A DNA stretch of 64,000 bases, from contig CAZPVH010000001.1 of NCBI GenBank assembly GCA_964589975.1, forward strand, positions 246,851 through 310,850, written 5' to 3'. Below, piece after piece: positions 1 to 64,000 of the stretch; positions within the stretch are counted from its first letter, which is position 1, and each line of letters starts with the position of its first letter. The stretch is from an uncultured Candidatus Saccharibacteria bacterium. Its GTDB lineage: Bacteria > Patescibacteriota > Minisyncoccia > Phycocordibacterales > CSBR16-119. A program made the position numbers and the translations under genes. The notes under the pieces are model-generated. The model ran no database searches. It was not told where the DNA came from and saw only the letters and a list, made by a program, of their open reading frames with translations.

Positions 1-45
1 ATAGCAAGCTTTTTTGATAACGGAAATAATACAGAAGAAGAAAAG

Positions 46-258
46 ATGATTACAGCTGGTTCAATAAAAAGACTTGAGTGGCTTAAGAAAAATCTTCCAA
101 ATTACGAAAGGGATTTCAATGACTACTTGCTGCAAAATCTAGATAAACTAGAACCACTTATAAAAGAAGCACGAGGAAATCAGGATAAGATGCATTCATT
201 AAGGAACGAATTGGACGCAGAATTTGGAGGAAAAGAAAGAGACACGACATTAAATTAG
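46..258 (+). CDS. hypothetical small protein (70 aa)
   Basis: Complete ORF with an AT-rich upstream region. No recognisable motifs. Confidence 0.35.
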   Translation: MITAGSIKRLEWLKKNLPNYERDFNDYLLQNLDKLEPLIKEARGNQDKMHSLRNELDAEFGGKERDTTLN

Positions 259-275
259 CAAATATTTAAAAAAAT

Positions 276-560
276 ATGCCATTCGAATTTTTTAAAAGGA
301 AAAATCCAATAATAAAAGAAGGTGCTGATGAAAAGGTTCAGGAGCCAATTATGATTAGTAAAAATCCTGCGGAAGAAAAATCTAAAGGCGCTGAGCCTGA
401 AGATCTTACGGGCCGGGATAAAAGCCAGGAGGATTATTTGGAAATCTTAAATGCCAATGCGCTCGCTGAAGAAAAACTAAAAAGACCTTCCCTAAGCCAT
501 ACTGAAAGCGATCAGAAACTGATTGAAAATATTGTTGCCCCGAATCCTGACCTGAACTAA
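276..560 (+). CDS. hypothetical K/E-rich small protein (94 aa)
   Basis: ORF directly after the previous one. Charged, probably disordered. Confidence 0.4.
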   Translation: MPFEFFKRKNPIIKEGADEKVQEPIMISKNPAEEKSKGAEPEDLTGRDKSQEDYLEILNANALAEEKLKRPSLSHTESDQKLIENIVAPNPDLN

Positions 561-1543
561 CGGCGCTTTAAAACTTTTTTTACAGCAACTTTGATGTGAC
601 TTACATCCATTCCGTAATGGGCGATGAGTTCTTCCGGCTTTCCTGACTGGCCGAACTGATCATGCACGCCGATAAACTCTACGAACGCGGGTTTTGTGGC
701 CGCCAACGCTTCCGAAACAGCACTTCCCATTCCTCCTGCAATCTGATGTTCCTCTACCGTTACCACGCGGCCAATTTTTGACACGTATTCGATCATGGCC
801 ATATCAAGAGGCTTAATAAATGGCATATTTATTACAACAGTTTGAATCCCCTCTTCCTGAAGTTCTTTGGCTGCTACGAGCGCGTTATGGGTCAGCGCAC
901 CAGTCGAAATGATAGCCACGACAGGATCAGTTGATTTATAAAATATCTGAGACTTTCCGTATTCAAAGGGCGTCTCAGTGGTCGTCATGACGGGCGTCTT
1001 CTCACGCCCAAGGCGGATGTAGACCGGCCCAGGATGTTTTGCCGCCCAAAGTGTCGCTTTCCTGGCTTCTTCTGAATCACATGGATTTATGACCGCCATC
1101 CGCGGAAGCATGCGCATGAGACCCATGTCTTCCAAAGCCTGGTGCGTCGCGCCATCTGGTCCCACAGACACGCCCGCATGACAGCCGACGATCTTTACCG
1201 GAACATTATTGATCGCAATTGTAGTTCTAATCTGTTCATTATTTCGGCCTGGAGAAAATGAAGCGTACGACATAATAAACGGGATTTTTCCGTAATTCGC
1301 CATACCAGACGCAACTGTTGCGAGGTTCTGCTCGGCTACGCCCGCTTCGACATAACGCTTCGGGAACTTCTCCTTGAACCAATGCGCGCGAGTTGATTCG
1401 GCCAGGTCCGCGCAAACAGCGACAACTCGCTCGTCTTTCTCTCCAGCTTCTACTAATCCATGGCCAAAACCATCCCTCGTCGGGATCTTCTCGACATCTC
1501 TGTCGAAGAGCTTATCATTCAGTTTTGCATTGGCATTTAGCAT
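557..1543 (-). CDS. tkt: transketolase, C-terminal (pyrimidine-binding plus C-terminal domain) subunit of a split transketolase
   Basis: 328 aa. Collinear with the transketolase C-terminal half (EAGVAEQNLATVASGMA, GPDGATHQALEDMGLMRMLP). Confidence 0.9.
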   Translation of the reverse strand: MLNANAKLNDKLFDRDVEKIPTRDGFGHGLVEAGEKDERVVAVCADLAESTRAHWFKEKFPKRYVEAGVAEQNLATVASGMANYGKIPFIMSYASFSPGRNNEQIRTTIAINNVPVKIVGCHAGVSVGPDGATHQALEDMGLMRMLPRMAVINPCDSEEARKATLWAAKHPGPVYIRLGREKTPVMTTTETPFEYGKSQIFYKSTDPVVAIISTGALTHNALVAAKELQEEGIQTVVINMPFIKPLDMAMIEYVSKIGRVVTVEEHQIAGGMGSAVSEALAATKPAFVEFIGVHDQFGQSGKPEELIAHYGMDVSHIKVAVKKVLKRR

Positions 1544-2085
1544 TAGTATTCTTCGCCCATTCCAACTGTTGTCGTTGGCCTTACAAATTCAAAATATCCA
1601 GTATCGAAGTATTTTTGCGCAAGCGTATAAGAGTTATACTCATAACCAACGTGGTAAGGAATTTCGAGCGGGATGATGTTATCGCTGTTTGTGCCAGCAA
1701 GAACGGTCACTCCATGCTCAATGTTTAAAATATTGAACATATCTTGAGTCGTTTTTTCTTTTAGTCTGACCTGCATATTGATCTTGCTAACTAGTAATTT
1801 ATTTCGGCCCTCAAGTCCGGTGCAAGGATTTTCCTCCCCCATTTCGTCAGTAAATACCCAATGATACTGAGTCTCATAACAATAAGTTGAGCGGAACCCT
1901 GCCAGATTTTCTGTCCTAAAATCCAGGTTATACGATTTTCCCTTTTCAAATGTTGTTGTTTCTCCTGAAAGAGGGACGCTCGGCTCGCTGGTTGAAGGCT
2001 TATAATTTACTTTTATGTAAATAAGTAGCAAGACCGCCAAAATTCCAATCACTAGCAATATTAAATTTTTTCTTTTTGAATCCAT
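1543..2085 (-). CDS. membrane-anchored hypothetical protein
   Basis: N-terminal TM helix (LILLVIGILAVLLLIYI), then a soluble domain. Sits between the two tkt halves. Confidence 0.5.
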   Translation of the reverse strand: MDSKRKNLILLVIGILAVLLLIYIKVNYKPSTSEPSVPLSGETTTFEKGKSYNLDFRTENLAGFRSTYCYETQYHWVFTDEMGEENPCTGLEGRNKLLVSKINMQVRLKEKTTQDMFNILNIEHGVTVLAGTNSDNIIPLEIPYHVGYEYNSYTLAQKYFDTGYFEFVRPTTTVGMGEEY

Positions 2086-2103
2086 AAACTAATTATATAT
2101 TAA

Positions 2104-2715
2104 TTACCTGTTTTTGTTCGTCCAAACTCCTTTCCACCATTCTGATGGAGACATACTTAGGATATTCTTACCAATTTTCTTTGCCGACTCGGTCCGGAGC
2201 ATGAGAAGTTGCTTATTCTCGCTCTCATCATCGTTCTTGCCATACAGCCAAAGCGTGGCTTCTTTATTACCCTGATGTTCGTACTCCTTCAAAAGCAAGA
2301 CTTGGTCTAGTAGATCCGCATCCTTTGCCACAATGGCTTCCCTACTCTCGCGAGCATGGTACTCGGTCGTGATCTCTTTTAGATCCTGAAACGGTAATCC
2401 ACCGAGCTGATCCTCGACAATCTCGTCCTCAAAAACTTTCACGTACCGCTTATGAAGCCAGTTTTGGTCACCACTTCTAATCTCGCCGAGGTCATGCATG
2501 AGGCACATGGCGGAAACTTTATAGGGATCAACACCCTCCATTTTGGCCAAGAGGAAGCCCATGATCGCTACTCGGAAAGAGTGACTGGCGATATTATCGG
2601 CATTGTCATTCACCATGAGCGTTTGTCGGTGGGACCGTGGGATTCGACGGAGCGATCCGACTTCGTAAAGGAAGTCGACAATCTTTTCTTCATCAGTTTT
2701 ATTATTTGCTTCCAT
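2104..2715 (-). CDS. HD-domain phosphohydrolase (YfbR-like 5'-deoxynucleotidase family)
   Basis: H...HD motif (HSFRVA ... LMHDLGEIRSGD), about 200 aa. Confidence 0.7.
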   Translation of the reverse strand: MEANNKTDEEKIVDFLYEVGSLRRIPRSHRQTLMVNDNADNIASHSFRVAIMGFLLAKMEGVDPYKVSAMCLMHDLGEIRSGDQNWLHKRYVKVFEDEIVEDQLGGLPFQDLKEITTEYHARESREAIVAKDADLLDQVLLLKEYEHQGNKEATLWLYGKNDDESENKQLLMLRTESAKKIGKNILSMSPSEWWKGVWTNKNR

Positions 2716-2716
2716 A

Positions 2717-3028
2717 TTATTTTTCTCCTTTCAGAATAATTCTTTTTGTAAATCCGCCTTTATCATCATACTTTGCCTGTCGAACTTGTTCCAGGTTTGC
2801 GTATTCTGGCAATTTCTCTAAAGCTCTTATAACCTCTAAAAGATCCGCCAGCTCTTCTACACTCTTGTCTGCCAAGAATTCTCTCGATTCCTCGTCTACT
2901 TTTTTTATTAATTCTTCCTTGTATTCTTCTTCGGAAGCTATTCTTTCATTTTCATAAGAAATACCCTTCTCTCGCAATTGCTCGGGTATCTTATCTCTTA
3001 CCAATTTATTATAGGGTATCTTTTCCAT
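2717..3028 (-). CDS. MazG-like nucleotide pyrophosphohydrolase (small all-alpha NTP-PPase)
   Basis: 103 aa. EELADLLEVIRAL-type helix pair typical of MazG/YpjD-like housecleaning pyrophosphatases. Confidence 0.55.
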   Translation of the reverse strand: MEKIPYNKLVRDKIPEQLREKGISYENERIASEEEYKEELIKKVDEESREFLADKSVEELADLLEVIRALEKLPEYANLEQVRQAKYDDKGGFTKRIILKGEK

Positions 3029-3030
3029 AA

Positions 3031-3894
3031 TTATTCACTATGCCCTCCTTCAATTTTTCCTTTCATAGTACGAAGTTCTTTCAGCCATTTCTGCTCCTGT
3101 TCCTTATTCGGCGGCTTACCATGCCACTCATAATCATATTCGATTTCTTTTATGCCCTTGCCCGCAATGGTGTGCGCAATTATAACCGTCGGTTTTTCAA
3201 CTATCGCTTTCGCTTGCTCAACAGCATCAACAATTTCCTCCATGTTGTGCCCATTAATTTCCAAAACGTGCCAATTGAACGCGCGCCATTTGTCGGCAAG
3301 GGGCTCGAGCGGCATGATGTTTTCCGTCATGCCATTTATCTGAATATTGTTCCGATCAATCACAACCGTCAAGTTTGAGAGCTTATTCGCCCCGGCAAAC
3401 ATGATTCCTTCCCATGAGTTTCCAGCATCGAGCTCTCCGTCTGATATGAAGCAATAGACTCTGAATTTTTTACCATCCATTCTGGCCGAATAGGCATATC
3501 CGGAGGCCTGAGAAATACCAGATCCGAGAGGTCCAGAAGTGTTTTCCATACCTGGTAATTTCTCTCTTTCTGGGTGACCCTGTAAGCGCGATCCGAATTT
3601 CCTAAGGGTCGAGAGCTCTTTTAGGGGGAAATAGCCGGCATGGGCCATTGCACAGTATCTGACGGGCACAATATGGCCGTTTGAGAGGAATAATCGGTCC
3701 CGGTCAGGCCACTCCGGCTCAGCGGGCTTATGGTTCAAAATATGGAAATAAAAAGCCGTAAAAACGTCAGCCATGTCCAAGGGTCCCGCTGTGTGCCCAG
3801 ATCCAGCGTCTTCTAACATATCAATGATGCTCTGTCGAATATCATTCGCCTTCAGTTCGAGCATCTTTTCTTTTTCAGGGTTTAAACTAGACAT
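3031..3894 (-). CDS. tkt: transketolase, N-terminal (TPP-binding) subunit of a split transketolase
   Basis: 287 aa. GSGHTAGPLDMADVF and GHPE motifs of the TPP-binding half. Confidence 0.9.
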   Translation of the reverse strand: MSSLNPEKEKMLELKANDIRQSIIDMLEDAGSGHTAGPLDMADVFTAFYFHILNHKPAEPEWPDRDRLFLSNGHIVPVRYCAMAHAGYFPLKELSTLRKFGSRLQGHPEREKLPGMENTSGPLGSGISQASGYAYSARMDGKKFRVYCFISDGELDAGNSWEGIMFAGANKLSNLTVVIDRNNIQINGMTENIMPLEPLADKWRAFNWHVLEINGHNMEEIVDAVEQAKAIVEKPTVIIAHTIAGKGIKEIEYDYEWHGKPPNKEQEQKWLKELRTMKGKIEGGHSE

Positions 3895-4163
3895 TACGCA
3901 AAATCAGATAAAGCTAATAGCAGTGCAACAGCGATCATTGTTATATATGAGAGAGCAATCATTACTACAAAAACAGCATTCACCGGTATATTTTTATGTG
4001 CACGAGACATTGCAGATAAGGCCATGAACAGACTTATTACCCATGGAATCCAAAAATTCATTGCAAAATTTGTGTTTTTATTTAAAGCGACAATAAAAAC
4101 ACCTATCGCAAAAACTGCGGCAAATATTATTCTCAATTGAATACCTTGTTCTTTCCTATCCAT
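3894..4163 (-). CDS. small integral membrane protein
   Basis: 89 aa, two or three hydrophobic helices. Overlaps neighbours by 1 to 8 nt, which suggests operon coupling. Confidence 0.45.
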   Translation of the reverse strand: MDRKEQGIQLRIIFAAVFAIGVFIVALNKNTNFAMNFWIPWVISLFMALSAMSRAHKNIPVNAVFVVMIALSYITMIAVALLLALSDFA

Positions 4164-4833
4164 TTGAAATATTCTTAAAATCCTCTATCGAAACACTTGG
4201 ATTATTCGCGCCGAAGACCACTGATCCGGAAACTACTCGAGTTACGCCGATTTGGGCAAGTTCGTGAGCGGTATCGAGATTTATCCCTCCATCAACTGAA
4301 ATTATAGCATTCTGCTTGATCACCCTTACTTTATTTGCCTGATCCAAGACCCTTGGATCAAATGGCTGACCTTGATAACCAATGTTCTCTATTCCCATGA
4401 GCTGTACAAAGTCTGCTTTCGCGATAACTTCTTTCCAGTCATTCAGATTGTCAGTCGCCAGGAACGCAACTCCCCACTCAATGCCGAGACTTTCGATTTC
4501 TTTGGTGAAAAAGTCTTTGTCGTCAATAGAATTCGCGTGAACGATGAGCCTGCTAGCGCCGAGCTTCACGAATTTTCTCAAATCCGCCTCGGGTTCCCTA
4601 ACCATCAGGTCAAACTCGTATTTAATCTTGTCGGAATACGGCAGACGAATCTCGCCATCCATTAGTTCTCGTGCGCTCTGTTTGTCTTTTTCAAAAAATG
4701 GCCATGACTTCGATTCGACGAACTGACCGTCCATGAGGTCTAGCTGAACATAGTCCACGTATTCGAAAACTTTTTCCGCATGCTCGCGGATATCGTCAAA
4801 GCCTTTCGGCATAATGGCGGGGATGATTTCCAT
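4156..4833 (-). CDS. rpe: ribulose-phosphate 3-epimerase
   Basis: 225 aa. DLMDGQFV and VDGGIN motifs. Confidence 0.85.
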   Translation of the reverse strand: MEIIPAIMPKGFDDIREHAEKVFEYVDYVQLDLMDGQFVESKSWPFFEKDKQSARELMDGEIRLPYSDKIKYEFDLMVREPEADLRKFVKLGASRLIVHANSIDDKDFFTKEIESLGIEWGVAFLATDNLNDWKEVIAKADFVQLMGIENIGYQGQPFDPRVLDQANKVRVIKQNAIISVDGGINLDTAHELAQIGVTRVVSGSVVFGANNPSVSIEDFKNISNG

Positions 4834-4852
4834 CCTCTTATTTTACCACAGT

Positions 4853-5845
4853 CTAGAGACCTTGGTCGGCCAGGGCGTTTGACTCAAGTCTCTCTAGGAA
4901 TTGTATTTGGGCTTCTTTGAAATTATCTGGATTGCCGCCCCAAGCATGAAGCGCGTCGTTTTGAAGCGCTCGCGAATAAGAAAAAGCAATTTGCCATGGT
5001 AGTGGCTCCAGACGCGCAATCTCGCGGAGATTGTTCGTTGCCTCATCGGGAGTTTGTCCACCCGAGAGAAAGACGACGCCCGCGACATCCTTTGGAACCG
5101 TTTTTAGCAGGGTTTCAGTCGTAAATTTAGCGACCGTTTTCGCGTCCGCCCGAACCGAGGCTTCGCTTCCAGAGATAACCATACTGGTTTTTAGGATTAG
5201 GCCCTTTGGATCAACGAAATGCTTCGAGAGCTCTTCAAAAAGTATTTTTAGGACTTGTTCAATTATCATTTGCGCCTTTTCTATGGTGTGCGAACCATCA
5301 AGCATAACTTCGGGCTCAACCATTGGAACAATAGACTCGTCCTGGCAGGCCTTGGCATAACGCGCCAGAATTTTGGCATTCTCGCGAATACACTCATCTG
5401 ACGGGGTTGTGGCGGAGATCTTGAACGCGGCTCGCCATTTGGCGAAAGAGGCTCCCATGGATTTATATTCCTGAAGCCGGCCCGGCAGACCATTGAGGCC
5501 CTGGGTAATATTTTCTTCTGGAGATCCAGTCATAGGGACCAGCCCCTCATCAACTTTTATTCCAACCAAAATGCTTCTTCGTTCCAAAATCATTGAAAAA
5601 GGTATTCCAAGCTTGTCGGTTTGCCGAATGGTTTCGTCATAAAGTATGACTCCAGTAATAAAATGCTCCAGATCTGGCGTTGTCAGAAGTAATTCACGCC
5701 ATTCACGGCGCATTTCTTCAGTTTCAGGAATTCCGAGCGCGTGAAAACGCGCATTGCATGTATGAATACTTTCATCCGCGGCTAAAATTCCCTTTTTGGG
5801 TTCAACCAGACGATTAGCGATTGTATGAAGTTGCTGAATATTCAT
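4853..5845 (-). CDS. fba: fructose-bisphosphate aldolase, class I (eukaryotic-type)
   Basis: 330 aa. GILAADES signature and Schiff-base lysine region. Confidence 0.85.
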   Translation of the reverse strand: MNIQQLHTIANRLVEPKKGILAADESIHTCNARFHALGIPETEEMRREWRELLLTTPDLEHFITGVILYDETIRQTDKLGIPFSMILERRSILVGIKVDEGLVPMTGSPEENITQGLNGLPGRLQEYKSMGASFAKWRAAFKISATTPSDECIRENAKILARYAKACQDESIVPMVEPEVMLDGSHTIEKAQMIIEQVLKILFEELSKHFVDPKGLILKTSMVISGSEASVRADAKTVAKFTTETLLKTVPKDVAGVVFLSGGQTPDEATNNLREIARLEPLPWQIAFSYSRALQNDALHAWGGNPDNFKEAQIQFLERLESNALADQGL

Positions 5846-5881
5846 AATACGAGTGGCTAGTGACTAGCTTCTAGTGATTAG

Positions 5882-6325
5882 TTAATTATCGAGTTTGAGA
5901 ATACGACGTTTGTGCCTTTCATCGCCTGAGAATTTGGTTCCAAGAAATAGATCAACAGCATGTTTTGCTTCCTGTTCAGAAATAAACCTAGCGCCAAGAC
6001 TTAAAATATTTGCGTCGTTGTGCTCGCGCGCCAGACGAATTATGTCTTCCGGTCCGCCATAATAAACCGCGGCGCGAATGCCAAAAAGTCTGTTCGCCTC
6101 TATGGCTTCTCCTGTTCCTGATCCGCCAATAACAATTCCCATGGCGTTTGAGTCCGTTTCGGCCACACCTTCGGCAACGAGAGCGACAAAATCAGGATAA
6201 TCATCCGTCGGGTCCAGATGGTCCGGTCCTTTATCGACAACCTCGTGTCCCATAAGTTCAAGATGGCTCAGTAGAACCTTTTTCATTTCATAACCTGAAT
6301 GATCTGATGCAATATATATTTTCAT
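5882..6325 (-). CDS. rpiB: ribose-5-phosphate isomerase B
   Basis: 147 aa. MKIYIASDHSGYE N-terminus typical of RpiB/LacAB. Confidence 0.85.
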   Translation of the reverse strand: MKIYIASDHSGYEMKKVLLSHLELMGHEVVDKGPDHLDPTDDYPDFVALVAEGVAETDSNAMGIVIGGSGTGEAIEANRLFGIRAAVYYGGPEDIIRLAREHNDANILSLGARFISEQEAKHAVDLFLGTKFSGDERHKRRILKLDN

Positions 6326-6328
6326 AAT

Positions 6329-6760
6329 TTAAGCAGCATCTTTATATTCTTCGTCTTCAAATCCCTCCTTATCCAATTCAGCATTGGCATTCAAATGCTT
6401 TTCATTTGTTTCTTCTAATGTCTCAACTTCCGGCTCATCAAAAACGCCCTTTTCTTTCCAATCCGAATGGCGATCACTCAATTTCTCTTTTCTTTTTTCA
6501 TTACTAGTATTGAATGCCGTACGAAAATCTTTAAACTCATCACGAAACTGTACTTCGTGGCTAAATTTATGCTCATCTGTGCCCGGCGTCTCATAGCCCT
6601 CATCGTTCCGCGCATCCTGACGAGAAGCATAGAACTCTGGACTTTCTGAAGAGCGATCAAAATGTGCGACACCATCGATAGCCGGCTTTCCGCTATTTCT
6701 TCCTTCTACGTTTTTTTCAGTTGCTTTCCTTTTTCCCAAAAATCTTTCCAACATATACAA
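6329..6760 (-). CDS. acidic low-complexity hypothetical protein
   Basis: 143 aa, D/E-rich, predicted disordered. Confidence 0.4.
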   Translation of the reverse strand: MYMLERFLGKRKATEKNVEGRNSGKPAIDGVAHFDRSSESPEFYASRQDARNDEGYETPGTDEHKFSHEVQFRDEFKDFRTAFNTSNEKRKEKLSDRHSDWKEKGVFDEPEVETLEETNEKHLNANAELDKEGFEDEEYKDAA

Positions 6761-6768
6761 GAATTATT

Positions 6769-6981
6769 TTATAATCCCGCAGTCTTTAAAAAGTTTTCCA
6801 AAAACTTCTTCGTATACCCCATCTCGTTATCATACCACGCCATGACTTTCACAAGATTTCCTCCGACAACACGAGTCATTTCCAGGTCCACGATCGATGG
6901 AATAGTTACTCCAGCGATATCTAATGCAACATACATATTTTCATAACTGTGTTTGCCTAAGATACTCATTATACCCTTCAA
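6769..6981 (-). pseudogene. duplicated 3' fragment of gap (GAPDH C-terminal about 45 aa with a novel N-terminus)
   Basis: nt 6808-6922 are about 93% identical to nt 7298-7412 inside gap. The encoded VTIPSIVDLEMTRVVGGNLVKVMAWYDNEMGYTK matches the GAPDH C-terminus. Confidence 0.6.
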
Positions 6982-7243
6982 GATCGTCCTCGGTCACCGG
7001 AAGATTGCCCAGAAATGTCGGCAACTCATTTGGCCGCGCCCTTGGGACGTGGTAAATAGAGACTGGCAGATTTTGAATCTCTGACATCTTTGGCACACTC
7101 TTTACCGGTTTATAAAGCAACTCGTGCCATATTTCACCATCATCTCGCCTTTCAGTTTTGAGGATTTTTGAAATGATATACACCCCATCTGTTCCAGTAG
7201 AATACACAATATCTCCTTCGGTAAATGTATGCACTATGTCCAT
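6941..7243 (-). CDS. hypothetical protein (100 aa) inserted between gap and the gap fragment
   Basis: Complete ORF starting 9 nt after the gap stop. No recognisable motifs. Confidence 0.5.
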   Translation of the reverse strand: MDIVHTFTEGDIVYSTGTDGVYIISKILKTERRDDGEIWHELLYKPVKSVPKMSEIQNLPVSIYHVPRARPNELPTFLGNLPVTEDDLEGYNEYLRQTQL

Positions 7244-7252
7244 ATAACGTAT

Positions 7253-8308
7253 CTAATGTAAACCCTGCGCTGTTTTTATAACATGTTCAAGGAGCGTCTT
7301 CGTATACCCCATCTCGTTATCATACCATGCCATTACCTTGACCAGATTTCCTCCGACAACACGAGTCATTTCCAGGTCCACGATCGATGGAATAGTTACT
7401 CCGACTATATCTGAGGACACAATCGGCTCGTCTGTCGCCGTCAGAAGTCCAGCCCAGCGCTCTGATTTAGACGCTTTTACAAGGATAGAGTTTACTTCTT
7501 CCACAGTCGTCGGTTTTTTCGATATAAAAGTGATATCAACAAGCGACCCGACTGGAACCGGTACACGGATTGAGATGCCGTCGAAAAGTCCCGTAAGTGC
7601 GGGGAAGGCTTTTGTCACCGCGATAGCCGCGCCAGTCGAGCTTGGAACAATATTTTCCGCTGCCGCTCGGCCCTCGCGCAAATCCTTCTTTGATGGTCCG
7701 TCGACAAGCGCCTGAGAAGCGGTGTAGCCATGAACCGTAGAAAGAATTGCCTTCTCAATTCCCAGAGCTTCGTGTAAAACACCGATAAGCGGAGACGCTG
7801 CATTTGTAGTACAAGAAGCGTTCGATGTTATATCACATGTGCCGAATTTGTCTTCGTTCACGCCAAGAAGAATCGTTTCGCCATGGACCACCTGCCCTGA
7901 GCCTGTCGAAGGGTCACTGTCCTTTGCCGGAGCAGAAATCACAACTTTCTTCGCACCTTGATCAATATGGAATTTCGCTTTTTCGAAAGATGTGAAGAGT
8001 CCGGTGGATTCGACGACAACATCGATGTCAAGCTCCTTCCATGGAAGACCGCTTGGCTCCTTTGATGAAACGAATCTCGTCTCGATAGTCCTCGTACCAT
8101 CAGTAACAACGATGTTCCCCGTAGAAAAATCAACGGAGAAAGGCGCCCTACCATAAACAGTATCGTATTTAAGAAGATACGAGAGACTCTCGATACTGCC
8201 GAGATCGTTCACAGCCACGACTTCAATATCGTCGCGCTCCCAAGCCATCTTATAAAACGCTCGGCCGATTCGGCCAAAACCGTTTATTGCAACACGAACT
8301 TTTTTCAT
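7253..8308 (-). CDS. gap: glyceraldehyde-3-phosphate dehydrogenase
   Basis: 351 aa. INGFGRIGR NAD-binding motif and SNASCTTN active-site Cys motif. Confidence 0.95.
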   Translation of the reverse strand: MKKVRVAINGFGRIGRAFYKMAWERDDIEVVAVNDLGSIESLSYLLKYDTVYGRAPFSVDFSTGNIVVTDGTRTIETRFVSSKEPSGLPWKELDIDVVVESTGLFTSFEKAKFHIDQGAKKVVISAPAKDSDPSTGSGQVVHGETILLGVNEDKFGTCDITSNASCTTNAASPLIGVLHEALGIEKAILSTVHGYTASQALVDGPSKKDLREGRAAAENIVPSSTGAAIAVTKAFPALTGLFDGISIRVPVPVGSLVDITFISKKPTTVEEVNSILVKASKSERWAGLLTATDEPIVSSDIVGVTIPSIVDLEMTRVVGGNLVKVMAWYDNEMGYTKTLLEHVIKTAQGLH

Positions 8309-8355
8309 GAGAAAATTATACCACTTCTCTAAAAAATACTTGGTGGAAATCTAAA

Positions 8356-8751
8356 TTACTTCTGTCGGCAATCAGGATTGTTTGGCTGGTCAATTTCAGT
8401 AAAGTGCAAGTCAACTACTCTACCCGTCATTGCATTAATATAGACTTCAGGCACATTTCCTCTGACAGTATTAGTGGTTATGCCGAACCCGCCCTGAAAG
8501 GTATAGTTACCTCCAACTCTCCAAACAAGCTTGGTTTCAGGGTCAAAATCTTCACGTATAAGCGCTGAAGACAGAGACACTGTTTGGAAACGACTATCTT
8601 CTCCATCCCAACACAAGGTGATAATCGGTAAAGCAATTTCTTCAGCCTGAGCTTGAGAAATTGCTGGCTTTGTCTTGAGTAACAAAACATACCCCACCAC
8701 GAGAAGAGCTATGATAAATATAATACTGAATAGTAAGGACTTTTTCTTCAT
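8356..8751 (-). CDS. membrane-anchored hypothetical protein
   Basis: N-terminal TM helix and an extracytoplasmic domain with a Cys pair. Confidence 0.5.
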   Translation of the reverse strand: MKKKSLLFSIIFIIALLVVGYVLLLKTKPAISQAQAEEIALPIITLCWDGEDSRFQTVSLSSALIREDFDPETKLVWRVGGNYTFQGGFGITTNTVRGNVPEVYINAMTGRVVDLHFTEIDQPNNPDCRQK

Positions 8752-8752
8752 G

Positions 8753-10153
8753 TTATTTCAATAAATCTTTTAATATTTGTACTGCAAGCTGTGGATTGGC
8801 GCTTCCTTTAGACTCACGCATAAACTGCCCTACGAGGAACTGAATGGATTTCTCATTCCCGGCCTTGTATTCGGCGACGACTTTTGGATTTGCGGCAATA
8901 ATAGCTTCGGCACTCGCTTTTAGCTTTCCCTCATCGAGCTCTTGAATCAAACCGTGTTCCTTTGCATAACTTTCTGGATCGATATCACTTTTTACCATTT
9001 CGACAATTAGGTCTTTTGCACCACGAGAATTTATCTTATTATCAGCAAGCATTTTTATGATTGTTGCGAAGCTCTTGGCATTTGGAAACGCGAAATCACC
9101 TGTACGGAGACTCATCAGATCTGAAAGAATGTAGTTTGAGGCTTTCTTTATGGCGTCCCCTGCAAGCCCCTCAGCGACAACACTTTCGAAGAAATCAGAG
9201 AGCTCCTTGTCTGCCGCAAATATCGCTGCGTCTTCTTCTTTGATACCAAGCGTCTTCAGCCGCTCGCGTTTCGTGGCAGGCAATTCCGGAAGTTCCGCCC
9301 GCATTTTTTCGAGATCAAACATCTCATGCAGATACATCTTCGGAATATCCGGCTCTGGGAAATACCTATAGTCATGTGAATCTTCTTTCTTCCTTTGTGA
9401 GAAAGTGATCTGCTTGTTTTCATCCCATCCACGAGTTTCTTGGACGATTTCATTTCCCCTTCCTTCCTCCAAAAGTGCAATATGACGCTTAATTTCAAAT
9501 TCCGCCGCCTTTTCTACAGCTTTGAATGAGTTTATATTCTTAACCTCAACTTTCGTGCCAAATTTATCCGTATCAGAAACGGAGAGGTTCAACTCAACGC
9601 GCATCTCGCCCTTTTCCATGTTTGCGTCAGACACGCCAAGGGTTCGGAGAAGGAGTTGGAGTTCACGTCCAAAATCCCCAGCTTCTTTGGCTGAATGGAT
9701 GACCGGCTCGGTGACAAGCTCCATAAGTGGCACGCCCGCTCGATTGAAATCAATAAGAGAAAATTCTCCGCGGTCGTGCTTATTGTTCGCGGTGTCCTCC
9801 TCGAGATGTACTCGCGTGACTTTCACGCCATTGAGATCCCCGCCAGAAACAATCGGATATTTGTATTGAGATATTTGGTAACCCTTTGGAATATCGGGGT
9901 AGAAATAGTTCTTTCGGTCAAATTCAGTAAAGTTCGCGATGTTCGCGCCGATAGCCAGCCCAACCTTAACGACAGACTCGACAGCCTTCATATTCGGCAC
10001 AGGCAAAGTTCCCGGATGCGCCATGCAGACAGGACAAACATTTACATTCGGTTTTTCTTCGTCTGGATTGTTCCGGCACGCACAAAACATCTTGGTAGCT
10101 GTTTTCAGCTCCGCGTGAATTTCTAAACCAATTGTGACTTTATAATCTTTCAT
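8753..10153 (-). CDS. gatB: Asp-tRNA(Asn)/Glu-tRNA(Gln) amidotransferase subunit B
   Basis: GatB N-terminus MKDYKVTIGLEIHAEL and the Cys cluster. The track ORF extends to 10234, but the extra 27 aa are hydrophobic noise. The start was reset to the internal Met at 10153. Confidence 0.9.
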   Translation of the reverse strand: MKDYKVTIGLEIHAELKTATKMFCACRNNPDEEKPNVNVCPVCMAHPGTLPVPNMKAVESVVKVGLAIGANIANFTEFDRKNYFYPDIPKGYQISQYKYPIVSGGDLNGVKVTRVHLEEDTANNKHDRGEFSLIDFNRAGVPLMELVTEPVIHSAKEAGDFGRELQLLLRTLGVSDANMEKGEMRVELNLSVSDTDKFGTKVEVKNINSFKAVEKAAEFEIKRHIALLEEGRGNEIVQETRGWDENKQITFSQRKKEDSHDYRYFPEPDIPKMYLHEMFDLEKMRAELPELPATKRERLKTLGIKEEDAAIFAADKELSDFFESVVAEGLAGDAIKKASNYILSDLMSLRTGDFAFPNAKSFATIIKMLADNKINSRGAKDLIVEMVKSDIDPESYAKEHGLIQELDEGKLKASAEAIIAANPKVVAEYKAGNEKSIQFLVGQFMRESKGSANPQLAVQILKDLLK

Positions 10154-10276
10154 GTATTTGTGCGCCTTCCCGTAGCCTTGTCGAAAGAGGGTCGAACATA
10201 GGAAAAAGTATAGCAAAAGTGAAGATAAAATCATTATTTGACATTTATATTTTTTGTGCTATACTAAAATAAAAAA

Positions 10277-10471
10277 ATGAAACAGCCGAACGGGGTTAAG
10301 ATCTTCGAAGGAACACCTAAGGTGGTCCAAGAGCAAATAAATGAATGGCTAGCGTCTGCTAGCAAGATGCCCGGGAAGCGCGTAATTACCGGGATTTATC
10401 AATCTGGAGGTCACCCGCATATACCGGTACAAATCCAGATATCTATTTTCTATTACACTGACAAACACTAG
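10277..10471 (+). CDS. hypothetical small protein (64 aa)
   Basis: TTGACA-N16-TATACT promoter about 35 nt upstream. Confidence 0.4.
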   Translation: MKQPNGVKIFEGTPKVVQEQINEWLASASKMPGKRVITGIYQSGGHPHIPVQIQISIFYYTDKH

Positions 10472-10479
10472 TCTCCCCG

Positions 10480-10746
10480 ATGAGAAGTAAAAGGCGACCT
10501 TCCTGCTTCAGGGAACAGCTGGAAATGGCGTTCGCAATCGGACTCCTTGCCCTCTGGTTCTTTTCCATGATGCCGTTTCTGATGATCATCGGCCTGTACT
10601 GCGAAGTCGTATACGGCCTGAATGATCGATCAGAGGACCTGACTTGGAAATGGTCGATGGAAGCTTGGGGTAAAGTCTTCGGCTTCGTCCCACGCCTGAT
10701 CATTCGAGCAATTGACTGCTTCAAAAGCACCGCCCCCTGTTACTAG
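10480..10746 (+). CDS. small membrane protein (88 aa)
   Basis: Two hydrophobic helices. Follows the previous ORF after a 9 nt gap. Confidence 0.4.
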   Translation: MRSKRRPSCFREQLEMAFAIGLLALWFFSMMPFLMIIGLYCEVVYGLNDRSEDLTWKWSMEAWGKVFGFVPRLIIRAIDCFKSTAPCY

Positions 10747-10760
10747 GGGGCTTTCGCTTT

Positions 10761-11768
10761 TTATTTTCGGAGAATCTTTACTAGCTCATCACCCACTTTT
10801 TTTACTGACTCATCGTCGAATGCCGACATTGTGAGAACAATCTTACCCCCGCCTCGCGTCGACGAGTCTCCGCGAGTCGAGGCGGGTAATTTTTCAAAAC
10901 TCTTGATTATTTTCTTTATTGTTTCAGGATCGGCAACGTCCGTCTTTGTGAGAATTATTATTTCATCTTTTGCCGCAAGCTCCTTATCGTAATTTTCCAA
11001 TTCCTTCCTGATATTTTTGTAGGTCTGCATCATGTCTTCATTTTCAAATGACACCAGGTGCGCAATCATTTTCGTTCGCTTTATATGCTTTAGGAATTTA
11101 ACGCCAAGGCCTTTGCCTTCGCTGGCGCCTTCAATAATTCCCGGAATGTCCGCGATAACGAATTCCTGAAGAACACCAAGATGCGGATCGAGCGTGGTGA
11201 AAGCATACGCGCCAATCTTTGACTTGGCATTTGTAACAGCATTTATGAGTGTTGATTTCCCGGCGTTTGGATACCCGACAAGCCCAAGGTCAGCAAAAAG
11301 TCGAAGCTCAATATGAAAATGCCCTTCCTCGCCTTTCTTCCCGGGCGTTGATTCGTACGGAGTTGTGTTTAGAGATGATTTGAAATGCTCGTTCCCGAGC
11401 CCTCCCTTGCCGCCTTTCAAGATTAGAATTTTCTGTCCAGGCTCTGTGAGTTCGTACTCGTCACCTGTTTCATTATGCGTAACAACAGAACCAACCGGAA
11501 GTTTGATATAGAGGTCATTTCCCTGCGCACCAGCCATTTTTTTCTTGAAGCCCGGCTCGCCATTTTCAGCAATGAATTTTGTATCGTGCGTATAGCTTGA
11601 AAGAAGGCCTGAATCTTTGACCCCTTCTATATATACGTCTGCGCCATTGCCGCCGTCACCGCCGGCCGGACCGCCGCGGTCCTCGAACTTATCCTGGCGC
11701 CAACGAACAACCCCGTCTCCGCCGGAGCCCGCGCGCGCATAGATTGTGAGTTCGTCGACGAATGCCAT
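10761..11768 (-). CDS. obg: GTPase Obg/CgtA
   Basis: Obg fold N-terminus with Gly-rich repeats (GGDGGNG) followed by a GTPase G-domain. Confidence 0.9.
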   Translation of the reverse strand: MAFVDELTIYARAGSGGDGVVRWRQDKFEDRGGPAGGDGGNGADVYIEGVKDSGLLSSYTHDTKFIAENGEPGFKKKMAGAQGNDLYIKLPVGSVVTHNETGDEYELTEPGQKILILKGGKGGLGNEHFKSSLNTTPYESTPGKKGEEGHFHIELRLFADLGLVGYPNAGKSTLINAVTNAKSKIGAYAFTTLDPHLGVLQEFVIADIPGIIEGASEGKGLGVKFLKHIKRTKMIAHLVSFENEDMMQTYKNIRKELENYDKELAAKDEIIILTKTDVADPETIKKIIKSFEKLPASTRGDSSTRGGGKIVLTMSAFDDESVKKVGDELVKILRK

Positions 11769-11781
11769 ATGTATTGAGAGA

Positions 11782-12699
11782 TTAGCTTTTCAGGGCCGCT
11801 TTAGCAAGGGCAATTGCGCCGTCGCGCGACCCTGCGCCGGCCAGGAATAGCATGTTATGGCAAAATGTCGCGTCCGGTACTCCTGATACTTTTTGTAATT
11901 CTCCATCACGCTTTCCTCCCCATGATGCCGGGAGAGGCTTTCTATTCTTTGTTGAACCCATAGAGTCCCTGGCAGTCGTGACATGCCACTCACCCCGACG
12001 GCTTGGGTAGACTATGTAGATTGCTTCAGGCAAATGAAGCGCTCCAACTGTAACCGCGTGTCGACCAACACCCCTGTCGACAATGATGATGCTTTTATTG
12101 CTGATCGAATCATAGCGCTCTTTCATATAGACATTCACTTCTTGCTGCTCTTTGGCCTGAGCGATGGCTTTCACCAGAACTTTCTTTGCAAACCTTACTA
12201 CCTCACAAAAAGCGCGATCGAAATCTTTCGGCTCCGCGCCTTCTGTCGGGTGAAATATTCCCACAACATCCTGAAAAGTTACCGGGTCGAGATGTTCAAC
12301 GACTCTTTTATACACATCAACGCCATTGTCATGCGCGTCTATCGGCTGAACCAAGTATTTATCTATTTCCTCGGCAATTATTGAGCTGTCACAGAGATCG
12401 GCGCCGAATTTCTTCCAAACCAAACCAAACGATGCAAACGGCACGCCATTCGCACGCTCTCCTGCGCCTCCTTTTTGGTGATGATCGAATCTGTTTTTCT
12501 CCGGGTCATATGTTCCCCCCACATCAAAAACGAAATCTCCGCGAGCAAAGTCAGATTCCTCGCGGCTGCGAACTACCTTTGCGTCTCGGCCATCTTTTTC
12601 CAGAATGAGTTCGATCGTCGCGCAGGCAAACACGTCGTCCGTATGGAACGATCCGCTGTGTGTTACCAGGATTTTTCTTCTTTTGAAAAAATTAATCAC
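11782..12699 (-). CDS. MYG1/UPF0160 family metal-dependent hydrolase
   Basis: THSGSFHTDDVFA N-terminal His motif characteristic of the MYG1 family. Confidence 0.7.
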   Translation of the reverse strand: MINFFKRRKILVTHSGSFHTDDVFACATIELILEKDGRDAKVVRSREESDFARGDFVFDVGGTYDPEKNRFDHHQKGGAGERANGVPFASFGLVWKKFGADLCDSSIIAEEIDKYLVQPIDAHDNGVDVYKRVVEHLDPVTFQDVVGIFHPTEGAEPKDFDRAFCEVVRFAKKVLVKAIAQAKEQQEVNVYMKERYDSISNKSIIIVDRGVGRHAVTVGALHLPEAIYIVYPSRRGEWHVTTARDSMGSTKNRKPLPASWGGKRDGELQKVSGVPDATFCHNMLFLAGAGSRDGAIALAKAALKS

Positions 12700-13036
12700 G
12701 ATCTTTTATGACACGATCAGCCAGCCAATTCAAAACTGAGACGATGAGCGAACCGAGGAATGCGGCCATAAACGTATCTACTGTCATACCCGGGATGAGA
12801 CCAGAAACAAACCAGAAGAACAGAGCGTTCAGGATAAGCAGAAAAAAACCGAGAGTAATTATGGTGATCGGAATTGTCAGAATTTTTACGACAGGCTTAA
12901 CCGCAACCTGGATAATGGTAAGCGCGGCTCCGGCGATAAGAATCGAAACCCAATCCGCCAGCTCAATTCCCGGTATCAGATAATCAGCGGCAATAACCGC
13001 GAGGGTTAGAAATATGAATCTAAAAAATAATTTCAT
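12692..13036 (-). CDS. DUF360/YvlD phage-holin-4-like membrane protein
   Basis: Four TM helices with the GxxxAxxxA pattern. The start was set to the Met at 13036, directly abutting an arm of the repeat element. Confidence 0.6.
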   Translation of the reverse strand: MKLFFRFIFLTLAVIAADYLIPGIELADWVSILIAGAALTIIQVAVKPVVKILTIPITIITLGFFLLILNALFFWFVSGLIPGMTVDTFMAAFLGSLIVSVLNWLADRVIKDRD

Positions 13037-13157
13037 CCCGTTAGAAGCAGGTCGCGGTCTTATCGCTACCAGCATATTTATCAATTATAATACTGTACTT
13101 TGAATTTAACATAATTTGATTTGTCATCCCGTGGCCGCGGCGTTTAACGGGATTCAT
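13034..13157. repeat. intergenic inverted-repeat element, copy A (left arm CATCCCGTTAGAAGCAGGTCGCGGTC, AT-rich core, degenerate/composite right arm)
   Basis: Left arm 13034-13059 abuts the ATG of the holin-like gene. Right arm 13125-13157 is a collapsed palindrome CATCCCGT..AACGGGATTCAT. Confidence 0.8.
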
Positions 13158-13163
13158 ATCCTT

Positions 13164-13616
13164 CTAAAATAATGAATCTACGGCGGCTTTAACATCGCCA
13201 CCGTCTGCCTTACCCTTAAGATCCTTCATAAGTGCTGCCATAAGCATGCCTTTCTTTGATGGATCTGTGATGGCAAGCTCCGCCTTCTTCGCTTCCGCGA
13301 GTTTCTGCACTTCCTCCATTGGCATCATCATCGGGAGAAATTCCTGAAGAATCGCGAGTTCTTTGGCCTCAGTCTCTGCAAGCTCTGGGCGTCCACCTTT
13401 GTTGAATTGGTCAATAGACTCCTTTCGCTGCTTTGAAAGACGTGTAATCACCGCTATTGCCTCTTCGTCTGTCAGCATGTCAGTCGGTTTTCTCTTCGTG
13501 GAGACAAGCTCGTTCGTAAAAGCAGTGGAAACACCCCTCATAACCAAAAGCCGAGTTTCGTCTTTGGCTTTCATGGCAGATTTAATACCCTCTTTGATAT
13601 TCTCGTGTAGTGACAT
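13164..13616 (-). CDS. yqeY: GatB/YqeY domain protein
   Basis: 150 aa. Collinear with YqeY (EAIAVITRLSKQRKESIDQFNKGGRPELAE). Confidence 0.8.
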   Translation of the reverse strand: MSLHENIKEGIKSAMKAKDETRLLVMRGVSTAFTNELVSTKRKPTDMLTDEEAIAVITRLSKQRKESIDQFNKGGRPELAETEAKELAILQEFLPMMMPMEEVQKLAEAKKAELAITDPSKKGMLMAALMKDLKGKADGGDVKAAVDSLF

Positions 13617-13656
13617 ATCACCATGTTAGCAAATTTGATAGAATGTTTCCAGATCT

Positions 13657-13770
13657 CCCGTTAGAGATCGTGGTCGCTAGTAAGAAAAAACCTTATGAAA
13701 ATATCAAATACAAATATTATTAAAATAGGCTGGATAGTCTGCGGAACGACCGCGACCTATCTCTAACGGG
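13657..13770. repeat. intergenic inverted-repeat element, copy B (in a divergent intergenic region)
   Basis: Arms CCCGTTAGAGATCGTGGTCG (13657-13676) and CGACCGCGACCTATCTCTAACGGG (13747-13770). The right arm is immediately followed by ATG at 13771. Confidence 0.8.
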
Positions 13771-14493
13771 ATGAAAAAACAAACACTTCTTTTCCTTGAT
13801 ACAGAAACGACCGGCAATCAGCCTTCCGACCGGCTTTGTCAGCTTTGCTACAAACTGGGCAACAAAATCGTAAACGAACTTTACAAGCCGCCAGTTACCA
13901 TAAGTATTGAATCCATGGCCATTCATCACATCACGACAAAGATGGTGGAAGATAAACCGGCGTTTACAGAAAGTCCTGAATACGAAGAACTAAAGGGTTT
14001 ACTTGAATCCGGCGCAATCCTCATCGCGCACAATGCCAAATTTGATATCGGTATGATTGAGAAAGAGGGTCTCACAGTTCCAACTCATATTGATACATAC
14101 CGCGTAGCGCGCCATCTCGATACCGAAAGTAAAATTCCTTCTTACCGACTCCAATACCTTCGATACTTCCTTGGGATTGTCATCGATGCCACAGCTCACG
14201 ACGCCAAAGGTGATGTTTTGGTTCTGGAGCAGCTATTCGACAGACTACTGGCAAAGATTATGGAAAAGGACGGGCTGTCCAAAGAGGAAGCAATTGAAGC
14301 GATGGTAAAAATTTCCGCCGAACCAGTTACATTTACCATGTTTAACTTCGGCAAATACAAGGGCAAGACTGTATCTGAAGTCATTGCTTGTGATCGGAAC
14401 TACTGCCAGTGGCTCCTGACTGAGAAAAAGAAAAACCCGGCTGATGAAGAGGATTGGATCTATACTCTTGAAAAACTGCTCGAAGTGAAGTAG
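13771..14493 (+). CDS. DEDDh 3'-5' exonuclease (DnaQ/epsilon-like), with a C-terminal extension
   Basis: FLDTETTG ... HNAKFD ... H..DAKGD exo motifs. Confidence 0.8.
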   Translation: MKKQTLLFLDTETTGNQPSDRLCQLCYKLGNKIVNELYKPPVTISIESMAIHHITTKMVEDKPAFTESPEYEELKGLLESGAILIAHNAKFDIGMIEKEGLTVPTHIDTYRVARHLDTESKIPSYRLQYLRYFLGIVIDATAHDAKGDVLVLEQLFDRLLAKIMEKDGLSKEEAIEAMVKISAEPVTFTMFNFGKYKGKTVSEVIACDRNYCQWLLTEKKKNPADEEDWIYTLEKLLEVK

Positions 14494-14516
14494 AGTATCG
14501 GCAAAACACAGAGCTC

Positions 14517-14981
14517 ATGGAAATCACGCCGTCCACCACCCCCCAATCGATAAAAGCTGCATTCGCAGAAGACATCAACGGTTACTGCAGACAAGGAGAT
14601 GCCTTTCGCCATAACTGCATATCCATACTAGAAGCTTTGTCGTTAAGTACGCCAGAGGTCGATTGTGTCCTTGCAGACAAGGGCGTAAAGCTCCTGGACA
14701 TCTATGACGATATCGACAAGTCAGTCGAGGCCGCTCAATTCTACATGCAAGGCGCGCATGTAAAGGCCTCAATCTTTCTGCGGCGCGATGGGACTACCTG
14801 GCTGGAGATAACAGACCTTACCTACACCTGGGAGGGTAAGCCCTTTGAGCGACAGGAGCTTCGTCTTCCTGGAACATCAATCCCAGTAAGGGGCGCAGAA
14901 GATTTTCCACGACGCCGACTGAAGCTAAATGAGCACTCTCTCAAAGTGATGATTGATCTGCTCCTTGAGACCAAGTGGTAG
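14517..14981 (+). CDS. hypothetical protein (154 aa), GC-rich
   Basis: Complete ORF followed by a GC-rich hairpin terminator at about 14985-15020. Confidence 0.45.
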   Translation: MEITPSTTPQSIKAAFAEDINGYCRQGDAFRHNCISILEALSLSTPEVDCVLADKGVKLLDIYDDIDKSVEAAQFYMQGAHVKASIFLRRDGTTWLEITDLTYTWEGKPFERQELRLPGTSIPVRGAEDFPRRRLKLNEHSLKVMIDLLLETKW

Positions 14982-15007
14982 AGCTCGGAAGCCCCGGCCC
15001 CCGCAAA

Positions 15008-15325
15008 TTAGTGCGGGGGCTTTCCTCTTGAAACATTCAAAAAAGTATAGTAAAGTGTTGCAAAAACCAAGGCATGAACACCAGAGAATACCGCTATGCC
15101 ATGAACAGGCGGCAGAATATCATCTTTGCCAGGCTTTTCTGGCAGATCGCAGTCGTTCTTCTCATCCTTGAAGCCCTTTATGGCTGACACACAGTACAAA
15201 ACCAAAACCACGATAAATGGAAAGAACCCTACCCGACGTTGACCATTGGCTGGTGAACACCCTCTTCGCAGGGGGTGTGATGTGCCTGACGCTGGCTCTC
15301 CTTGGCCTGGCGGTCTGGATACCAT
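15008..15325 (-). CDS. doubtful small membrane ORF
   Basis: One hydrophobic segment. No internal Met and a poor upstream context. Confidence 0.25.
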   Translation of the reverse strand: MVSRPPGQGEPASGTSHPLRRGCSPANGQRRVGFFPFIVVLVLYCVSAIKGFKDEKNDCDLPEKPGKDDILPPVHGIAVFSGVHALVFATLYYTFLNVSRGKPPH

Positions 15326-15378
15326 GACAGTAGGCCCCGCATTTCGCGGGGCCTTTGGTTTTCTGATAGAATAACGGA

Positions 15379-16449
15379 ATGAATCAATGGATTTTCTTAA
15401 TAATAGGATTAGTTGTTGGCGGAATTACCCTTTCCCTATTCCGAAACAAGCGCCGACCAGAAGAGACCCAGGGTCTTTTACTAATGCAACAACAACTTTC
15501 AGACTTCACTAAAAAAATTGATACCGCACTATTGGAGAATCGTCGTGACATGAACGACGCAGTTCGTTCCCAGTTTTCCGAATCTCAGAAACTTTTACGA
15601 GAAATCAATGAGCAGATGCAAAAAAATTTGGTTGACGTAACCCGCGAGCAAACAAAAGCTAACGAAGCTACACGTCAATTTATGACCATCGCTGAACAAT
15701 TAGCAAACCTTGAAAAAACGTTAAAACACCAAAAGCAACGTGGTAATTGGGGAGAGGCGTCATTAGAACTTATCCTCCAAAACACATTAGCCCCCGGTCA
15801 ATACACAATGCAGTACGAATTTATCAATAAAGAAAAGGTCGATGCTGTGATTACAACCAAGGAGGGATTAATACCAATTGACGCAAAATTTTCTCTTGAT
15901 AACTATAATCGCATATCGCAAGCAACAGACGAGCGTCAACGTGAAGAGCTTGAAAAAGAATTTAAATCAGATCTTAAAAAACGTATTGATGAAACAGCAA
16001 AATATATTAGACCAAACGAGGGCACTCTGCCTTTTGCGTTTATGTATATTCCAGCTGAAGGAATTTACTATGATTTATTAGTTGGCGAGGTCAATAAAGC
16101 AAGTATTAATGCGCGTAATCTTATTGATTATGCCTACAATGACAAAAAAGTAGTAATCGTTTCGCCCACAACTTTCATGGCTTATTTACAATCGGTTTTA
16201 TATGGCTTTAAAGCATTTAAAATTGAAGAGGGTGCAAAAGATATCATTAAGAGAGTAAATGAACTTGGAAAACATTTAAAAGCCTATGAGGATTATATGG
16301 GTAAATTAGGAAACGCGATCGGTACAACTGTTAACCATTACAACTCTGCATACAAGGAACTTGGCAAAGTAGACAAGGACGTTACTCGAATCACGGGCGA
16401 CACTCCAGGCATAGAGCCAATATTAATAGACAAACCATTCGTTGAATAG
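15379..16449 (+). CDS. rmuC: DNA recombination protein RmuC
   Basis: N-terminal TM, long coiled coil, C-terminal RmuC nuclease-like domain. Confidence 0.85.
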   Translation: MNQWIFLIIGLVVGGITLSLFRNKRRPEETQGLLLMQQQLSDFTKKIDTALLENRRDMNDAVRSQFSESQKLLREINEQMQKNLVDVTREQTKANEATRQFMTIAEQLANLEKTLKHQKQRGNWGEASLELILQNTLAPGQYTMQYEFINKEKVDAVITTKEGLIPIDAKFSLDNYNRISQATDERQREELEKEFKSDLKKRIDETAKYIRPNEGTLPFAFMYIPAEGIYYDLLVGEVNKASINARNLIDYAYNDKKVVIVSPTTFMAYLQSVLYGFKAFKIEEGAKDIIKRVNELGKHLKAYEDYMGKLGNAIGTTVNHYNSAYKELGKVDKDVTRITGDTPGIEPILIDKPFVE

Positions 16450-16482
16450 TAAAAACCCCCTCGCGGGGATTTTTACTATTGA

Positions 16483-17289
16483 TTATTTAACTGTAGGCAT
16501 TTGTTCCTTCCTTACTTTCTGAGCGTCGCCGCCGAGAGTTTGCGCAAGGATGAAATCCCTGTCGTTCTTTGAGCCTGTGTATTTGATGAGTCCGTCCATG
16601 TTCGTGTCAGTTCCGAAGTATCCTTCGACGACATTATTTGGATTTTCCTCGCCAACCATAGTGAGGATCGCGTCTTTGTCATTGTTCACTCCGACATAAT
16701 TTACAACGCTATTCCAATTAGCATTTCCTGCCCAGAGAACCTGTACGCCATCAACAATCTTTACAGCTTCTGTTCCATAGGCTGGCATAGTCGTAAAGTC
16801 ATAACCAGACTTGAGAGTGAGAGGCTTGGCCGTCATGACTGCCAAGTGATTTCTGTGGCGAATAGAGATGTAGTAATTCGGTCCGGAGAGTGGAACAGAA
16901 ACCGGAGAAACTCCGTCCGCGTCCACGACATCGCCATCTGCTTGGACAAGGGCCGCTCGAGAGTAAACTACAGGCGTTCCAGTCTTCCTAGCGCGAATTT
17001 CCAGCACTACCCAATCGATGATCGCGTTTTCACCAGTAGTAGCAAAGACTGAAGAATCGACAGTCTTCTGTTCTCCGGAAGTGAATCGGTAACCAAGCTC
17101 TGTATATGGCTCCTTGGTTGGGACCAATTCTGCCATCCGGAGGCTGTCTTTCATAAGACCTGTTTCGGCATTATAAGCGCCGCCAAGCATTACTCTTATC
17201 GGGAGAGCTGTTTCTTGTCCTGCGCCCACCCCGCCTGGAGCCGCCAACATGGCAATACTGAGGACTAGACTTACTATATTGCTGTTCAT
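16483..17289 (-). CDS. secreted protein with D-x-D-x-DG calcium-binding-like repeats
   Basis: Signal peptide and repeated NNDKD / TDTNMDG / SKNDRD motifs (dockerin- or thrombospondin-3-like). Confidence 0.45.
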   Translation of the reverse strand: MNSNIVSLVLSIAMLAAPGGVGAGQETALPIRVMLGGAYNAETGLMKDSLRMAELVPTKEPYTELGYRFTSGEQKTVDSSVFATTGENAIIDWVVLEIRARKTGTPVVYSRAALVQADGDVVDADGVSPVSVPLSGPNYYISIRHRNHLAVMTAKPLTLKSGYDFTTMPAYGTEAVKIVDGVQVLWAGNANWNSVVNYVGVNNDKDAILTMVGEENPNNVVEGYFGTDTNMDGLIKYTGSKNDRDFILAQTLGGDAQKVRKEQMPTVK

Positions 17290-17312
17290 AATATAAGAAT
17301 TAACGTTTATAA

Positions 17313-17900
17313 CTATCTGACTATTTCAGTAACGTCGATCTTGTACCAATCTTGCCATTCTGTCAAGGCAGATCCCTTTGTCTCGCGCATCTTAACCGTG
17401 ACTGTCTCTAGTTCTTGGAGTGCGACAAATTCCCTCTTTACACCCACTGCCTCGCAGACTGCGTATGAAAGAGGGATACCCTCCACAGAGGAAGTGTCAA
17501 TAAAATCTGTCTCTTTGCAGGTTCCGGTGTGAACTCCGAGCTTGTACGGCCGGCCGAAGGCAATAGCGCTGCCGTTTCGGGTAAAATCAGCAAATTCCAT
17601 CTTAAGCCAGGTTTGGCCTGTGCCTGCGACTTCAGGACTCGTTGTATCGAAAATCCATTTAACTCCCTGAAACTCGTAGGTGTAGTCACCCGCCACGACC
17701 TGCTGCGCCACATGAAGCGCGCTTTCTTCATTTTCAGTTTGAGCCGGCACAGTCTCCTCCGGAGTTTCTGCAACTGGTTCTGCGGGCTTTGAGCGAAAGA
17801 AAATAATAAGAGCGATAGCTACAACAACTACAACCCCGGCGATAATATAATTCTGATAAGGCTTCCTGTCTTCCGTCTTCGCGTTATTATTTTCAGCCAT
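17313..17900 (-). CDS. membrane-anchored extracytoplasmic hypothetical protein
   Basis: One TM helix followed by a soluble domain. Confidence 0.5.
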   Translation of the reverse strand: MAENNNAKTEDRKPYQNYIIAGVVVVVAIALIIFFRSKPAEPVAETPEETVPAQTENEESALHVAQQVVAGDYTYEFQGVKWIFDTTSPEVAGTGQTWLKMEFADFTRNGSAIAFGRPYKLGVHTGTCKETDFIDTSSVEGIPLSYAVCEAVGVKREFVALQELETVTVKMRETKGSALTEWQDWYKIDVTEIVR

Positions 17901-18005
17901 AGTGGTTTTATTTTACCATGGTGGGAAATGTTGACCAAAACCTTGTCAAAAACCACTTTTAATGTTATTGTCCGCTCAAACCTGAACCCTAAAAACCAAC
18001 GTACC

Positions 18006-19262
18006 ATGTACGATCCATACAAAGACTTCAAGCGCTTTACCCTCCCGAATGGCGTGACAGTTTATCACTATTACGCCGACCGCCCTTGGGTCATGCTTCG
18101 AGCAAATGTGCATGTGGGGTGGAAAGATGACCCCGTCGGTCAAAGTGGCCTTGCGCATTTCGTCGAACACTTGGTCAGCAAAAATATCGAGGGCCACGAC
18201 TACCAAGAGACTCGAGACTTCTTCAAGCGTAATGGTGATCCGGTCAACTTTGGAGTAACCTTCTACGAATGTACTCAATATGGCTTTCGTATCATCTACA
18301 ATGAAACGAACTTTGCCAAAGCCCTCGACATCTTTGGACTGATGCTACTCGGAGCAAAACTTGAAAACCAAGTTGATCTTCAGCGAAGTGTGATTAACCG
18401 AGAATTTTATCGTGATCATACACCGCGACATGGTGTCGATTGGCGGATGGAAGTATGCCGCAGCATGTTCAAGGGGCACTTTCTGGAAAACCACACGACA
18501 GGACTTGGTATTCCTGAACACTTCATGGCAATCACAAAGCAATCGCTTCAAGATTTCTATGACAAATACTATGTGCCGAGCAACATCAGTATAGTTGTCT
18601 GCGGTGGTATCGAGAGAGAAGATCTAGAGAAACGCCTGCGGGACAGCATGCTCGGGATGCTCGGAAATAATCTAGGTGGCAGAAATGGATTACCAGAGAC
18701 TCCGTGGAAAATTGTTCGTCCCGAGACAAACCTCATAATCAAACACCTCTCGGACGTTCACAAAGATAAAGTGGAGCAGACGACCTATACTGCAACATGG
18801 GCGTTACCAACTAGTCTTCGTGAAGAAAATGTCGGTATCACCACAAGAGTGTTACGTCATCTACTCATGAAGGAAATTCGTGAGAAGCTTGGCGGTACGT
18901 ACGATGTCAGTGTCAATTACGCCTGGTGGCAAGACATGATGAGTCTTTCCATACAGACGAAGGTCGGCGAATCAATGACTGACAGTGTAGACATTATGGT
19001 TCGCAAATGCATCGATGATCTGCGAATGTCTCAGGATGTCTTTGACCTTGAAAAGGAATCACGACTCATCAGATATTCACTGATTGAACACTGGCCAAGA
19101 AAGATCTGTGATGTGGCTATCAAGGATATCGGTAAGCATCAACGCATCGTGACCCTGATGGAAGATCTTCGAGATGACATGGCCCTTACTCACGAAGATA
19201 TGTGTGTGGTGGCTGATCATCTTTCGGTCGAGCAACAGTGTACGCTCATCATCACGCCTTGA
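18006..19262 (+). CDS. M16-family zinc peptidase (pitrilysin/insulinase-like)
   Basis: Inverted zinc motif HFVEH. Start reset to MYDPYKDF at 18006, downstream of a TTGTCA-N17-TATTGT promoter. Confidence 0.8.
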   Translation: MYDPYKDFKRFTLPNGVTVYHYYADRPWVMLRANVHVGWKDDPVGQSGLAHFVEHLVSKNIEGHDYQETRDFFKRNGDPVNFGVTFYECTQYGFRIIYNETNFAKALDIFGLMLLGAKLENQVDLQRSVINREFYRDHTPRHGVDWRMEVCRSMFKGHFLENHTTGLGIPEHFMAITKQSLQDFYDKYYVPSNISIVVCGGIEREDLEKRLRDSMLGMLGNNLGGRNGLPETPWKIVRPETNLIIKHLSDVHKDKVEQTTYTATWALPTSLREENVGITTRVLRHLLMKEIREKLGGTYDVSVNYAWWQDMMSLSIQTKVGESMTDSVDIMVRKCIDDLRMSQDVFDLEKESRLIRYSLIEHWPRKICDVAIKDIGKHQRIVTLMEDLRDDMALTHEDMCVVADHLSVEQQCTLIITP

Positions 19263-19274
19263 AACACATGAACG

Positions 19275-19312
19275 ATAAAGACCGCCAGCAAGCTGGCGGT
19301 CTTTCTCTTTGG
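19275..19312 (+). terminator. rho-independent terminator
   Basis: GACCGCCAGCAAGCTGGCGGTC hairpin followed by TTTCTCTTT. Confidence 0.6.
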
Positions 19313-19319
19313 GTTCTTC

Positions 19320-20210
19320 TTAACGTACTGGCTTCTTCCAACAGTCGGTGCCGAGATACCCGACGAAGATCGGCTGCGTGAGAAATGGTCGCGCAACCAC
19401 AGCCAGGAATGGTCGATCAATGGTGTGTGGTTTTGGAGCATCCAAGCTGATACCTCGCGATATCATCATCGCGACAGCACTCTCAACTTTTGCGCCGACA
19501 TGATCCATGCAGAACTTCGTCTGCTGGACGGCTTGGGTGATCACCGCAATACGTCCATCCCTTCCGAAGGTCGAGAGGCCAATCAGCCAGCCGAGATCCG
19601 GTTGCAAATCGAGATCGATCATCGGAAAGATCACGCCTGGATACTGCTGGAGGCTCGGCTTCGTTCCGCTCATGATACGTAGAGCAAACCCGTTGAGCTC
19701 TTCCTCCGCCACGGCCTCGTCGGTCATGGTGAGGTACACAACGTCGCCTGAAACCGTCTCGATCCTCACGATCGGTTCGAAGTGGTCCGGGAGCTCAAGG
19801 AATTCAATTCCTTTTTTGAGCAGCACGGCCGGAAACATCCGGTCCGTATTTTGGAGACGGACACCCGTCTCGATTCCCTTCTCGAGCCATTCGAGCATAA
19901 GCTTCAAGACGCTGGCAATGCCGATCTCTCCCGCAGCTCCAGTTGGTTTGAGTTCGATCACAAACCCACGGTCCCGGAGGAACCTGTTTACTGTGGCAAT
20001 GTCCTGCGAGGCGATGCTCTCAAGTTCAGGCATGTCGGATACTTCATCGCGACCGGGCGCGAAAGCGAGCTCGATGAATTGGTGCTGAACTTCATCAAGG
20101 GCTTTCCAAGGCCGATGTGGTCCAAGTTCCTTTTCGGCAGCCACAAGGGCGCCAACGATCGGATAGACGACAGATGTTGCGGTATTGGTCTTTGTTTGCG
20201 CGGCTTCCAT
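19320..20210 (-). CDS. hypothetical protein (296 aa), GC-rich island gene
   Basis: Preceded by a repeated promoter/5'UTR module. The C-terminus has a faint serpin-like motif that was not trusted. Confidence 0.5.
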   Translation of the reverse strand: MEAAQTKTNTATSVVYPIVGALVAAEKELGPHRPWKALDEVQHQFIELAFAPGRDEVSDMPELESIASQDIATVNRFLRDRGFVIELKPTGAAGEIGIASVLKLMLEWLEKGIETGVRLQNTDRMFPAVLLKKGIEFLELPDHFEPIVRIETVSGDVVYLTMTDEAVAEEELNGFALRIMSGTKPSLQQYPGVIFPMIDLDLQPDLGWLIGLSTFGRDGRIAVITQAVQQTKFCMDHVGAKVESAVAMMISRGISLDAPKPHTIDRPFLAVVARPFLTQPIFVGYLGTDCWKKPVR

Positions 20211-20300
20211 CTTTTGGTTTTTTGAGGTTCTGGAAGTTTGGTTTTTTCTGATGTGATATTACTTAAATTATTTCAAAAGTCAATATGCGTACATATCCCA
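20211..20300 (-). promoter_or_regulatory. repeated promoter/5'UTR module, copy 1 (TTGACT-N16-TAATAT plus a leader with two AAAAAACCAAA boxes)
   Basis: About 90% identical to 22059-22140 over roughly 80 bp. Confidence 0.65.
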
Positions 20301-20348
20301 TAAATATCAAAGGCCGGCAGCTTACGCTGCCGGCCTTTTGCCATATGG

Positions 20349-20609
20349 TCAGATGACCCTGAGGACATGCATCGTGGACGGGAAACCGCTTGGCACCCGT
20401 TGGCTCACATTCATTGCGGTCACATCATCGGTCTTCTTGAAGAGCCATGAACTGCCTCGGAATCCCCCGTGGCCACTGTTGTCACCTGGAAGCGGCATGC
20501 TGATGAAGCGCTCTCCGACTTTCAGCTCACCGAAGCTGAGAGTTTCGAAGAACACCTCCGGTAATTCCATCCATCGCTTTTTGAGCGAAGGTGTCGTCTT
20601 TGTTTCCAT
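20349..20609 (-). CDS. hypothetical protein (86 aa)
   Basis: Preceded by AAAAAACCAAAACA-ATG. A hairpin terminator follows it at 20311-20340. Confidence 0.4.
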   Translation of the reverse strand: METKTTPSLKKRWMELPEVFFETLSFGELKVGERFISMPLPGDNSGHGGFRGSSWLFKKTDDVTAMNVSQRVPSGFPSTMHVLRVI

Positions 20610-20631
20610 TGTTTTGGTTTTTTGGTTTGAC

Positions 20632-20997
20632 CTACGGAATGCTGACGGTGTACTTGATGCGATGCGTTTCTTCAGAAAAAGTGATGATCACTGCATTTCG
20701 CCAAGCTTGCCTAAGCTCTGCAAAGGCGGCCTTGACCTGTCTGGCGTTCTTCAACTTGTATGGGTTGTCGTCATAGTAAAGCGTTCTACCTGATTTCCCA
20801 TATTTGAAGAGGTCGCCGATGATGTCTTCTTCTTTGAGAAGTCGAGAAACGGAAGCTGGCGCAGACTCACGTAGCGATCGCTTGAGAAGTTCTTCTTCCC
20901 TATCAATTCGCTGTACTGCAGCCTGAAAATCCGCAAAGACGCTGAGTCTGGTAGACCGAGCGACCTGAAGAGACGTGGTATCAATTACTCCTGCCAT
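20632..20997 (-). CDS. hypothetical protein (121 aa)
   Basis: Own copy of the TTGACT promoter/leader at 20998-21075. Confidence 0.45.
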   Translation of the reverse strand: MAGVIDTTSLQVARSTRLSVFADFQAAVQRIDREEELLKRSLRESAPASVSRLLKEEDIIGDLFKYGKSGRTLYYDDNPYKLKNARQVKAAFAELRQAWRNAVIITFSEETHRIKYTVSIP

Positions 20998-21075
20998 CGT
21001 TGCTGTTAGATGTTGCTGTTTTTGAGGTGCTGTCGGTTAGGACAATACCAGATTTAATATAAAAGTCAATATAAG
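20998..21075 (-). promoter_or_regulatory. repeated promoter/5'UTR module, divergent copy
   Basis: TATTGACTTTTATATT... and a CCTCAAAAAC leader shared with the other copies. Confidence 0.5.
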
Positions 21076-21266
21076 CCTACGTAAGGGTGTGAGATGATAA
21101 TTTAAAGTTGTGACCCTAAGAGTTGGCTTTCCGAACTTACGAAAAGCTACTCTTTGATTAAAACAAGTATAGCTGATTTCCGGAGTTTAGGGTTAGTTTA
21201 TTCAAAATAAAGCAATACAGGCGCCCCCTTTCGGAAGCGCCTGCAAAGTTACTTGTGTGTCAGTAG

Positions 21267-22058
21267 TCAAACAGCCACGCCATTAAGTTCCGCGATGATA
21301 GGAACTTGTTGTTTGTGGAAGTTGACCACCTCGATAGCTCTTCGTATGTAAGCCTCCTGGTTTACAGTCAGCTCGTCATCGGTAAGAGGCTCGATACTGC
21401 CCTTGAGGATCTTCTTAGCAAGTCCTCCAGAAAGGAGTTCGGTAAAAGCGGTGTCTTCTCCACGCTCAAGCATTCCTCGTAGTCCGTAGAAGTCAGAACG
21501 CTTGAAAAGCATCTCCTGATTGGTGGTGCGGAAATAGTGACCGCCATTTCCACCATCATACGTCCACTGAATGTTTGAATGACAGTGCATCACCCAGTCC
21601 CAACCAGGACAAAGCATCTTGGCTGAGATCCAGTCATATTCCACCTTACTCCTGTCCTTCGCCCCACCGATGTAGATCATGATCTCGTCACCGACTTTGA
21701 AGTGTTTGACGCCGCGGAATCGTGGGAGAACGAACTTTTTCTCATCTGCTTTTGCATGAAGTCGCTTAAGCAGTTTTACAAGTTCGCCCATGTTGTACTG
21801 GACCAGATTGTTACGCGCACTTTTTGCCAGGGCTTCCTCGATGAGAAGGTTCGACTTTCGTTTCTTCTTCTTCAAACTTCTCACTTCTTCTCGGACATCT
21901 TCAAGTTCTTGATATGCTTCGATGATGTGTTCCGAGGCACGAGAAGAAATGGCCTCGATATTAGCGACTCCGAGCGTCTTACTGACTGCCGGAAGTACGA
22001 TCGTAGGTAGTGAGAAAACGACACTTGCGTAGTCCCACAAGTCTTGTTGTTTGGGCAT
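21267..22058 (-). CDS. hypothetical protein (263 aa)
   Basis: Driven by promoter/leader copy 2. A hairpin terminator follows its stop. Confidence 0.5.
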   Translation of the reverse strand: MPKQQDLWDYASVVFSLPTIVLPAVSKTLGVANIEAISSRASEHIIEAYQELEDVREEVRSLKKKKRKSNLLIEEALAKSARNNLVQYNMGELVKLLKRLHAKADEKKFVLPRFRGVKHFKVGDEIMIYIGGAKDRSKVEYDWISAKMLCPGWDWVMHCHSNIQWTYDGGNGGHYFRTTNQEMLFKRSDFYGLRGMLERGEDTAFTELLSGGLAKKILKGSIEPLTDDELTVNQEAYIRRAIEVVNFHKQQVPIIAELNGVAV

Positions 22059-22140
22059 GGTTTGGTTTTTTGAGGTTCTGGAATTGGTTTTTTCTGATGT
22101 GATATTACTTAAATAGTAGGAAAAGTCAATGTTCTGAAAT
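22059..22140 (-). promoter_or_regulatory. repeated promoter/5'UTR module, copy 2
   Basis: Near-identical to 20211-20300. Confidence 0.65.
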
Positions 22141-22214
22141 CATCTAAATTCTTGATTTAATAGCCTATTTTATGTATTCTAATCAGGTCTTTGGGCGTTT
22201 TAAAGCGTCTAAAT

Positions 22215-22289
22215 GGCCCTATCGTCTAACGGTTAGGACGGATCCTTCTCAAGGATTAAATCGGGGTTCGATTCCCCGTAGGGTCACCA
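22215..22289 (+). tRNA. tRNA-Glu (anticodon CUC), CCA encoded
   Basis: Cloverleaf folded by hand: 7 bp acceptor stem, 8 nt D-loop, anticodon loop TTCTCAA, T-loop TTCGATT, 3' CCA. Confidence 0.85.
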
Positions 22290-22344
22290 ATGTTTGTTAG
22301 GTAGCAGTTACGTAAAATAATCTATATTCGGAATCTATCCCATG

Positions 22345-23691
22345 TCAGGAATCTTTATTATTTTTATAATCAAGCCCTTCTCTCTTTATGTTGTTTCGCC
22401 TTCTGGATAGTGATCTAATTTGTTTCTCAATTTTAATATTTTTGAACATTGATAGACTTTTTTTCAGATAATTACTTTTTATCTTGCTTCTCTTACGTAA
22501 GACCGGTTTAAATTTATAGGAAGTATTACCTAACATTTTTTGTACCTTATTTTCCTGCCTGTCTCGCAATTTACCTAAACTTTTCTTCCTCATTAGAATT
22601 TTATCTCCATAGAATTCAAAACCTAAATAATCGATATATTTTCTTCTTTTTAACTTACCATCCCCATCTGTTACTTTTGTTATTATATTTTTATTTAAAT
22701 AAGAAATATTCGTCTTGCCTGGCTGAATCTTGAGATGATTCGTTTTAATTTTTTCTAATAAGAATGTATAAATTTCTTCCTTTTCTGCTTCGGAACAGAC
22801 AATAAAAATATCATCACTATATCTTCTATAAAAAGAATCGGGGAAATTTTTTTTGAACGCCAAATCAAATTCATACATATATATGTTTGAAAATAGTCCA
22901 CTTATAGGACTGCCTTGTGGAATACCAATATTACTTTTACTCTTTTTTATGTAATTTTTTAGTTTTAAATAAACATTTGGGGTACCTTTTTTATTTCTTA
23001 GAACATGCCTTATGTCTGTTTTTTTAAAATCTGGATAGTAATTTATATATTTATATCTTGTAAGGGATTTGTAAATTTTATAAATTAGTGGACCTAACCT
23101 ATTTACAGATAAAATATTTTCTAGATTATTTTTTAGTAAAATATGATTTAATTCATCAAAAAACTTTGTTATATCTGCAGTTATTACTACACATGACTCA
23201 TGTTTTTTTATTTCTTGGAATGCCTCTGATGCAAAATGAATATTGCATTTATTTTTTTGCGGATTCTCTAATGTTGGTACTTTTCTATAAGCAGTTATGG
23301 ATCTATCTATATGATTTGCTTTTATTTTTTTATCATAAAACTCATATACCAGATAATTATAGTAACTGTAAATATACGAGTCGAGATTAGATGCATACAT
23401 TATCGGTCTTTGCTTTTTACTTTTTTGTTTTTCTCTATAAAGACAGCTTTTTATGCAATTTTTCCCAAGCTCAAGTCTTCCACAGTTACATTCTTTGCGT
23501 CTATATCTTATTTCTATGTTGACTCTTTTTATAAAAGGCAGAAATTGATGATTAGTTAAATTTCTAATCGATTTTTCAATTTTTTTTATGTCTTCGTCTC
23601 TATTAAGATCGATTTTGACATCAAAATGTTTATACATTTTGATGTCTTTTTTCTCCTTTAATCCCTGTACCCATTCATCAAACTTATACAT
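22345..23691 (-). CDS. reverse transcriptase (retron/Abi/unclassified-group type), very AT-rich
   Basis: RT motifs ADITKFFD (A/3), GIPQGSPISGLFSNIYM (B/4), YRRYSDD (C/5), KTNI (6), YLGFEF (7). N-terminal about 100 aa extension with CxC-x8-C-x3-C. Basic C-terminal tail. Confidence 0.85.
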   Translation of the reverse strand: MYKFDEWVQGLKEKKDIKMYKHFDVKIDLNRDEDIKKIEKSIRNLTNHQFLPFIKRVNIEIRYRRKECNCGRLELGKNCIKSCLYREKQKSKKQRPIMYASNLDSYIYSYYNYLVYEFYDKKIKANHIDRSITAYRKVPTLENPQKNKCNIHFASEAFQEIKKHESCVVITADITKFFDELNHILLKNNLENILSVNRLGPLIYKIYKSLTRYKYINYYPDFKKTDIRHVLRNKKGTPNVYLKLKNYIKKSKSNIGIPQGSPISGLFSNIYMYEFDLAFKKNFPDSFYRRYSDDIFIVCSEAEKEEIYTFLLEKIKTNHLKIQPGKTNISYLNKNIITKVTDGDGKLKRRKYIDYLGFEFYGDKILMRKKSLGKLRDRQENKVQKMLGNTSYKFKPVLRKRSKIKSNYLKKSLSMFKNIKIEKQIRSLSRRRNNIKREGLDYKNNKDS

Positions 23692-23696
23692 ATGTT

Positions 23697-24057
23697 AAAA
23701 CGAAAAAACCCGTCTACTTTAATACAAGCCGTAATTAAAGACGTAAACGGGTTTCTATCATACTATTCATTACCCTATAAACAAGTTGAGCTTGTAAATG
23801 GGTTCCGGTGTTATATATTTGCCGGGGCTTGGATCAAATTATGTTAATATCATGATAAGTCAAATAATTCAGTTCCTCTTAGGTGTAAACCTGCGAGATG
23901 AACTATCGGCTTTAGCAGAATATTATTATTCATTTGTTTGTTGGGTCTCGTGTTATTCACACGGAGATTTGCAAACAATCATAAATATTTTTTCTAGCTC
24001 ATCTAAATAGGAGAAATCATTGCGAATAGTCGAATAAATAACCCTAAAAAAGCTAGT
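23697..24057 (-). ncRNA. candidate structured leader/ncRNA of the RT locus (about 330 nt)
   Basis: TTGCCA-N16-TATAAT promoter on the minus strand at about 24064-24091. Several stem-loops. Strong hairpin plus U6 (23697-23750) immediately before the RT ATG. Confidence 0.35.
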
Positions 24058-24115
24058 AAAAATATTATACAGGACACGCCACTTTTGGCAAAATTTAGTG
24101 TGGTAAGATTGCTTA

Positions 24116-24676
24116 ATGAAATTCCGTTATATTATTTTTGCTTTTATTCTCTTCTGCGCTTGGCTAGTACTCTCTATCATTCGCTATGCGGATAATTCCG
24201 AGGCGGCTGGTGACAGCGCCATAGTGCTCGGCGCCGCCGCGTGGAACGGAAAGCCGTCTCCGGTTTTCAAGGCACGCATAGATCACGCTATAGAGCTTTA
24301 TAAAGAGGGCTCTGTTCAGAAAATATATTTTACTGGTGGGACTGACTATGCCGACCAAACATCTGAAGCTGAAACTGCTCGTAACTATGCGGTGGAGCGT
24401 GGCGTTAATGTAGCCGATACTGAAATGGAGACGAAATCCCAAACCACCATGGGTAATCTCATGAACATCTCTCCGCTTATATCTCCTGCAGAAAAAGTAT
24501 TAATTGTTACTGACCCACTCCACGAATACCGAGCCGTACGAATGGCAAAGAGACTCGGCATGGACGCTCACCCATCGCCCACACCGTACACAAAATATGA
24601 GTCAGTGAAAACACAGATTCCATTCCTCATCCGTGAGACATATTTCATGATTATATTTTGGCTGTTCGGAATCTAG
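24116..24676 (+). CDS. DUF218 (YdcF/SanA/ElyC-like) family protein
   Basis: N-terminal TM, then a DUF218-like core (VLGAA ... GG). Confidence 0.6.
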   Translation: MKFRYIIFAFILFCAWLVLSIIRYADNSEAAGDSAIVLGAAAWNGKPSPVFKARIDHAIELYKEGSVQKIYFTGGTDYADQTSEAETARNYAVERGVNVADTEMETKSQTTMGNLMNISPLISPAEKVLIVTDPLHEYRAVRMAKRLGMDAHPSPTPYTKYESVKTQIPFLIRETYFMIIFWLFGI

Positions 24677-24677
24677 T

Positions 24678-25022
24678 ATGAAAAGAATTATTTTAAAAAC
24701 CTTATTAGTAACTTTTATTTTGATCTTGATCCTCTCGCTTTATTCATTATTCCGGATTAGAAAGGGTGCTCCCGTTATGTATATAAAAAGTCTTCCCGGA
24801 TCCCTCATGGCGACAACTATTCCACCACTCGGCATATTTATCGAGGAGAAATATATTGACGAAGGAGACGGCAAAGGATCCATCCTCGGCCACGAACGCA
24901 TACACTGGCTCCAATATCAAGAGCGAGGACTTTTGGGATTTTACTCCGCCTATATCTCTGGATGGCTAAAAGACGGCAGGTTGTATAATGAATTAGAATA
25001 TGACGCTAGAAATAGAAATTAA
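24678..25022 (+). CDS. small membrane protein with an HExxH motif (putative metallopeptidase-like)
   Basis: TM helix followed by HERIH. Confidence 0.4.
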   Translation: MKRIILKTLLVTFILILILSLYSLFRIRKGAPVMYIKSLPGSLMATTIPPLGIFIEEKYIDEGDGKGSILGHERIHWLQYQERGLLGFYSAYISGWLKDGRLYNELEYDARNRN

Positions 25023-25025
25023 TTT

Positions 25026-25400
25026 ATGAAATCAAAACCAGCAACAATCTCCGAATACATCGCGGCGGCGCCGAAAGAGGCACAGGCAAAACTAAAACAA
25101 ATAAGAGCTGCGATCAAAGCCGGGGCTCCCGGCGCAAAAGAGGGTCTCAAGTGGTCCATGCCGGCATTTTCGTATGATCGGATACTAGTCACGTTCGCGG
25201 CGTTCAAGAATCACATTGGATTCTATCCTACTCCCGGAGCCATAAAGGCATTTTCAAAAGATCTGTCTAAATTCAAAACCTCAAAAGGTGGCATCCAATT
25301 CCCTTTGGATAAGCCATTGCCGCTACCCCTTATAAAAAAGATTGCCGCCTTCCGAGCCAAAGAGCTTAAAATGAAAGATAAAAAATGGAAAACAAAATAA
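25026..25400 (+). CDS. DUF1801 (YdhG/YdeI-like) domain protein
   Basis: ISEYIAAAPKEAQAKLKQIRAAIK ... KWSMPAF pattern. Confidence 0.6.
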   Translation: MKSKPATISEYIAAAPKEAQAKLKQIRAAIKAGAPGAKEGLKWSMPAFSYDRILVTFAAFKNHIGFYPTPGAIKAFSKDLSKFKTSKGGIQFPLDKPLPLPLIKKIAAFRAKELKMKDKKWKTK

Positions 25401-25447
25401 TTGCCATTATCTTAACTTTTATATAAAATCCCTTTAAAAGAACCAGC

Positions 25448-26038
25448 ATGAATGTAATATTCGCAACGCGAAACCCAGAAAAGACAACACAGATAAAAGC
25501 CCTCTTCGCCGGATCGCTAATCCAGGTCCAATCCATGGAAGAAGCAAACCTTGTGGGGGACGCGATAGAGGACGGTACAACTCTGGCTGAGAATTCCGAG
25601 AAAAAGGTCCAGTTCGCCCGCCTCCAAGACACTTCATCATGGATCATGGCTGACGACACCGGATTTTTCATCAATGCACTAAACGGCGCTCCCGGCATAC
25701 ACGCTGCCCGTTGGGCCGGTGATGTCTCCACAGAGGAAATAACCACTTACACGCTCAACAGAATGAGCGGTGAGATCGACAGGTCAGCGTCATTTGAAAC
25801 TGTAGCGGTAGTTCTTTCACCAGCCGGAGAACTTTATTACTTCTCAGGCAAGTGCGAAGGAGAACTCTTGGAGGCTCCACGTTGCAAGCCGCAGCCAAAG
25901 ATGCCATACAGCGGTATCTTTATCCCAAAGGGATTCGATAAGGTTTGGGCTCAAATGAGCACCGAAGAGGAGAATGGGATTTCCCACCGAGGCAAAGCCT
26001 TCCGTACCGCGCTTGAGTTCCTGAAGACACAGCTCTAA
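25448..26038 (+). CDS. rdgB: non-canonical purine NTP pyrophosphatase (Ham1/RdgB)
   Basis: 196 aa with an ITPase-family fold pattern. Confidence 0.8.
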   Translation: MNVIFATRNPEKTTQIKALFAGSLIQVQSMEEANLVGDAIEDGTTLAENSEKKVQFARLQDTSSWIMADDTGFFINALNGAPGIHAARWAGDVSTEEITTYTLNRMSGEIDRSASFETVAVVLSPAGELYYFSGKCEGELLEAPRCKPQPKMPYSGIFIPKGFDKVWAQMSTEEENGISHRGKAFRTALEFLKTQL

Positions 26039-26126
26039 AAAGATCACCCGCCAGAAATTGGCGGGTTTTCCTTATTTCCCGAGAGGATTGTATCACCTTT
26101 CCCTATGAGCTATACTGCTTTTACTT

Positions 26127-27167
26127 ATGAAGTGGCTAGAAAAAGGTAGTTTTCTGCGTAGCTCGAAGGTCCTTATGGGACTTGTTTTCTTACTCGGGTT
26201 TGCCATTGGTCTCTTTTTGACACCACCACAAAAGATGACAAGAAACGAAGCCACTCAAGCGGTTCGGGAGGACTCTTCTGAATATTCCTTCATTAACCCT
26301 CTCCTCTTTACACTTGGCGGAGAGAGCCTCCTGCCAGAATATCAACCTCTAAAAAATATTATTAATAACTATATTCATTCTGCCATTTCCGAGGAAGAAA
26401 TATCCGACGTTTCGGTTTATTTTCGAAATTTAAATTCTGCTCAGTGGATCTCGGTCAACATGGATGAAACTTATAGTCCAGCAAGCATGCTAAAAGTTGT
26501 GACACTTATGGGTATCATGCGAGCAGCTGAATCTGACCAGGATCTTTTAAAGGAACAGCTCTTCATCACTGGTAGTGACAAGGCGCTTGTAGAAGGACAA
26601 CAGCGATACCCTGTCGAAGACCCGATTAGAAGCGGACATAGTTACGATGTAAAGACTCTAATAGATCATCTCATCATAGACTCGGACAACGTTGCAAACG
26701 TCGCACTCATAAATAGAATTGGTGAGGACAAAATAAATAAAATTTACGAGGACATGCAACTTCATCTACCCTCGGTCATGGACAAGGGCTACACCGCAGA
26801 GGAATATTCGCATCTTTTCCGTACACTATATAATTCCACATACTTGTCACGTTCTGTGTCTGAGGAAGTTTTAAAACTTTTGAGTATAACGAAATTTAAT
26901 AAGGGGTTAGTTGCCGGCGTCCCCAAAAATATTACGGTCTCCCACAAATTTGGTAGCCGAACGGGTAATCCAAATCCATCAACCACTGACGGCAATCTCT
27001 CCATAAACGAACGCGAACTTCACGACTGTGGAATCGTATATTATCCAGACAATCCATACTTCCTCTGCATCATGACTCGCGGAAGTAACTTTGAGCATTT
27101 GGAAAAATCTATCAGTGACATCTCTAGATTAGTTTGGGATTACTTCGACAAACATTTGGCTGATTAG
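26127..27167 (+). CDS. membrane-anchored serine hydrolase (class A beta-lactamase/PBP-like)
   Basis: SxxK (SPASMLK), SDN (DSDN) and KxG-like (KFGS) motifs. Confidence 0.6.
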   Translation: MKWLEKGSFLRSSKVLMGLVFLLGFAIGLFLTPPQKMTRNEATQAVREDSSEYSFINPLLFTLGGESLLPEYQPLKNIINNYIHSAISEEEISDVSVYFRNLNSAQWISVNMDETYSPASMLKVVTLMGIMRAAESDQDLLKEQLFITGSDKALVEGQQRYPVEDPIRSGHSYDVKTLIDHLIIDSDNVANVALINRIGEDKINKIYEDMQLHLPSVMDKGYTAEEYSHLFRTLYNSTYLSRSVSEEVLKLLSITKFNKGLVAGVPKNITVSHKFGSRTGNPNPSTTDGNLSINERELHDCGIVYYPDNPYFLCIMTRGSNFEHLEKSISDISRLVWDYFDKHLAD

Positions 27168-27202
27168 CGCTCAAAAGCCCCGCGTGAGCGGGGCTTTCGT
27201 CT

Positions 27203-28000
27203 TCATTCAAGTACAAAGATCTGTTGGGTCTCGAATTTCTCATCGGCCTCATTGATCGCCTGCTGACCAGCTTCCATGATGTTGGTTCCCTTCAGGGTTC
27301 CATGGCCCTTTTCAAAGGCCGCATCGACGGTTTGCGATACTTCATGGGACCGGATGAGGTGATGCAAGAATTCGGCGACCGATCCATGATTCCATGTCTC
27401 GAAGATGAATGTATCACCTACACTGAACTTGTCAGCCTTGATCGAGTCACTCCAGTTAATCCGATCACCGAAGGCGGTCTTAATTTCCTCGTTGGTTTCC
27501 TCATCAACATAGTCGAGTTCAAAGATCGGGGTATCTCCGTGCCCTCCTGTATGACTAGCATGGAACTTTATTTCATGGCCATCATCAGCGCATTTGAGCC
27601 GAGCCTTGTCGTGATGCCAGTCATAGCAGAATGAAATGGCATTGATGGACCGAGTGAAGCAAACCTTTGCCCCAGAGTCCTGCAGACGGAGGAATTTCTT
27701 CCCTTCGTATTCTTCCACGACAAACGTGATCTCGACTCGATACTGCCTTCTGGTTCCGTACCGCCCCGCTGCAACTTCCTGGAGCAGCCAGTACAAGAAA
27801 AAGTTGAGAAGATCCGCGGCCTGACTTTCAATCCAAGATCGATCACCGCTAGTCTCCTTGAGAGCATGCTCCGAAACGACCCTATCCATAGCGGCGATCT
27901 TGTCGAGAAGATCAGATTTCGGCACGTTATCAAAGGCATCTTCCACACATGTGGCCTGGAGAAGCTTCGTATGAAGCTCGTCGAAGTCTTTTGTAGCCAT
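27203..28000 (-). CDS. hypothetical protein, GC-rich
   Basis: Start reset to MATKDF at 28000 to avoid an overlap with the methyltransferase gene. Confidence 0.45.
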   Translation of the reverse strand: MATKDFDELHTKLLQATCVEDAFDNVPKSDLLDKIAAMDRVVSEHALKETSGDRSWIESQAADLLNFFLYWLLQEVAAGRYGTRRQYRVEITFVVEEYEGKKFLRLQDSGAKVCFTRSINAISFCYDWHHDKARLKCADDGHEIKFHASHTGGHGDTPIFELDYVDEETNEEIKTAFGDRINWSDSIKADKFSVGDTFIFETWNHGSVAEFLHHLIRSHEVSQTVDAAFEKGHGTLKGTNIMEAGQQAINEADEKFETQQIFVLE

Positions 28001-28064
28001 ATTTTCTGTTTTGTTTTCTAGGCCTAGGATACGCCAAAAAAGCTGTCTGTCAATGCGGCCAGGA

Positions 28065-28814
28065 CTAAACTTTCCTAAGAACCAGACACATGAAAAGTGG
28101 GATTTCTTTTCGCGCATGGTCTTCCATTTTGGCATGGAGTCCAGCGCTTTTTCTATGCGAGATCCATTCTTCTATTTTCACAATTCCAAATCCTGCTTTT
28201 GAAAAAGCCTTCGAGTATACCTGAAGTGGCCTGTGGTAACTCAGGGTCACTTCTTTATCAGTCTGCTTGCCGGGGGTCATATCAATTTTAATTTCCATTT
28301 CGGACATATATGCATCGACATGGCGGTATTGAACTTTTTTATCCGTATCAGTTCCCCATCCAGAATGCTGCGGAACACGGAATGATGGATGATTGAGAAC
28401 GATCACAACTTTGCCATCGTCTTTGATAAGTCTTTTTAGATTGTCTGCGACTGCCGCAAGGTTCTTCATATTCTGTAGCGCAAGTACTACCGTGATTACA
28501 TCAAACTTTTGTCCCGGAAGGAGTTTAGGATCTTCGGCGTTGCCGACCATAAATTTCGCCTTCGCACTTTTCTTCTGGGCGATCTCGATTAGCTGTTTGC
28601 CGAGATCGACACCGACAACACGATTCGAGATTTTCGCGAAATTTTCTATAAAATACCCCTGCCCGCAGCCGAGCTCAAGAAGGGACTCATTCGCCTTCAG
28701 ATTAACGATTCGTTCCAAATTCGGCGCCACCACCTGCGCATGGTAAGTATTATCACCGTCTAGGTGCTTGTCGTACCAATCAGCCACATTTCCCCAGGAG
28801 GTTTCTTTTTTCAC
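28065..28814 (-). CDS. class I SAM-dependent methyltransferase
   Basis: LELGCGQGYF motif I and a VVGVD acidic loop. Confidence 0.75.
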   Translation of the reverse strand: MKKETSWGNVADWYDKHLDGDNTYHAQVVAPNLERIVNLKANESLLELGCGQGYFIENFAKISNRVVGVDLGKQLIEIAQKKSAKAKFMVGNAEDPKLLPGQKFDVITVVLALQNMKNLAAVADNLKRLIKDDGKVVIVLNHPSFRVPQHSGWGTDTDKKVQYRHVDAYMSEMEIKIDMTPGKQTDKEVTLSYHRPLQVYSKAFSKAGFGIVKIEEWISHRKSAGLHAKMEDHARKEIPLFMCLVLRKV

Positions 28815-28911
28815 ATAAATAAGTATATGGCTTATTGGAATTTTTAGTAACTTGACTTGTTGGTTAAAAGCTATACTATTTCGTTTGGTTCTTCACACAA
28901 AACACCAAAAA

Positions 28912-29235
28912 ATGGGCAAGAAACAAGTCTTACCTATAAAGCCGCGCGAGGTTGCCGCAGTCCAAAGATCACAGATACCTCCAGAGGTGATCGAGGTCTT
29001 CAATGAGCTCATTGCCAAGGAGCTCTCATCTAATTCTGCCGTAGTCCAGCAAGAAGATGTGGTAAAAAGGATCGTGGAAAAGATGGGTGTGGAACGCAAA
29101 GAGATCTTCGATGGAAAGTGGCTAAATATCGAAGCAATCTTTCGCAATGCAGGATGGAAGGTCGAGTATGATAGCCCGGGCTACAGCGAGACATACGGAG
29201 CCAAGTTCATTTTCACGAAGAATAAAAAGTCTTAG
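28912..29235 (+). CDS. hypothetical protein
   Basis: Start at MGKKQ, downstream of a TTGACT..TATACT promoter. Confidence 0.4.
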   Translation: MGKKQVLPIKPREVAAVQRSQIPPEVIEVFNELIAKELSSNSAVVQQEDVVKRIVEKMGVERKEIFDGKWLNIEAIFRNAGWKVEYDSPGYSETYGAKFIFTKNKKS

Positions 29236-29290
29236 ATCATACACCTGACGCACAGGCGGTCCCAACGGACCGCCTTTTGCTTTTTTCTAG

Positions 29291-29593
29291 ATGCTTGACA
29301 TGTGGATTTTAATAGATATTATATTCAAAAAAACAGAACCGATGGAACAAGCGAGTAAAAAGCTTCTCAAGGCAGTTGAGAACCTTTCGATGGCAAAAAG
29401 CGTCGGGATTTTCGGACTGATTGTCCTCGGCTTCACTTCATTCTGCCTATCACTAAAATGTCTGAACGGCGGAGTTTCCGCGGCATTCGCAATTGGCTCA
29501 CTGGTGGCCGGAATACTCGGACCGATCATGGTTTGTATCGGCTGCGACGCCGCGCTGAAATACCTAAGGGGAGAAGAAGAGAAGCAAAGTTGA
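29291..29593 (+). CDS. small membrane protein
   Basis: Two TM helices. Confidence 0.4.
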   Translation: MLDMWILIDIIFKKTEPMEQASKKLLKAVENLSMAKSVGIFGLIVLGFTSFCLSLKCLNGGVSAAFAIGSLVAGILGPIMVCIGCDAALKYLRGEEEKQS

Positions 29594-29647
29594 AGAACCC
29601 AAGAACTAAACGAAAAGGTCTCGCTCTATGCGGGACCTTTCGAATTT

Positions 29648-30538
29648 TTATAGTCCGGTATTTTGTAGCTCTTCAATAAGCTTTTTTTGCTCTCTCGTGA
29701 GACTATCCGGGATCTCGACAGTGACGACGACAAGCAAGTCACCGTGCTGGAATCTTCCGGCGGGAACGCCGCCGCCTTTGATACGGAGAATTTTGCCGGA
29801 CTGAATTCCCTTTGGAATTTTAATTTTTATCGGTCCTTCGACTCCCTCGATATCATATGTAGCGCCAAGTAGTGCATCGGTAAGTTTAACTTTGAGTTCT
29901 GACACAACATGGATCCCCTCTTTCCTTAGAGTTTTATGAGACTCGACATAAATCTTCACTAGAAGATCTCCCGCTTGGCCGTCCGCAACAGGTTCACCAT
30001 AGCCGGCAACTTTCATCATCTGTCCAGACTCAATACCAGCCGGTATCTTAAGAGTTACATCTTTTTTATCTTTCTGAGCGCTATTATCCGGAATTCGGAT
30101 AGTTTTCTCGGTACCGAGAATTGATTCTTTGAAATTGAGTGTAAGAGAAAGGATTATGTCACGACCCTTTCGGACACGTCGCCCGCCGAAGCCTCCACCA
30201 CCGAATGCTGAAAAGATGTCGTTCAGATCAAATTCCTGACCGCCCTGGAAGCCGTCGAAGTTAATATTAAACCCGCCGAAATCAAATCCGCCGAATCCTT
30301 GTGCGCCCCCACCCTGTCCTCCGAACTGCGGCCCCGCGCTTCCGAAACGGTCATACTGCGCACGTTTCTGGTCGTCAGAAAGAACCTGGTAAGCCTCGTT
30401 CACCTCCTTGAACTTGGCTTCATTACCAGTTTTTTTGTCAGGATGATATTCATGGGCGAGTTTTCGGAACGCTTTCTTTATATCTTCCTTTGAGGCAGAT
30501 TTTTCGACATTTAAAGTTTTATAGTAGTCTTTAGACAT
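29648..30538 (-). CDS. dnaJ: DnaJ-family chaperone lacking the Cys-rich zinc-finger domain (class B type)
   Basis: J-domain HPD motif and a G/F-rich region. No CxxCxGxG repeats. Confidence 0.85.
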
Positions 30539-30539
30539 A

Positions 30540-30992
30540 TTACTCGGAGAATTTTCCTATGATCGGCTTTTCGATATTTAGATAATCTGCCTTGTTGATT
30601 CTAAGTGATTCTGTCAGAAGGCCGATATTGAAGTTTAACACATCTTCAAGCGCCTCGTCCGCATATGTCTGGACTCCCAGCACTGATCCAAACGGAGGAA
30701 CAGAACCCGGAACGCAGCTGAATTCGCTCTCGACATCGGTCACGAAGCTAACTTTCTCGCCAACAGATTCTTGAACCGCTTTCGTGTCTAGTCTCTTATG
30801 CGCCGGGATAACAACAAGGTACCGCTTCTCGGTTTTCTTACCACGCAGGACAATAGCTTTCGCACCAGATGAAAGCGAGACGCCCCGAATATCCGAAGCT
30901 TCCTGACTAGTTCGCACTGGCGCATGTGTATCGTGCTTGTGTTCGATATCTTTTACGAGTTCTAGGATTTTATCTCGATGTTCTTTTGACAT
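30540..30992 (-). CDS. YbaK/ProX-like aminoacyl-tRNA deacylase domain protein
   Basis: GSVPPFG motif and about 150 aa. Confidence 0.55.
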
Positions 30993-31031
30993 TTTGTTAT
31001 TTTATCTTATGATGAGCGCAAACCTCGCAAT

Positions 31032-31406
31032 ATGGTAACCTTCATAAACTACCTGCTCACTTTCTGCTTCATAGCAGGCCTAGTGATCCACCTCTCAGCA
31101 TTCCTCGGATTGCTGTGGGAGACCCGCTGTGACAGGCCGCGACCTGTGATCCACAAAAAGCTGATGGCTATCGGTAACCGAGGAATTCAGCTGATCCAGG
31201 TCAGCCTACTCCTCTCGGTTGTCTGGATCTGTATCGTTGGTTCTCAGCTGAACCCAGGACGATACATCGCAATCCTCGTCATTGGATACGGGATTGCATT
31301 TGCCGTCTGGGTACCATTCAAGCTTCTGCTTTTTATGGCTTCCGGTGGTTCTCAAAGAATGATCGACAAGCTCTTTGGTTCAGCCGTACCTCCAAGCCCC
31401 GCATAG
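31032..31406 (+). CDS. membrane protein
   Basis: Three or four TM helices. Confidence 0.4.
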   Translation: MVTFINYLLTFCFIAGLVIHLSAFLGLLWETRCDRPRPVIHKKLMAIGNRGIQLIQVSLLLSVVWICIVGSQLNPGRYIAILVIGYGIAFAVWVPFKLLLFMASGGSQRMIDKLFGSAVPPSPA

Positions 31407-31448
31407 GGGCTTTTTGGTTACCCTTCTTATTGTCAATTGACCTAAACT

Positions 31449-31790
31449 ATGTCATCTGATATGTTTGTAAAAAACCATCTCAAGATGCAACATCTACTCG
31501 TGACCTTCGCTTGGCTCTGCACATTTGCAGGACTAGCATTCTGGCTCTGGGCCAAGTACCGAATGTTCCAATTGGCAACAAAGAAGAATTCTGATCAAAG
31601 GAAACTCTGGATGAAAGATGGATACAGATACACAACCTTGTGCGCCCTTCTCTTGGCCCTTTCGAGTTCTATACTCGCTCAGGGACCTTTGTGGAAATTC
31701 CTGCTCTTTTATCTAGGACTTTGGGCCATAGGGACTGTGAACATATACCTCTGGGGTAAACGACCTCTTTCCAAATGGAGCGAACGCTGA
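31449..31790 (+). CDS. membrane protein
   Basis: Three TM helices. A bidirectional terminator lies at 31795-31830. Confidence 0.4.
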   Translation: MSSDMFVKNHLKMQHLLVTFAWLCTFAGLAFWLWAKYRMFQLATKKNSDQRKLWMKDGYRYTTLCALLLALSSSILAQGPLWKFLLFYLGLWAIGTVNIYLWGKRPLSKWSER

Positions 31791-31832
31791 GCTGCCCTGC
31801 CACCTCGACCAATTGTCGAGGTGGTTTCTTTT

Positions 31833-33716
31833 TTACTCCTTCTTATCATCCACAACCTCCGCCTCCTGCGTACCGTCATCCCTCTTTGGCTCACTCGCCT
31901 GTGCTTTACTCATCGCTTCGCCGATTTTCTGCATTTCAGTCATGAGTGCCTCTGTCGCAGACTTCAGGCGTCCGCCTTCGTCTGTGTGATGATCTGGGAG
32001 CTCTTTCACTTCCTTCAATTTCGCTACCTTTTCCTCAACAGACTTCTTCACATCATCGCCAATCTTACCCTCAGCGTCTTTGATCGCTTTCTCAGCAGTA
32101 AAGATTGTCATCTCGGCATTGTTCTTGATATCGACAAGCTCTTTCTTTTTCTTGTCGGCGTCAGCGTTCAGTTCTGCGTCCTTTTGCATCTTTTTAATTT
32201 CTTCTTCAGAGAGTCCAGATGAAGCTTCGATACGAATTGACTGCTCTTTGCCGGAAGTTTTGTCCTTCGCTTTCACGTTGAGGATTCCGTTTGCGTCGAT
32301 ATCGAACGTAACTTCAATCTGCGGAACTCCACGTGGAGCTGGTGGAATTCCCTCGAGGACGAATCGTCCGAGAGATTTGTTGTCAGTTGCCATTGGACGC
32401 TCGCCCTGAACGATATGGATTTCTGTAGAAGTCTGATTGTCAGCCGCGGTCGAGAAGACCTGTGACTTAGAGGCTGGGATAGTCGTGTTCTTTTCGATAA
32501 GTTTCGTCGCGACACCACCCAGAGTTTCGATACCAAGTGATAGTGGGATAACATCGAGAAGTAGAACGTCTTTGACATCGCCCTGAAGGACTCCGCCCTG
32601 GATTGCAGCACCTAGCGCCACAACTTCATCAGGATTAACGCCAAGGTTTGGCTTCTTGCTAAAGAGTTTTTCTACAGCCTCCTGCATGGCTGGCATGCGC
32701 GTCTGTCCGCCGACAAGAATGACTTCGTTTATTTCATTCATCTTGAACGGTGAGGCATCCATCGCGCGCTTAGTGATTTCAATAGCGCGGTCAATGAATT
32801 CACGGCAGAGGTCTTCGAGTTCTGCTCGCTTCATAGTACGAACAAGGTGCATCGGTCCAGCCTCGCCACTTGTGATGAATGGGATATTTATTTCAGTTTC
32901 GAGAGCGGTCGAAAGCTCAATCTTCGCCTTTTCAGCCGCGTCGTCTAGTCGCTGACGAGCAAGAGGATCTTTACGTAGATCGATACCATTTTCCTTCTGG
33001 AAGCCTTCCGCGAGCCAGTTCATGATTTTCTGGTCAACGTCCTTGCCTCCGAGGTGGGCGTCGCCGTCAGTAGACTTCACCTCGATAGTGTCTTCAGAAA
33101 CTTCGAGAACGGAAATATCAAATGTTCCTCCACCGAAATCGAAGACGACAATCTTCTCATCCTTTTTCTTATTAAATCCGTACGCGAGAGCGGCCGCCGT
33201 TGGTTCGTTGATGATTCGTTTTACATCAAGCCCCGCGATCTTTCCCGCGTCCTTTGTCGCCTGACGCTGAGCATCGTTAAAGTATGCTGGCACAGTAATG
33301 ACAGCTTCAGTAATCTTGGTACCAAGCTTCGCTTCCACGTCAGCCTTGATCTTCTGGAGGATCATCGCCGAGATTTCTTCTGGACGCTTCCACGCGTCGC
33401 CGAATTTTACTTCGATTCCACCATTTTCAGATTTTCGAGTCTCGAAAGGAATGGATTTTATGTCTTTCTGCACTTCAGGCTCATCGTAGTTGTGGCCGAT
33501 AAAGCGCTTGATCTGGTAGATCGTGTTCTTCGGGTTCGTGATGGACTGACGCTTGGCAGTAACGCCGACCATGATGTCACCGTTCTTCGCGAGCGCGACG
33601 ATAGACGGTGTGGTGCGCATGCCTTCAGCGTTCTCAATTATTTTCGGCTGGCCGCCTTCGATGATGGCGACAGCTGAGTTTGTGGTTCCTAAGTCTATGC
33701 CTATTATTTTACTCAT
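31833..33716 (-). CDS. dnaK: chaperone DnaK (Hsp70)
   Basis: [18 protein letters not shown] and the rest of the Hsp70 signature set. Confidence 0.97.
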
Positions 33717-33726
33717 ATGATTTTTA

Positions 33727-34251
33727 TTAACTTCTAATATTTTGAATAATTTTTTCTACAACCGCATTAACTGGCACTTCTGTATTTATCAGTATTGCCC
33801 CTTTGTCTAGCATCTCTTTTTCGTAATCCTTGTACCAACTGAGCAGCATTTCTTTTTCAGAATCATCTTTTCCAAAATTATGATTCTTTCTTTCGGTAAT
33901 CCTTTTGAGAAATGTTTCCTCAAGACACTGGAACAGGAAAAATTTATCAAAGAGACCGATGATGTCACCCAGATTATCCGCGAGGCCAACAACACCTACC
34001 GCCTCTTTACCCTCATGGCTGTCTATCATGCTCTTTAGCATTTCTTTATCGCAAATGTATCGATTTTTCTCAAAGAACTCTCTTCCAATGCCAGGCTGCC
34101 AGTAAGCTCGCTCGCCGGTATCCTGATTTATCCATTTGCACAAGTCTTTTACATGATCCAGATCGATTATCGGGATGTCTCGCCTGGCCAATTCTTCGCC
34201 AACTGTCGATTTTCCTGTTCCTGAAACCCCGGTTATAAAAAACTTTTTCAT
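33727..34251 (-). CDS. P-loop nucleotide kinase-like protein
   Basis: Walker [10 protein letters not shown]. Sits between grpE and dnaK. Confidence 0.55.
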
Positions 34252-34256
34252 TTTTA

Positions 34257-34814
34257 TTATTTCTTAACAAATAACTTTACTTGCGCCGGACGGATAATAG
34301 TTTTCTTCGTCTTGTATCCTTTCTGAACGATCTCCGCTATATGATGATCCTGCGACTCGTCTTCTATCTCAATTTCTTCGACAATATGATGAATTTCTGG
34401 ATTGAATTTTTCTTTTGCGTCTTTTATTTCTTCCACTCCGTTGTTCTCGAGGATCTTGCAAAGCTGGTTGTAAATATATTCCACACCCTTACGCCAATTT
34501 TCTGAGACCGATTCCCACGAAGCTTTATTCTTCATCGCCATCTCGAAACTGTCGAGCACGGGAAGCAATTCTTCGATGAATCCTTCGACAACATAACCCT
34601 TTAGGTCTTTCAGTTGCTCGCCGGAATTTTTCTGGAGGTTCGCATAGTCAGCGAGAGCCCTTTGCCAACCATCAAGATTTTTCTGAGATTCATCCTTGGC
34701 ATCTTTTAGGTCTTGCCGAAGCTTCTTTATCTTGTCCGCACCTGTGGATTCCCCCTCCTCCTCGGTAAACTCGATTTCTGGTTCAAAATTATCATCATTT
34801 TTGTCTAATTTCAT
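34257..34814 (-). CDS. grpE: nucleotide exchange factor GrpE
   Basis: Coiled-coil N-terminus and a GrpE C-terminal beta domain. Confidence 0.85.
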   Translation of the reverse strand: MKLDKNDDNFEPEIEFTEEEGESTGADKIKKLRQDLKDAKDESQKNLDGWQRALADYANLQKNSGEQLKDLKGYVVEGFIEELLPVLDSFEMAMKNKASWESVSENWRKGVEYIYNQLCKILENNGVEEIKDAKEKFNPEIHHIVEEIEIEDESQDHHIAEIVQKGYKTKKTIIRPAQVKLFVKK

Positions 34815-34928
34815 CCCTTTAGAGATAGCAAACTTTTAGTTTGCGTACCCCACCAAACTTAATAATAATTTTAACTATTCCTCAAGCTCCCACTTAGATT
34901 TCTTCGGTAATCTGACATCTCTAACGGG
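34811..34928. repeat. intergenic inverted-repeat element, copy G (degenerate)
   Basis: Left arm CATCCCTTTAGAGATAGC overlaps the grpE ATG. Right arm ATCTCTAACGGGAC lies at about 34915-34928. Confidence 0.55.
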
Positions 34929-35025
34929 ACAAGTGACTTAAGTATAGACTAATTTATAATTTTGACAAGTATTTCACGTACGTGGAAAACTTGCTAATAC
35001 CAATACTATATGCTAAATTTTATAC

Positions 35026-35541
35026 ATGTCAAGAAAACCAAGCATCCAAGAAGAAATACTCGAAAAACTCTCCAGTAAGAAGGCCCTTAACCGGGCAACT
35101 TTGACGCCTGAAGACGCGAAAAGTCGCTATGCTATAACTCGTAGTATAAAAAACCTCTCCGAAGCTGGACTTGTCGAGGAAATCGAAACTGCTCAGTCAT
35201 CGTTTCTCCGTCTCACCGCCGAAGGCCGGCAAAAACTCCGTAATATAAAACTTTCAAATCCAAAATCTCTCGTCGACACAAGATGGGATGGATATTGGCG
35301 TATGATTATCCTCGATCTTCCTGAATCCAGAAAGAGTGAACGTGACTCGATCCGCTACATTTTGAAAAAGGCAGGATTTCTATGTATGAAAAATTCTGTT
35401 TGGGTTTCGCCCTTCCCTCTCGAGCACCTGTTTATGAATATTAAAACTGATTTGGGTCTCCATGATGAAATCATGATTGTCGTTACGCAATCCATCGACC
35501 CCGTCACGGAAAAATCCCTCCTCCAAAGCTTCGGACTGTAG
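35026..35541 (+). CDS. winged-helix DNA-binding protein (possible regulator, divergent from grpE-dnaK)
   Basis: N-terminal HTH-like region. No HrcA similarity. Confidence 0.45.
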   Translation: MSRKPSIQEEILEKLSSKKALNRATLTPEDAKSRYAITRSIKNLSEAGLVEEIETAQSSFLRLTAEGRQKLRNIKLSNPKSLVDTRWDGYWRMIILDLPESRKSERDSIRYILKKAGFLCMKNSVWVSPFPLEHLFMNIKTDLGLHDEIMIVVTQSIDPVTEKSLLQSFGL

Positions 35542-35592
35542 TAAAAGAAAGGCACCGCCCATATGGACGGTGCTTTGCTTCTTGTTTCCTGC

Positions 35593-35997
35593 TCAGACGC
35601 GCTTCTTCGGCATCCCATGCCAGTCCAGAAGACGTTGAAAGGCCAGTTGCCATGTCGGGAAATTCTCATTGATGCGGGTCTTTCCCACATTATACTCGTT
35701 GTAGATGCATTTGGTCTCCGTCATGGTAATGAAAGCGCTGTGCTTCACCTTGGTATTACCCTCAACCTCGATGTGAAGCTCGAGTCGCAACAGGGTCATA
35801 TCGTGAAGTCGGACGCTTTCCGCCGTGTTGAACGGCCTGTGCCAATTACCACCGCCATTAACGACGTCCTCCAGGGTCACCAGGTAACCTGTCAGGTTAT
35901 GCTTTCCATTAGGACCGCTAATGATCTTGCTTGTCAGGTCTTTCACAAGATCTGAGAAGAAGGACTTAGCTTTGATGTATTCGAAGTGCATGTCCAT
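35593..35997 (-). CDS. hypothetical protein
   Basis: Start reset to the internal Met because the TTGACA-N17-TATTAT promoter overlaps the first ATG. Confidence 0.4.
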   Translation of the reverse strand: MDMHFEYIKAKSFFSDLVKDLTSKIISGPNGKHNLTGYLVTLEDVVNGGGNWHRPFNTAESVRLHDMTLLRLELHIEVEGNTKVKHSAFITMTETKCIYNEYNVGKTRINENFPTWQLAFQRLLDWHGMPKKRV

Positions 35998-36085
35998 GGT
36001 TCGGGGGTTTTCTGTATACATAATAGCATACTATATCATATTTGTCAATAATAGAAAAGAGCGCCTTACGGGGCGCCCTTTCTGC

Positions 36086-36703
36086 TTACTTCTTATACCT
36101 CTTCTGCTCGAACTCCTCCAAAAGCTCGATGAACTGGATAAATTCCTTCTCCAGCGCCTTCCGGTCCTTGATGGAAGCTCCCAGTTCTCCACCGCCACCC
36201 TCGTACACTTCCGCCACCTCCGAGGAAGATACTTGGACGCTGGTACATCTTCCATGCTCCCAGATGAAGTCAGCTTGGAAGATTCGATAACCTCCTACCT
36301 GATTTGGATCGCCCGGCGAGGTTTCAATCCCTACCTGCGTCCACGCATGTTGATCTTCCACAGATGGTGACATGCCAACATCAAAGCTGCTGAACATTCG
36401 GTAAGTATAATTGATACCGTACGGTTGCTTCAAGGTCTCGTCATGCTTGGTGAATTCGATAGTTATATCTTCGCCGTCGCTATCGGGGTGTGTCAGGTCA
36501 TAGAGCAGGAAAGCCATCAAGTAGCGATGCGCAATGGGACAAGCCGTCGTGGTATCGAGGTCAAAATGCCAGAAGAACGTGTCTGGTTCGTCGATGAACG
36601 TCGAGAGTCCTTCGGGGAGCTTCGTGGTGTCCTTTCCCGTCTGCGCGTAGACTGACTGGAAAGCTGCAGCAAAAAGGAAAATGCCAAGGATCAGATGTCT
36701 CAT
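36086..36703 (-). CDS. secreted hypothetical protein
   Basis: Signal peptide MRHLILGIFLFAAAFQSVYA. Own promoter and terminator. Confidence 0.5.
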   Translation of the reverse strand: MRHLILGIFLFAAAFQSVYAQTGKDTTKLPEGLSTFIDEPDTFFWHFDLDTTTACPIAHRYLMAFLLYDLTHPDSDGEDITIEFTKHDETLKQPYGINYTYRMFSSFDVGMSPSVEDQHAWTQVGIETSPGDPNQVGGYRIFQADFIWEHGRCTSVQVSSSEVAEVYEGGGGELGASIKDRKALEKEFIQFIELLEEFEQKRYKK

Positions 36704-36802
36704 GTAGTGGTTTGTTTTGTTAATATATTATCTAAAATTTTTAATTTGTCAATAAATGAAAAGCCCCCGACACCGTCGGGGGCTTCTTCGTCCATGAGCT
36801 CT

Positions 36803-37243
36803 TCAGCCCACGACCTCGAGTTCGTTCTCGAAGAACTCGCGGCTGTTGAAGTACACCTCATCCTTGCTTCCGATGGCAATGAAGTCCGGCGCGCCGCCCT
36901 TCTCGTCGCCCTCCAGCGTCTTCAGCGTCACATCCACTTCTTCGGGGATCTCGACGACCGTAGTTGTCACGTTCTTGACGAAATGTCCCGGCTTGCCAGC
37001 CACCTCCTCATAGGTGTTGGCGAAGATGTCCTTCTTGCAGGAGTAGATGCTGCCATCGGGCTTCTCCACCACCCAGTCCTGTCCGGCGACCGCCTCGAGC
37101 ACTCCATACTTGGTCGGGATCTCCTCTTTGTCACCGTTCGGTTCACGAACGGTCACGGTTGTCTTTTTGCGCACCACGAGGCGCTTCCACTCTGCGGGGA
37201 TTTCTACCCCCTTTTTAATGACGACTGCGGTTTTCGTACTCAT
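36803..37243 (-). CDS. hypothetical protein (146 aa)
   Basis: Complete ORF. A terminator follows it at about 36755-36790. Confidence 0.45.
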   Translation of the reverse strand: MSTKTAVVIKKGVEIPAEWKRLVVRKKTTVTVREPNGDKEEIPTKYGVLEAVAGQDWVVEKPDGSIYSCKKDIFANTYEEVAGKPGHFVKNVTTTVVEIPEEVDVTLKTLEGDEKGGAPDFIAIGSKDEVYFNSREFFENELEVVG

Positions 37244-37298
37244 CCTTAATGGAATTGGTTTAGTGAGATCCTAGCACACTTTTTATTATTGTCAATGG

Positions 37299-38996
37299 CT
37301 ATCTTTCCAAGAAAACCCTGGCCATCTGGACATCAAAATACGACGCGCCTTTAATTTTGCTTTTGACCGGCGAGAGATTCAGTTCTTCAGTTTTGTTATA
37401 AATTTCCTGAAAGGCATTCAGGCACTCTTTAAACTTCTTTGTCTTGGGCCGGAGATATTCGATGCGATCAATGGAGCACAATCCGGTCATAAGAAGCTTC
37501 TCAATATGGTTCAAAACTGTTTCTTTGGTCAGCCCCCTCTCTACCGCGATCTCGTCGATTGATTTTTGCGCGTTGATTAGGACAAGGGTCTTCTCAAAAG
37601 TTGACGTTCGTTTCTCTTCCTCCTCTTTAGCTTTAATGTCGATTGCTTTTATAGATCCTCCGGAGCGCTGGATGAATTCCTCATGCGATTTTTGCATCTC
37701 TTCCGGAGATTTTTTCGAAAGGTATTCGAGTATCTGCTCAGACTTCTTGCGGAAGCGAACATCGGCTTCGATAATCTTTGGATGAACCATGAGGGCGTTC
37801 GCGTTGAAACCAAGGAGCGATAGGCCCGCCAGCGTCCGGACGCGCGAAAGCGCCACGTAGCCCTGTCCGTATTCAAAGGCTTTCCCCAGGTCAATCTCGG
37901 CGGCATCTAGGCTCATGCCCTGGCTCTTGTGAACCGTAATAGCCCAGGCCAGGCGTAAAGGAACTTGGATTATGGAAGCCAAGACTTTATCGCCATCCTG
38001 GACACTCCAGGAGTCAGGCTCAATCACGATCTCCCGACCGTCGTTTGTTATGACAAGTGGATATCCCGTATCATCGTCGAAGCCAATGACTTCGGCGATA
38101 GTGCCATTCACATATCCGGCTTCAAAATTATTCTTCGTACACATAACAACAGCGCCGACTTTGAGACACAGGCTTTCCGGAGAGAGGCAGGTTTCTTTTA
38201 AGCGCTCAACGTACTTCGCCTTACCTCGGGAATCCATTTCAAAATATTGTTCCTCTGTCTCTAGCTTTTCCAGCTCGACGGAGTTTATTTGATCAACATT
38301 AGCGTTGTGAGTATAGAGCTTCGTTGCTTTTACAGTATCTTCAAACGGGACATGAAGCCTGTCGTGTAAATCCTCAAATTCTTCTTCGACTTCGCCTCGA
38401 CGAATACGATCAAGGACGGAGAGAAGCGCATCATCTTCTTGACGGTGTTGTTCGGTTATATAGGCGACCAACGGATTCATTTCCGCCCAACTCTTTGATT
38501 CAAAGGCAAACTTTGCTTCCTCGCCTTTCTTTGAAATTGGCGGAAGCTGGAAGAAGTCGCCTACTAGAACTACTTGTAGCCCGCCGAATGGGAGTTCATT
38601 GCGCCTGAAGCCCTTGCAGACTTTGTTCACGGAATCCAGGAGTTCAGCCGAGAGCATGGAAATCTCGTCAATGATAAGAACTTTCGTCTTGTCGTAGCGG
38701 CTCCAGAGATATTTCTTGCCTTCGAGCTCGTCGACTTCATAATCAGTAATATTTTGCCGGACACCGATGCCTGACCAGGAGTGAATGGTCACACCGCCAA
38801 TATGCGTCGCGGCAATGCCGGTTGAAGCGGTGATAGCGACAGGAATATCGTGCTCACGGAGATACTGCGTGTATTGATTCAAAACATAAGTCTTGCCCGC
38901 CCCCGGCGCACCGGTCAAGAATACATTTGCGCCAGATTTCAATATTGTGAGAGCTTCCGCTTGGGTCATAGGATTAAATTTTAGCACGAAAAGCAA
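37299..38996 (-). CDS. Pif1/RecD-family SF1B DNA helicase with a C-terminal HTH-like tail
   Basis: Walker A GAPGAGKT and the Pif1 signature GDFFQLPPI. Confidence 0.8.
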   Translation of the reverse strand: MLFVLKFNPMTQAEALTILKSGANVFLTGAPGAGKTYVLNQYTQYLREHDIPVAITASTGIAATHIGGVTIHSWSGIGVRQNITDYEVDELEGKKYLWSRYDKTKVLIIDEISMLSAELLDSVNKVCKGFRRNELPFGGLQVVLVGDFFQLPPISKKGEEAKFAFESKSWAEMNPLVAYITEQHRQEDDALLSVLDRIRRGEVEEEFEDLHDRLHVPFEDTVKATKLYTHNANVDQINSVELEKLETEEQYFEMDSRGKAKYVERLKETCLSPESLCLKVGAVVMCTKNNFEAGYVNGTIAEVIGFDDDTGYPLVITNDGREIVIEPDSWSVQDGDKVLASIIQVPLRLAWAITVHKSQGMSLDAAEIDLGKAFEYGQGYVALSRVRTLAGLSLLGFNANALMVHPKIIEADVRFRKKSEQILEYLSKKSPEEMQKSHEEFIQRSGGSIKAIDIKAKEEEEKRTSTFEKTLVLINAQKSIDEIAVERGLTKETVLNHIEKLLMTGLCSIDRIEYLRPKTKKFKECLNAFQEIYNKTEELNLSPVKSKIKGASYFDVQMARVFLER

Positions 38997-39058
38997 AAGG
39001 CCCCGCGAGTTGCGGGACCTTGAGATACTGCTGCAAAAGCCTTAGGTATTTGACAGGC

Positions 39059-39517
39059 TCACATCTTCTCATAGATGACGAGACACTTCGCCTTGCCACG
39101 AGTGAGACATACCTCGTCAACCACCACTCGCCCTCGCTCAAATCGGACGCGTTGTCCAACCCTAAGACGAAGGAAATTGATCATCCTTTTGGAGTCGTGA
39201 CCATTATGGATGATCGCGACATCCTGCTCTGCCCACACATTGCGGTGCTTGATCATACTGTGAGATGCCATCCCGAACGGCAAGTCATGCGGCCGAACTT
39301 CGAGTTCGGCGTGCCGATACATGATCTTGGCCGACGAAGCCAGACGTTTGTCAGGACCCATATGGCAATGTGTCTTTTCACTCAGCTGTTTCGCCTTATT
39401 CAAGCTTCGGGTGTAAAAGCGCTGCGTCATGATATGGCTTCCCTGTGGCAATGCCCTGCGAAGACGATCGAGCACAAGGCCGATATTATCGGTCCTGATG
39501 GTGATGGAATTTTTCAT
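39059..39517 (-). CDS. hypothetical protein (152 aa), His-rich motifs
   Basis: HCHMG and HNGHD motifs of unknown meaning. Overlaps the next gene by 4 nt. Confidence 0.4.
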   Translation of the reverse strand: MKNSITIRTDNIGLVLDRLRRALPQGSHIMTQRFYTRSLNKAKQLSEKTHCHMGPDKRLASSAKIMYRHAELEVRPHDLPFGMASHSMIKHRNVWAEQDVAIIHNGHDSKRMINFLRLRVGQRVRFERGRVVVDEVCLTRGKAKCLVIYEKM

Positions 39518-39939
39518 GCGCTGATGATGATCTTTAGGCGTTTGATGGACTCTTTGAACCCCAGGTTGTGATTCATCAAGCCGGGTAGGGCCACTTGCAT
39601 GATTCGCTGGAGTTCGCTGAGCTCAGTCTTCAAGGCATCGATATCGATTTCCTTGGTTTGCTGATCTAGTGCGAGTGTGCCCTTACGGGTACTGGTGCTA
39701 TAAACACCTTCTACTACCTGGGGGCTGCCATTCACCATAATGTAGAGTTTCACTCTCCAATCATGGCCGGATCCTTCATAAATTGGTTCGATCCCGACTA
39801 CACCAGCTTTCACTGTGTAGCTGACCTTGTCTCGGAGACTGAAGTCCGTTGTGCGATATTCCGCGCATAAGCGCATCGCATCAAAGAGTTCTTCCCGGCA
39901 AGGCCCGCTTACGATTTCTGACTGACCTGTTAGCAACAT
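39514..39939 (-). CDS. hypothetical protein (141 aa)
   Basis: Own TTGACA..TATAAA promoter at about 40045-40075. Confidence 0.4.
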   Translation of the reverse strand: MLLTGQSEIVSGPCREELFDAMRLCAEYRTTDFSLRDKVSYTVKAGVVGIEPIYEGSGHDWRVKLYIMVNGSPQVVEGVYSTSTRKGTLALDQQTKEIDIDALKTELSELQRIMQVALPGLMNHNLGFKESIKRLKIIISA

Positions 39940-40107
39940 CGTACGATGTTTTAAATGTGCAGAGACTTGGTTGAGGAAGCCTCTAAACCTCCTTATCCCC
40001 GAGGGGCGACTTACCGTACAGCAAGAATTTCCTTTGTTTATATCACATTATTACATAATTGTCAACAATAGAAAAACCCCGATTTCTCGGGGCTTTTCGT
40101 GAGTAAA

Positions 40108-40518
40108 TTATCGCTTTGACCACTGCTTTCTCTTTCGAGCAGCCTGTGCGAGACCGGCCTTGCGGCGTTCTCGAGCCCTAGGATCACGCTTCAGGAATCC
40201 AAGCTTTTTGAGCGGTGCACGAAGCTCCGCATCGAATTCTACGAGTGCTCGCGTAATACCGTGTCGGACAGCCTCAGCCTGAGCATTCGTTCCCCCGCCA
40301 TTTACATGAGCCGTAACAGAGAACTTCTTCTCAGTTGTTCCCTTGTCCAGGGCGTCACTTGCAATAAGCTGATGTCCGCGAACTGGGAAATACTCATTCA
40401 TGAGCATATCGTTCACCATGAACGAAGGCTTTGTAGCAGGAGTGAGGCGAACTCGCGCCGTGGCGGTCTTTCTTCGTCCTACTGCTTCAAAATATTTGTC
40501 TTTGGTAGCTGCTGACAT
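40108..40518 (-). CDS. rpsI: 30S ribosomal protein S9
   Basis: C-terminal ...RKRKQWSKR. Confidence 0.9.
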   Translation of the reverse strand: MSAATKDKYFEAVGRRKTATARVRLTPATKPSFMVNDMLMNEYFPVRGHQLIASDALDKGTTEKKFSVTAHVNGGGTNAQAEAVRHGITRALVEFDAELRAPLKKLGFLKRDPRARERRKAGLAQAARKRKQWSKR

Positions 40519-40519
40519 A

Positions 40520-40867
40520 TTATTCTTTGACGGTTAGATTCTTAAGCATTTTTGCGGCCAAGCGATTGGCTGGGAGCATGCCCATAACTGCGTAGCGGAA
40601 AACTTCGCCATAGCCTTTCTTCTCGATCACTCGCTTCATCTTTTCGTAAACAAGTCCGCCTGGGTAGCCGGAATACTTCTCGTACTCCTTCGTTTCTTTC
40701 TTTGCATCAGAAATGTCGGCCTGAGAAGCATTTTCGATAGTTACCTTGATCCCCGCGAGCTTATTACGCTCAAACGACGGATCATTCTTGCCCATGAGGA
40801 TAGACGCCGCTTCCTGAGCGACACGTCCGAGTTTTTTTCCTTTTGCGTCTATCTTATATTCGGTCAT
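40520..40867 (-). CDS. rplM: 50S ribosomal protein L13 (short form)
   Basis: HSGYPGG ... AVMGMLP motifs. Confidence 0.85.
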   Translation of the reverse strand: MTEYKIDAKGKKLGRVAQEAASILMGKNDPSFERNKLAGIKVTIENASQADISDAKKETKEYEKYSGYPGGLVYEKMKRVIEKKGYGEVFRYAVMGMLPANRLAAKMLKNLTVKE

Positions 40868-40870
40868 ACA

Positions 40871-41227
40871 TTATTTCACAAATTCGATAAGCGCCATCTT
40901 TGCTCCGTCTGACTTTCGAGGTGGGAGCTTTAGAACACGAGTGTAACCTCCGGCAACGCCCTTGAACTTTGGGGCAATCTCAGAGATGAGAATCTTTACC
41001 TCCGGAGCGCGGTTCATAAGCCTAGAAACGATCACGCGGCGGCTCGCTAGCGTATCCGTCTTTGCTCGAGTTACGAGCTTTTCCATAAATGGGCGGAGCT
41101 CCTTGGCCTTGGCCTCAGTCGTGCGGATTCGGCCGGCTTTGATAAGCGAAAGAGCAAGACCCTTCATGAGGGCGCCCCTGGCTGCAATGTTTCGTCCGAA
41201 TTTTCGCTTATTATTGTGGTGTCTCAT
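40871..41227 (-). CDS. rplQ: 50S ribosomal protein L17
   Basis: MRHHNNKRKFGR N-terminus. Confidence 0.9.
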   Translation of the reverse strand: MRHHNNKRKFGRNIAARGALMKGLALSLIKAGRIRTTEAKAKELRPFMEKLVTRAKTDTLASRRVIVSRLMNRAPEVKILISEIAPKFKGVAGGYTRVLKLPPRKSDGAKMALIEFVK

Positions 41228-41248
41228 ATCCTAAAATTTACAGTTTCT

Positions 41249-42235
41249 CTACTTTAGCAGAATTCCAAAATTACTCAAGGTTCTCTTGATTTCCTGGAGA
41301 CCCTTGTCTCCCATACCCTCTAGGGCAAGGAGATCCTCACTGGTCTTTCGGGCAATGCCGCCAACAGTCCTGATTTTGGCATTTGTAAGAGAATTCAGGG
41401 TTCGAGTTGAGAAATTGAGGTCCTCGATCCTGGTTTTCATGACTTCTTTCTCGTCCTCGCCTTCGGCTGACTGCTTCTCATCATGAACATCTTTGATTTC
41501 CTTCTCGACAGCCGAGATAATTTCTTCCGGCTTCTCATCAAGGCCCTTGAAGTCATGGATAGACTGGAGCTGGAGGATCATGATCTCGATAGACTTCTCA
41601 ACGGCTTCGCGCGGAGAATATGTTCCGTCTGTTTCAACAGAGATGCGGAGGCGGTTGTAGTTTGTCGCATCGCCAACGCGCATGTTTTCAACTTCGTAAG
41701 AAACTCGGCGGATAGGTGTGAAGATAGCATCAACGGCAATGTGGCCAATGGACATCTTTTCCTTCTGAATCTCTTCTTTTGAAACGTAGCCAAGTCCGCG
41801 CTCGATGAAAAGCTCGATATTAAGGTCTGCTTTCTTGTCCGTGACCTCGCAAATGTACTGCTCAGGCGTAAGAACTTCTACTTGACCTGATGTTTCGATG
41901 TCTTTGGCTGTAACTACGCCAGTTCCTTTGAATCGGAGAGTCACCGTCTGAGGTTCGTCAGTAACCAATTTAAAACGCACTCGCTTCAGGTTCAGGATGA
42001 TATTCAAAACGTCTTCCTTGATTCCATCAAGGAGAGCGAACTCATGATCAACTCCGTCGATCTTGAGGCTTGTGATAGCCGCGCCGGAAAGCGAAGACAA
42101 AATGATCCGGCGGAGCGAGTTCCCTAGCGTGTGACCATAGCCCGGGTAGAGGTTATCAATCTCGTAAACTCCTTTGTTTCCTTCTTCGGAAACGAGTCTC
42201 GGTTTCGACGGCAAAATTATGTTTGATTCAACCAT
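41249..42235 (-). CDS. rpoA: DNA-directed RNA polymerase subunit alpha
   Basis: N-terminal domain and alpha-CTD motifs. Confidence 0.95.
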   Translation of the reverse strand: MVESNIILPSKPRLVSEEGNKGVYEIDNLYPGYGHTLGNSLRRIILSSLSGAAITSLKIDGVDHEFALLDGIKEDVLNIILNLKRVRFKLVTDEPQTVTLRFKGTGVVTAKDIETSGQVEVLTPEQYICEVTDKKADLNIELFIERGLGYVSKEEIQKEKMSIGHIAVDAIFTPIRRVSYEVENMRVGDATNYNRLRISVETDGTYSPREAVEKSIEIMILQLQSIHDFKGLDEKPEEIISAVEKEIKDVHDEKQSAEGEDEKEVMKTRIEDLNFSTRTLNSLTNAKIRTVGGIARKTSEDLLALEGMGDKGLQEIKRTLSNFGILLK

Positions 42236-42261
42236 AAGATATTTACTAATAATAATTAAAT

Positions 42262-42870
42262 TTAGCGGCTGTAGAATTCAAGGACGCGAGCGAAGTCGAG
42301 CATGGAGCCCTCTCGTCCAGGTTTTGCTTTTATGGCGCCTTCCATCTTTCCAGCGTCAAAGGTGAGCCAGGCTGGATATGCGTACTTATCAAGCTTCTTT
42401 GTAAGCTCAGCGAACATAACGCTTCCCTTTGAGCCCTCTTTTACAGAAATCTTATCTCCTTCGGAAACTCGATAGGATGGGACAGTCGTCTTCTTGCCGT
42501 TTACCATAAAGTGGCCATGGGAAACCATCTGCCTTGACATGGCTCGGGATGGGGCGAGACCGAAGCGATAGACAACATTGTCTAGGCGTCGCTCAAGGAG
42601 TTCGTGGAGAACATCTGAAGCGGCCGCGCCTTTTGTGGCGGTAGCCTCTTTTACGGCATTAGAAAACTGCTTCTCGGTGATTCCGTACGTGTATCGGATC
42701 TTTTGCTTCTCCATGAGCTGCTGACCGTATTCAGAAATCTGCTTGCGCTTCTTTGACTTGGCATTCTTTGCATGCCTGGCTTCTGACGCAGCAAATTTAG
42801 GCGACTGTGTCTTGTCGAACACGGCGCTTCCAAGTCTTCTTGCGATTTTATATTTAGGTCCTATTTTCAT
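42262..42870 (-). CDS. rpsD: 30S ribosomal protein S4
   Basis: S4 N-terminus plus an S4 RNA-binding domain. Confidence 0.9.
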   Translation of the reverse strand: MKIGPKYKIARRLGSAVFDKTQSPKFAASEARHAKNAKSKKRKQISEYGQQLMEKQKIRYTYGITEKQFSNAVKEATATKGAAASDVLHELLERRLDNVVYRFGLAPSRAMSRQMVSHGHFMVNGKKTTVPSYRVSEGDKISVKEGSKGSVMFAELTKKLDKYAYPAWLTFDAGKMEGAIKAKPGREGSMLDFARVLEFYSR

Positions 42871-42892
42871 AACTCAATCGTATCTTTATCTA

Positions 42893-43315
42893 TTAAACTC
42901 TTCGAGGTTTAGGTGGTCGTGGGCCATTGTGAGGAACTGGGGTCTTGTCTTTAATTGAGGTGATGTCGATACCGCGAGAGATAAATGAACGGATAGCAGA
43001 CTCTCGGCCCGTACCAACACCCTTTACCACAACTTCTACCTCCTTCAATCCGACAGTCTCGGCTTTTTCAGCCAAAACATCGCCTACTTTAGCGGCTGCA
43101 AAAGGAGTTCCTTTCTTTGCGCCCTTGAACCCAAGCGCTCCAGAAGAAGACCAGAACAGGACATTGCCTTTCTTGTCAGCCAAAGAGACCTTTGTATTAT
43201 TAAAAGTTGCCTCCACGAATAGGACGCCCTCGGCGACCTTCTTCTTTGCTGCTTTTGCTGTGGATTTAGCCGAAGCCTTTCCATCACTACTTTTTACAAT
43301 TCTTTTCTTTCCCAT
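42893..43315 (-). CDS. rpsK: 30S ribosomal protein S11
   Basis: Conserved S11 core. Confidence 0.95.
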   Translation of the reverse strand: MGKKRIVKSSDGKASAKSTAKAAKKKVAEGVLFVEATFNNTKVSLADKKGNVLFWSSSGALGFKGAKKGTPFAAAKVGDVLAEKAETVGLKEVEVVVKGVGTGRESAIRSFISRGIDITSIKDKTPVPHNGPRPPKPRRV

Positions 43316-43321
43316 ATTATT

Positions 43322-43702
43322 TTATGTCTTTGTAGCGATTACTCTTCCGGATCCCATAGTCTTTCGAACATTTCCTCTGACGGTTCGCGAGTTGGTCTTC
43401 GTTCTCTGTCCTCTAGTTGGAAGCCTTTTTGTGTGACGAGAACCTCTGTATGAACCAATATCTTTGAGTCGCTTGATGTTTGCAGAGATCTCGCGCTTCA
43501 GGTTTCCTTCTATGTTGAAACTTTCGACGACTTTTCTAATAGTGTTCTCCTCATCGGTCGTCAGATCCTTTGACTTCTTACCAAGATCAACCTTCGCCTC
43601 CTCAAGTATTTTTTTGGCGCGAGAACGTCCGATGCCAAAAATGACAGTGAGGCCCATGTCGATACGCTTGTTGTCTGGAATTGTTATACCTGCGATTCTC
43701 AT
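43322..43702 (-). CDS. rpsM: 30S ribosomal protein S13
   Basis: MRIAGITIP N-terminus. Confidence 0.95.
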   Translation of the reverse strand: MRIAGITIPDNKRIDMGLTVIFGIGRSRAKKILEEAKVDLGKKSKDLTTDEENTIRKVVESFNIEGNLKREISANIKRLKDIGSYRGSRHTKRLPTRGQRTKTNSRTVRGNVRKTMGSGRVIATKT

Positions 43703-43712
43703 ACTAAAAATA

Positions 43713-43835
43713 TTATCCCTGCCTTGCTTTTCGGCGAGGGTTTTTCTTATTTATCCGGAAAATTTTTCCCCTTCTCTTTACGAGCTGGTCGCCCTGCTGG
43801 AGAGCGTTTCTTTTTATGGACGCCTTTATTTTCAT
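43713..43835 (-). CDS. rpmJ: 50S ribosomal protein L36 (40 aa, cysteine-free zinc-independent variant). Not in the ORF track because it is under 60 aa.
   Basis: Hand translation gives MKIKASIKRNALQQGDQLVKRRGKIFRINKKNPRRKARQG. L36 has the signature MKV/IRAS...KQRQG ends. It sits between rpsM and infA as expected. Confidence 0.7.
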   Translation of the reverse strand: MKIKASIKRNALQQGDQLVKRRGKIFRINKKNPRRKARQG

Positions 43836-43977
43836 CCGGTAATTAGTGGCAATAGTTTGCCCGCCTAGATATTTAAATAATAATTCAACTAAAAAACCCG
43901 CTTCTTTGATTGGCCTTTTGCCAAACTATTGCAGGATTTTTATACTAACAGAGGCTCCGCAATAATGCAAGGGGAAA

Positions 43978-44196
43978 CTATAGGCGTCTTGAAATCCTGC
44001 CTTTTTCAGCGGCTCGATCTGTCACCACTTCTACCCTGTCGCCAATCATAATCTTGATCCGAAACTTTCGCATCTTACCAGAAAGATAGGCCAAAATTGG
44101 CTTCTCATTTTCCGGTATTTCAACACGGAAAGTAGTGTTTGGAAGCGATTCTATAACCGTTCCTGTGACAATTCTTTCATTTGTTTCCTCTCCCAT
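43978..44196 (-). CDS. infA: translation initiation factor IF-1
   Basis: 72 aa, S1-like IF1 fold. Confidence 0.9.
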   Translation of the reverse strand: MGEETNERIVTGTVIESLPNTTFRVEIPENEKPILAYLSGKMRKFRIKIMIGDRVEVVTDRAAEKGRISRRL

Positions 44197-44232
44197 TTAT
44201 AGATTAAAGAATAGCAGTAAAAAATCCCGGTG

Positions 44233-45534
44233 TCAATCAGAGACTATATATGTAAAACTGTTTATAATTTTTATTGCTCCGGGCTTATCCGGGAATGTCG
44301 TCCTCCAAAAAGGTTTAAGCGACAATTCCGCGCTCTCAATATTCTTAAACTCAAGCATTTTAGACTCAAAGTCTCGCTTTCGGGTACCGACAAGGGCATC
44401 CTTTAGCGCCTCATCATTTATATCCCAGACGACATCAACTTTATCATCAATAGTTATCTTTATATCTGAGTCCTCTTCTGACCCGGCCTCTGCCTCATCA
44501 AGCTCAATATTTAGATCTCGAATATTTGGAATAAAGACGCTATTCTCTTCACTCTTTGCAATAACCTTCTCGACCAATGCGCGAGTAAGATCTTCTTCCT
44601 TGAAAATATAAGCATCAATTTTTCCGGTGACTTTGACTTCAGCCTTGCCTGCTTCACCGCCCGTAATATCCGGCTTAGCAAAAGTGATCTTCACGGCCCT
44701 ATCATACATTATGAAGTCAGCCGGAAGCTCACTGCGAGCTTTTTCGACAAGCTCCGTTCGAAGTTCCGCCTGCAGACTATCCGTCAAAGTATTTAATTCC
44801 TCTTCACTAATATCGTATGAGTCTCCTTTAAAACCGCCTTCAACAGGGGTAGTCGTCTTCCCATAGACCTTTTCATACTTAGGGCCGCCCCGGAAACCTA
44901 TTATTTTCATGTCTGTATCTTTTTCAGGGAGATTATAGACATCCCCCGCTTCATCAGCATAAATAGCGACATCCACGCTTCCTGGAACAAGCTTGCCCTT
45001 TTCTGTTCTCTGACCAGGTATCACTACGGCCGTCTTGGTTTTGTAAATGTAACCGTTTGGAGACTCTAGACGTGTGTCGATAAGAAGCTTCTGAGGCGCG
45101 GTGCTATTGTTGTTATAAAGCCTAACAGTTCCCGTCGCCTTTCTTTCGACATATTTTTTTTCTGATGCGTCGGTTGTTCCAGACTTTGAAAGCTCGTTCG
45201 AAACCATCTCATAAGAAAGCCCCGTGCGAGATTCCTTTTCAGCTACAATAGGACCAGAGAGCTCAACGCTACCTTGTCGGGGAGTAACATAAACTGATGC
45301 GCCCGCAAAAACAAAAGTCAACGCAAAGACAAGAATAATTATTGCCAATGCGGCAATCCACCAGATACCTCGACCGCCCGAGCGTGAATCGCCGGCATAA
45401 ACATCATTATCGAAATCATCATTTTTTCTCATACCAAGCTTGCGCATGCGAATTTCATGCTCATGATTTAGCATTTCTCTTCTCTTCTGAGAACGGCTAG
45501 AAGGTTTGATGTCGTGTATGTAGTTCTTAGTCAT
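44233..45534 (-). CDS. bitopic membrane protein with a large extracytoplasmic domain
   Basis: Cytoplasmic His/Arg-rich N-terminus, one TM, then about 330 aa outside. Overlaps the upstream actin-like ATPase gene by 8 nt. Confidence 0.5.
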   Translation of the reverse strand: MTKNYIHDIKPSSRSQKRREMLNHEHEIRMRKLGMRKNDDFDNDVYAGDSRSGGRGIWWIAALAIIILVFALTFVFAGASVYVTPRQGSVELSGPIVAEKESRTGLSYEMVSNELSKSGTTDASEKKYVERKATGTVRLYNNNSTAPQKLLIDTRLESPNGYIYKTKTAVVIPGQRTEKGKLVPGSVDVAIYADEAGDVYNLPEKDTDMKIIGFRGGPKYEKVYGKTTTPVEGGFKGDSYDISEEELNTLTDSLQAELRTELVEKARSELPADFIMYDRAVKITFAKPDITGGEAGKAEVKVTGKIDAYIFKEEDLTRALVEKVIAKSEENSVFIPNIRDLNIELDEAEAGSEEDSDIKITIDDKVDVVWDINDEALKDALVGTRKRDFESKMLEFKNIESAELSLKPFWRTTFPDKPGAIKIINSFTYIVSD

Positions 45535-46684
45535 GATCTCTTCGGTTTATATAAATAGCTTTCATGGCGATACGCGAATCTCTCATGGCACCCGTGGTAA
45601 ATTCCACAAATCCATGCAGCGTCTTCATGTTCGTTATTATAACATTAAACTTTGAATGACCGGTTGTGAATTCTGGGAAAAACCCGGCATTCTGGCTTTC
45701 TCGTAAATACTCGCTCATTTCTCCTTTATATGGAAAGAAGACATTCGGGGGAATATGTCTTCCCGGCGACAATATTTCAAAAATGGATTTTAAACGGCTG
45801 TGCCATTCCTCTCTTGCCACATCGAGGGCCGTGCCCACTCTTTCTGCAACCACGGCATCAAGACTCCCATTTCTATACAGAGTAAAAAGTGAACCCGCCT
45901 CGACCGCACCCCTACCCATTATTTGTCCCATTCGTCTAATTATTGATCTTTCGCCGACCGGAAAGGATCCCACGCCGGAAATGTGATCTTTTCTAAGCAT
46001 CAGAACCTCAGTAGTTTCAGACCCCAGACTAAGGATCATAAAATCATGAGAATCTGGCAGCATGTCACGCATAACCGCAAAGTCCGCCAAGATCTCTCCA
46101 CCGAAACTGATTTTAGATTTCCAAACCTTGTGAATTCTATCGGAAAGCTGTGATAAAAGCTCCGATGGCGCAAATGAGAAGAACCCTTCGATCACAGCCA
46201 AGCGACAAAATTTGCCGTGTGGCTTATCCGTTACATAACCGTTTAGAGATACCTGGACCGTCCGCTGATCCATGAGCGTTCTGCCCGGATCTTTTTCGGC
46301 GATTTTCTTTATTTCAGCCTTGATCATTCGTGCCGCGAATTTTTCCGTAAATCTGAAATCGTGAGGGCTTTCGTAGGCAACCTTTCTAAGCTCTGCGTCC
46401 GCCCATGGCGAAGCGAGAAATACGTATATCTGCGAGGGCCTCCCTTTCCAGAACTTTTGGAGCTGAGTTGAAACCTCTTCGATACCCGAAAAAAGGTCGT
46501 CCTTCATTCGAGCGGGAGAAATTTCATCGCGAAAAGTAAAATCTCGACGCACCGTTGATAAAATGAGAGGTTTTTCCCCTTTTTCACGGACGAAGAATCC
46601 ACCTGCAACCTCACCTGAGCCAATTTCGAAGACAAGAACAGTCTCTTTATTTTTTATACCAAATAGTCCCATAGATGTATACAT
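45527..46684 (-). CDS. actin-like ATPase (FtsA/PilM-like)
   Basis: Phosphate-1-like EIGSGEVAGG and adenosine-like LSLGSETTEV motifs. Start reset to 46684 because the track ORF ran through the upstream terminator. Confidence 0.5.
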   Translation of the reverse strand: MYTSMGLFGIKNKETVLVFEIGSGEVAGGFFVREKGEKPLILSTVRRDFTFRDEISPARMKDDLFSGIEEVSTQLQKFWKGRPSQIYVFLASPWADAELRKVAYESPHDFRFTEKFAARMIKAEIKKIAEKDPGRTLMDQRTVQVSLNGYVTDKPHGKFCRLAVIEGFFSFAPSELLSQLSDRIHKVWKSKISFGGEILADFAVMRDMLPDSHDFMILSLGSETTEVLMLRKDHISGVGSFPVGERSIIRRMGQIMGRGAVEAGSLFTLYRNGSLDAVVAERVGTALDVAREEWHSRLKSIFEILSPGRHIPPNVFFPYKGEMSEYLRESQNAGFFPEFTTGHSKFNVIITNMKTLHGFVEFTTGAMRDSRIAMKAIYINRRDHD

Positions 46685-46761
46685 TGTATCAACCATAACA
46701 AGTTGTACGAAGTTGAAAACGAAAAACCCCTGCATCAGCAGGGGCCTTCGGTAAGTACATT

Positions 46762-47601
46762 TCACCAAGAAATGGCGGCGCGCCTTTCAACGCGCAAGAG
46801 TTCGTTGCCGTACATCACTCGCACAACATACATCCCAGGCGAAGCGGCAAGCAATTCAAACTGTCGAAGAAAATCCTGGCCCGAAATCCTCTTGACGAAA
46901 GCGCCCCGAGAATCAAGTACTTCATATGACAACGCTGCGGCACCAGCCGAGTACTCCTCGACTGTGGTGGACAGGCTGCACGGGTACACAACGGTTTGCG
47001 GCGCCCAGTCGACATCATAGAGACTGTTTCCCAAATACTCCGCCACATGGAAGTCGTAAGTTTCCTGCGGCACATTGAGAACGGTATCGATCGGGCTGAG
47101 GCCAGCATTGGGGGCTTCGAATTCCGCATACAAGTTTCCGCCATCGAAAAGCTTTGCATACAGGTATAGTCCTTGATCGTTGGGGGCTGTGAGCCGGATG
47201 GGAGCCAGCATGTCGCCGCAATTTGTGTCTGGCAGAATCTCCAGAGTGCCGATGAACGAAAAGCACGAATTCATTTCGTATACACTGCTCGGGAAAATCG
47301 TATCGCGTACTCCGCCGATCCAGAACGACTTGAAGACCTGGTAGTAACCAGGTGGAACCGCAATCGTAGTATCGAATTCTCCCGACGACCACAGGGTTTC
47401 ATAGAAGTTAGTGCTCCTATAGATGGTAATCTCGACAGAGTCGACGCCGAGCTCCGAGAGTCCGGTGAACCGGAGATCACCGACAGGATTTTCGAGCCCG
47501 CAATCCGTCTGGGCCAAGACTTCGACATAAATGTCGGCTTGGCTAAAAGAGATTCTCGGCAGGACGAGTCCCGCGAGCAAAAGAAGAGTCGTGATTTTCA
47601 T
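46762..47601 (-). CDS. secreted protein with a C-terminal beta-sandwich sorting-like tail (Por/T9SS-CTD-like)
   Basis: Signal peptide. C-terminus ...LDSRGAFVKRISG...GMYVVRVMYGNELLRVERR. Confidence 0.45.
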   Translation of the reverse strand: MKITTLLLLAGLVLPRISFSQADIYVEVLAQTDCGLENPVGDLRFTGLSELGVDSVEITIYRSTNFYETLWSSGEFDTTIAVPPGYYQVFKSFWIGGVRDTIFPSSVYEMNSCFSFIGTLEILPDTNCGDMLAPIRLTAPNDQGLYLYAKLFDGGNLYAEFEAPNAGLSPIDTVLNVPQETYDFHVAEYLGNSLYDVDWAPQTVVYPCSLSTTVEEYSAGAAALSYEVLDSRGAFVKRISGQDFLRQFELLAASPGMYVVRVMYGNELLRVERRAAISW

Positions 47602-47681
47602 CGTCTTGGTTTTTAAGGTTTTTCTGGTGAGACTATACCACGATTCTTCCTATACTGTCAATGTCAAAAGAAAAAGCCCGC

Positions 47682-48110
47682 TCATGCGGGCTTTTTGTCT
47701 TTAACGTCTAACCAGACCAGATCCCCCCTGAGCTCCTCGGCTAACTTGCGAAGCTTTTCTTGGTCTATGAGTCTGGCATAGTCCTTATCCCAAACCATGG
47801 CGGACCAGCCCTGATCATGATATCGCCGGATATGGAACATGAGATAGGGGCTAACATCGCCCTTTTCAGGAACTTCAAAAATTCTGTCGTGCGGTACTTC
47901 TTGTTCCCCACGTAATATAGTCATCGAGTAGAATGTGGGGTCTTCGAGCTTACCGAAGAAAAAATCAACGGCGTGATCGCAAGCTTTTTGCGGATCGGTT
48001 GTGATGAGATGCGGCATGATGTAAGGATCAAACCATACCTCCTTTCCCTTAGTAGGTTCCGAAGTAGGATCGTCTCTGAACTTCCAGACGTACACAAGAT
48101 ATGTCAGCAT
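47682..48110 (-). CDS. hypothetical protein (142 aa)
   Basis: Complete ORF. A terminator at 47655-47690 is shared with the promoter of the upstream gene. Confidence 0.4.
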   Translation of the reverse strand: MLTYLVYVWKFRDDPTSEPTKGKEVWFDPYIMPHLITTDPQKACDHAVDFFFGKLEDPTFYSMTILRGEQEVPHDRIFEVPEKGDVSPYLMFHIRRYHDQGWSAMVWDKDYARLIDQEKLRKLAEELRGDLVWLDVKDKKPA

Positions 48111-48158
48111 TGCGTTTGGTTTTTGGCCATTCTACACGAAACGAATTTCTTGCCAAGA

Positions 48159-49838
48159 TTACTCCAAAACCGCTTTTATCCTCCTTACACCTTGAGAGGA
48201 CGCCTCTTCTTTTTGAATCCTGAAGTGCCCAAGCTCGCCAGTGTGAGTAATGTGCGGACCACCACAGAATTCCAGACTAAATGGCACGCCGTCAGTTCCC
48301 TCAATAGAGTACACCGACACAACATCACCATACTTCGCGCCGAATTCCATTTGTGCGCCAAGTTTTTCGGCCTCAGCTTTCGACATTTCTTTTTTTATGA
48401 CAGACAAATCTTTAGCAATTGCGTCGTTCACGATAGACTCTACTTTCTGCTTTTCTTCGTCAGTCATTTTTCTATCGAATGAGAAATCTATCCGGAGACG
48501 CTCCTCGGTGATATTACTTCCCCGCTGTTTTACTTCCGGTCCCAAGACCTGCTGAAGCGCTGCAAGCAAAAGATGGTGCGCGGTGTGAAGCTTTACAGTC
48601 TGCTCGTTATGATTAGCAAGTCCGCCTTTGAACATTCCGGCGGAGGCACCTTGGGAAAGCTTCTGATGCTCAGACATTTTTGCGTCGAAATCAGTCTTTG
48701 AAATTGTCTCTCCGCGTTCAGCAGCAAGCTCAACGGTCATCTCATACGGAAAACCGTAGGAAGTGAATAATAGAAATGCATCACGCTCGCCTTTTTCGAA
48801 TTCTTTCATCCCTTTCTCAAGCGTACCGCGGAATTTGTCTTCTTCTTTGGTTATTTCGCCTTTGTCATCAAGCTCATAAACGCCTCCGTAAAGTTTTTTT
48901 ACTTTTTCGATTTTTCCAGCAAGCGGCTCCTTGGAAAATCTGACAGCTCGGCGAATCAAGCGACGCAACACATATCCTTGGCCGACATTTGATGGAACGA
49001 CGCCGTCCGAAGCGAGAAATAACGCCGCTTTAACATGATCAGCCACAATTCGCTCTTCTTTTGTTTTTTCGCCGTTAAACAAATCCGTCTCGTAAACGTT
49101 ATCAAGTCCATTCACGACAGCCGTGATGCGTTCAAGTCCCATGCCGGTGTCGACATTTTTCTGCGCGAGTTTTCCGACAACTTTCCCATTCTCGGATTTA
49201 TATTCCATGAAAACGTTGTTCCAAATCTCGATTACCTTTTCAGTTTTCTGTGCAGCCAGGAATTCTTCAGAGGAAAGCTCTCCGCATGTTCCAGTAACGT
49301 CATAAAAAATTTCCGTGTCTGGCCCGCATGGCCCATTGTCGCCAGGGCCCCACCAGTTGTCTTCTTTCCCCAGGAAATAGATTCGCGATTTTGGAATTCC
49401 TGTCTTCATCCAGATCTCGGCAGACTCGGTGTCACGTGGGGCGTTGTCGTCACCTTCAAAGCATGTGACATAAAGTCGCGCGGGATCGAGTCCGAGACCC
49501 TTTTCCTTATCAGTCAAAAATTCATAACTCCAACTAATAGATTCTGGTTTGAAATAGTCTCCGAGTGACCAGTTCCCGAGCATTTCGAAAAAGGTTAGAT
49601 GGCGGTTATCGCCAATATCATCGATGTCGCCGGTACGAACGCATTTCTGAGCGCTCGCGAGCCGCTTACCTGCCGGGTGAGGCTCACCAAGGAGATACGG
49701 CACCAGCGGCTGCATACCAGCCGTAGTAAACAGTACAGAAGAGTCGCCCTGCGGAACGAGCGAGGCCGATGGAATTATGGCGTGACCATGAGACTCAAAA
49801 AAGTCTAGGAATTTCTGCCTGATTTCGCGAGAAGTCAT
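48159..49838 (-). CDS. alaS: alanine--tRNA ligase, short form (catalytic plus editing domains, no C-Ala domain)
   Basis: Class II motifs (FFEMLGNWS) and the editing-domain HTAHHLL ... CGGPH motifs. 559 aa, versus about 870 for the full-length enzyme. Confidence 0.85.
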   Translation of the reverse strand: MTSREIRQKFLDFFESHGHAIIPSASLVPQGDSSVLFTTAGMQPLVPYLLGEPHPAGKRLASAQKCVRTGDIDDIGDNRHLTFFEMLGNWSLGDYFKPESISWSYEFLTDKEKGLGLDPARLYVTCFEGDDNAPRDTESAEIWMKTGIPKSRIYFLGKEDNWWGPGDNGPCGPDTEIFYDVTGTCGELSSEEFLAAQKTEKVIEIWNNVFMEYKSENGKVVGKLAQKNVDTGMGLERITAVVNGLDNVYETDLFNGEKTKEERIVADHVKAALFLASDGVVPSNVGQGYVLRRLIRRAVRFSKEPLAGKIEKVKKLYGGVYELDDKGEITKEEDKFRGTLEKGMKEFEKGERDAFLLFTSYGFPYEMTVELAAERGETISKTDFDAKMSEHQKLSQGASAGMFKGGLANHNEQTVKLHTAHHLLLAALQQVLGPEVKQRGSNITEERLRIDFSFDRKMTDEEKQKVESIVNDAIAKDLSVIKKEMSKAEAEKLGAQMEFGAKYGDVVSVYSIEGTDGVPFSLEFCGGPHITHTGELGHFRIQKEEASSQGVRRIKAVLE

Positions 49839-49879
49839 ACGGCCTATCTTAGCGTAAAAATGGCAAATGAAAAAGCCGC

Positions 49880-50368
49880 CTAATTTACGGCGGCTTTGTC
49901 ACTAGTCGGTTTCGGCATGGCTGCTCCCATGAGGCAGTAGAAAGTCTTGCTGCCGATCTCTCGTCCGAAGACGATCTCGACGCGGCGATAGATCGGTTTA
50001 TAGCGCGATCCCGGCTCGAGGACCCGAGACATTACCTGGCTGTGAGCCTGGAAGTACCCTAGCCCGACGCCATGACTCATCTCCTTGCTTATGAATATGC
50101 TGGCTTCAGGGTTGGAAAGGTAGGACCCGAGTTCAGTTTCTACAAACCGCGCATTTTCTCGGGTGTAGAACTTCTCGTCAATCCTAGCGCCCAAGATCTC
50201 ATTGGTCTGCAGATCCTGAAACGGATTTTTCTTTTCAGGATCATCGGTCTCGGGCTTAGCCTCGATCATGAGCTCCAGCTGGTTGCCGAGGTCAGTGATG
50301 AGAAATGGGATGGTCTTTTCGGGGAGCAATCCCCGCAACTTTTGAAGGAGCGTGTTATCGCTTTCCAT
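49880..50368 (-). CDS. hypothetical protein (162 aa)
   Basis: Complete ORF. Confidence 0.4.
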   Translation of the reverse strand: MESDNTLLQKLRGLLPEKTIPFLITDLGNQLELMIEAKPETDDPEKKNPFQDLQTNEILGARIDEKFYTRENARFVETELGSYLSNPEASIFISKEMSHGVGLGYFQAHSQVMSRVLEPGSRYKPIYRRVEIVFGREIGSKTFYCLMGAAMPKPTSDKAAVN

Positions 50369-50422
50369 TGTTTGGGGTTTGTTCGTTTATCAACCTATAC
50401 CACGCCAAGAAAAAGTAGTCAA

Positions 50423-51466
50423 TTAGGCAATAATTCCTCCTCCAAGACAAGCCTCCCCATCGTAAACTACTACTGATTGGCCTGAACTCACTGACTCTTG
50501 AGGATTATCGAAAAAAACTTTGTCGTCCTGAATTCTACAAGTCTGAAGGGGCTGTTGGTATCTGATCCGAGCAGAATATTTCTTATCGTTCTCCGGCCGT
50601 ACAATCCAATTTATATTTTCCAGTCTAATTTCCGAGGACAGGTTTGATGTCGTATTGTCTGATTTGTCACCCACTGTAATTGTGTTTGCTTTTAGATCTC
50701 GATCAATAACATAAAGCCTTGCGTCGTCACTACTCTTTCGAGTAATAGTAAATCCGTGTCGTTCACCTAATGTAAAAAAGAGTGCGCCATCGTGGTGACC
50801 AATACTTTTTCCTTCAATATCCAAAACATCTCCTCTTTTTTTATCTATATAATGAGAAAGGAACTCCTTCATATCAATTGGACCAAGGAAACACACCCCT
50901 TGGGAATCTTTTTTATCTGCTGTTAGCAAACCATACTTGTCTGCAAGCTTACGAACTTCAGACTTTTGTAGGTGGCCAATTGGAAATAGCGTATGTTCAA
51001 GAATTTCTCGCGTAAGTGTCCAAAGAAAGTATGACTGATCTTTGGCTTTGTCAGCTCCGGCAAGCAACTGGCCGCCTTTCGACTGAGCATAATGGCCAGT
51101 CGCGATAAAATCTGCGCCAAGTTCCCTGGCCTTCTTATAAAAAACTCCAAATTTAATTTCTTTGTTGCACATTACATCCGGATTCGGCGTCCTACCAGCG
51201 CGATACTCATTTATAAAGTATTCGCCGACAAGGTCTCTGTATTCGGTTTCGGCGTCAATCATCATAAAAGGCACGCCTAGATGTGCGCAAACGCGCATGG
51301 CGTCCCGCCGTTCTTCCTTCCAGGTACAAGTAACGAAATCAGGCTGCCAAGTCTTTATAAAGCACCCGACAACGTCATAGCCCTGGTCCCGGAGCAATGC
51401 CAAAGAGACGGAGCTATCTACTCCGCCTGAAACACCGACAAAAACTTTGCCTTTGGGATTTGGCAT
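50423..51466 (-). CDS. mnmA: tRNA-specific 2-thiouridylase MnmA
   Basis: PP-loop VGVSGGVDSS with catalytic cysteines. Confidence 0.9.
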   Translation of the reverse strand: MPNPKGKVFVGVSGGVDSSVSLALLRDQGYDVVGCFIKTWQPDFVTCTWKEERRDAMRVCAHLGVPFMMIDAETEYRDLVGEYFINEYRAGRTPNPDVMCNKEIKFGVFYKKARELGADFIATGHYAQSKGGQLLAGADKAKDQSYFLWTLTREILEHTLFPIGHLQKSEVRKLADKYGLLTADKKDSQGVCFLGPIDMKEFLSHYIDKKRGDVLDIEGKSIGHHDGALFFTLGERHGFTITRKSSDDARLYVIDRDLKANTITVGDKSDNTTSNLSSEIRLENINWIVRPENDKKYSARIRYQQPLQTCRIQDDKVFFDNPQESVSSGQSVVVYDGEACLGGGIIA

Positions 51467-51516
51467 ATAAAAGAGTCTATTTATTTAAAATAAAAAAGCT
51501 AGCCACGTGAGCCAAC

Positions 51517-52053
51517 CTACAGACTCATTAATTTCTTGAACACTTCAAAAGTCGCGCGGGTATCGGCCAGAGCCGTATGCGACTTTTCGTTATGAATACC
51601 GAAATATTCGCAAAGGCGATGGAGATTGAATCGTTCGGCGCGTGGATCCTTGAAAAGCTTGGCGTAGGCCATGGAGATTGTGTCGAGTTTGGCATAAAAC
51701 ATTTCATTTTTCATACCAGTTTTCGTCAGAGCGCGTTCGATGAATGAGTAATCAAATGTTACATTCTGGGCAACCATGATCGCGCCGTCGGACTTTTCTG
51801 AAAATACTTTCATGGCCTCAGAAAGAGTGTTGGCAAAAATCCACTGAGCTTCATCATATCCATTCACTTTGAGCGCCGTCGGCTCCGCATTTTCTATATG
51901 CTCCGGTTTTATCTTCATCTCACGCTCTTCGATAACGGAAAAATTTCCCTTATCCTGTTTTACCAAGATGTAAGCGAGCTCAATGATCTCATGCTTCTCA
52001 GGATCAGTTCCCGTAGTCTCAACGTCGACAAAAATCAAATTCTCGTTTCTCAT
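51517..52053 (-). CDS. DEDDh 3'-5' exonuclease (DnaQ-like)
   Basis: FVDVETTG ... HTALADT motifs. Its ATG is fused to an arm of repeat copy C. Confidence 0.8.
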   Translation of the reverse strand: MRNENLIFVDVETTGTDPEKHEIIELAYILVKQDKGNFSVIEEREMKIKPEHIENAEPTALKVNGYDEAQWIFANTLSEAMKVFSEKSDGAIMVAQNVTFDYSFIERALTKTGMKNEMFYAKLDTISMAYAKLFKDPRAERFNLHRLCEYFGIHNEKSHTALADTRATFEVFKKLMSL

Positions 52054-52167
52054 CCCGTTAGAGGCAGATCGCGGTCTTGTCGCAATCTGCCTTAGTTATA
52101 TTTTTAATTTTATTTTGATTTGAATTCATAATTTTAAATTTTTACAGCGGTCGTGGCCTCTAACGGG
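52051..52167. repeat. intergenic inverted-repeat element, copy C
   Basis: Arms CATCCCGTTAGAGGCAGATCGCGGTC and GCGGTCGTGGCCTCTAACGGG. The core has TTCAAA-N18-TATAAC on the minus strand. Confidence 0.8.
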
Positions 52168-52174
52168 ACGCATA

Positions 52175-53176
52175 TTATTTGAGGTAAAGATTTATATTCT
52201 GCTTATGCTGCTCATACGTTACAGCGTAATGAACCTGACCAGAGGCGTCATGGAGGTAAAAGAAGTATTCTGACGACTTCGGATATATGGCAGCCTTGAT
52301 GGCGTCCACTCCCGGATTGCCGATAGGCGTCGGCGGTAATCCTCCCCGAGTATAAGTGTTATATTCGTGATCAAACGTGAGATCGGCCATGGTGAATTGC
52401 TTTGAAGATTTGCCATTAACATAGCGGAGCGTTGCGTCAACCTGAAGACGCATGTTTTTGTCGAGCCGTTTCCAGAGAATACCAGAGATCATCTGCTTCT
52501 CCACGTAATCATCATGCGCTTCGTCCTGGATTATGGATGCCATGGTGAGGATCTCATCCATGGTCTTCCCGGAGTCTTCAATATCTTTGGCGAGTCCTAC
52601 ACGGACGCGTTTTTCAAACGTGTCTTTCATCATATCGACGACATCTGGCGCGCCGGTGGATGGGAATAAGAGATACGTGTCAGGAAAAATATATCCTTCC
52701 AAGTCTTTTGTCAGGAATAGAAATTCTTCTTTGTTAAATTCCGGAAGCTTTTCATCCAAGATTTCCGCCATTTCCTTTGCCGACAATCCCTCGGGTAAAG
52801 TAATTGAAATCTTTTCAACTCCAAAGTCGCCAGTTGCCATTTTCTCGGCGACTTCCAAAATATTTTCCGGCTCCTCAAATAGATAATCTCCGGCAATCAC
52901 CGCCTTATCTCCGCCGAAAGCAATCACGAGCGTCTTGAAAAGCCCGGCTGAGCGAATAATTCCCTCTTCTTTGAACTTGGCGGCGATTGATCCAAGAGAT
53001 GCGCCGTTTTCAACAGTAATTATGCGCTGGGTTGGAAAGTTTGCCGGAGGAAAAACAAGCGTGATGATTAGCATCACAGCTACGCCGAGCGCAAGAAGCG
53101 CCGCTACCAGGCGCCACCAGTTTGAATTTTTAGAAGCGGATGTACCGAAGTCATCCTCGGTGTGAAAATCGTACAT
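52175..53176 (-). CDS. mltG: endolytic murein transglycosylase MltG (YceG-like)
   Basis: N-terminal TM and a YceG domain. Confidence 0.8.
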   Translation of the reverse strand: MYDFHTEDDFGTSASKNSNWWRLVAALLALGVAVMLIITLVFPPANFPTQRIITVENGASLGSIAAKFKEEGIIRSAGLFKTLVIAFGGDKAVIAGDYLFEEPENILEVAEKMATGDFGVEKISITLPEGLSAKEMAEILDEKLPEFNKEEFLFLTKDLEGYIFPDTYLLFPSTGAPDVVDMMKDTFEKRVRVGLAKDIEDSGKTMDEILTMASIIQDEAHDDYVEKQMISGILWKRLDKNMRLQVDATLRYVNGKSSKQFTMADLTFDHEYNTYTRGGLPPTPIGNPGVDAIKAAIYPKSSEYFFYLHDASGQVHYAVTYEQHKQNINLYLK

Positions 53177-53203
53177 TGTTCGATTATACTTGAAAAATCA
53201 TTT

Positions 53204-54457
53204 TTAAAAAGGAAGATTGACAGGCGGCTCTGACTTCTTCGACTCTATTCTCTTGAACGTCGGCGTTGTCGAGACTCGGCCTGGGAAGTGGAAGATCGTC
53301 GCAAGCTCTTCGGCTGTCAGCACGAAATGCGGACGTTTATGTGGCGGATAAAACCATCCTCTATCAATGTACGCGTGGAGCATGGCCCGCTTAAGTTCCA
53401 CCTTTTTATGTCCCGAAGGATCGTCCCATGGATTATCAAAGTCCGTAACGCGTGTTGGTGCAAAACTATTAAGATTGCCCGACCCGTATTGTCTAAGCAT
53501 CATAGTAAGACCCGTTATGTGTTCGGCCCGAAAAGCCGCTTTCTTGGCCAAGTATATGGCCCGAATACCTGTATCAAATGCAGGCTTGTCTAGAGAGCGT
53601 TCGATAGCCGAAATTGTTTCCTGCTCAGTCTTAGACATCTTGAGTCTTTTACCGAGCGCCTCAACCGCATCGCCGCCTTCGTATTTCTTTTGGATTTCCT
53701 TGATCACATTTTTGGCGCGATCTTTCCAATCAACATCTTTTGGAATTATTCCTCCAGTCTGAAAGCTATTCTTTGACGCGCGGACAATAATCTGGAACCA
53801 GACATGTTCGTCCTTCTTCATTGTACCCATCCATTCAATCTGCGGCGTGATGGGATCAATAAGTCCCGCCGCGTCCTCGGCTTTTGAGATTGCTTTATCT
53901 AGCCCAAAGTCAGTGTAGGTCTTTATAGGATATGCCTCTTCCTTTGTGCACTTAAATTCAGTTCCCCACATCGCCCATTCTTCTTCGTGCATATTCGCAA
54001 TGATAGGCATGGTGTAATCTTCCGCTTCAAAAATTTCCGCTTCAGGATACTGGGCGTAAATCTGAGACTCAACAATATTTCTGAACTGCTTCGGCATACG
54101 AACGTAGAAATGAATATCGCCCTCGTTTGAAATTATCTCGAGTGAGAACCAAACCAAGACGCGCCCTTCCCAATATTTCTTGTGCCGCGTACCGACACCA
54201 CCAGTCTGGGAGAGCGCATTCCCAAGGGCCACCTCCATGGCCTGTGGAGACTTATAGATATCTTTTGGTATGCGGATTTCTATCATGATCCACTTCAGCG
54301 TTGACAGCCACTCGGCGTTCCTATGCCGTACCCAATACCGCCAGCCCATGACAACCATTAGAACGGGAATGAAATACGCCGCTACTTTAAAAGCGATGCG
54401 GAAGACATCCCAATAATTGACGCTGGCAATGCCAGAAATAGCCGATAACGGATCCAT
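53204..54457 (-). CDS. membrane-anchored hypothetical protein (417 aa)
   Basis: Two N-terminal TM helices and a large soluble domain. No NTPase motifs. Confidence 0.5.
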   Translation of the reverse strand: MDPLSAISGIASVNYWDVFRIAFKVAAYFIPVLMVVMGWRYWVRHRNAEWLSTLKWIMIEIRIPKDIYKSPQAMEVALGNALSQTGGVGTRHKKYWEGRVLVWFSLEIISNEGDIHFYVRMPKQFRNIVESQIYAQYPEAEIFEAEDYTMPIIANMHEEEWAMWGTEFKCTKEEAYPIKTYTDFGLDKAISKAEDAAGLIDPITPQIEWMGTMKKDEHVWFQIIVRASKNSFQTGGIIPKDVDWKDRAKNVIKEIQKKYEGGDAVEALGKRLKMSKTEQETISAIERSLDKPAFDTGIRAIYLAKKAAFRAEHITGLTMMLRQYGSGNLNSFAPTRVTDFDNPWDDPSGHKKVELKRAMLHAYIDRGWFYPPHKRPHFVLTAEELATIFHFPGRVSTTPTFKRIESKKSEPPVNLPF

Positions 54458-54561
54458 AGATGAGTTAAGTATACGGCATACGAAGCGTCCGAAGAAGTGG
54501 AAACAAAGAAAGACTAAAGAAAAAGGCCGACGGTTTCCCGTCGGCCTTTTACTTTTATCAA

Positions 54562-55590
54562 CTATGCGTTTGTGTATTTTCCGTCCTTTGTCTTCTTGAA
54601 ATATTTAGGATTGTGGAGATTTACAAGGATTGTGTTTCGCTTGAGGAATCGTTCCTTCAAAACAGCGTCTACAATCTCGTCTTTCGTCATTGGTCCGTTT
54701 TCCTTGAGGATTGATTCGATAACTTCTCGAACAATTCCCGGCTTATAGCCCCATTCACGGAGAGCGTAACGGCCGCGTCCAACCAGGACGAAGCGAGGAT
54801 CCTTGATGAGCTCATTGTGAGTTGTAGCGGCGAGAGTCTTTCGGTTGAAAGTCTTCGTTATAGCTTCAGCAACTTCGCGGAAGTGCATAGGCTCGCCATG
54901 GCGTCGCATGACGAGGAAAGTATAATCCTTCACACCGCGAGTTTTCACATTCTTTGATTCGGCCTTTCCCCATTCATTAAGAGGATTCTTGCCGACTTTC
55001 TTTGAGATTCGGAGCCATCGCTTAGCGATTTCTTCATCCCTGTGCTCTTCTGAGAGATCTTTAACAAAGCCGAGGAATTTTTCGACGATCTTGTTTTCGT
55101 GCACGAGCTCATCATCGCCGAGAGATGCATAAAGCTTGTTGAGCGCCTCGTGGACATTTCCAACGATGTCATGATCGATAGCCCAGCGAGATTTGAACTC
55201 ATCATCCTCTTTCATTTTTTCGAAATCATCAGAGAGAACCATGTAGAGATGGATATGATTCTGTGTAGATTTGTCTTTGGCAATATGGTTTAGAAATTCT
55301 TCTTCAGCAACGACGGCGCCGAGAGAGTTTAGGATAGATTTGAGTTCCGCGAAAACACCCTTGTGCTCTTCCATCTCTTTTGACTTTCTAATGGTATTGA
55401 GAGCTGTGTTTTCGATCTGTCTGACACGCTCGCGGGTAATGCCGTACTTTTCTCCTATTGCCTCCAGAGTCTTGCGATCAGTGTCCTCGAGAAGGCCATA
55501 GCGGTTAGCTATAACGTCGAAAGACCTGTCCTTTAGAGACGATAGGAGCTTCTTGCTTACTTGTTTCGGTCTGAATGAAATAATTGCCAT
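54562..55590 (-). CDS. DNA-binding protein with an N-terminal sigma-70 region-4-like HTH and a C-terminal HARE-HTH domain
   Basis: GITRERVRQIENTALNTIRK (region-4-like) and MHFREVAEAI ... GRGRYALREW (HARE-HTH). Confidence 0.55.
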   Translation of the reverse strand: MAIISFRPKQVSKKLLSSLKDRSFDVIANRYGLLEDTDRKTLEAIGEKYGITRERVRQIENTALNTIRKSKEMEEHKGVFAELKSILNSLGAVVAEEEFLNHIAKDKSTQNHIHLYMVLSDDFEKMKEDDEFKSRWAIDHDIVGNVHEALNKLYASLGDDELVHENKIVEKFLGFVKDLSEEHRDEEIAKRWLRISKKVGKNPLNEWGKAESKNVKTRGVKDYTFLVMRRHGEPMHFREVAEAITKTFNRKTLAATTHNELIKDPRFVLVGRGRYALREWGYKPGIVREVIESILKENGPMTKDEIVDAVLKERFLKRNTILVNLHNPKYFKKTKDGKYTNA

Positions 55591-55724
55591 ATTGTTTCTT
55601 TATCTTATAAATAGGCCCCAAGAGGCCGTAACTTCTTAATTTGCTAGTAGCCCTATACTATCATCAATACCTTTTCATGTCAAATGTCTGTCAAGACCCT
55701 GTCAATAAACCACCCATCTTTGAC

Positions 55725-56816
55725 CTAGATTATCCGGAGGATGTCATGGTAGGAAATAAAGAGCATTAGGATAATGAGAAGAGAGAAACCGATAAAATTA
55801 ACGACATTCTGCACAGCATAATTAACCCTTCCCCCTTTTAGCTTTTCTATAAGAAGGAACAGAAGCCGGCCACCATCAAGCGCCGGGAAAGGAATGAGGT
55901 TAACAAGCCCGAGGTTTATGGAAATGAGCGCAGTGAATGACAGGACATATACAATCCCAAGATCGCTTGCATCGCCCACAAGCCCCACTATACCGATCGG
56001 GCCGGCTAGATTTGAAACATCGGCTGTGCCAGTGAACGCGCCGGCGATAAGGTGCCACAGAGCGCCGGCGATATTGACTATCATAGAGCCAGTGAACCTG
56101 AAGCTGTCGATGAATGCGCGTCCAAAGCTCGGCTTGTACACACCGAACTCATCTATTCCAATACCAACCAACATTTCTCCATCTATAGACTCCGGAGCAA
56201 GGACCGCCTCGCTTGTCTCCTCCCCGCGAGTGTAATGAATGGTCACATTTTCTCCAGGATTGCCGACAACAAGCTCATGAAGCTCGGCGCTGTTCTTTAT
56301 ATTTTGATCCGTTCCATTTATTGATATGCCCGTTACAATATCTCCCGCTTTGAGGCCTGCGTCTTCAGCTGGCCCGTCCGCCAAAACTTGTGTGACTACA
56401 GAACTTCGATCGCTCACGAATCGCTCGTCAAAGCTCTGGTCGATCGTTGTCGGAAGTCCCGCCAAAAGCGTGGCAAAGATAATAAGCCAAGCAAAAAGAA
56501 AATTCATGAAAGGTCCCGCGAACATAACGAGCGCCTGAACCCAGCGTGGCTTAGAGATCAAGGCTTCACTTTTGTGAATACCGTTCAGTGATTCGTCTTC
56601 CGGGTTTTCACCGAAAATTTTCACAAAGCCTCCAAATGGGAGCCAGTTCAGCGTAAAATCTGTACCGTTCTTTCTAAAAAGTTTTTTCGCGCGAGGAGGA
56701 TATCCGAGTCCGAACTCTTCTACTCTAATTCCGCTTTTTTTCGCGACGATAAAATGCCCGTACTCGTGTACGAGGATGAGGACCGCCAAAATAATGATAA
56801 AGATTATTACAGACAC
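55725..56816 (-). CDS. rseP: RIP metalloprotease RseP (site-2 protease)
   Basis: HEYGH zinc motif, a PDZ region and a C-terminal LDGG. Confidence 0.85.
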   Translation of the reverse strand: MSVIIFIIILAVLILVHEYGHFIVAKKSGIRVEEFGLGYPPRAKKLFRKNGTDFTLNWLPFGGFVKIFGENPEDESLNGIHKSEALISKPRWVQALVMFAGPFMNFLFAWLIIFATLLAGLPTTIDQSFDERFVSDRSSVVTQVLADGPAEDAGLKAGDIVTGISINGTDQNIKNSAELHELVVGNPGENVTIHYTRGEETSEAVLAPESIDGEMLVGIGIDEFGVYKPSFGRAFIDSFRFTGSMIVNIAGALWHLIAGAFTGTADVSNLAGPIGIVGLVGDASDLGIVYVLSFTALISINLGLVNLIPFPALDGGRLLFLLIEKLKGGRVNYAVQNVVNFIGFSLLIILMLFISYHDILRII

Positions 56817-56820
56817 AAAA

Positions 56821-57375
56821 TTATTTGCCCATTATGACACCCTCTTTTCCCCTGAAGATTTCTTCCAGCGAGAGATTGGCTTCATCGACTTTTGATTGCA
56901 GATTTTCCTTGGCCCGAATCTTTTCGTCCTCTGACATCTCGCCTTCCCTGGCCTGGCGATCAATCTCGCGGATCATGTTCTCGCGCTCTTTCTTGACGGA
57001 CACCCTGGCATCCTCGAGCTTCGCTTTTATAACCTTCACCAGTTTCTCGCGGTTCTCGGTCGTAAGCATTGGGAATATTACCCTGAGTCCCGTCTGGTCA
57101 ACGGCAACGGAAAGACCGAGGTCAGATTTCAAAATCTCTTTTTCAATTTCTTTCACCTGCTGCTTGTCCCACGGAGTCACTCGGAGAGTCTTCGGGTCCT
57201 CAATTGAAATAGACGCCACGTTTCGAAGTGGCTGCCTGGTGCCATAAGAGTCGACAGAGATTCCGTCCAGAACCATCGGGCTCGCAGCACCGGTATGAAG
57301 GGAAGAATATTCCTTCGTCAGCCAGTCTTTCGTCCCGCGAACGCTGTCTTCGAACGGTTTTAGATTGAATTGCAT
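56821..57375 (-). CDS. frr: ribosome recycling factor
   Basis: 184 aa with an RRF pattern. Its ATG is fused to an arm of repeat copy D. Confidence 0.9.
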   Translation of the reverse strand: MQFNLKPFEDSVRGTKDWLTKEYSSLHTGAASPMVLDGISVDSYGTRQPLRNVASISIEDPKTLRVTPWDKQQVKEIEKEILKSDLGLSVAVDQTGLRVIFPMLTTENREKLVKVIKAKLEDARVSVKKERENMIREIDRQAREGEMSEDEKIRAKENLQSKVDEANLSLEEIFRGKEGVIMGK

Positions 57376-57490
57376 CCCGTTAGAAGCAGGTCGCGGTCTT
57401 TACGCGATCTGCCATGATTAGATTTATAATTGTTACTTTTATTGTCATAAATTTGAATCCTTACTCACGCGACCGCGGCTTCTAACGGGA
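57373..57490. repeat. intergenic inverted-repeat element, copy D
   Basis: Arms CATCCCGTTAGAAGCAGGTCGCGGTC and GCGACCGCGGCTTCTAACGGG, with about 70 bp of AT-rich core. Confidence 0.85.
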
Positions 57491-57569
57491 TTGCATAAGT
57501 AAGAGAATTCTAGCAGAAAAGTCTTTCGAACAAAAGAAGAGCCCCGACGCAACGCCGGGGCCTCGTTCT

Positions 57570-58103
57570 TCATGCTGCGGCCATCCTAATGGAGTAGCTT
57601 CCTTTGCCGGAAATAGCCATCCCGTACAAACCATCCTCGAGATATACGAGAAGTGTCGTATGAAGCGAAACAAAGAACACCTTGCCGCCACTAACGTAGA
57701 CCGAGAGAATCGCTTTTCCGTCCTCGGGCATAAAAGCAGTGTCGCTGTCTTCGTAGATCTCAGCCATGAAGGTCAGAAGCGGGTTTTCCGCCGTAAGCTT
57801 AAAAAGCTCTGACAATCTGTCCTGAATATCTTGTTCGGTCTCACAACCAACCAGCAGTTCGGTCTGCATTTTGATATCCTGGGCAAGATAATAGATCTCC
57901 TGCGAATCATCGTCTTGATACTGGAAGATCCTGACAGGCACCTCGGGCGAATCTTCCTTCTCTTCGTCTGATACGAGATACTGCCCTTCCGTAAGACCTT
58001 GCAGATTTTCTGCGACGAGAGATGAGGCCACGGTATAGAAATATTCTGTCACAACCCGTGACTGCTCTTCGCCTTCCTTGAAGCTAACAGTGAGCTTTTT
58101 CAT
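57570..58103 (-). CDS. acidic hypothetical protein (177 aa)
   Basis: Complete ORF. A hairpin plus T-run lies just upstream. Confidence 0.4.
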   Translation of the reverse strand: MKKLTVSFKEGEEQSRVVTEYFYTVASSLVAENLQGLTEGQYLVSDEEKEDSPEVPVRIFQYQDDDSQEIYYLAQDIKMQTELLVGCETEQDIQDRLSELFKLTAENPLLTFMAEIYEDSDTAFMPEDGKAILSVYVSGGKVFFVSLHTTLLVYLEDGLYGMAISGKGSYSIRMAAA

Positions 58104-58159
58104 GTCGGAGCGGGTTTGGTTTTAGAAAAGCATACGCCTCAGAGAATTTTTGTCAAAAA

Positions 58160-58196
58160 GAAAGAGCCCCAACGTACGAATGTCGGGGCTCAGTGG
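58160..58196 (-). terminator. rho-independent terminator (minus strand) ending an upstream ORF-poor region
   Basis: GAGCCCCGACATTCGTACGTTGGGGCTC followed by TTTCTTTTTG on the minus strand. Confidence 0.55.
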
Positions 58197-58832
58197 AGAC
58201 GTGCTCCATTATCTTCTTTTTGATCTTTCTCTTGGAAAATCCGAGGAGGGTTCATATATCCTCTTCTAATTTCCTAGGTTTCAGCAAGAGATTCTCTAAC
58301 GTCCGCGAGATCAGTCTGCGGGTAGACACTTTCCGATCTGAAAATTCTGCTTATCAAGTTCTAGAACCTCGATCAGCATAGCTTTCATCACGTTCCGTGA
58401 CACATGGTTCGCGGGGATCTTATCCACCGAGACCAAGGCTTTCTATCGTATACCTTTCATGAAGGGTGCGGTGATGTGTGTGAAGAAACGTTTCGAGTTG
58501 CTTCACATCGGGTTAGTGTGGATGATTAGACCACTTTCCAGATTTTGTTCTAGGTTGTCTGGTTTTGATATGCGTCTTTGCCGCTTGGTTGTAGGACGCT
58601 ATGCCTACAAACCTGCGCACAAGGGTCCACCGGTCCCGACGACGTTCTCTGGTGGGGCTTTAGATGTTATTTTGTTCACCTGTGATTAACCTAGACTGAA
58701 CTGACTAAGCGTTCGCACAGCTGAGCTGTGAAGGAACTGTGGGAAATAGCTTAGCACAAAGGCACGGACTTGTCAAGTCTCTTCTTTTATGTCCTTATTT
58801 TAAGCCTTTTTTATAAATCCCCTCTCCGCGGA

Positions 58833-58903
58833 GCAAAATATATATTTCTGAATTCGAGGACCTAGCGAAGCGCTCCCGCAGGACTCAGAAATATATATTT
58901 TGC
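58833..58903. repeat. perfect 19-bp AT-rich inverted repeat with a 33-nt loop
   Basis: GCAAAATATATATTTCTGA ... TCAGAAATATATATTTTGC, directly downstream of the holB stop. Confidence 0.7.
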
Positions 58904-58907
58904 GAAG

Positions 58908-59573
58908 CTATATTGTTACCGCCAAATGCTCCAAAAGTATCTTCGGGCTTGATCCTTGGTCGCCAATGTATTTCTTGGCCAGATATATATCCTCTACTTT
59001 CTTCTTCTCTGGCATCACCACTCCCCTAGAAATCTCCTTTTCAAGCTCCCCCAGAAACCGTAGTGACTTATCTTTCAAAAGCGGCTTTGATTCCATGTCA
59101 GTAAATTTTTTTATAAAGTCCAGGCGCTCCTTTATGCTTCCAGCCAGGAATTTCTTCGCGTCTTTCTTTAGTTCATCTTCGGCGGCAAACTCACCTATTG
59201 TCGCCATAAGCCGCGAGCGAAGCGTTGGGAAAAGTTTCGTCGCGTCCGGCATGAGGAGGAAAAATGTAACTCCGGGTCGAGGCTCTTCGAAAGCTTTGAG
59301 AAGCGCGTTTTGCGCCGGATATGAGAAAGCGAGAGTCTTTAGGATAATGAATCTCTTTTTAGAATTTATATTCATCGCCTCGGACTCGAAGTCTTTGATC
59401 TCGCGGACATGGTCAATGAGGAGATTCTCATAATCCTTCTCAAAAATGTCAGCATTCCCTGTTGTGAGGTAGCCGAGCTCGTCCAGGGACTTCGCGAGTT
59501 CTTTGTAAGACAAATGAATATCACCCTCTATTAGATACGCATGGTGATTTATTCCGTTCTTTAAGATATTCAT
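58908..59573 (-). CDS. holB: DNA polymerase III delta' subunit-like clamp-loader protein
   Basis: AQNALLKAFEEP motif. Start reset to MNILKNG at 59573, fused to an arm of repeat copy E. Confidence 0.7.
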   Translation of the reverse strand: MNILKNGINHHAYLIEGDIHLSYKELAKSLDELGYLTTGNADIFEKDYENLLIDHVREIKDFESEAMNINSKKRFIILKTLAFSYPAQNALLKAFEEPRPGVTFFLLMPDATKLFPTLRSRLMATIGEFAAEDELKKDAKKFLAGSIKERLDFIKKFTDMESKPLLKDKSLRFLGELEKEISRGVVMPEKKKVEDIYLAKKYIGDQGSSPKILLEHLAVTI

Positions 59574-59688
59574 CCCGTTAGAAGCAGGTCGCGGTCGTTC
59601 CGCAATCTCCTTGGCCATAATTTATAAACTTTATATATATTTTCATATTCGGTTTTTTAAATAAATCGCGACCGCGGCTTCTAACGGG
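59571..59688. repeat. intergenic inverted-repeat element, copy E
   Basis: Arms CATCCCGTTAGAAGCAGGTCGCGGTC and CGCGACCGCGGCTTCTAACGGG. Confidence 0.85.
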
Positions 59689-59697
59689 AAGAATCTT

Positions 59698-60711
59698 TTA
59701 TCGTTTAGAAATGATGGACCTCTTGTATGTATCCAAATGCTCGAGCGCGACTCCGGTCCCGCGGACGACGCAGTAGAGAGGCTCGTCGGCCAGACGCGCC
59801 TTCACGCCGATTTTCTGATAGATGAGTTCTGGAAGATTTCTAAGCATGGATGATCCGCCTGTGAGTATTATACCGTGATCAATGATATCCGAGGCAAGCT
59901 CCGGCGGAGTTTCCTGCAAAACGTCTTTGATGGCTTTGATGATTGCTTTGAGTTCTTTGTCGATCGCTTTCACGATCTCGTTTGTCGTAACCTGCGCGGT
60001 CCGTGGCAGACCCTGAACAAAGTCGCGGCCTTTGATGGTGGCAACGAGCGGCTCTTCCATCATGACGGCGCTTCCAATTTTTATTTTTACTTGTTCGGCC
60101 GTGCGATCACCGATAGCCAAGTTAAAAGTCTTCTTTATATAGTCGGCAATAGCCGCGTCGATCTTGTCCCCCGCGACTTTCACAGAGTTAGAAGCAACAA
60201 TTCCTCCGAGCGAGATCACCGCGGCGTCTGTAGTACCTCCACCAATGTCGACAATCATGTGTCCTTCCGATTGATATATAGGAATGCCAGCGCCAATGGC
60301 GGCAAGGATTGGCTCTTTAACAATGTACGCGTTCTTCGCGCCGGCCTTTATCGTCGCTTCCACGACGGCACGGCGTTCGGTCGATGTCACTCCGGCCGGA
60401 ACAGAAACCATCACGTCTGGCTTCCATAGACTGAATGATCCGAGCGCGCGGCCGATGAAGTATTTGAGCATTGCTTCCGTCATGCGGTAGTCCGCGATCA
60501 CGCCGTCTTTCATTGGCCTGTGAGCAATGATATTGTCCGGCGTTCGGCCGATCATGTCTTTGGCCGCCTGACCGATAGCCAAGATCTTATTGTCCTGCTC
60601 CGAAACCGCCACAACGGATGGTTCGTTTAGAATTACTCCCTTACCCGGAACAAAGACCAAAATATTAGCTGTGCCGAGGTCGATTCCAATTTTCTTTGAG
60701 AAAAAATCCAT
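59698..60711 (-). CDS. mreB: rod shape-determining protein MreB
   Basis: GIDLGTAN and the actin-fold motifs. Start reset to MDFFSKK. Confidence 0.9.
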   Translation of the reverse strand: MDFFSKKIGIDLGTANILVFVPGKGVILNEPSVVAVSEQDNKILAIGQAAKDMIGRTPDNIIAHRPMKDGVIADYRMTEAMLKYFIGRALGSFSLWKPDVMVSVPAGVTSTERRAVVEATIKAGAKNAYIVKEPILAAIGAGIPIYQSEGHMIVDIGGGTTDAAVISLGGIVASNSVKVAGDKIDAAIADYIKKTFNLAIGDRTAEQVKIKIGSAVMMEEPLVATIKGRDFVQGLPRTAQVTTNEIVKAIDKELKAIIKAIKDVLQETPPELASDIIDHGIILTGGSSMLRNLPELIYQKIGVKARLADEPLYCVVRGTGVALEHLDTYKRSIISKR

Positions 60712-60804
60712 GTGGGAGGAGTATAGCATTTTTAGTTCGAGGCTATATATGCTTGACTTATTTAAATTTTTATGTTACTATATAGATAAAACAAATTCAA
60801 CCCC

Positions 60805-61011
60805 ATGGTATTACCCACCGAAGCGGAAACGAAAGAGGCACTTGGCGGAATCAAATCCATGATGAAGGGAGTGATCGCCGACGAAGAAATGTTCGCTCTG
60901 TCGGCACAGATCATGATGAAAGCCTATAAGGCTCTGGTAACGGCTGGCTTCAGTAAACGACAAGCGATGCAAATCGTTGCTGGAAAAGGCTTCACCACCG
61001 GCATCAAGTAA
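60805..61011 (+). CDS. hypothetical small protein (68 aa)
   Basis: Followed by a strong terminator. Confidence 0.4.
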   Translation: MVLPTEAETKEALGGIKSMMKGVIADEEMFALSAQIMMKAYKALVTAGFSKRQAMQIVAGKGFTTGIK

Positions 61012-61017
61012 GTACAA

Positions 61018-61058
61018 CCCCGCCCGAAAGCCGCCCGGCTTTCGGGCGGTTTTTCTTT
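61018..61058 (+). terminator. rho-independent terminator T1
   Basis: CGCCCGAAAG-CCGCCCGG-CTTTCGGGCG followed by a T-run. Near-identical to T3 at 62200-62240. Confidence 0.75.
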
Positions 61059-61089
61059 TATTGACTTTAGACAGAATATTATGTAATGT

Positions 61090-61464
61090 ATGCAAAAAAC
61101 AAAATCCACGCACATGCTCATTGGAACCCGCGGACCAGCATTTTCGCTCATCGAAAGAGCCTACATGGATCGAGAAGCCGGCAAGCTGGTGTCGTTCACT
61201 ACTCGTCTCAAAAGCAAGCAAAAGAAAAAGGCTTTGATTGAGGACAAGCCCGGTGAGCCCTCAGACGTGACCTTCCTTGCCAAAGTGAATGGCATCAAGG
61301 ACCATGAGAACGGCTACGCCACGCTTTATGTGAGCATCGACTCAGGTCTCGGCAAGATCACGCAAAGTACAGAGATCCATCATGAGATCCGGACCGGCAT
61401 TGGCCACTGTGAAGTACGACCAGTACTGCGGCCAAAAGAAGATCTGGTCTCAACACATGCCTGA
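61090..61464 (+). CDS. hypothetical protein (124 aa)
   Basis: The TTGACT-N17-TAATGT promoter abuts the first ATG, so the true start may be the Met at 61114. Confidence 0.4.
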   Translation: MQKTKSTHMLIGTRGPAFSLIERAYMDREAGKLVSFTTRLKSKQKKKALIEDKPGEPSDVTFLAKVNGIKDHENGYATLYVSIDSGLGKITQSTEIHHEIRTGIGHCEVRPVLRPKEDLVSTHA

Positions 61465-61475
61465 CCAATATTCAA

Positions 61476-61510
61476 GGGCCGCCCCAGAAATGGGGCGGTT
61501 TTTCTTTATA
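61476..61510 (+). terminator. rho-independent terminator T2
   Basis: CCGCCCCAGAAATGGGGCGG followed by TTTTTCTTT. Confidence 0.7.
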
Positions 61511-61618
61511 TTCATAATATTCTTATACTTGACTTTTTGCTTAATCTATGGTAGTATATACTCAGAAACTCAAGCTAGTTCACCCTCCAAGCATTGCTTG
61601 GTCAAAACCCAAAACAAC

Positions 61619-62191
61619 ATGAAATTCTGGCCCGGACTGATTTTGATCATCGTGGCAGCCTTCGCAATAGTGGCGGGCTTAGTGCTGACAATCGGCTACT
61701 TCATCGAGGACGACCCCACGACGACCCTCCCCTTGCTTGATATAACCATTGGCGGGATACAAGTCGTCATTACTGGTGTCGCCCTTATTGGTCTCGCTGT
61801 GTTCTTGTTTGCTTGTGTTGTCGGCTATCCTTGGCCTTGGCGCCGTAAGTGCAAGTGCGACACCTGCGACAAGACTACCCGCAACGAGAAGAAAGACGGG
61901 GTGGCAATATGTGACGATTGCCAAGAGAAAAAAGACAACGAAGAAGCGCTGGCCAAGTCTGACTTGGTACCGGCGCTATGCTCGGCCGATGGAACAATGA
62001 TGGAACGCAAGTTCCTGCGTGGCATCATCGTCAATACCTGTCCGGCCTGCAAAGGCTCCTGGCTCTATGAGAAGCAAGTGACTGAGCTCAAAGAAAATAT
62101 GAGCAACAGTCGCGAGTCCTCAAGGATAGCTGGTATGAGTATGGGCTTCTTCATCGGAATGATGCTCGGAATGCAGCTTGGTCGGCACTAG
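61619..62191 (+). CDS. membrane protein with a cytoplasmic Cys-rich zinc-ribbon domain (zf-TFIIB-like CPxCxGxW)
   Basis: Two TM helices, CKCDTCDK, CDDC and CPACKGSWLYEKQVTELKE. Start reset to MKFWPG after a TTGACT-N17-TAGTAT promoter. Confidence 0.5.
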   Translation: MKFWPGLILIIVAAFAIVAGLVLTIGYFIEDDPTTTLPLLDITIGGIQVVITGVALIGLAVFLFACVVGYPWPWRRKCKCDTCDKTTRNEKKDGVAICDDCQEKKDNEEALAKSDLVPALCSADGTMMERKFLRGIIVNTCPACKGSWLYEKQVTELKENMSNSRESSRIAGMSMGFFIGMMLGMQLGRH

Positions 62192-62199
62192 CCGATAAC

Positions 62200-62240
62200 A
62201 CCACCCGAAAGCCGCCCGGCCTTCGGGTGGTTTTTCTTTT
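62200..62240 (+). terminator. rho-independent terminator T3
   Basis: CACCCGAAAG-CCGCCCGG-CCTTCGGGTG followed by a T-run. Confidence 0.75.
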
Positions 62241-62281
62241 CCACTTCTTGTGCTATAGATGAGTCAAAACCACCGCTCACA

Positions 62282-62791
62282 ATGGAAGAACCAATAAAAG
62301 CCGTGCCTTGGCACCACGACATTTCTGTCTCAACTGCAGGCCGGATCGAAGATCTGACCGGAATTCCCCGGGAAGGCAGCCGGATCTACAACTGCGTCGA
62401 CCGCTTTAAGCTCGACTGCTGGCACCCCGGCATGCCGAACTTTCGGCCGCACTTGGTAAGCCTCCGGAGGCTGTCGCCGAAGACCGTTCGCGAAAAGCTT
62501 CTGTCTCTTGGACTCGCGCCGGCGACGCTTCGGCAGTACTTTTCCTTGAGGCAAAGCATTGAGTCCCACAAAGACCCGATGGAAAGCCGATCGTTCGTCT
62601 ACGTCGGAGAATTTATCCAGGACTCGATCGGTTCAAGCTGGTGGAAGACTTTCAGTTTCTTCCAAAAAGGAGATGAATACGAAGGGATGCTCTCTTGCGT
62701 CTTCACCCACGATGACAGCTTCCTGAACCCGAGCAGACTGGACCGGGATTACAACTTCCTCCACTACGCCGTGGCGGTACCAATCAGATAA
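62282..62791 (+). CDS. hypothetical protein (169 aa), GC-rich
   Basis: Complete ORF. Confidence 0.4.
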   Translation: MEEPIKAVPWHHDISVSTAGRIEDLTGIPREGSRIYNCVDRFKLDCWHPGMPNFRPHLVSLRRLSPKTVREKLLSLGLAPATLRQYFSLRQSIESHKDPMESRSFVYVGEFIQDSIGSSWWKTFSFFQKGDEYEGMLSCVFTHDDSFLNPSRLDRDYNFLHYAVAVPIR

Positions 62792-62855
62792 AAAGCCCTT
62801 CATTATTGAGGGGCTTTTTGTATGGAGCCGTTTCGGATAAGATGAAGACATGAAT

Positions 62856-62969
62856 CCCGTTAGAGATCTGGTGTTAGGATCCAAAACTGCCCATAAATAA
62901 TATGATCGATAATTATAATGAAAATAGTAGACGAGATACGCAAAATAAAATTTTGCTATCTCTAACGGG
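62856..62969. repeat. intergenic inverted-repeat element, copy F
   Basis: CCCGTTAGAGATC ... GATCTCTAACGGG (13 bp perfect inverted repeat). The right arm is followed directly by ATG at 62970. Confidence 0.75.
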
Positions 62970-64000
62970 ATGAAGCTTATTGAAGCTAGCCCCATATCGT
63001 CAAAAGTCGCCAAAGATTCTTTGACTTATTTCTCTTCGAAAAATGTCGCGGTAGGCGATATTATTTCTGTAGAGGTCAGAAAGAAAAAATACGACGCGCT
63101 GGTGGTGGGCGTTAGTGACGTAAAAGACGCGAAGGGCGAACTCAAGTCCGCTGATTTCGGCATGAAGAAAGTTGAAGCTGTTATGGGCAGCGCGCCATTT
63201 TATCCGGAATTTTTTGATGCGTGCAGAGCGATGCGCGATTACTTTGTCGGCAATCTCGGGCAAATTATTGACTATTTCATCCCCTCAGAATTCCTGGAGC
63301 AATACGAAGCATTGCCTCTGCCCAAGAAAAGAATTGTGGGCGGCGCTTCAGTTTTTCATTTATGCGCCACAGTCCGTGAAGCCGAAAAGAAATTTGAATC
63401 ATTGAAACCCGATTTCGATAATATTTTCCTAATTCATGGAAGCCTGCGAAAGAAAACTCTCATAGAGCGATACACGGAAATCCTTTCACACGACGGACCA
63501 ATCACCGTCATCATGACGCCATCATTCCTTTTTCTGCCCCGCCACGACACAAGATCAATTATTATCGAAAATGATATTGGTGGACACTGGAGCACTATCA
63601 AACGTCCGTATTTCGACTTGCGAGTATTCGCCAAGTATTTGGCGGGCAAACTTGGCGCGAAACTTTCTTACGGAGAGGGACTCGTGTCCGTAGAGACCTA
63701 CCGAGAAACAAAAGCAGCCCCGAAACTTAACCTGGGGCAAAACCCGCAAATCATCGATATGACGAACAAAGAAAACCTCTTCAAGAAGAGCTTCATTATT
63801 TCCAGCAATACAGAGACGATACTTAAAAAAAGCGGGCACACGTTTCTATTTTCGCTCCGAAAGGGCTTGGCGAGCCAAGTCATATGCCACGACTGCAAAC
63901 ATGTCCTCTCTCATGACGACCAGCCCGTCACGCTGCACGAAAAAGATGGCGTACGGGTTTTTCGAAGCGCATATTCGAGAAAAGCTATCGACACAAAGGT
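62970..64000 (+). CDS. priA: primosomal protein N' (PriA)-like, N-terminal 343 aa. Runs off the window end and is not in the ORF track.
   Basis: Hand translation MKLIEASPISSKVAKDSLTYFSS... Collinear by eye with the PriA DNA-binding N-terminus and helicase core (FLIHGSLRK ~ VLHSGLND, IIIENDIGGHW ~ VIVIDEEHDSSY, HDCKH Cys region). No GxxxxGKT and no DEEH. Confidence 0.55.
   Translation, partial: MKLIEASPISSKVAKDSLTYFSSKNVAVGDIISVEVRKKKYDALVVGVSDVKDAKGELKSADFGMKKVEAVMGSAPFYPEFFDACRAMRDYFVGNLGQIIDYFIPSEFLEQYEALPLPKKRIVGGASVFHLCATVREAEKKFESLKPDFDNIFLIHGSLRKKTLIERYTEILSHDGPITVIMTPSFLFLPRHDTRSIIIENDIGGHWSTIKRPYFDLRVFAKYLAGKLGAKLSYGEGLVSVETYRETKAAPKLNLGQNPQIIDMTNKENLFKKSFIISSNTETILKKSGHTFLFSLRKGLASQVICHDCKHVLSHDDQPVTLHEKDGVRVFRSAYSRKAIDTK

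Follow-up and report, generated by a model that had tools for sequence, protein, structure and literature searches.

A probable recombination scar between gap and rpiB, still polymorphic between near-identical strains of an uncultured Saccharibacteria bacterium

Related systems and the arrangement of the locus

Polymorphic-toxin loci of the Rhs and CdiA type carry displaced C-terminal 'orphan' modules: by recombining within its conserved region, the gene receives a new 3' end together with a small downstream ORF, and the former 3' end is pushed downstream with its own small ORF, so that arrays can build up. In Campbell-type or repeat-flanked integration, as in the reverse deletion, the extra DNA is flanked by a direct duplication of a homologous segment, and in homology-facilitated illegitimate recombination a homologous anchor on one side is combined with a join at short microhomology on the other, the partners being related but diverged DNAs. 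Genomic islands can restore a housekeeping target with their own diverged copy, as does the recA island of Vibrio cholerae (PMC4405046). Such islands, those in tRNA genes included, leave the target intact by means of the diverged replacement, with a partial duplicate at the far end. Natural competence has been demonstrated in Patescibacteria, specifically in Saccharibacteria (PMC10633639).

The locus described here shares features with each of the recombination systems above. As in Campbell-type integration, a sibling metagenome contig (L089) carries a single, hybrid copy of the duplicated segment, and the exchange lies in the longest stretch of perfect identity (59 nt, a length sufficient for RecA). 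Unlike the usual case, the homology resides in the 3' end of an essential gene of glycolysis in another allelic form, the last 30 codons of gap are swapped as well, and the 'vector' amounts to 431 nt with one ORF, its circular or repeat-flanked donor form being our inference. The 6-nt join at TCAGAT opposite a homologous anchor is reminiscent of homology-facilitated illegitimate recombination, but the two copies have different edges (ATAGTC and ATCGCT), whereas a one-step event in an L089-like recipient would leave them the same; with L089 as recipient the DNA beyond the joint is not unchanged, and the data are compatible with such an event if the recipient carried an unseen allele, R0. The likeness to Rhs/CdiA extends to arrays, three displaced tails being lined up in one relative (L078), but the gene is that for GAPDH, nothing follows a toxin/immunity logic and the alternative tails are alleles equivalent in function. 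Finally, the islands span kilobases and bring integrases, whereas no recombinase is present here and a RecA-type exchange plus one microhomology join fit. The mechanism is an ordinary one, a clean footprint of gene exchange between close strains. Very probably, the locus bears the scar of a recombination for which near-identical strains are still polymorphic, due to homologous recombination between gap tails on top of an older microhomology join.

In the window (the whole 64-kb stretch of DNA that was analysed), every gene of the locus lies on the minus strand, in the order gap, ORF100, ORF70 (a 26-nt remnant of the rpiB start followed by a 163-nt gap tail), ORF143 and rpiB (Table 1); the neighbours are gatB, gap, rpiB, fba and rpe. 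The gap gene carries both GAPDH domains at full length according to Pfam. ORF143 encodes an acidic orphan that adjoins the type 2 gap tail both in the window and in L089; a homology search found no homologue apart from itself, an exact-sequence look-up found L089, and Pfam, NCBIfam, PADLOC and PHROGs gave no match. Promoter- and terminator-like sites in 5800-8800 are at chance level (5 promoter-like sites found versus 5.6 expected).

Table 1. Coordinates of the features of the gap–rpiB interval in the window.
Feature	Position	Strand	Remarks
gap (GAPDH), 351 aa	7253..8308	-	Pfam Gp_dh_N 1.5e-32 and Gp_dh_C 1.2e-51
ORF100	6941..7243	-	starts 9 nt past the gap stop
490-nt unit present in the window, not in L089	6913..7402	-	431 unique nt (7343-6913) plus one copy of the 59-nt block
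rpiB 5' remnant, ATGAAAATATGTATGTTGCATTAGAT	6919..6944	-	26 nt, between the ORF100 stop and the downstream gap tail
ORF70	6769..6981	-	TTG start, 70 aa; 66 aa from the first ATG (6969)
ORF143	6329..6760	-	141 aa counted from ATG 6754
rpiB, intact	5882..6325	-	Pfam LacAB_rpiB 5.6e-41
Repeat copy 1 (gap tail)	7253..7414	-	
Copy 1, microhomology TCAGAT	7414-7409	-	
Copy 1, edge ATAGTC	7408-7403	-	
Copy 1, 59-nt block	7402-7344	-	
Copy 1, patch with 5 synonymous differences	7343-7328	-	
Copy 1, 31-nt identical stretch	7327-7297	-	
Copy 1, diverged end	7296-7253	-	
Repeat copy 2 (displaced gap tail)	6769..6924	-	
Copy 2, junction TTAGAT	6924-6919	-	
Copy 2, edge ATCGCT	6918-6913	-	
Copy 2, 59-nt block	6912-6854	-	
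Copy 2, 'type 2' tail, terminal ...TKKFLENFLKTAGL	stop 6771-6769	-	

Two gap tails, an rpiB remnant and a native ORF100

A repeat search of the 64-kb window returned a single direct repeat of this kind, 6778-6931 versus 7268-7421 (154 nt, 85% identity ungapped, spacing 490 nt). The duplication of the gap 3' end at about 93%, claimed in the first-pass annotation, is confirmed by alignment: the core segments 6808-6922 and 7298-7412 differ at 8 of 115 nt, the homology reaches both stop codons once a 3-nt gap is allowed, and the 59-nt blocks of the two copies match without a mismatch. Over tail codons 4–41 the copies are 93% identical to each other, whereas the gap tails of the closest relatives are 72–81% identical to either, so that the repeat is not due to chance. 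In tail codons 7–41, all five differences between the copies are synonymous (P ~7e-4 under neutrality), indicating that both tails evolved within working gap genes. Base by base, the gap gene of the window equals that of L089 down to 7344 and differs from it over its last 30 codons (7343-7253), where its 'type 1' tail terminates in ...TKTLLEHVIKTAQGLH before the stop; conversely, the end of ORF70 is identical, base for base, to the only gap tail of L089. The C-terminus of ORF70, which had been thought to have diverged after the duplication, is therefore another working allele and not a product of decay. Together with the synonymous nature of the differences, this identity means that the present gap is a chimera of two tail alleles.

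Three pieces make up ORF70: the last part of ORF100, translated out of its own frame, then the rpiB remnant, and finally the gap tail. Its residues 14–50 match the last 37 positions of the Pfam model Gp_dh_C (E 1.5e-4, under the curated cut-off). In the comparison with relatives, neither L089 nor any close relative had ORF70, which makes it a remnant rather than a conserved gene. A functional small protein mimicking the GAPDH C-terminus would account for a frame that is open over 70 codons, for an SD-like GAAGGG 4 nt ahead of ATG 6969 and for the fact that displaced tails of other species often stay in frame. We regard such a function as most improbable, given that this restricted distribution is combined with a gap-derived part identical to the L089 gap tail, which leaves no time for visible selection, with 16 initial codons that are ORF100 read out of frame, and with promoter-like sites at chance frequency. 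ORF70 is best read as a by-product, an unselected left-over frame rather than a gene, and 'GAPDH C-terminal fragment' ORFs annotated downstream of gap in such genomes would likewise be scars, not genes.

The remnant and its junction explain the formation of the unit. The remnant's ATG shares bases with the stop codon of ORF100 (ATGA), an arrangement identical to that of the real rpiB in relatives. Relative to the intact rpiB start (6325-6302, 24 nt), the remnant carries a 2-nt insertion and two substitutions, and it now translates as MKICMLH followed by a stop. The first 24 nt of intact rpiB are the remnant's source type. The remnant is joined to the gap tail at the 6-nt microhomology TCAGAT, which in rpiB forms codons 7–8 (TCA GAT) and is common to gap (TCC TCA GAT): the parental sites read GCA TCAGAT CAT in rpiB and TCC TCAGAT ATA in gap, and the junction in the window reads TTAGAT. 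No rpiB-start remnant was found beside the displaced tails of other species, the window alone having one. The geometry of the origin first suggested for the locus, an insertion with duplication or repair of the gap 3' end, stands, but that suggestion had overlooked the remnant and the microhomology junction.

A start of rpiB fused to a gap tail at microhomology is also the junction expected from an in-situ tandem duplication of the segment comprising the gap tail, ORF100 and the rpiB start, the second unit having then diverged into ORF143 and the second tail having decayed; residues 4–22 of ORF143 are indeed weakly similar to residues 74–92 of ORF100 (shuffle P 0.005–0.009). However, the DNA of the ORF143 region aligns with that of ORF100 at shuffle level (Smith-Waterman 12 versus 11.0 +/- 1.5), the HMM of the ORF100 family gives ORF143 about -1 bit, the spacers are unequal in length (443 versus 308 nt), the core differences are synonymous in 5 of 5 cases and the supposedly decayed tail is the one that L089 uses as its only gap tail. 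Since ORF143 shows neither DNA nor profile similarity to ORF100, a simple tandem duplication is excluded; its origin as a diverged copy of ORF100 was rejected, the 19-aa similarity being taken as chance, and in-situ duplication, already largely refuted, strikes us as very unlikely.

Insertion of a site-specific mobile cassette of the integrase or integron kind, targeting the gap 3' end and bringing its own copy of the target tail, would produce the classic attL/attR geometry of an insert between duplicated target 3' ends. It could also be thought of in view of the displaced gap tails of 12 of 80 related species, many of which have the same start (TGGTAT). Against it, ORF100, whose product looks like a small, non-enzymatic barrel, is the sole coding content of the unit, no integrase or recombinase lies in or beside the unit, inverted repeats are missing, of the two junctions in the window one is the 59-nt identity block and the other, on the left, an rpiB fragment at a 6-nt microhomology, which would hardly correspond to a common att arm, and the breakpoint in the window is shifted by about 80 nt (earlier start) relative to those of other species. 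We therefore give this explanation very little credence. A transposon or insertion sequence was rejected on the grounds of 0 inverted-repeat pairs within 5800-8400, a duplication of 154–163 nt and the lack of a transposase.

ORF100 was rightly placed 9 nt after the gap stop by the first-pass annotation, which had also called it unrelated to the locus; this second point does not hold. Its product is a small, conserved protein that combines an SH3-like beta-barrel with a C-terminal helix, is not enzyme-like in looks and has no matching family in Pfam, NCBIfam, PADLOC or PHROGs; a relation to CcdB/MazF-like toxins was considered as a possibility. In 11 relatives' loci (L081, L082-L087, L088, L090, L091 and L092), ORF100 adjoins rpiB on its upstream side through a 4-nt ATGA stop/start overlap, and this placement is found in every close relative that carries the gene. 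A foreign or mobile origin of the gene was discarded in view of this synteny. Moreover, ORF100 is 76% identical to its L081 counterpart at the DNA level and the flanking gap and rpiB are 77–78% identical to theirs; being as distant as its flanks, it bears no sign of recent import.

L089 and the direction of the 490-nt difference

The contig L089 displays the order gap (349 aa), ORF143, rpiB, with a single gap tail. Its flanks, 2724 nt on the upstream side and 3584 nt on the downstream side, match those of the window at 100% identity, and exactly 490 nt are missing between them. It corresponds to the 'empty' site for the proposed insertion between two copies of the gap 3' end. Its tail is a hybrid made of the copy 1 edge, the common 59-nt block and the copy 2 end, copy 2 being identical to L089 from 6912 downward and its edge differing from that shared by L089 and copy 1 at 3 of 6 positions. 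The breakpoint of the unit may fall anywhere within the 59-nt block, and the unit codes for ORF100 alone. Both arrangements come from metagenome assemblies, and either could in principle be a mosaic of strains living side by side: L089 was assembled from k-mers, each 31-mer of its hybrid tail also occurs in the window arrangement, and, the 59-nt block being longer than k=31, a skipped 490-nt loop could mimic it. Such a loop is countered by the absence of ORF100, of the type 1 tail and of the 351-aa gap from the Logan proteins, and by the continuity of the contig across a node at which a branch would otherwise be expected. As for the window, its junction between the rpiB remnant and the gap tail shares only 5–6 nt, far below any assembler's k, and the remnant is frameshifted, hence not the rpiB of a second strain. 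An assembly artefact thus has, in our opinion, hardly any chance of being the explanation. ORF100 and the 351-aa gap were found in the NCBI genome only (an exact look-up in a contig index gave no record of either), and the 349-aa gap and ORF143 are present in a Logan assembly.

The favored scenario, a homologous exchange on top of an older join, would comprise two steps. In a genome with the order gap, ORF100, rpiB, codon 8 of rpiB would have been joined to gap codon -54 at the common hexamer, yielding, as a tandem duplication or a circle, a unit made of the gap tail, ORF100 and the first 24 nt of rpiB and bounded by gap-tail sequence. This unit and a chromosome with the order gap, ORF143, rpiB and the other tail allele would then have recombined within the 59-nt stretch. 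The two end states of this second step are observed, namely gap (type 1 tail)-ORF100-rpiB'/gap tail (type 2)-ORF143-rpiB in the window and gap (type 2 tail)-ORF143-rpiB in L089, exactly 490 nt apart; the process linking them may be either an insertion of the unit (Campbell-type, or by double crossover with a repeat-flanked donor) or its deletion between the repeats. As a consequence, the last 30 codons of the working gap would have been swapped and ORF100 placed within the putative gap–rpiB operon. Counting against this scenario, the three edge differences of copy 2 and the 2-nt insertion of the remnant require a diverged donor or mutations near the junction, and the searches for a donor haplotype described below came up empty.

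With regard to direction, L089 may represent the recipient state, into which the 490-nt ORF100 unit would have been inserted from a circular or repeat-flanked donor through one exchange in the 59-nt block. A single event in the lineage then gives the window base for base, including a donor edge in copy 2 and a resident edge in copy 1, whereas two identical edges would be expected had the recipient undergone homology-facilitated illegitimate joining in one step. This direction, to which we grant nearly an even chance, requires a junction formed beforehand in an unseen donor, and the distance of ORF100 from L081, similar to that of its flanks, carries no mark of recent import. No donor haplotype (type 1 tail, ORF100 and intact rpiB, at near identity) was found in our searches: the exact 31-mer spanning the ORF100/rpiB' junction had 0 matches in JGI metagenomes, and a scan with the ORF100 profile yielded one irrelevant locus.

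Alternatively, the window may be the older state: a gap tail of type 2, ORF143 and rpiB from a sister strain would have been joined, by homology-facilitated illegitimate recombination, at codon 8 of rpiB in a gap-ORF100-rpiB locus, L089 arising later by deletion between the 59-nt blocks. The ancestral rpiB neighbor in the clade is ORF100, ORF143 being an orphan, and a deletion between direct repeats is easy and yields exactly the hybrid tail of L089. This order of events, which we entertain with some reserve, calls for two events in the lineage, and the 100% identical flanks demand that they be very recent, yet the remnant already has an indel and two substitutions. A segment-by-segment comparison of identity to relatives, aimed at rooting the direction, displayed no outlier segment.

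Displaced gap tails in relatives

The pair formed by the window and L089 is a rare instance in which both end states of the gain or loss of a small gene can be compared base by base, here in an ultra-small bacterium that has not been cultivated, each junction being explicable. It suggests that accessory genes come and go in a putative core glycolysis/pentose-phosphate operon of these reduced genomes through plain homologous exchange in a conserved gene tail and an occasional microhomology join, and that, along the way, alleles exchange the terminal part of an essential enzyme. The gap–rpiB interval would be a natural site to seek strain-specific cargo.

Displaced gap tails occur in 12 of the 80 related species, with as many as three consecutive ones (L078). 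The fragments often begin at TGGTAT, that of the window beginning about 80 nt earlier, and they resemble the alleles of other genomes more than that of their own. One speculative reading, which we rate as rather unlikely, is that in Paceibacteria the conserved last 70–160 nt of gap serve as a portable recombination handle, a small gene bracketed by two gap tails being a cassette whose insertion into, or removal from, any genome with that tail would need RecA alone. If this were true, the left boundary would come from the donor and the displaced tail would be resident in its right part, cassette arrays would build up between gap and rpiB without any integrase, and the window would be the youngest case, still segregating; the frequency of displaced tails, the L078 triple, the TGGTAT boundary and the closeness of the tails to other genomes' alleles would all be explained.

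As a separate observation, the gap–rpiB interval of relatives was seen to contain a barstar, a Fic-like ORF and small membrane ORFs.

The repeated gap tail and the make-up of ORF70

The genes of the region are all encoded on the minus strand and follow the order of the table below. The end of the intact gap gene (copy 1) is repeated inside ORF70 (copy 2) over 154 nt, with 85% ungapped identity and a spacing of 490 nt, and this is the sole repeat of such kind within the window. Its core carries 8 mismatches in 115 nt, which bears out the duplication of the gap 3′ end, at about 93% identity, recorded in the first-pass annotation; when one 3-nt gap is allowed, the homology reaches the stop codons of both copies. 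Over codons 4–41, the copies are 93% identical to each other, whereas relatives' gap tails reach only 72–81%; the similarity is true paralogy rather than conservation of a protein motif.

Features of the gap–rpiB region and other repeats (window positions)
Feature	Position	Strand	Remark
gatB	10234–8753	−
ORF131	between gatB and gap	−	131 aa
gap	8308–7253	−	351 aa, both GAPDH Pfam domains present
ORF100	7243–6941	−
ORF70	6981–6769	−
ORF143	6760–6329	−
rpiB	6325–5882	−
class I aldolase, then rpe	after rpiB	−
gap-tail repeat	7268–7421, 6778–6931		copy 1, copy 2
repeat core	7298–7412, 6808–6922		copy 1, copy 2
59-nt block	7402–7344, 6912–6854		common to both copies
rpiB remnant	6944–6919		26 nt
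59-nt repeat family	13034–13092, 52051–52109, 57373–57431, 59571–59629		4 copies, 71–100% identical
GC-rich hairpins	61016–61059, 62197–62240		91% identical, 1181 nt apart

An ATG overlaps the stop codon of ORF100 (ATGA), and the 26 nt that start there (ATGAAAATATGTATGTTGCATTAGAT) copy the start of rpiB (6325–6302, ATGAAAATATATATTGCATCAGAT) except for two substitutions and an insertion of 2 nt. This rpiB remnant terminates in TTAGAT, directly followed by the gap-tail homology. Since TCAGAT is present at both intact parental sites (GCA-TCAGAT-CAT in rpiB codons 6–9 and TCC-TCAGAT-ATA in gap), the junction is a join at a 6-nt microhomology, which, without the later 2-nt insertion, would put the first 8 codons of rpiB in frame with the last 53 of gap. 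ORF70 is thus a composite of the out-of-frame 3′ end of ORF100, the rpiB remnant and the gap tail.

Other origins were considered and rejected: a simple tandem duplication, because the similarity between ORF143 and ORF100 is at shuffle level; transposition, because inverted repeats are lacking and a 154-nt duplication is far beyond the length of a target-site duplication; an integrase element, because ORF100 is the only gene encoded by the unit; and an assembly chimera in the window, because the junction shares only 5–6 nt and the rpiB remnant is frameshifted. Residues 4–22 of ORF143 (LERFLGKRKATEKNVEGRN, 6751–6695) match a conserved ORF100 motif (residues 74–92, LPTFLGNLPVTEDDLEGYN, 7024–6968) at 9 of 19 positions; this likeness (shuffle P 0.005–0.009), unsupported by the ORF100 family HMM, is probably due to chance.

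A near-identical chromosome and two gap-tail alleles

Similarity searches returned no homologue of ORF143; an exact-sequence look-up located it on a 6985-nt Logan metagenome contig, L089, with the order gatB–ORF131–gap (349 aa)–ORF143–rpiB–fba–rpe and without ORF100. Positions 1–2724 of L089 correspond to window 10067–7344 and positions 2666–6249 to window 6912–3329, both at 100% identity, so that the window has the sequence of L089 with exactly 490 nt added. The single gap tail of L089 is a hybrid, consisting of the copy 1 edge (GATATAGTC), the 59-nt block and copy 2 sequence up to the stop codon (ending in KKFLENFLKTAGL). The exchange point thus lies within the 59-nt block. In a collection of 15 billion proteins, the 349-aa gap product is found only in Logan, ORF143 in NCBI and Logan, and ORF100 and the 351-aa gap product only in the NCBI genome, a distribution that favours a real haplotype over a skipped loop as the explanation of L089.

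L089's only gap gene ends in what had been called the "diverged C-terminus" of ORF70; this tail (type 2, as opposed to type 1 at the end of the window gap) therefore belongs to a working enzyme. All five sites that differ in tail codons 7–41 are synonymous third positions (5/5); with a synonymous share of possible changes of 23%, the neutral probability of this outcome is about 7e-4. These observations run against the earlier view that the ORF70 C-terminus had acquired its divergence. The differences are grouped in codons 26–31 and 42–54, separated by perfect-identity blocks of 59 and 31 nt, a mosaic pattern that would be expected of two recombining alleles and not of uniform decay. Contrary to the earlier reading, it is the present 3′ end of the window gap that is the swapped one, the gene being a chimera whose last 30 codons (7343–7253) are of the other allele type. 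The type 1 tail is more typical of the clade (nhmmer score 96.9 versus 76.4). By sequence inspection only, the type 2 tail is a near-palindrome where it diverges most (KKFLENFLK; 6806–6783, minus strand AAGTTTTTGGAAAACTTTTTAAAG), with the potential for a 7-bp AU-rich hairpin and U's after it; the terminator scan missed it.

The gap–rpiB interval in relatives

The gap protein affiliates the organism with Patescibacteria (Paceibacteria/Nomurabacteria-like), the GAPDH of the best species representatives being 83–89% identical. Homologues of ORF100 form five clusters only (63–73% identity), each of exactly 100 aa, and on every contig carrying one, ORF100 immediately precedes rpiB and overlaps it by 4 nt: gap–ORF100–rpiB in L081, gap–ORF125–ORF100–rpiB in L082–L087, gap–barstar–ORF100–rpiB in L091 and ORF100–rpiB in L088, L090 and L092. 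This constant adjacency overturns the description of ORF100 as an unrelated insert: it is a native resident of the clade's gap–rpiB interval, and the rpiB remnant behind the window's ORF100 shows that the segment was excised from such an ORF100–rpiB locus. None of these close relatives with ORF100 has a second gap tail, in agreement with the initial view of ORF70 as a leftover GAPDH C-terminal fragment, a remnant and not a gene.

The barstar-family gene of L091 (1670–2005; Pfam PF01337, 111 aa) is separated from gap and ORF100 by spacers of 1 nt and 0 nt; the hotspot gathers small genes of immunity and toxin type. The ORF100 domain (~95 aa) is without a Pfam model and represents an undescribed family (P0011, P0012, P0017, P0019, P0021, P0022, P0030, P0065 and P0088) with a confident AF2 model; it is also found N-terminally in TPR-repeat proteins of about 227–417 aa (116 representative clusters).

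Among 80 species representatives, the shortest gap-to-rpiB distance is 10 nt (L001) and the longest about 4.9 kb (L077); the interval is an accessory-gene hotspot. In a search with a gap-tail profile, 12 of the 80 loci (L078, L008, L009, L013, L028, L042, L047, L052, L058, L061, L062 and L067) proved to hold displaced extra tails in the gap–rpiB interval, 10 of these loci with at least one match at E<1e-6. The fragments, of about 65–80 nt (WYDNEMGYT..LVEHVIKTG..), mostly start near a common point, TGGTAT (WYDNE codons), and are often nearer another genome's tail than their own current tail, a comparison biased by the choice of the best of 85 tails. No rpiB remnant was found beside the displaced tails of other species. 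L078 (6026–7840) has three tails alternating with small membrane ORFs and then a Fic-like ORF, whose HPFxxGNGR motif was read in translation (gap/ORF76/tail/ORF116/tail/ORF107/tail/Fic-like ORF182/rpiB). L042 (5950–6850) and L029 (5946–6267) form another before/after pair: ahead of its old gap tail, L042 carries an additional membrane ORF of 57 aa and a new tail, while the old tail is still contiguous with the original downstream gene, a homologue of L029 ORF73. The same ORF57-plus-fragment cassette is present in L009.

Proposed recombination scenario and other repeats of the window

We consider it likely that the feature is a recombination scar, polymorphic between near-identical chromosomes; the two end states, of which one has a 490-nt unit with gap-tail repeats at its boundaries and the other lacks it, are observed, and the process is inferred. 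In a gap–ORF100–rpiB genome, a TCAGAT microhomology join of rpiB codon 8 with gap codon −54 would have produced the unit (gap tail–ORF100–rpiB′) with gap-tail sequence on both sides, in the form of either a tandem duplication or an excised circle. A RecA-type exchange in the 59-nt block would then merge the unit with a gap(type 2)–ORF143–rpiB chromosome, and the reverse exchange would take it out.

Two directions are near even. If the unit entered an L089-type chromosome, one exchange between L089 and the unit (edge ATCGCT, block, type 1 end, ORF100, rpiB′) yields the window base for base. Equally compatible is an older window type, formed when an incoming type 2 tail–ORF143–rpiB fragment was illegitimately joined to a native gap–ORF100–rpiB chromosome, with a later deletion between the repeats giving rise to L089. 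Comparing identity to relatives segment by segment does not polarize the event (to L081, 76% for ORF100 and 77–78% for gap and rpiB). A one-step homology-facilitated illegitimate join in an L089-like recipient would predict two identical edges, at odds with the observed ATAGTC and ATCGCT. Of the originally proposed insertion duplicating the gap 3′ end, the insertion-type geometry stands, with L089 as empty site; the unrelated nature of the ORF does not, ORF100 being native, and it is the present gap 3′ end that is swapped.

A gene bracketed by two gap tails might, tentatively, become movable by homologous recombination alone, which would fit all displaced-tail data. The donor would then supply the left boundary of a displaced tail, the right part of which would be resident; this is the composition of window copy 2 if the unit entered an L089-type chromosome. 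If true, cassettes would move across Paceibacteria without an integrase, using the gap tail as their anchor.

At Rhs/CdiA loci, C-terminal modules get displaced; they resemble the window feature by geometry only. So do islands restoring their target gene with a diverged copy, such as the V. cholerae recA island (PMC4405046). Its nearest known counterparts are Campbell-type or repeat-flanked homologous integration with its reverse, and the homology-facilitated illegitimate recombination of naturally transformable bacteria (de Vries & Wackernagel 2002, cited in PMC8116780); competence has been demonstrated in Saccharibacteria (PMC10633639). The feature adds a new, unusually well-resolved case to a known process and does not represent a novel kind of element.

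Elsewhere in the window, none of the Rfam families reached its gathering score against the 59-nt repeat family, which resembles a common 5′ leader or translation-initiation motif. The copy at 52051 adjoins ORF 51517–52053(−) at its start codon (52053) and reads, on the minus strand, as an AT-rich region, a hairpin (GGCAGATTGCGACAAGACCGCGATCTGCC) and then TCTAACGGGATG; a similar CCTCTAACGGGAC occurs at about 52158–52170, near ORF 52175–53176(−). A T-run (AACCCCGCCCGAAAGCCGCCCGGCTTTCGGGCGGTTTTTC) follows each of the two GC-rich hairpins, and the pair resembles an intrinsic terminator that has been duplicated.

Follow-up and report, generated by a model that had tools for sequence, protein, structure and literature searches.

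The repeats of the 64-kb window (the whole stretch of DNA analysed here) are copies of a MITE, a non-autonomous DNA transposon that is widespread in CPR/Patescibacteria, and its surviving copies lie almost only where the target ATG is the start codon of a gene. Mobility, one of the options offered by the original prediction, is demonstrated by target site duplications (TSDs), empty orthologous sites, copies in many genomes and within-genome identities of 93-98%. We give a probability of about one half to the reading in which this start-codon-targeting MITE owes its harmlessness to translational coupling, its host making almost no use of Shine-Dalgarno sites.

All seven predicted window copies were confirmed (Table 1). 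Within the window CCCGTTAGA is present 12 times (0.38 expected), a count that none of 100 shuffles reached, and a mismatch-tolerant search of the window for arms gained only the two degenerate ones, in copies A and C, the rest being at chance level. Counted from the T of TCCCG through the last G of CGGG, every window copy is 115 or 116 nt long. Across the whole family the element measures about 115-120 bp and its terminal inverted repeat is 13 nt, TCCCGTTAGA-RRY, with the last three bases covarying, while the predicted arm of about 23 nt is restricted to the main subfamily of the window, where it requires a 4-nt bulge. The CAT that precedes left arms is the start codon of a minus-strand gene. 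Both predicted sub-families were seen, the GAAGCAGGTCGCGGTC type at 13034, 57373 and 59571 (52051 holds a variant of it) and the GAGAT type at 13657, 34811 and 62856, but the letters assigned to them were at odds with that prediction's own copy list. Nor do copies C, D and E share an inner-arm sequence as proposed: a CGCAATCTGCC-like stretch is present at 52051, 57373 and 59571 and absent from 34811. Five related window copies are 66-79% identical to one another. That the sequence matches no described family held in every library searched.

Individual copies differ in preservation. Copy A, formerly read as one and a half elements, is complete at 116 nt, its distal arm (TCCCGTTAAAC) being mutated, and the repeated TTCAT is its TSD. 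Copy C, with its proximal arm mutated to TCTAAAGGG and ACTTG in the distal flank where ATGNN is expected, is probably a decaying copy. The distal flank of copy D, ATGCG (52169-52173), matches the gene start ATGAG at four of five positions. No TSD was recognisable in the flanks of copy B, and none was found in those of copy F, which begins 8 nt past the mreB stop codon at a holB locus missing the native leaderless promoter of the relative L124.

Table 1. Positions of the seven window copies and of their associated features.
Feature	Position	Strand	Details
Element A	13037..13152	-	116 nt; directly upstream of holin_4_2-like gene, ATG at 13036
A, proximal arm	13036-13048		
A, degenerate distal arm	13140-13152		TCCCGTTAAACGC
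A, distal TSD copy	13153..13157	-	ATGAA; 9 nt past yqeY stop codon
A, proximal TSD copy	13032-13036		gene start
A, reading frame	13041..13157	-	38 codons; duplicated ATG through whole element to arm TAA
A, in-frame internal ATGs	13127 and 13112		23 codons (13112)
Element B	13656..13770	+	115 nt; upstream of ExoX/RNase T-like exonuclease gene, ATG 13771
B, local hairpin	13732-13762		
B, internal uORF	13695..13766	+	23 codons; stop is arm TAA
Element C	34815..34929	-	115 nt; upstream of grpE, ATG 34814
C, hairpin	34823-34850		
Element D	52054..52168	-	115 nt; upstream of RNase T-like exonuclease gene, ATG 52053
D, hairpin	52062-52092		
D, internal uORF	52058..52129	-	23 codons; stop is arm TAA
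Element E	57376..57490	-	115 nt; upstream of frr (ribosome recycling factor), ATG 57375
E, hairpin	57385-57413		
E, distal TSD copy	57491..57496	-	ATGCAA; frr itself begins ATGCAA
E, native leaderless-type box	57507-57515		TGCTAGAAT; ahead of distal TSD copy
E, terminator of upstream gene	57540-57562		ahead of distal TSD copy
E, internal uORF	57380..57448	-	22 codons; stop is arm TAA
Element F	59574..59689	-	116 nt; upstream of holB, ATG 59573
F, hairpin	59582-59612		
F, internal uORF	59578..59646	-	22 codons; stop is arm TAA
Element G	62855..62969	+	115 nt; upstream of priA-like gene, ATG 62970
G, distal TSD copy	62850-62854	+	ATGAA
G, native -10-like box	62838-62843		TAAGAT; 6-nt spacing before distal TSD copy
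G, hairpin	62934-62961		
G, uORF	62902..62973	+	23 codons; stop is ATGA overlap with gene start
G, alternative uORF	62918-62965	+	15 codons; stop is arm TAA

Copies recur beyond the window: assemblies of genomes from across Patescibacteria contain at least 119 more stretches, and inside single genomes copies are up to 93-98% identical. Of 138 elements, 126 (91%) have one arm directly against an ATG start codon, and a direct repeat starting at that ATG was found in 107 of 140 (95 of 5 nt, seven of 4 nt and five of 6 nt). This TSD comprises the start codon and two further bases (ATGRA), repeated at the far end of the element; in 89 of 98 elements the two bases after the ATG are the same at both ends, where 39 would be expected and 1000 shuffles never gave more than 51. 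Target preference is limited to the duplicated bases (A 0.67 and G 0.21 at +4; A 0.81 and G 0.15 at +5). A TSD length range of 4-6 nt is unusual for a single DDE-type enzyme, which we count against our reading. The 1.7 Mb of fetched loci yielded neither a transposase nor an autonomous copy bounded by these ends; the one longer arm pair there spanned 192 bp. Tandem insertions into an earlier TSD occur in L088 and L017.

The genes downstream are functionally unrelated and often essential, including frr, holB, priA, grpE, tRNA synthetases and ribosomal proteins. Because the surviving copies sit at start-codon ATGs, the gene retains an intact start directly after the element. A few insertions lie at near-target sites that are not starts, for example ATAAA, ATAAG and ATCAG. 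The near-exclusivity for start codons may require more than an ATGRA preference combined with selection, since intergenic ATGRA sites that are not starts should be tolerated too, yet are rarely hit.

Empty sites are seen at frr. Most of the 80 metagenome frr loci examined carry no element and are leaderless, TGnTATAAT being followed after 6-9 nt by ATGCAATACAAT. The element is present at the frr start in six of the 80 and, in the window, as copy E. These insertions belong to different subfamilies and lie in both orientations; L186 and L187 have identical copies, and in L135, L143, L149 and window copy E the element directly follows ATGCAA. The original prediction had named the same sequence at the same loci in relatives as a sign of vertical inheritance; in the closest relative, L124, neither holB nor frr has the element.

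The element is also polar, with a stable local hairpin at one end. This end points toward the gene in 92 of 140 elements, away from it in 15 and is ambiguous in 33, that is, it faces the gene in 92 of the 107 copies with resolvable polarity. When folded as RNA, the sense strand of the hairpin is the more stable one (mean difference -1.36 kcal/mol, p = 1.5e-4, the p-values overstating independence because the elements are mutually related across the set), and the hairpin has 103 G-U pairs in the sense against 45 in the antisense strand. Insertion at the start codon, the ATGNN TSD, the gene-proximal local hairpin and the frame that ends in the arm TAA are features that the original prediction did not contain.

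We infer from the sequence that a short reading frame in the element is translationally coupled to the downstream gene. The arm carries a stop, TAA, separated by 4 nt from the ATG of the gene (UAA-CGGG-AUG). In 80 of the 140 elements a frame of 15 or more codons opens with an ATG and closes at this TAA or at an ATGA overlap, as compared with an average of 21.8 and a maximum of 33 when the cores are shuffled. Of 107 frames from the duplicated ATG, 32 run from end to end of the element (34-42 codons) and stop at the arm TAA or ATGA, and none is fused to the gene. Within the A/T-rich core of hairpin-proximal elements there are 46 stops in the TAA frame as opposed to 115 and 102 in the other frames; stop counts in hairpin-distal elements show no frame difference. 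ATGs are concentrated 76-85 nt upstream of the gene's ATG, 28 of 42 being in the TAA frame. Six of the seven window copies have a frame of the coupled type, copy C being without a uORF; in copy A the arm TAA that closes it ends 4 nt ahead of the gene's ATG, and the five related copies hold it at 22-23 codons with the ATG shifted by 3 nt. An in-frame ATG ahead of the arm TAA is absent from 60 of 140 elements, and a coupled frame of at least 15 codons is missing in 60 of 140, window copy C among them. The open frame could also descend from a parent insertion sequence, with a transposase gene perhaps ending in the terminal repeat, instead of from selection.

Termination-reinitiation requires overlaps or very short gaps, a distance of about 20 nt nearly abolishing it (PMC10666635); here the gap is 4 nt, or there is a 4-nt overlap. 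A Shine-Dalgarno-like 4-mer was seen in three of the 77 window genes and a -10 box 5-9 nt ahead of the start in 21, and coupling would fit this host because Shine-Dalgarno sites are almost never used. Such coupling would account for harmlessness before essential genes as follows. The invariant arm would set a TAA 4 nt ahead of the gene's ATG, and ribosomes could start either at the duplicated upstream ATG, which would preserve the leaderless promoter or ribosome site native to the gene, or at an internal ATG some 22-23 codons upstream, in the A/U-rich core. With no stop before the arm TAA, or before an ATGA that overlaps the gene start, a translating ribosome would melt the arm-arm stem that would otherwise bury the gene's AUG, terminate beside that AUG and reinitiate there. 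In predicted folds of read-through RNA the base of the stem takes in the A of the AUG (z -3.5 to -7.9 for six copies). Coupling cannot be obligatory, since hairpin-distal copies precede genes without the frame.

Two further proposals of the original prediction survive in part. An outward promoter is plausible, as some copies from other genomes have a clean leaderless-type -10 before an internal ATG, but the window copies are weak in this respect and a sigma-70 consensus scan of them in the sense direction yielded no promoter; internal promoters in the element are not convincingly supported. An RNA stem of RNase III size may form in read-through transcripts, but the family-wide stem is just 13 bp.

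The evidence for mobility would be identical if the same element were purely selfish, its downstream genes being expressed by read-through or an internal promoter with no coupling, and we hold this to be possible, if distinctly less probable than coupling. The short frame would then be a relic of the parent insertion sequence, in which the opening codons of the transposase gene had been joined to its closing ones and the stop lay in the terminal repeat. The 60 of 140 elements without a coupled frame of at least 15 codons, the hairpin-distal copies tolerated without one and the decay of the left TSD in window copies, which fits neutral drift at the 66-79% identity of the five, are all in keeping with this. 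It is harder to reconcile with a frame-specific shortage of stops over many unrelated-looking subfamilies in more than 100 genomes, with frames whose start, the duplicated ATG, lies outside the element and which are open throughout in 32 of 107 cases with never a gene fusion, or with five diverged window copies in which the frame is retained and the difference amounts to a whole codon.

We consider it improbable that the element is a domesticated RNA switch regulating translation by alternative pairing, with the distal and proximal arms paired and the AUG hidden in one state, and in the other the distal arm paired to an internal CGGGA box, part of the proximal arm engaged in the local hairpin and the AUG free. 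Read-through RNA is predicted to form strong arm-arm stems, the 3' strand of the local hairpin is common to the extended arm, G-U pairs are biased to the sense strand and the element is found at frr in many lineages. Although 14 of 92 elements, where 1.5 would be expected, have the internal CGGGA box 20-40 nt from the distal end, this is a minority; the diverse, A/T-rich cores show no conserved ligand- or protein-binding core, the downstream genes are unrelated in function and most orthologues lack the element.

Very unlikely is an invertible promoter (inverton) whose core is flipped by a recombinase to toggle the downstream gene: an A/T-rich core with -10-like boxes does lie between inverted repeats and both internal orientations are found in nature, but direct ATGNN repeats and empty sites denote insertion and not a fixed switch, the targets are housekeeping genes, orientation is biased 92 to 15, no single locus was seen in two orientations, and the break of two independent assemblies at an arm of copy F, which would otherwise suit an inverton, is accounted for by a k-mer-minus-one-base overlap in the repeated arm. 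Just as unlikely is a vertically inherited paired operator for a global DNA-binding regulator, with inverted sites about 100 bp apart around a promoter: the tight 115-116 nt spacing in the window would suit it, as would outer 10 nt identical over very distant lineages, but this invariance is partly ascertainment because the cross-genome scan fixed the outer ten bases of the arms in its search pattern, solo sites are not above chance, and the operator/promoter cassette of the original prediction leaves unexplained the TSDs, the empty sites and the occupation of one site by different subfamilies, each of which points to insertion.

The start-codon-targeting MITE thus described has partial counterparts among known systems. 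As in termination-reinitiation coupling (PMC10666635, PMC6728339), the stop lies within working distances, 4 nt before the ATG or in an ATGA overlap, in a host without Shine-Dalgarno sites. Unlike known coupling, the upstream frame is on a mobile element, the peptide is not conserved and the coupling is deduced here from sequence alone. Rickettsia palindromic elements and the byp elements or T4 gene 60 are translated or bypassed inserts; like these, ours is a small mobile insert in or at a coding region, tolerated through the translation machinery, and codons match at both edges, but it lies outside the gene, is not part of the protein and shows no sign of hopping, and the edge match runs on for two more bases, as a TSD predicts. 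Integron attC sites (57-141 bp, an imperfect inverted repeat with outer cores GTTRRRY / RYYYAAC) are similar in size, in imperfect inverted symmetry, in conserved outer cores and in a variable, covarying interior; the cores here, however, come in reverse order (GTTAGA left, TCTAAC right), and the element has TSDs and precedes housekeeping start codons instead of following cassettes. REPINs, associated with RAYT transposases, have two inverted arms of about 20 nt around a spacer of about 70 nt, about 110 bp in total, each REP being a palindrome with a conserved GTAG; they lie mostly after genes and are not known to make a target duplication. The arm and spacer layout and total size are alike, and long persistence in a lineage is conceivable for both, whereas our element has a local hairpin at one end only and TSDs are the rule. 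The Correia elements (CREE/NEMIS) of Neisseria are bacterial MITEs, about 100-150 bp long, that have terminal inverted repeats and generate a short TSD (TA), present in many copies beside genes and differing in presence between relatives, with a core that may hold promoter-like boxes. The present element shares with them its size class, terminal inverted repeats, short TSD, many gene-adjacent copies, variation from relative to relative, a hairpin upon co-transcription and possibly the promoter-like boxes. It differs in its unrelated terminal sequence, in a TSD that is ATGRA and not TA, in insertion at the start codon itself, in a repeat-borne stop 4 nt before the restored ATG with the frame open up to there, and in a host range that is the Patescibacteria.

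The seven copies in the window (A to G) were each re-located at the positions originally assigned to them. When they were oriented by the neighbouring gene, one arm, here called proximal, ended ...TCTAACGGG flush with the ATG of that gene in every copy (TCTAAAGGG in copy C). With the T of TCCCG and the final G of CGGG taken as its ends, each copy is 115 or 116 nt long. For the motif CCCGTTAGA, 12 occurrences were counted in the window where 0.38 would be expected; no shuffle reached that count, and the only extra arms recovered by mismatch-tolerant searches of the window were the degenerate ones of copies A and C. Nothing is unusual about the downstream genes, which encode a holin_4_2-like membrane protein, two RNase T/ExoX-like exonucleases, GrpE, ribosome recycling factor, HolB and a PriA-like protein. 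In copies A, D, E and F the distal arm, at the far end, lies behind the end of a same-strand upstream gene, and therefore the arm pair is not simply two diverging leaders. A conserved 5' leader at divergent promoters was discarded, as these four copies sit between co-directional genes with the far arm toward the 3' end of the upstream gene. Two Logan (read-archive) assemblies contain sequence identical to the window, and both of these independent assemblies are interrupted within copy F's proximal arm, the behaviour expected of a repeat. The overlap at the break is 23-30 nt; in the SRR16481187 pair it is 30 nt, one k-mer minus one base, which implies further copies of the same 30-mer elsewhere in the genome.

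The relation to start codons extends to loci fetched from other genomes and metagenomes. Together with the window copies, exactly one arm is flush with an ATG in 126 of 138 elements, and in 107 of 140 oriented elements the opening bases of the gene recur, in direct orientation, at the far end (5 nt in 95, 4 nt in 7 and 6 nt in 5). The two bases after the ATG are identical on both sides in 89 of 98 cases compared with 39 expected (maximum 51 in 1000 shuffles). In the rebuilt target, preference is confined to the duplicated bases, namely ATG followed by A (0.67) or G (0.21) at position +4 and by A (0.81) or G (0.15) at +5; ATGAA, ATGGA and ATGAG account for about 88% of targets versus about 42% of window gene starts by hand count. 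A few elements occupy near-target sites that are not starts (ATAAA, ATAAG, ATCAG), insertions at non-start ATGRA sites are rarely seen, and tandem insertions into earlier duplications are present among the loci. The idea that the element senses where transcription of leaderless genes begins was considered and is weakened by targets that are operon-internal with Shine-Dalgarno-like sites, and further by the insertions at near-target non-start sites. Nor do the downstream genes look like a regulon, being diverse and with repeated gene families about as numerous as random choice gives; frr is the only one over-represented. Four elements from different genomes (copy C and those in L027, L032 and L060) have ACTTG directly before TCCCG in place of the ATGNN copy, and other odd distal flanks are ACCTG in L189 and CCCTG in L080.

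An empty-site sample of 80 frr loci (L124-L203) was fetched from metagenomes. Most show TGnTATAAT, 6-9 nt and then ATGCAATACAAT, that is, a leaderless and element-free start. Six of the loci, like copy E in the window, have an element at the frr start, directly after ATGCAA in L135, L143, L149 and copy E; the duplication is ATGTA in L186 and L187, whose copies are identical, and L189 has none. These elements belong to different subfamilies and occur in both internal orientations, with the native -10 box still preceding the left ATG copy. In 789 kb ascertained by frr alone, six of seven elements are at the frr start itself (the identical L186 and L187 copies included) and the seventh, in L187, precedes a thioredoxin-reductase-like gene; frr is an insertion hot spot. 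The closest relative, L124, with a recycling factor 74% identical, has leaderless holB and frr genes and an element at neither. Copies within one genome can be up to 93-98% identical (e.g., in L091 and L098), and five related window copies share 66-79% identity. Duplications, empty orthologous sites, near-identical intragenomic copies and presence in many genomes all support a MITE-like mobile element, one of the alternatives in the original prediction. The element is mobile and a MITE in kind: small and without a transposase gene, bounded by terminal inverted repeats, flanked by a target duplication, multicopy, and present or absent at a given site.

At copy F the native holB promoter of L124 is gone, the element begins 8 nt past the mreB stop, and the sequence suggests that holB relies there on read-through or on an element-borne promoter. 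The whole segment 57491-58907 is absent from L124, where holB abuts frr. Part of this segment, about 590 nt long, has a TTGACA-17-TAAGCT promoter-like site, an intrinsic terminator and a fold z-score of -2.3, with no ORF of at least 80 aa and no Rfam match; a perfect 19-nt inverted repeat lies upstream of it.

A scan of species-representative genomes for TCCCGTTAGA, a gap of 83-110 nt and then TCTAACGGGA matched at least 119 stretches. Among the matches listed, nearly all come from assemblies labelled Saccharibacteria, Paceibacterota/Parcubacteria and their subgroups, Levyibacteriota, Kerfeldbacteria, Kazan and similar, and a few from assemblies labelled Omnitrophota, Elusimicrobia or Proteobacteria, which may be real, mis-binned or chance. 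The same arm-pair pattern had zero matches in 2.9 million viral contigs, and annotated plasmid and phage records held no match to the element. Rfam 15 at the gathering threshold found tRNA alone in the whole window, and the sole match to element E at E-values up to 1 was RsaJ, at a chance-level 14 bits. A full-text literature search with the element motif returned unrelated primers only, and one on MITEs or leaderless translation in Patescibacteria returned nothing relevant. The literature, Rfam, plasmid, phage and viral-contig searches thus bear out the view, held from the start, that no described family has this sequence.

Outside the window the elements are 90-130 nt long, and the only ORFs in the elements, those of the window included, span 15-42 codons. 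For an autonomous partner, 1.7 Mb of loci were searched, and no arm pair 140-4000 bp apart was found bar one longer version of 192 bp. Six short versions (65-78 bp) have the ends and position of full elements, and the ATGNN duplication matches in most; two of the six have a frame coupled to the gene start in the sense described below, a count that is uninformative either way. A related element in L017, with ends TCCCGTAGTA...TACTACGGGA and an ATGAA duplication, stands in tandem between two standard copies and suggests, on sequence grounds, a wider family of start-codon-targeting elements. The reverse transcriptase gene in the window was considered as mobiliser and rejected, being of a Drt2-like defence type with no link to the elements. 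The protein has 448 aa, its best match is antiviral Drt2 (286 bits, short of the curated cut-off at 390), and it looks like part of an acquired defence island because the 30% G+C island that holds its gene adjoins a tRNA-Glu gene.

All elements share a terminal inverted repeat of 13 nt. Its first ten positions were set by the search pattern, and only 11-13 could vary; complementarity at these three, mostly R-R-Y, is kept in about 94% of elements, across 12 triplet types that covary. The longer arm of about 23 nt first described is real in the window subfamily, where it includes a 4-nt bulge, and does not extend to the family as a whole. Just inside the repeat, at one end only, there is a stable local hairpin whose sequence varies by subfamily with pairing kept (GGAAATC/GATTTCC, GGTCGTC/GACGACC, CAGATCGCG/CGCGATCTG). 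It is at the gene-facing (proximal) end in 92 of 140 elements, at the distal end in 15, and ambiguous in 33. As RNA it is more stable on the sense strand of the gene (103 G-U pairs versus 45 on the other strand, p = 1.5e-4), which may reflect a function exerted in the transcript or by a single DNA strand. A comparison of G-U with A-C asymmetry between the two arms was dropped, mismatches being too few.

In every intact proximal arm a TAA stands 7 nt before the A of the gene's ATG, leaving a gap of 4 nt (UAA CGGG AUG). Six of the seven window copies have an ATG-started frame that runs into this TAA or ends in an ATGA overlap with the gene start. Copies B, D, E and F have its start at an internal ATG, 22-23 codons before the arm TAA. 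In copy A it crosses the whole element from the duplicated ATG (38 codons), and a further ATG inside the element, also in frame, stands as far from the TAA as in those four; in copy G it is 23 codons long and ends in the overlap. In the alignment, E and F are offset from A, B and D by exactly one codon. A coupled frame of at least 15 codons is present in 80 of 140 elements, compared with 21.8 in core shuffles (maximum 33), and in 60 of the 92 hairpin-proximal elements against 14.9 expected; the p-values are generous because related copies were counted as independent, and the open-frame pattern is seen in many subfamilies and genomes. From the duplicated ATG, 32 of 107 frames are open for 34-42 codons, stopping at the TAA in 21 and at ATGA in 11, and none of the 32 continues into the gene. 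Across ten A/T-rich core codons of hairpin-proximal elements, stops number 46 in the TAA frame versus 115 and 102 in the other two, whereas hairpin-distal elements show no difference between frames. There is a cluster of ATGs 76-85 nt upstream of the gene start, and two in three belong to the TAA frame. A conserved upstream peptide was excluded: peptides differ among subfamilies, which have in common just an open frame and the place where it ends.

Ranked second among the explanations of this short frame is a neutral relic, left over from the transposase gene of a parent element. Our preferred reading is that the frame couples translation to that of the gene behind it, a reading favoured indirectly by the surplus of open frames and the lack of stops specific to the TAA frame. 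Coupling by termination and reinitiation is reported to require overlapping genes or very short gaps (PMC10666635), and the 4-nt gap or ATGA overlap of the element lies within that spacing.

Read-through RNA of six window copies is predicted to form an arm-arm stem (z-scores -3.5 to -7.9) whose last base pair includes the A of the gene's AUG. An internal CGGGA box 20-40 nt from the distal end, found in 14 of 92 elements versus 1.5 expected (e.g., in copy A, L006 and L143), could serve the distal arm as an alternative partner, and the excess of this box speaks for a domesticated RNA switch, possible for some subfamilies. An invertible promoter (inverton) or operator pair, like the operator/promoter cassette of the original prediction, accounts for neither the duplications nor the empty sites. 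The suggestion of a promoter in the core finds some support in several foreign copies, where a clean TGnTATAAT box precedes the internal ATG by 6-9 nt; in the window such boxes are weak, a sigma-70 consensus scan of the window elements gave zero sense-strand sites, and position and spacing statistics were diffuse. A general internal promoter was accordingly rejected, and evidence for an element-borne one is uneven.

This host almost never relies on Shine-Dalgarno sites. A Shine-Dalgarno-like 4-mer is in the right place at 3 of 77 window genes versus 7 at random positions, and a -10-like box ends 5-9 nt before the start at 21 of 77 versus 7; the host therefore uses leaderless starts and other Shine-Dalgarno-independent routes, with boxes at this spacing suggesting leaderless mRNAs. 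Several other window genes have A/C-rich leaders, e.g. AAAACCAAA. After insertion, the native start signals would serve the left ATG copy, with the true start some 120 nt away and paired in the stem. Ribosomes would begin at that left copy, or at an internal ATG in the unstructured A/U-rich core, pass through the proximal arm and thereby open the stem, terminate at the arm UAA and reinitiate at the adjacent AUG.

Coordinates of elements and neighbouring features; the strand of window copies is set by the neighbouring gene
Feature	Sequence	Position	Strand
Copy A	window	13037 (start)	minus
Copy B	window	13656 (start)	plus
Copy C	window	34815 (start)	minus
Copy D	window	52054 (start)	minus
Copy E	window	57376 (start)	minus
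Copy F	window	59574 (start)	minus
Copy G	window	62855 (start)	plus
CGGGA box of copy A	window	13122-13127	
ACTTG flank of copy C	window	34930-34934	
Assembly breaks in copy F	window	59569-59598	
tRNA-Glu	window	22215-22289	plus
Reverse transcriptase	window	22345-23691	minus
Segment absent from L124	window	57491-58907	
ORF in that segment	window	57570-58103	
Segment with promoter-like site and terminator	window	58160-58752	minus
19-nt inverted repeat	window	58833-58851 / 58885-58903	
Longer version	L099	858-1049	
Short version	L043	4316-4391	
Short version	L048	2170-2243	
Short version	L050	160-237	
Short version, without ATGNN duplication	L075	2236-2304	
Short version	L151	4908-4981	
Short version	L161	16075-16139	
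Related element	L017	6018-6153	

Taken together, we propose a pan-Patescibacteria transposon lineage specialised for start codons that has evolved a built-in expression adaptor, a reading to which we give slightly less than even odds (about 0.45). This adaptor would combine a ribosome landing pad or promoter with the short frame and with a stop codon that the terminal repeat places 4 nt ahead of the duplicated ATG. It would let the element precede essential genes such as frr, holB, priA, grpE and those for tRNA synthetases and ribosomal proteins, yet leave them expressed. At some sites, holB in the window among them, the element may have replaced the native promoter. In a bolder version, the initiation region of leaderless genes would aid target choice beyond the pentanucleotide alone.

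Patescibacteria make up a large share of bacterial diversity and their translation initiation is poorly described; among the papers on them that a literature search listed, no mention of leaderless mRNAs was found. Insertion that hits the start codons of essential genes precisely and is nevertheless tolerated would represent a novel mode of target selection for a mobile element. Should coupling prove right, the element would also be a natural, portable module that initiates translation with no need of a Shine-Dalgarno site. Repeated insertion at frr, together with promoter replacement at holB, suggests that such elements reshape gene expression in very small genomes. There are practical consequences as well: gene finders may lengthen or mis-start genes through the element, as with the longest holB ORF found in the window, which begins within copy F, and the 13-nt end offers a simple marker for tracing the responsible enzyme.

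Comparison with known systems places the element apart from each. Correia elements have a Neisseria-type 26-bp repeat and a TA duplication, in contrast to the TCCCGTTAGA ends and ATGRA duplication here. REPINs and the REP-RAYT system lack a target duplication and each of their arms is a palindromic REP, whereas the present elements have target duplications and a local hairpin at one end only. Integron attC sites carry RYYYAAC at the 5' end and GTTRRRY at the 3' end and follow the cassette ORF; in our elements the core order is reversed and they lie immediately 5' of start codons. The start-codon target, combined with a stop placed in the terminal repeat, sets this family apart from those known to us.

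Follow-up and report, generated by a model that had tools for sequence, protein, structure and literature searches.

A MITE-like element of Patescibacteria placed on start codons, with short reading frames that may couple it to the downstream gene

The closest described counterparts of the repeated unit reported here are the Correia elements (CREE) of Neisseria, which are MITEs of approximately 100–150 bp with terminal inverted repeats and a TA duplication, are co-transcribed with genes and form a long hairpin. Our element resembles them in its size, its terminal inverted repeats and short duplication, the many intergenic copies adjacent to genes, and a presence that varies between relatives. 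It differs in the sequence of the repeat and in its target, the duplication being a 4-bp TGRR rather than TA; in addition it sits on the start codon, its terminal base rebuilds the ATG and its repeat holds an in-frame stop 4 nt away, and whereas Correia elements belong to a single genus, the present element is distributed across a phylum-level radiation. REPINs and their RAYT genes offer a second comparison, since REPINs are also units of about 110 bp with two inverted arms that form a hairpin and are abundant in intergenic DNA. Target-site duplications are not expected of HUH/Y1 enzymes, however, and such duplications distinguish the element from REPINs, as do the RAYT-like genes encountered here, which are flanked by other hairpins. 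Small selfish inserts can be tolerated through translation in or at an essential gene, as are the gap of T4 gene 60, the 'byp' sequences of Magnusiomyces mitochondria and the Rickettsia palindromic elements, all of which are hopped over or translated in frame; this likeness extends to our element, but those inserts lie within a protein, whereas the element precedes the coding sequence and is apparently read as separate short ORFs (sORFs). Finally, termination-reinitiation (TeRe) coupling offers a parallel in its stop and start codons, which lie 4 nt apart or overlap (ATGA, TAATG) with no Shine-Dalgarno motif, the difference being that the upstream frame in our case is an sORF of a mobile element and its stop lies within the terminal inverted repeat; in TeRe coupling, a ribosome arriving from the upstream frame could unfold secondary structure around the next start (PMC12548453, PMC6728339).

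The window, by which we mean the whole 64-kb stretch of Candidatus Saccharibacteria DNA that was analysed, contains 11 sites matching CTAACGGGATG with at most one mismatch, compared to 0.83 expected from shuffled sequence. All exact TCTAACGGG sites fall within seven inverted pairs with a spacing of 114–115 bp, defining seven elements of 116–117 bp with the form T-CCCGTTAGAR...YTCTAACGGG-A, and a relaxed two-arm scan of the 64 kb revealed neither solo arms nor extra copies. In each pair an ATG stands directly after exactly one end, and the A of this gene-side ATG lies at 13036(-), 13771(+), 34814(-), 52053(-), 57375(-), 59573(-) or 62970(+). The elements and their parts are as follows.

13036..13152 (-): element 1, 117 bp with T...A ends, preceding the PF04020 holin-like gene 12692-13036
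13153-13157: distal duplicate ATGAA of element 1
13041-13157: the single sORF of element 1, 38 codons, running from the distal ATG to the TAA of the gene-side repeat
13656..13771 (+): element 2, 116 bp, preceding the ExoX-like DEDDh exonuclease gene 13771-14493; this is the copy named in the preliminary description
13695-13766: internal sORF of element 2, 23 codons, its TAA ending 4 nt before the ATG
34814..34929 (-): element 3, 116 bp, preceding grpE 34257-34814, with gene-side arm TCTAAAGGG
52053..52168 (-): element 4, 116 bp, preceding the DEDDh exonuclease gene 51517-52053 and following yceG (stop 52175-52177)
52169-52173: distal ATGCG of element 4, 1 nt past the yceG stop
52126-52173: first sORF of element 4, 15 codons, its TGA overlapping the ATG of the second
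52058-52129: second sORF of element 4, 23 codons, its TAA ending 4 nt before the gene ATG
57375..57490 (-): element 5, 116 bp, preceding frr 56821-57375
57491-57496: duplicate ATGCAA(T) of element 5
57507-57512: -10 box TAGAAT upstream of the distal ATG of element 5, with TG at 57514-57515
57482-57496: first sORF of element 5, MQSR followed by a stop
57380-57448: second sORF of element 5, 22 codons
59573..59689 (-): element 6, 117 bp, preceding holB 58908-59573, with mreB (59698-60729) on its far side
59578-59646: internal sORF of element 6, 22 codons, with TAA end
62855..62970 (+): element 7, 116 bp, preceding a priA-like gene (62970 to the window end)
62850-62854: distal ATGAA of element 7
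62850-62900: first sORF of element 7, 16 codons, followed by TAA-T-ATG
62902-62973: second sORF of element 7, 23 codons, its TGA overlapping the priA ATG (ATGA)

A target-site duplication is recognisable in four of the seven copies (13036, 52053 with one mismatch, 57375 and 62855) and absent in the other three (13656, 34814, 59573). Element 2 lies in a divergent intergenic region without a distal ATG, and element 6 has ATTCT where the distal duplicate would stand. The least typical copy is that preceding grpE, which lacks both a distal ATG and any sORF of at least 10 codons.

The identities assigned to the seven downstream genes in the preliminary description (PF04020 holin-like protein, ExoX-like DEDDh exonuclease, GrpE, second DEDDh exonuclease, RRF, HolB and PriA) were confirmed, as was the reading of their ATGs as real starts, for which the offsets of Pfam domains and the equal lengths of orthologues in relatives provide support (RRF, for example, has 184 aa in dozens of relatives). 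That description had also reported an arm fused to the ATG without a spacer in all seven copies. The junction is indeed non-random in every one, but it consists of a one-base overlap and not a zero-length spacer: aligned in gene sense, a T always precedes CCCG and an A always follows CGGG in the window copies, so that the inverted repeat reads T-CCCGTTAGA...TCTAACGGG-A and its last base is the A of the ATG. The end away from the gene is also always GGGA. What makes the junction constant is that the first base of the start codon comes from the end of the element itself. That the seven genes lack a Shine-Dalgarno motif is likewise correct, although it carries no special meaning; such a motif precedes only 2 of the 77 genes in the window, and its absence here is therefore ordinary for this genome. 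A leaderless-type -10 box (often TGnTAnAAT) situated 5–9 nt before the ATG is found at 21 of the 77. NCBIfam scores are low for this DNA and homologues of its RRF carry the name Paceibacterota; the organism belongs to the Patescibacteria (CPR).

In order to describe the element more widely we scanned one genome per species with the pattern TCCCGTTAGA-N88-104-TCTAACGGGA, which identified at least 119 loci. Nearly all of the matches listed belong to Patescibacteria, including Saccharibacteria, Paceibacterota/Parcubacteria, Kaiser-, Wolfe-, Yanofsky-, Kerfeld- and Levyibacteria, and Kazan. No element match was found in viral contigs or plasmids, and a search of Rfam returned nothing at the gathering threshold or at E<=1 save one chance match. 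Counts given below are not fully independent, as the elements are interrelated. In 113 of 129 elements among the matches listed, an ATG opening an ORF of at least 50 aa is joined to one end and not the other, and one more element has such an ATG at both ends. In the window itself there are 40 ATGRR sites at gene starts compared to 69 in intergenic sequence, and all seven elements lie on starts, which has p ~0.001 if all non-disruptive ATGRR sites are taken as equal. This preference may be due to targeting of insertion, or to the survival of those insertions that occurred there.

The far end of the element carries the mark of insertion. Directly before TCCCG stands ATGRR, with A in 103, T in 101 and G in 98 of 120 elements among the matches listed, giving a flank pattern ATGRR|TCCCG...CGGG|ATGRR in which most elements retain a distal copy of the start codon. 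An exact 5-nt direct repeat ATGNN flanks 86 of 120 elements, and among the 92 with a distal ATG the two bases after it agree with those of the gene side in 86, whereas shuffles gave 33 on average and 45 at most (both among the matches listed). The offset of the distal ATG from TCCCG is 5 nt in 92 of the listed elements, 4 nt in 8 and 6 nt in 4. Rare copies among the matches listed lie away from an ATG and show clean 4-bp duplications (CTGA, CTTA, TTTA), while in one variant with C...G ends (L104) the rebuilt start is GTG, the sequence being ATGAA|CCCCGTTAG...CTAACGGGG|TGAAGG before a 179-aa ORF. From the non-ATG copies and the C...G variant it follows that the duplication is the 4-bp TGRR and that the first base of the new start is the element's.

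Empty sites were sought in relatives whose RRF is 75–90% identical and which share the gene order mreB-holB-hyp-frr-M50-sigma-DUF8128-yceG-exo; CCCGTTAG is absent from their syntenic loci of 5.5–20.5 kb. At frr (L120, L122, L124) the empty site consists of a -10 box and then ATGCAAT or ATGAATT, and the junctions can be set side by side: the relatives read ...TGCTAGAAT-N10-ATGAATTT or ...ATGCAATTT, while the window reads ...TGCTAGAAT-N10-ATGCAAT[114 bp]ATGCAATTC, the leaderless-type frr promoter remaining with the distal ATG. The empty holB site is TAA-N1-5-ATG (L120-L123), and at the exonuclease gene the yceG stop and start form TAATG in a relative (L128) compared to TAA-T-ATGCG[element]ATGAG in the window. 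Two further loci show signs of recent movement, one with two nearly identical copies at two different genes 212 bp apart, both with ATGGA repeats (L069), and one with tandem copies that have one ATGAA in common (L067). We are therefore highly confident that the repeated unit is mobile and that it inserts at start codons with duplication of the target site. The preliminary description had argued that a randomly inserting transposon would not reproduce such a junction, an argument overturned by the duplications and by the empty sites in close relatives. The unit shares several features with MITEs, being small (under about 300 bp) and without a transposase gene, with terminal inverted repeats, a duplication, empty sites and multiple copies (seven in 64 kb). 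It is a MITE-like element, widespread in Patescibacteria, whose properties we have not found described; the searchable literature was queried for the motif, for leaderless genes or MITEs in Patescibacteria, and for MITEs at start codons or in coupling.

The terminal inverted repeat has 13 bp, T-CCCGTTAGARRY...RYYTCTAACGGG-A, and is present in all seven window copies; among the matches listed the terminal stem without gaps measures 10 to 19 bp, with 13 bp as its length in 78 of 120 elements. Among the matches listed most elements are 108–124 bp long, with shorter forms of 60–82 bp and a few of 190–281 bp, and the ORFs inside them are short only (up to 40 codons). The interior is A+T-rich, variable and essentially unconserved. 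Just inside one repeat lies a hairpin of 7–11 bp, typically (Y)ACGG-NNNNN-loop-NNNNN-CCTRY, which is on the gene side in 89, on the far side in 12 and ambiguous in 19 of 120 elements among the matches listed, and thus on the gene side in approximately 88% of the clear cases. Five of its pairs covary, with 13–16 double compensatory changes in 36 sequences, such that the sequence is free and the pairing kept. Folding as RNA in gene sense gives z-scores of -3.4 to -7.0 relative to shuffled controls for six of the seven window copies, and the base of the terminal stem in the predicted fold is the A of the AUG. There is a modest excess of G.U over A.C on the sense strand in the gene-side 40 nt including the hairpin (124/1137 vs 78/1087 pairs), and no such bias in the terminal stem; as a sign of structure at the RNA level the excess is suggestive, not decisive.

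One relative (L125, RRF 93% identical) carries an element at the same frr site. The 33 nt of its gene-side arm match the window throughout, while the 4-fold degenerate sites of its frr are only 33% identical, and its hairpin differs by two C-to-U changes that keep the pairing as G.U. The conservation of the arm suggests selection on the arms at the level of the host. The interior of this copy has an identity of 0.68, no higher than that between paralogues, and its presence at the same site could reflect independent insertion of a related copy.

The gene-side repeat contains a stop codon, TTC-TAA-CGGG-ATG, 4 nt before the start, and the frame that ends in this TAA is preferentially open. Among the matches listed it is open for at least 20 codons in 66 of 120 elements (27 and 20 in the other two frames) and holds ATG-started ORFs of at least 15 codons in 57 of 120 (18 and 4 in the others), and it contains 181 stop codons compared to 326 and 272 (chi-square p = 1e-9). 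Element lengths favour a distal ATG in the TAA frame, this class containing 60 of 129 elements vs 28 and 41 in the other two among the matches listed. The sORFs that end in the TAA start at the distal ATG in 23 of 120 elements (MNPVR...TATCF and stop) and at an internal ATG in 39, mostly 64–85 nt upstream of the gene ATG, while in 13 further elements the only sORF of at least 10 codons ends in an ATGA overlap; in 37 of the 120, the window copy at grpE among them, no sORF runs up to the gene start (all among the matches listed). Many of the other elements listed have a first sORF that stops 40–100 nt upstream. We followed ORFs from the distal ATG, passing from each stop to the next ATG over gaps of no more than 4 nt, and among the matches listed this relay is complete from distal ATG to gene ATG in 35 of 92 elements, compared to 10.6 +/- 3.1 (maximum 19) in 200 shuffles of the interior, which kept base composition and nothing else. 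In the window it is complete in three of the four copies with a distal ATG. Close spacing of this kind is common in the window, where an overlap or a gap of at most 10 nt is found in 20 of 60 co-directional gene pairs. Among the matches listed, 18 of 61 internal sORF start codons (~30%) have a leaderless-type -10 box (TGnTAnAAT) 5–11 nt upstream, about the same share as for the real genes of the window. Translational coupling is most efficient at small distances and proceeds via RNA unfolding and/or reinitiation (PMC12548453). The arrangement of the element fits both routes, as it would allow an upstream ribosome to melt the structure and also to reinitiate over a few nucleotides.

The insertion itself can be described as follows. 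The element enters a start codon and duplicates the 4-bp TGRR; the original A-TGRR stays on the far side, and the terminal A (rarely G) of the element joins the duplicated TGRR to rebuild an ATG (or GTG) ahead of the gene. The far side keeps the old entry point, whether a leaderless-type promoter with its ATG or the stop of a preceding gene with its ATG. As regards expression, these observations suggest that ribosomes would still load at the original start codon or, probably in some copies, at an ATG preceded by a -10 box newly arisen within the A+T-rich interior. One or two sORFs would then be translated through the element, melting the terminal stem. Ribosomes would stop at the UAA that precedes the AUG by 4 nt, or at a UGA that shares bases with it (AUGA), and would reinitiate at the gene. 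Such an insertion would have little effect on the gene, and this would account for its persistence on the starts of essential genes. We consider it probable, with some reserve, that the element is a start-codon MITE family kept harmless by termination-reinitiation coupling, and we lean slightly towards termination-reinitiation through element-borne sORFs as the main route of expression, a judgement drawn from reading frames and spacing. That the element has evolved to live on start codons, targeting or surviving at sites of ribosome loading and handing ribosomes on via the stop in its repeat, is a more doubtful proposition which we advance only tentatively.

It might be argued instead that the element is a portable promoter comparable to Correia elements, whose A+T-rich interior promotes the gene and whose sORFs and TAA are by-products. 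Elements 2 and 3 (13656 and 34814) head transcription units without a distal ATG and therefore call for a promoter inside the element or for transcription across it, and the internal sORF starts that lie behind leaderless-type -10 boxes point in the same direction; it is probable, judging from these sequences, that some copies have acquired a promoter of their own in the interior. However no -10 box lies at a fixed distance from the hairpin or from the ATG in 99 elements among the matches listed, and a sigma-70 scan of the window copies gave no hit directed at the gene, the two hits within elements pointing away from it. Those promoters that are seen start an sORF and are thus compatible with coupling, while a promoter alone would leave unexplained the depletion of stops in one frame, the completed relays and the retained distal ATG, and we judge this explanation unlikely. 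Less likely still is that the terminal stem would be cut as RNA, for example by RNase III, to release an mRNA that begins at or near the AUG and is translated in leaderless fashion. RNase III cuts within stems and not at their base, which counts against such processing, as does its failure to account for the open TAA frame, the relays and the conserved distal ATG. In its favour are the strong terminal stem with its base at the A of the AUG, the frequency of leaderless-type starts among the window genes, and the conservation of RNase III and RNase J reported for Patescibacteria (PMC12641178).

A ribosome carrying initiator tRNA could also be imagined to slide from the distal AUG past the fold to an identical AUGRR, in the manner of a hop or shunt, given that the take-off site is the same as the landing site (ATGRR in each case) and that a stable stem separates the two. 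The matching sequences are already explained by target-site duplication, however, the frame-specific shortage of stops indicates that the interior is read and not skipped, and no stop codon consistently follows the distal ATG, so that we give this idea very little credence. The preliminary description proposed a regulon, possibly of replication and repair, under one factor that binds the arms, or else a leader ending in ...CUAACGGG-AUG that serves as a signal for initiation or RNA processing. It was right that the structure bears on translation initiation, but a dedicated initiation signal deserves little weight, and of all the readings considered here this pair is the one we find hardest to credit. 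Four of the seven window genes do function in replication or repair, and the arm sequence is conserved phylum-wide. Outside the window this enrichment disappears: the wider search for the element places approximately 90% of loci on a start codon but delivers no functional class, since the proteins downstream of 114 elements in other Patescibacteria represent 130 Pfam families, none of them matched more than three times (both among the matches listed). There is therefore no replication/repair regulon, and an arm-binding factor is left unsupported, as the same genes lack the element in close relatives and the duplications mark insertions.

Other assignments were tried and rejected. An alternative-sigma or phage promoter in the arm (ECF-like GGAAC-N14-TCTAA, or T3-like CTAAAGGGA) amounts to a resemblance and no more, since the -35-like part is unconserved, and it was set aside in view of the duplication and the empty sites. 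An integron attC site would have the core order RYYYAAC...GTTRRRY and not GTTAGAG...CTCTAAC, and the copies lie upstream of scattered housekeeping genes. The diversity of downstream Pfam families among the matches listed, the unconserved interior and the lack of a credible Rfam match speak against a cis-regulatory RNA or operator regulon, and the ATG-to-ATG distance follows no multiple-of-three rule as would be required of an in-frame insertion like the Rickettsia palindromic elements.

As regards the mobilising enzyme, the 119 loci of up to 8 kb among the matches listed yielded neither a recurrent transposase nor a longer autonomous copy with these ends, and no far-spaced pairs of repeats enclosing an ORF. 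Genes of the Y1_Tnp/RAYT type occur at seven loci among the matches listed and not in the window; RAYT was rejected as the mobilising enzyme, the four such genes with readable flanks bearing different hairpins. Repeats that start with CCC, together with a 4-bp duplication, recall what we take to be the ends of IS1380/piggyBac-type elements, which are alike in having repeats starting CC(C) and a 4-bp (or 4–5-bp) duplication but differ from our element, in which an extra T/A pair sits outside the CCC.

The element also has consequences for annotation. In the window a gene caller extended an ORF into the element (58908-59618), and RRF homologues annotated with 194–218 aa instead of 184 aa may be further extensions of this kind; the motif could serve to correct annotated start sites. 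Patescibacteria account for much of bacterial diversity, and their genomes are very small, with mobile DNA and regulators supposed to be scarce. An element on the start codons of approximately 9% of the genes in the window, essential ones included, and common to the whole radiation would constitute a major feature of such genomes for which we found no description, and it provides a test bed for translation without Shine-Dalgarno motifs, for leaderless and coupled initiation, and for the self-silencing of a transposon. If the coupling proposed here is true, about one gene in ten in some Patescibacteria, including the essential frr, grpE and holB, would be translated via a transposon-borne upstream ORF, and the host may have co-opted the element as a general layer of translational control.

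The interior of the element is variable apart from the motif (T/A)TATGA(A/C)AAT, which is kept in six of the seven window copies, 73-76 nt upstream of the gene ATG (for example at 13695, 52129, 57448 and 59646), and which supplies the start of the short ORF inside these elements. Length varies also. Short forms of 60-82 bp share the ends of the full-length element and mostly the ATGRR duplication (the copy of the start codon on the far side of the element), and a few putative longer forms of 190-281 bp occur at loci L075, L078, L079 and L090.

Short element forms
L029, 4316-4391
L034, 2170-2243
L036, 160-237
L056, 2236-2304
L111, 3931-4011
L104, 1344-1405

Two near-identical copies lie together at 6578-6909 of locus L069, the first before a 27-codon hydrophobic ORF (MDKAFSLFLLIIFAGILLYFLPLVCKP) and the second before frr; they differ at two positions, which jointly turn a G-C pair of an internal hairpin into A-U.

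Gene callers are misled by the element. The holB ORF, called mechanically as 58908-59618 (minus strand), is 15 codons too long and reaches into it. The database RRF proteins P0002, P0025, P0027, P0042 and P0045 have 194-218 aa compared to 184 aa, and in P0002 (from L125, with the element at frr), the one examined of the five, the extra N-terminal stretch reaches into the element; the other four may be further cases.

Genes for IS200-like Y1 or REP-associated tyrosine transposase (RAYT)-like proteins are present in seven loci (PF01797; NF047646 score under its cut-off).

Y1/RAYT-like genes
L006, 7212-8000
L012, 278-985
L024, about 7567-7980
L036, 3586-4242
L048, about 5580-5830
L089, 1749-2474
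L113, 6905-7615

Short perfect hairpins adjoin the gene in all four loci with readable flanks (L012, L036, L089 and L113), and in L036 the hairpin TACAAGGTTCAACCTTGTA flanks it on either side. These genes and hairpins may represent a separate REP/RAYT-like system in Patescibacteria.

Elsewhere in the window, perfect G+C-rich palindromes with a T-run after them on each strand separate some convergent or neighbouring genes (54521-54550, 61020-61049, about 38975-39045 and about 15330-15365) and look like bidirectional intrinsic terminators. The gene at 54562-55590 (minus strand) encodes an unusual sigma-like factor of 342 aa, which combines Sigma70_r4 and HARE-HTH domains and whose synteny with the neighbouring M50 peptidase gene is kept in every relative examined.

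An extended -10 box (TGnTAnAAT) lies 5-9 nt upstream of the ATG in about 27% of window genes; a Shine-Dalgarno motif is almost absent (2 of 77). Several window genes carry a short C/A-rich stretch (..AAAAACCAAA..) between a -10 box and the ATG, possibly a translation leader of a non-Shine-Dalgarno kind; 19320-20210 and 21267-22058 are preceded by nearly the same 30 nt (CCAGAACCTCAAAAAACCAAA).

Example genes with a -10 box near the ATG
7253-8308, minus strand
52175-53176, minus strand
24116-24676, plus strand
15379-16449, plus strand

Genes with an upstream C/A-rich leader
19320-20210, minus strand
21267-22058, minus strand
46762-47601, minus strand
47682-48110, minus strand
49880-50368, minus strand
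57570-58103, minus strand

The genome seems to depend on leaderless and coupled initiation.
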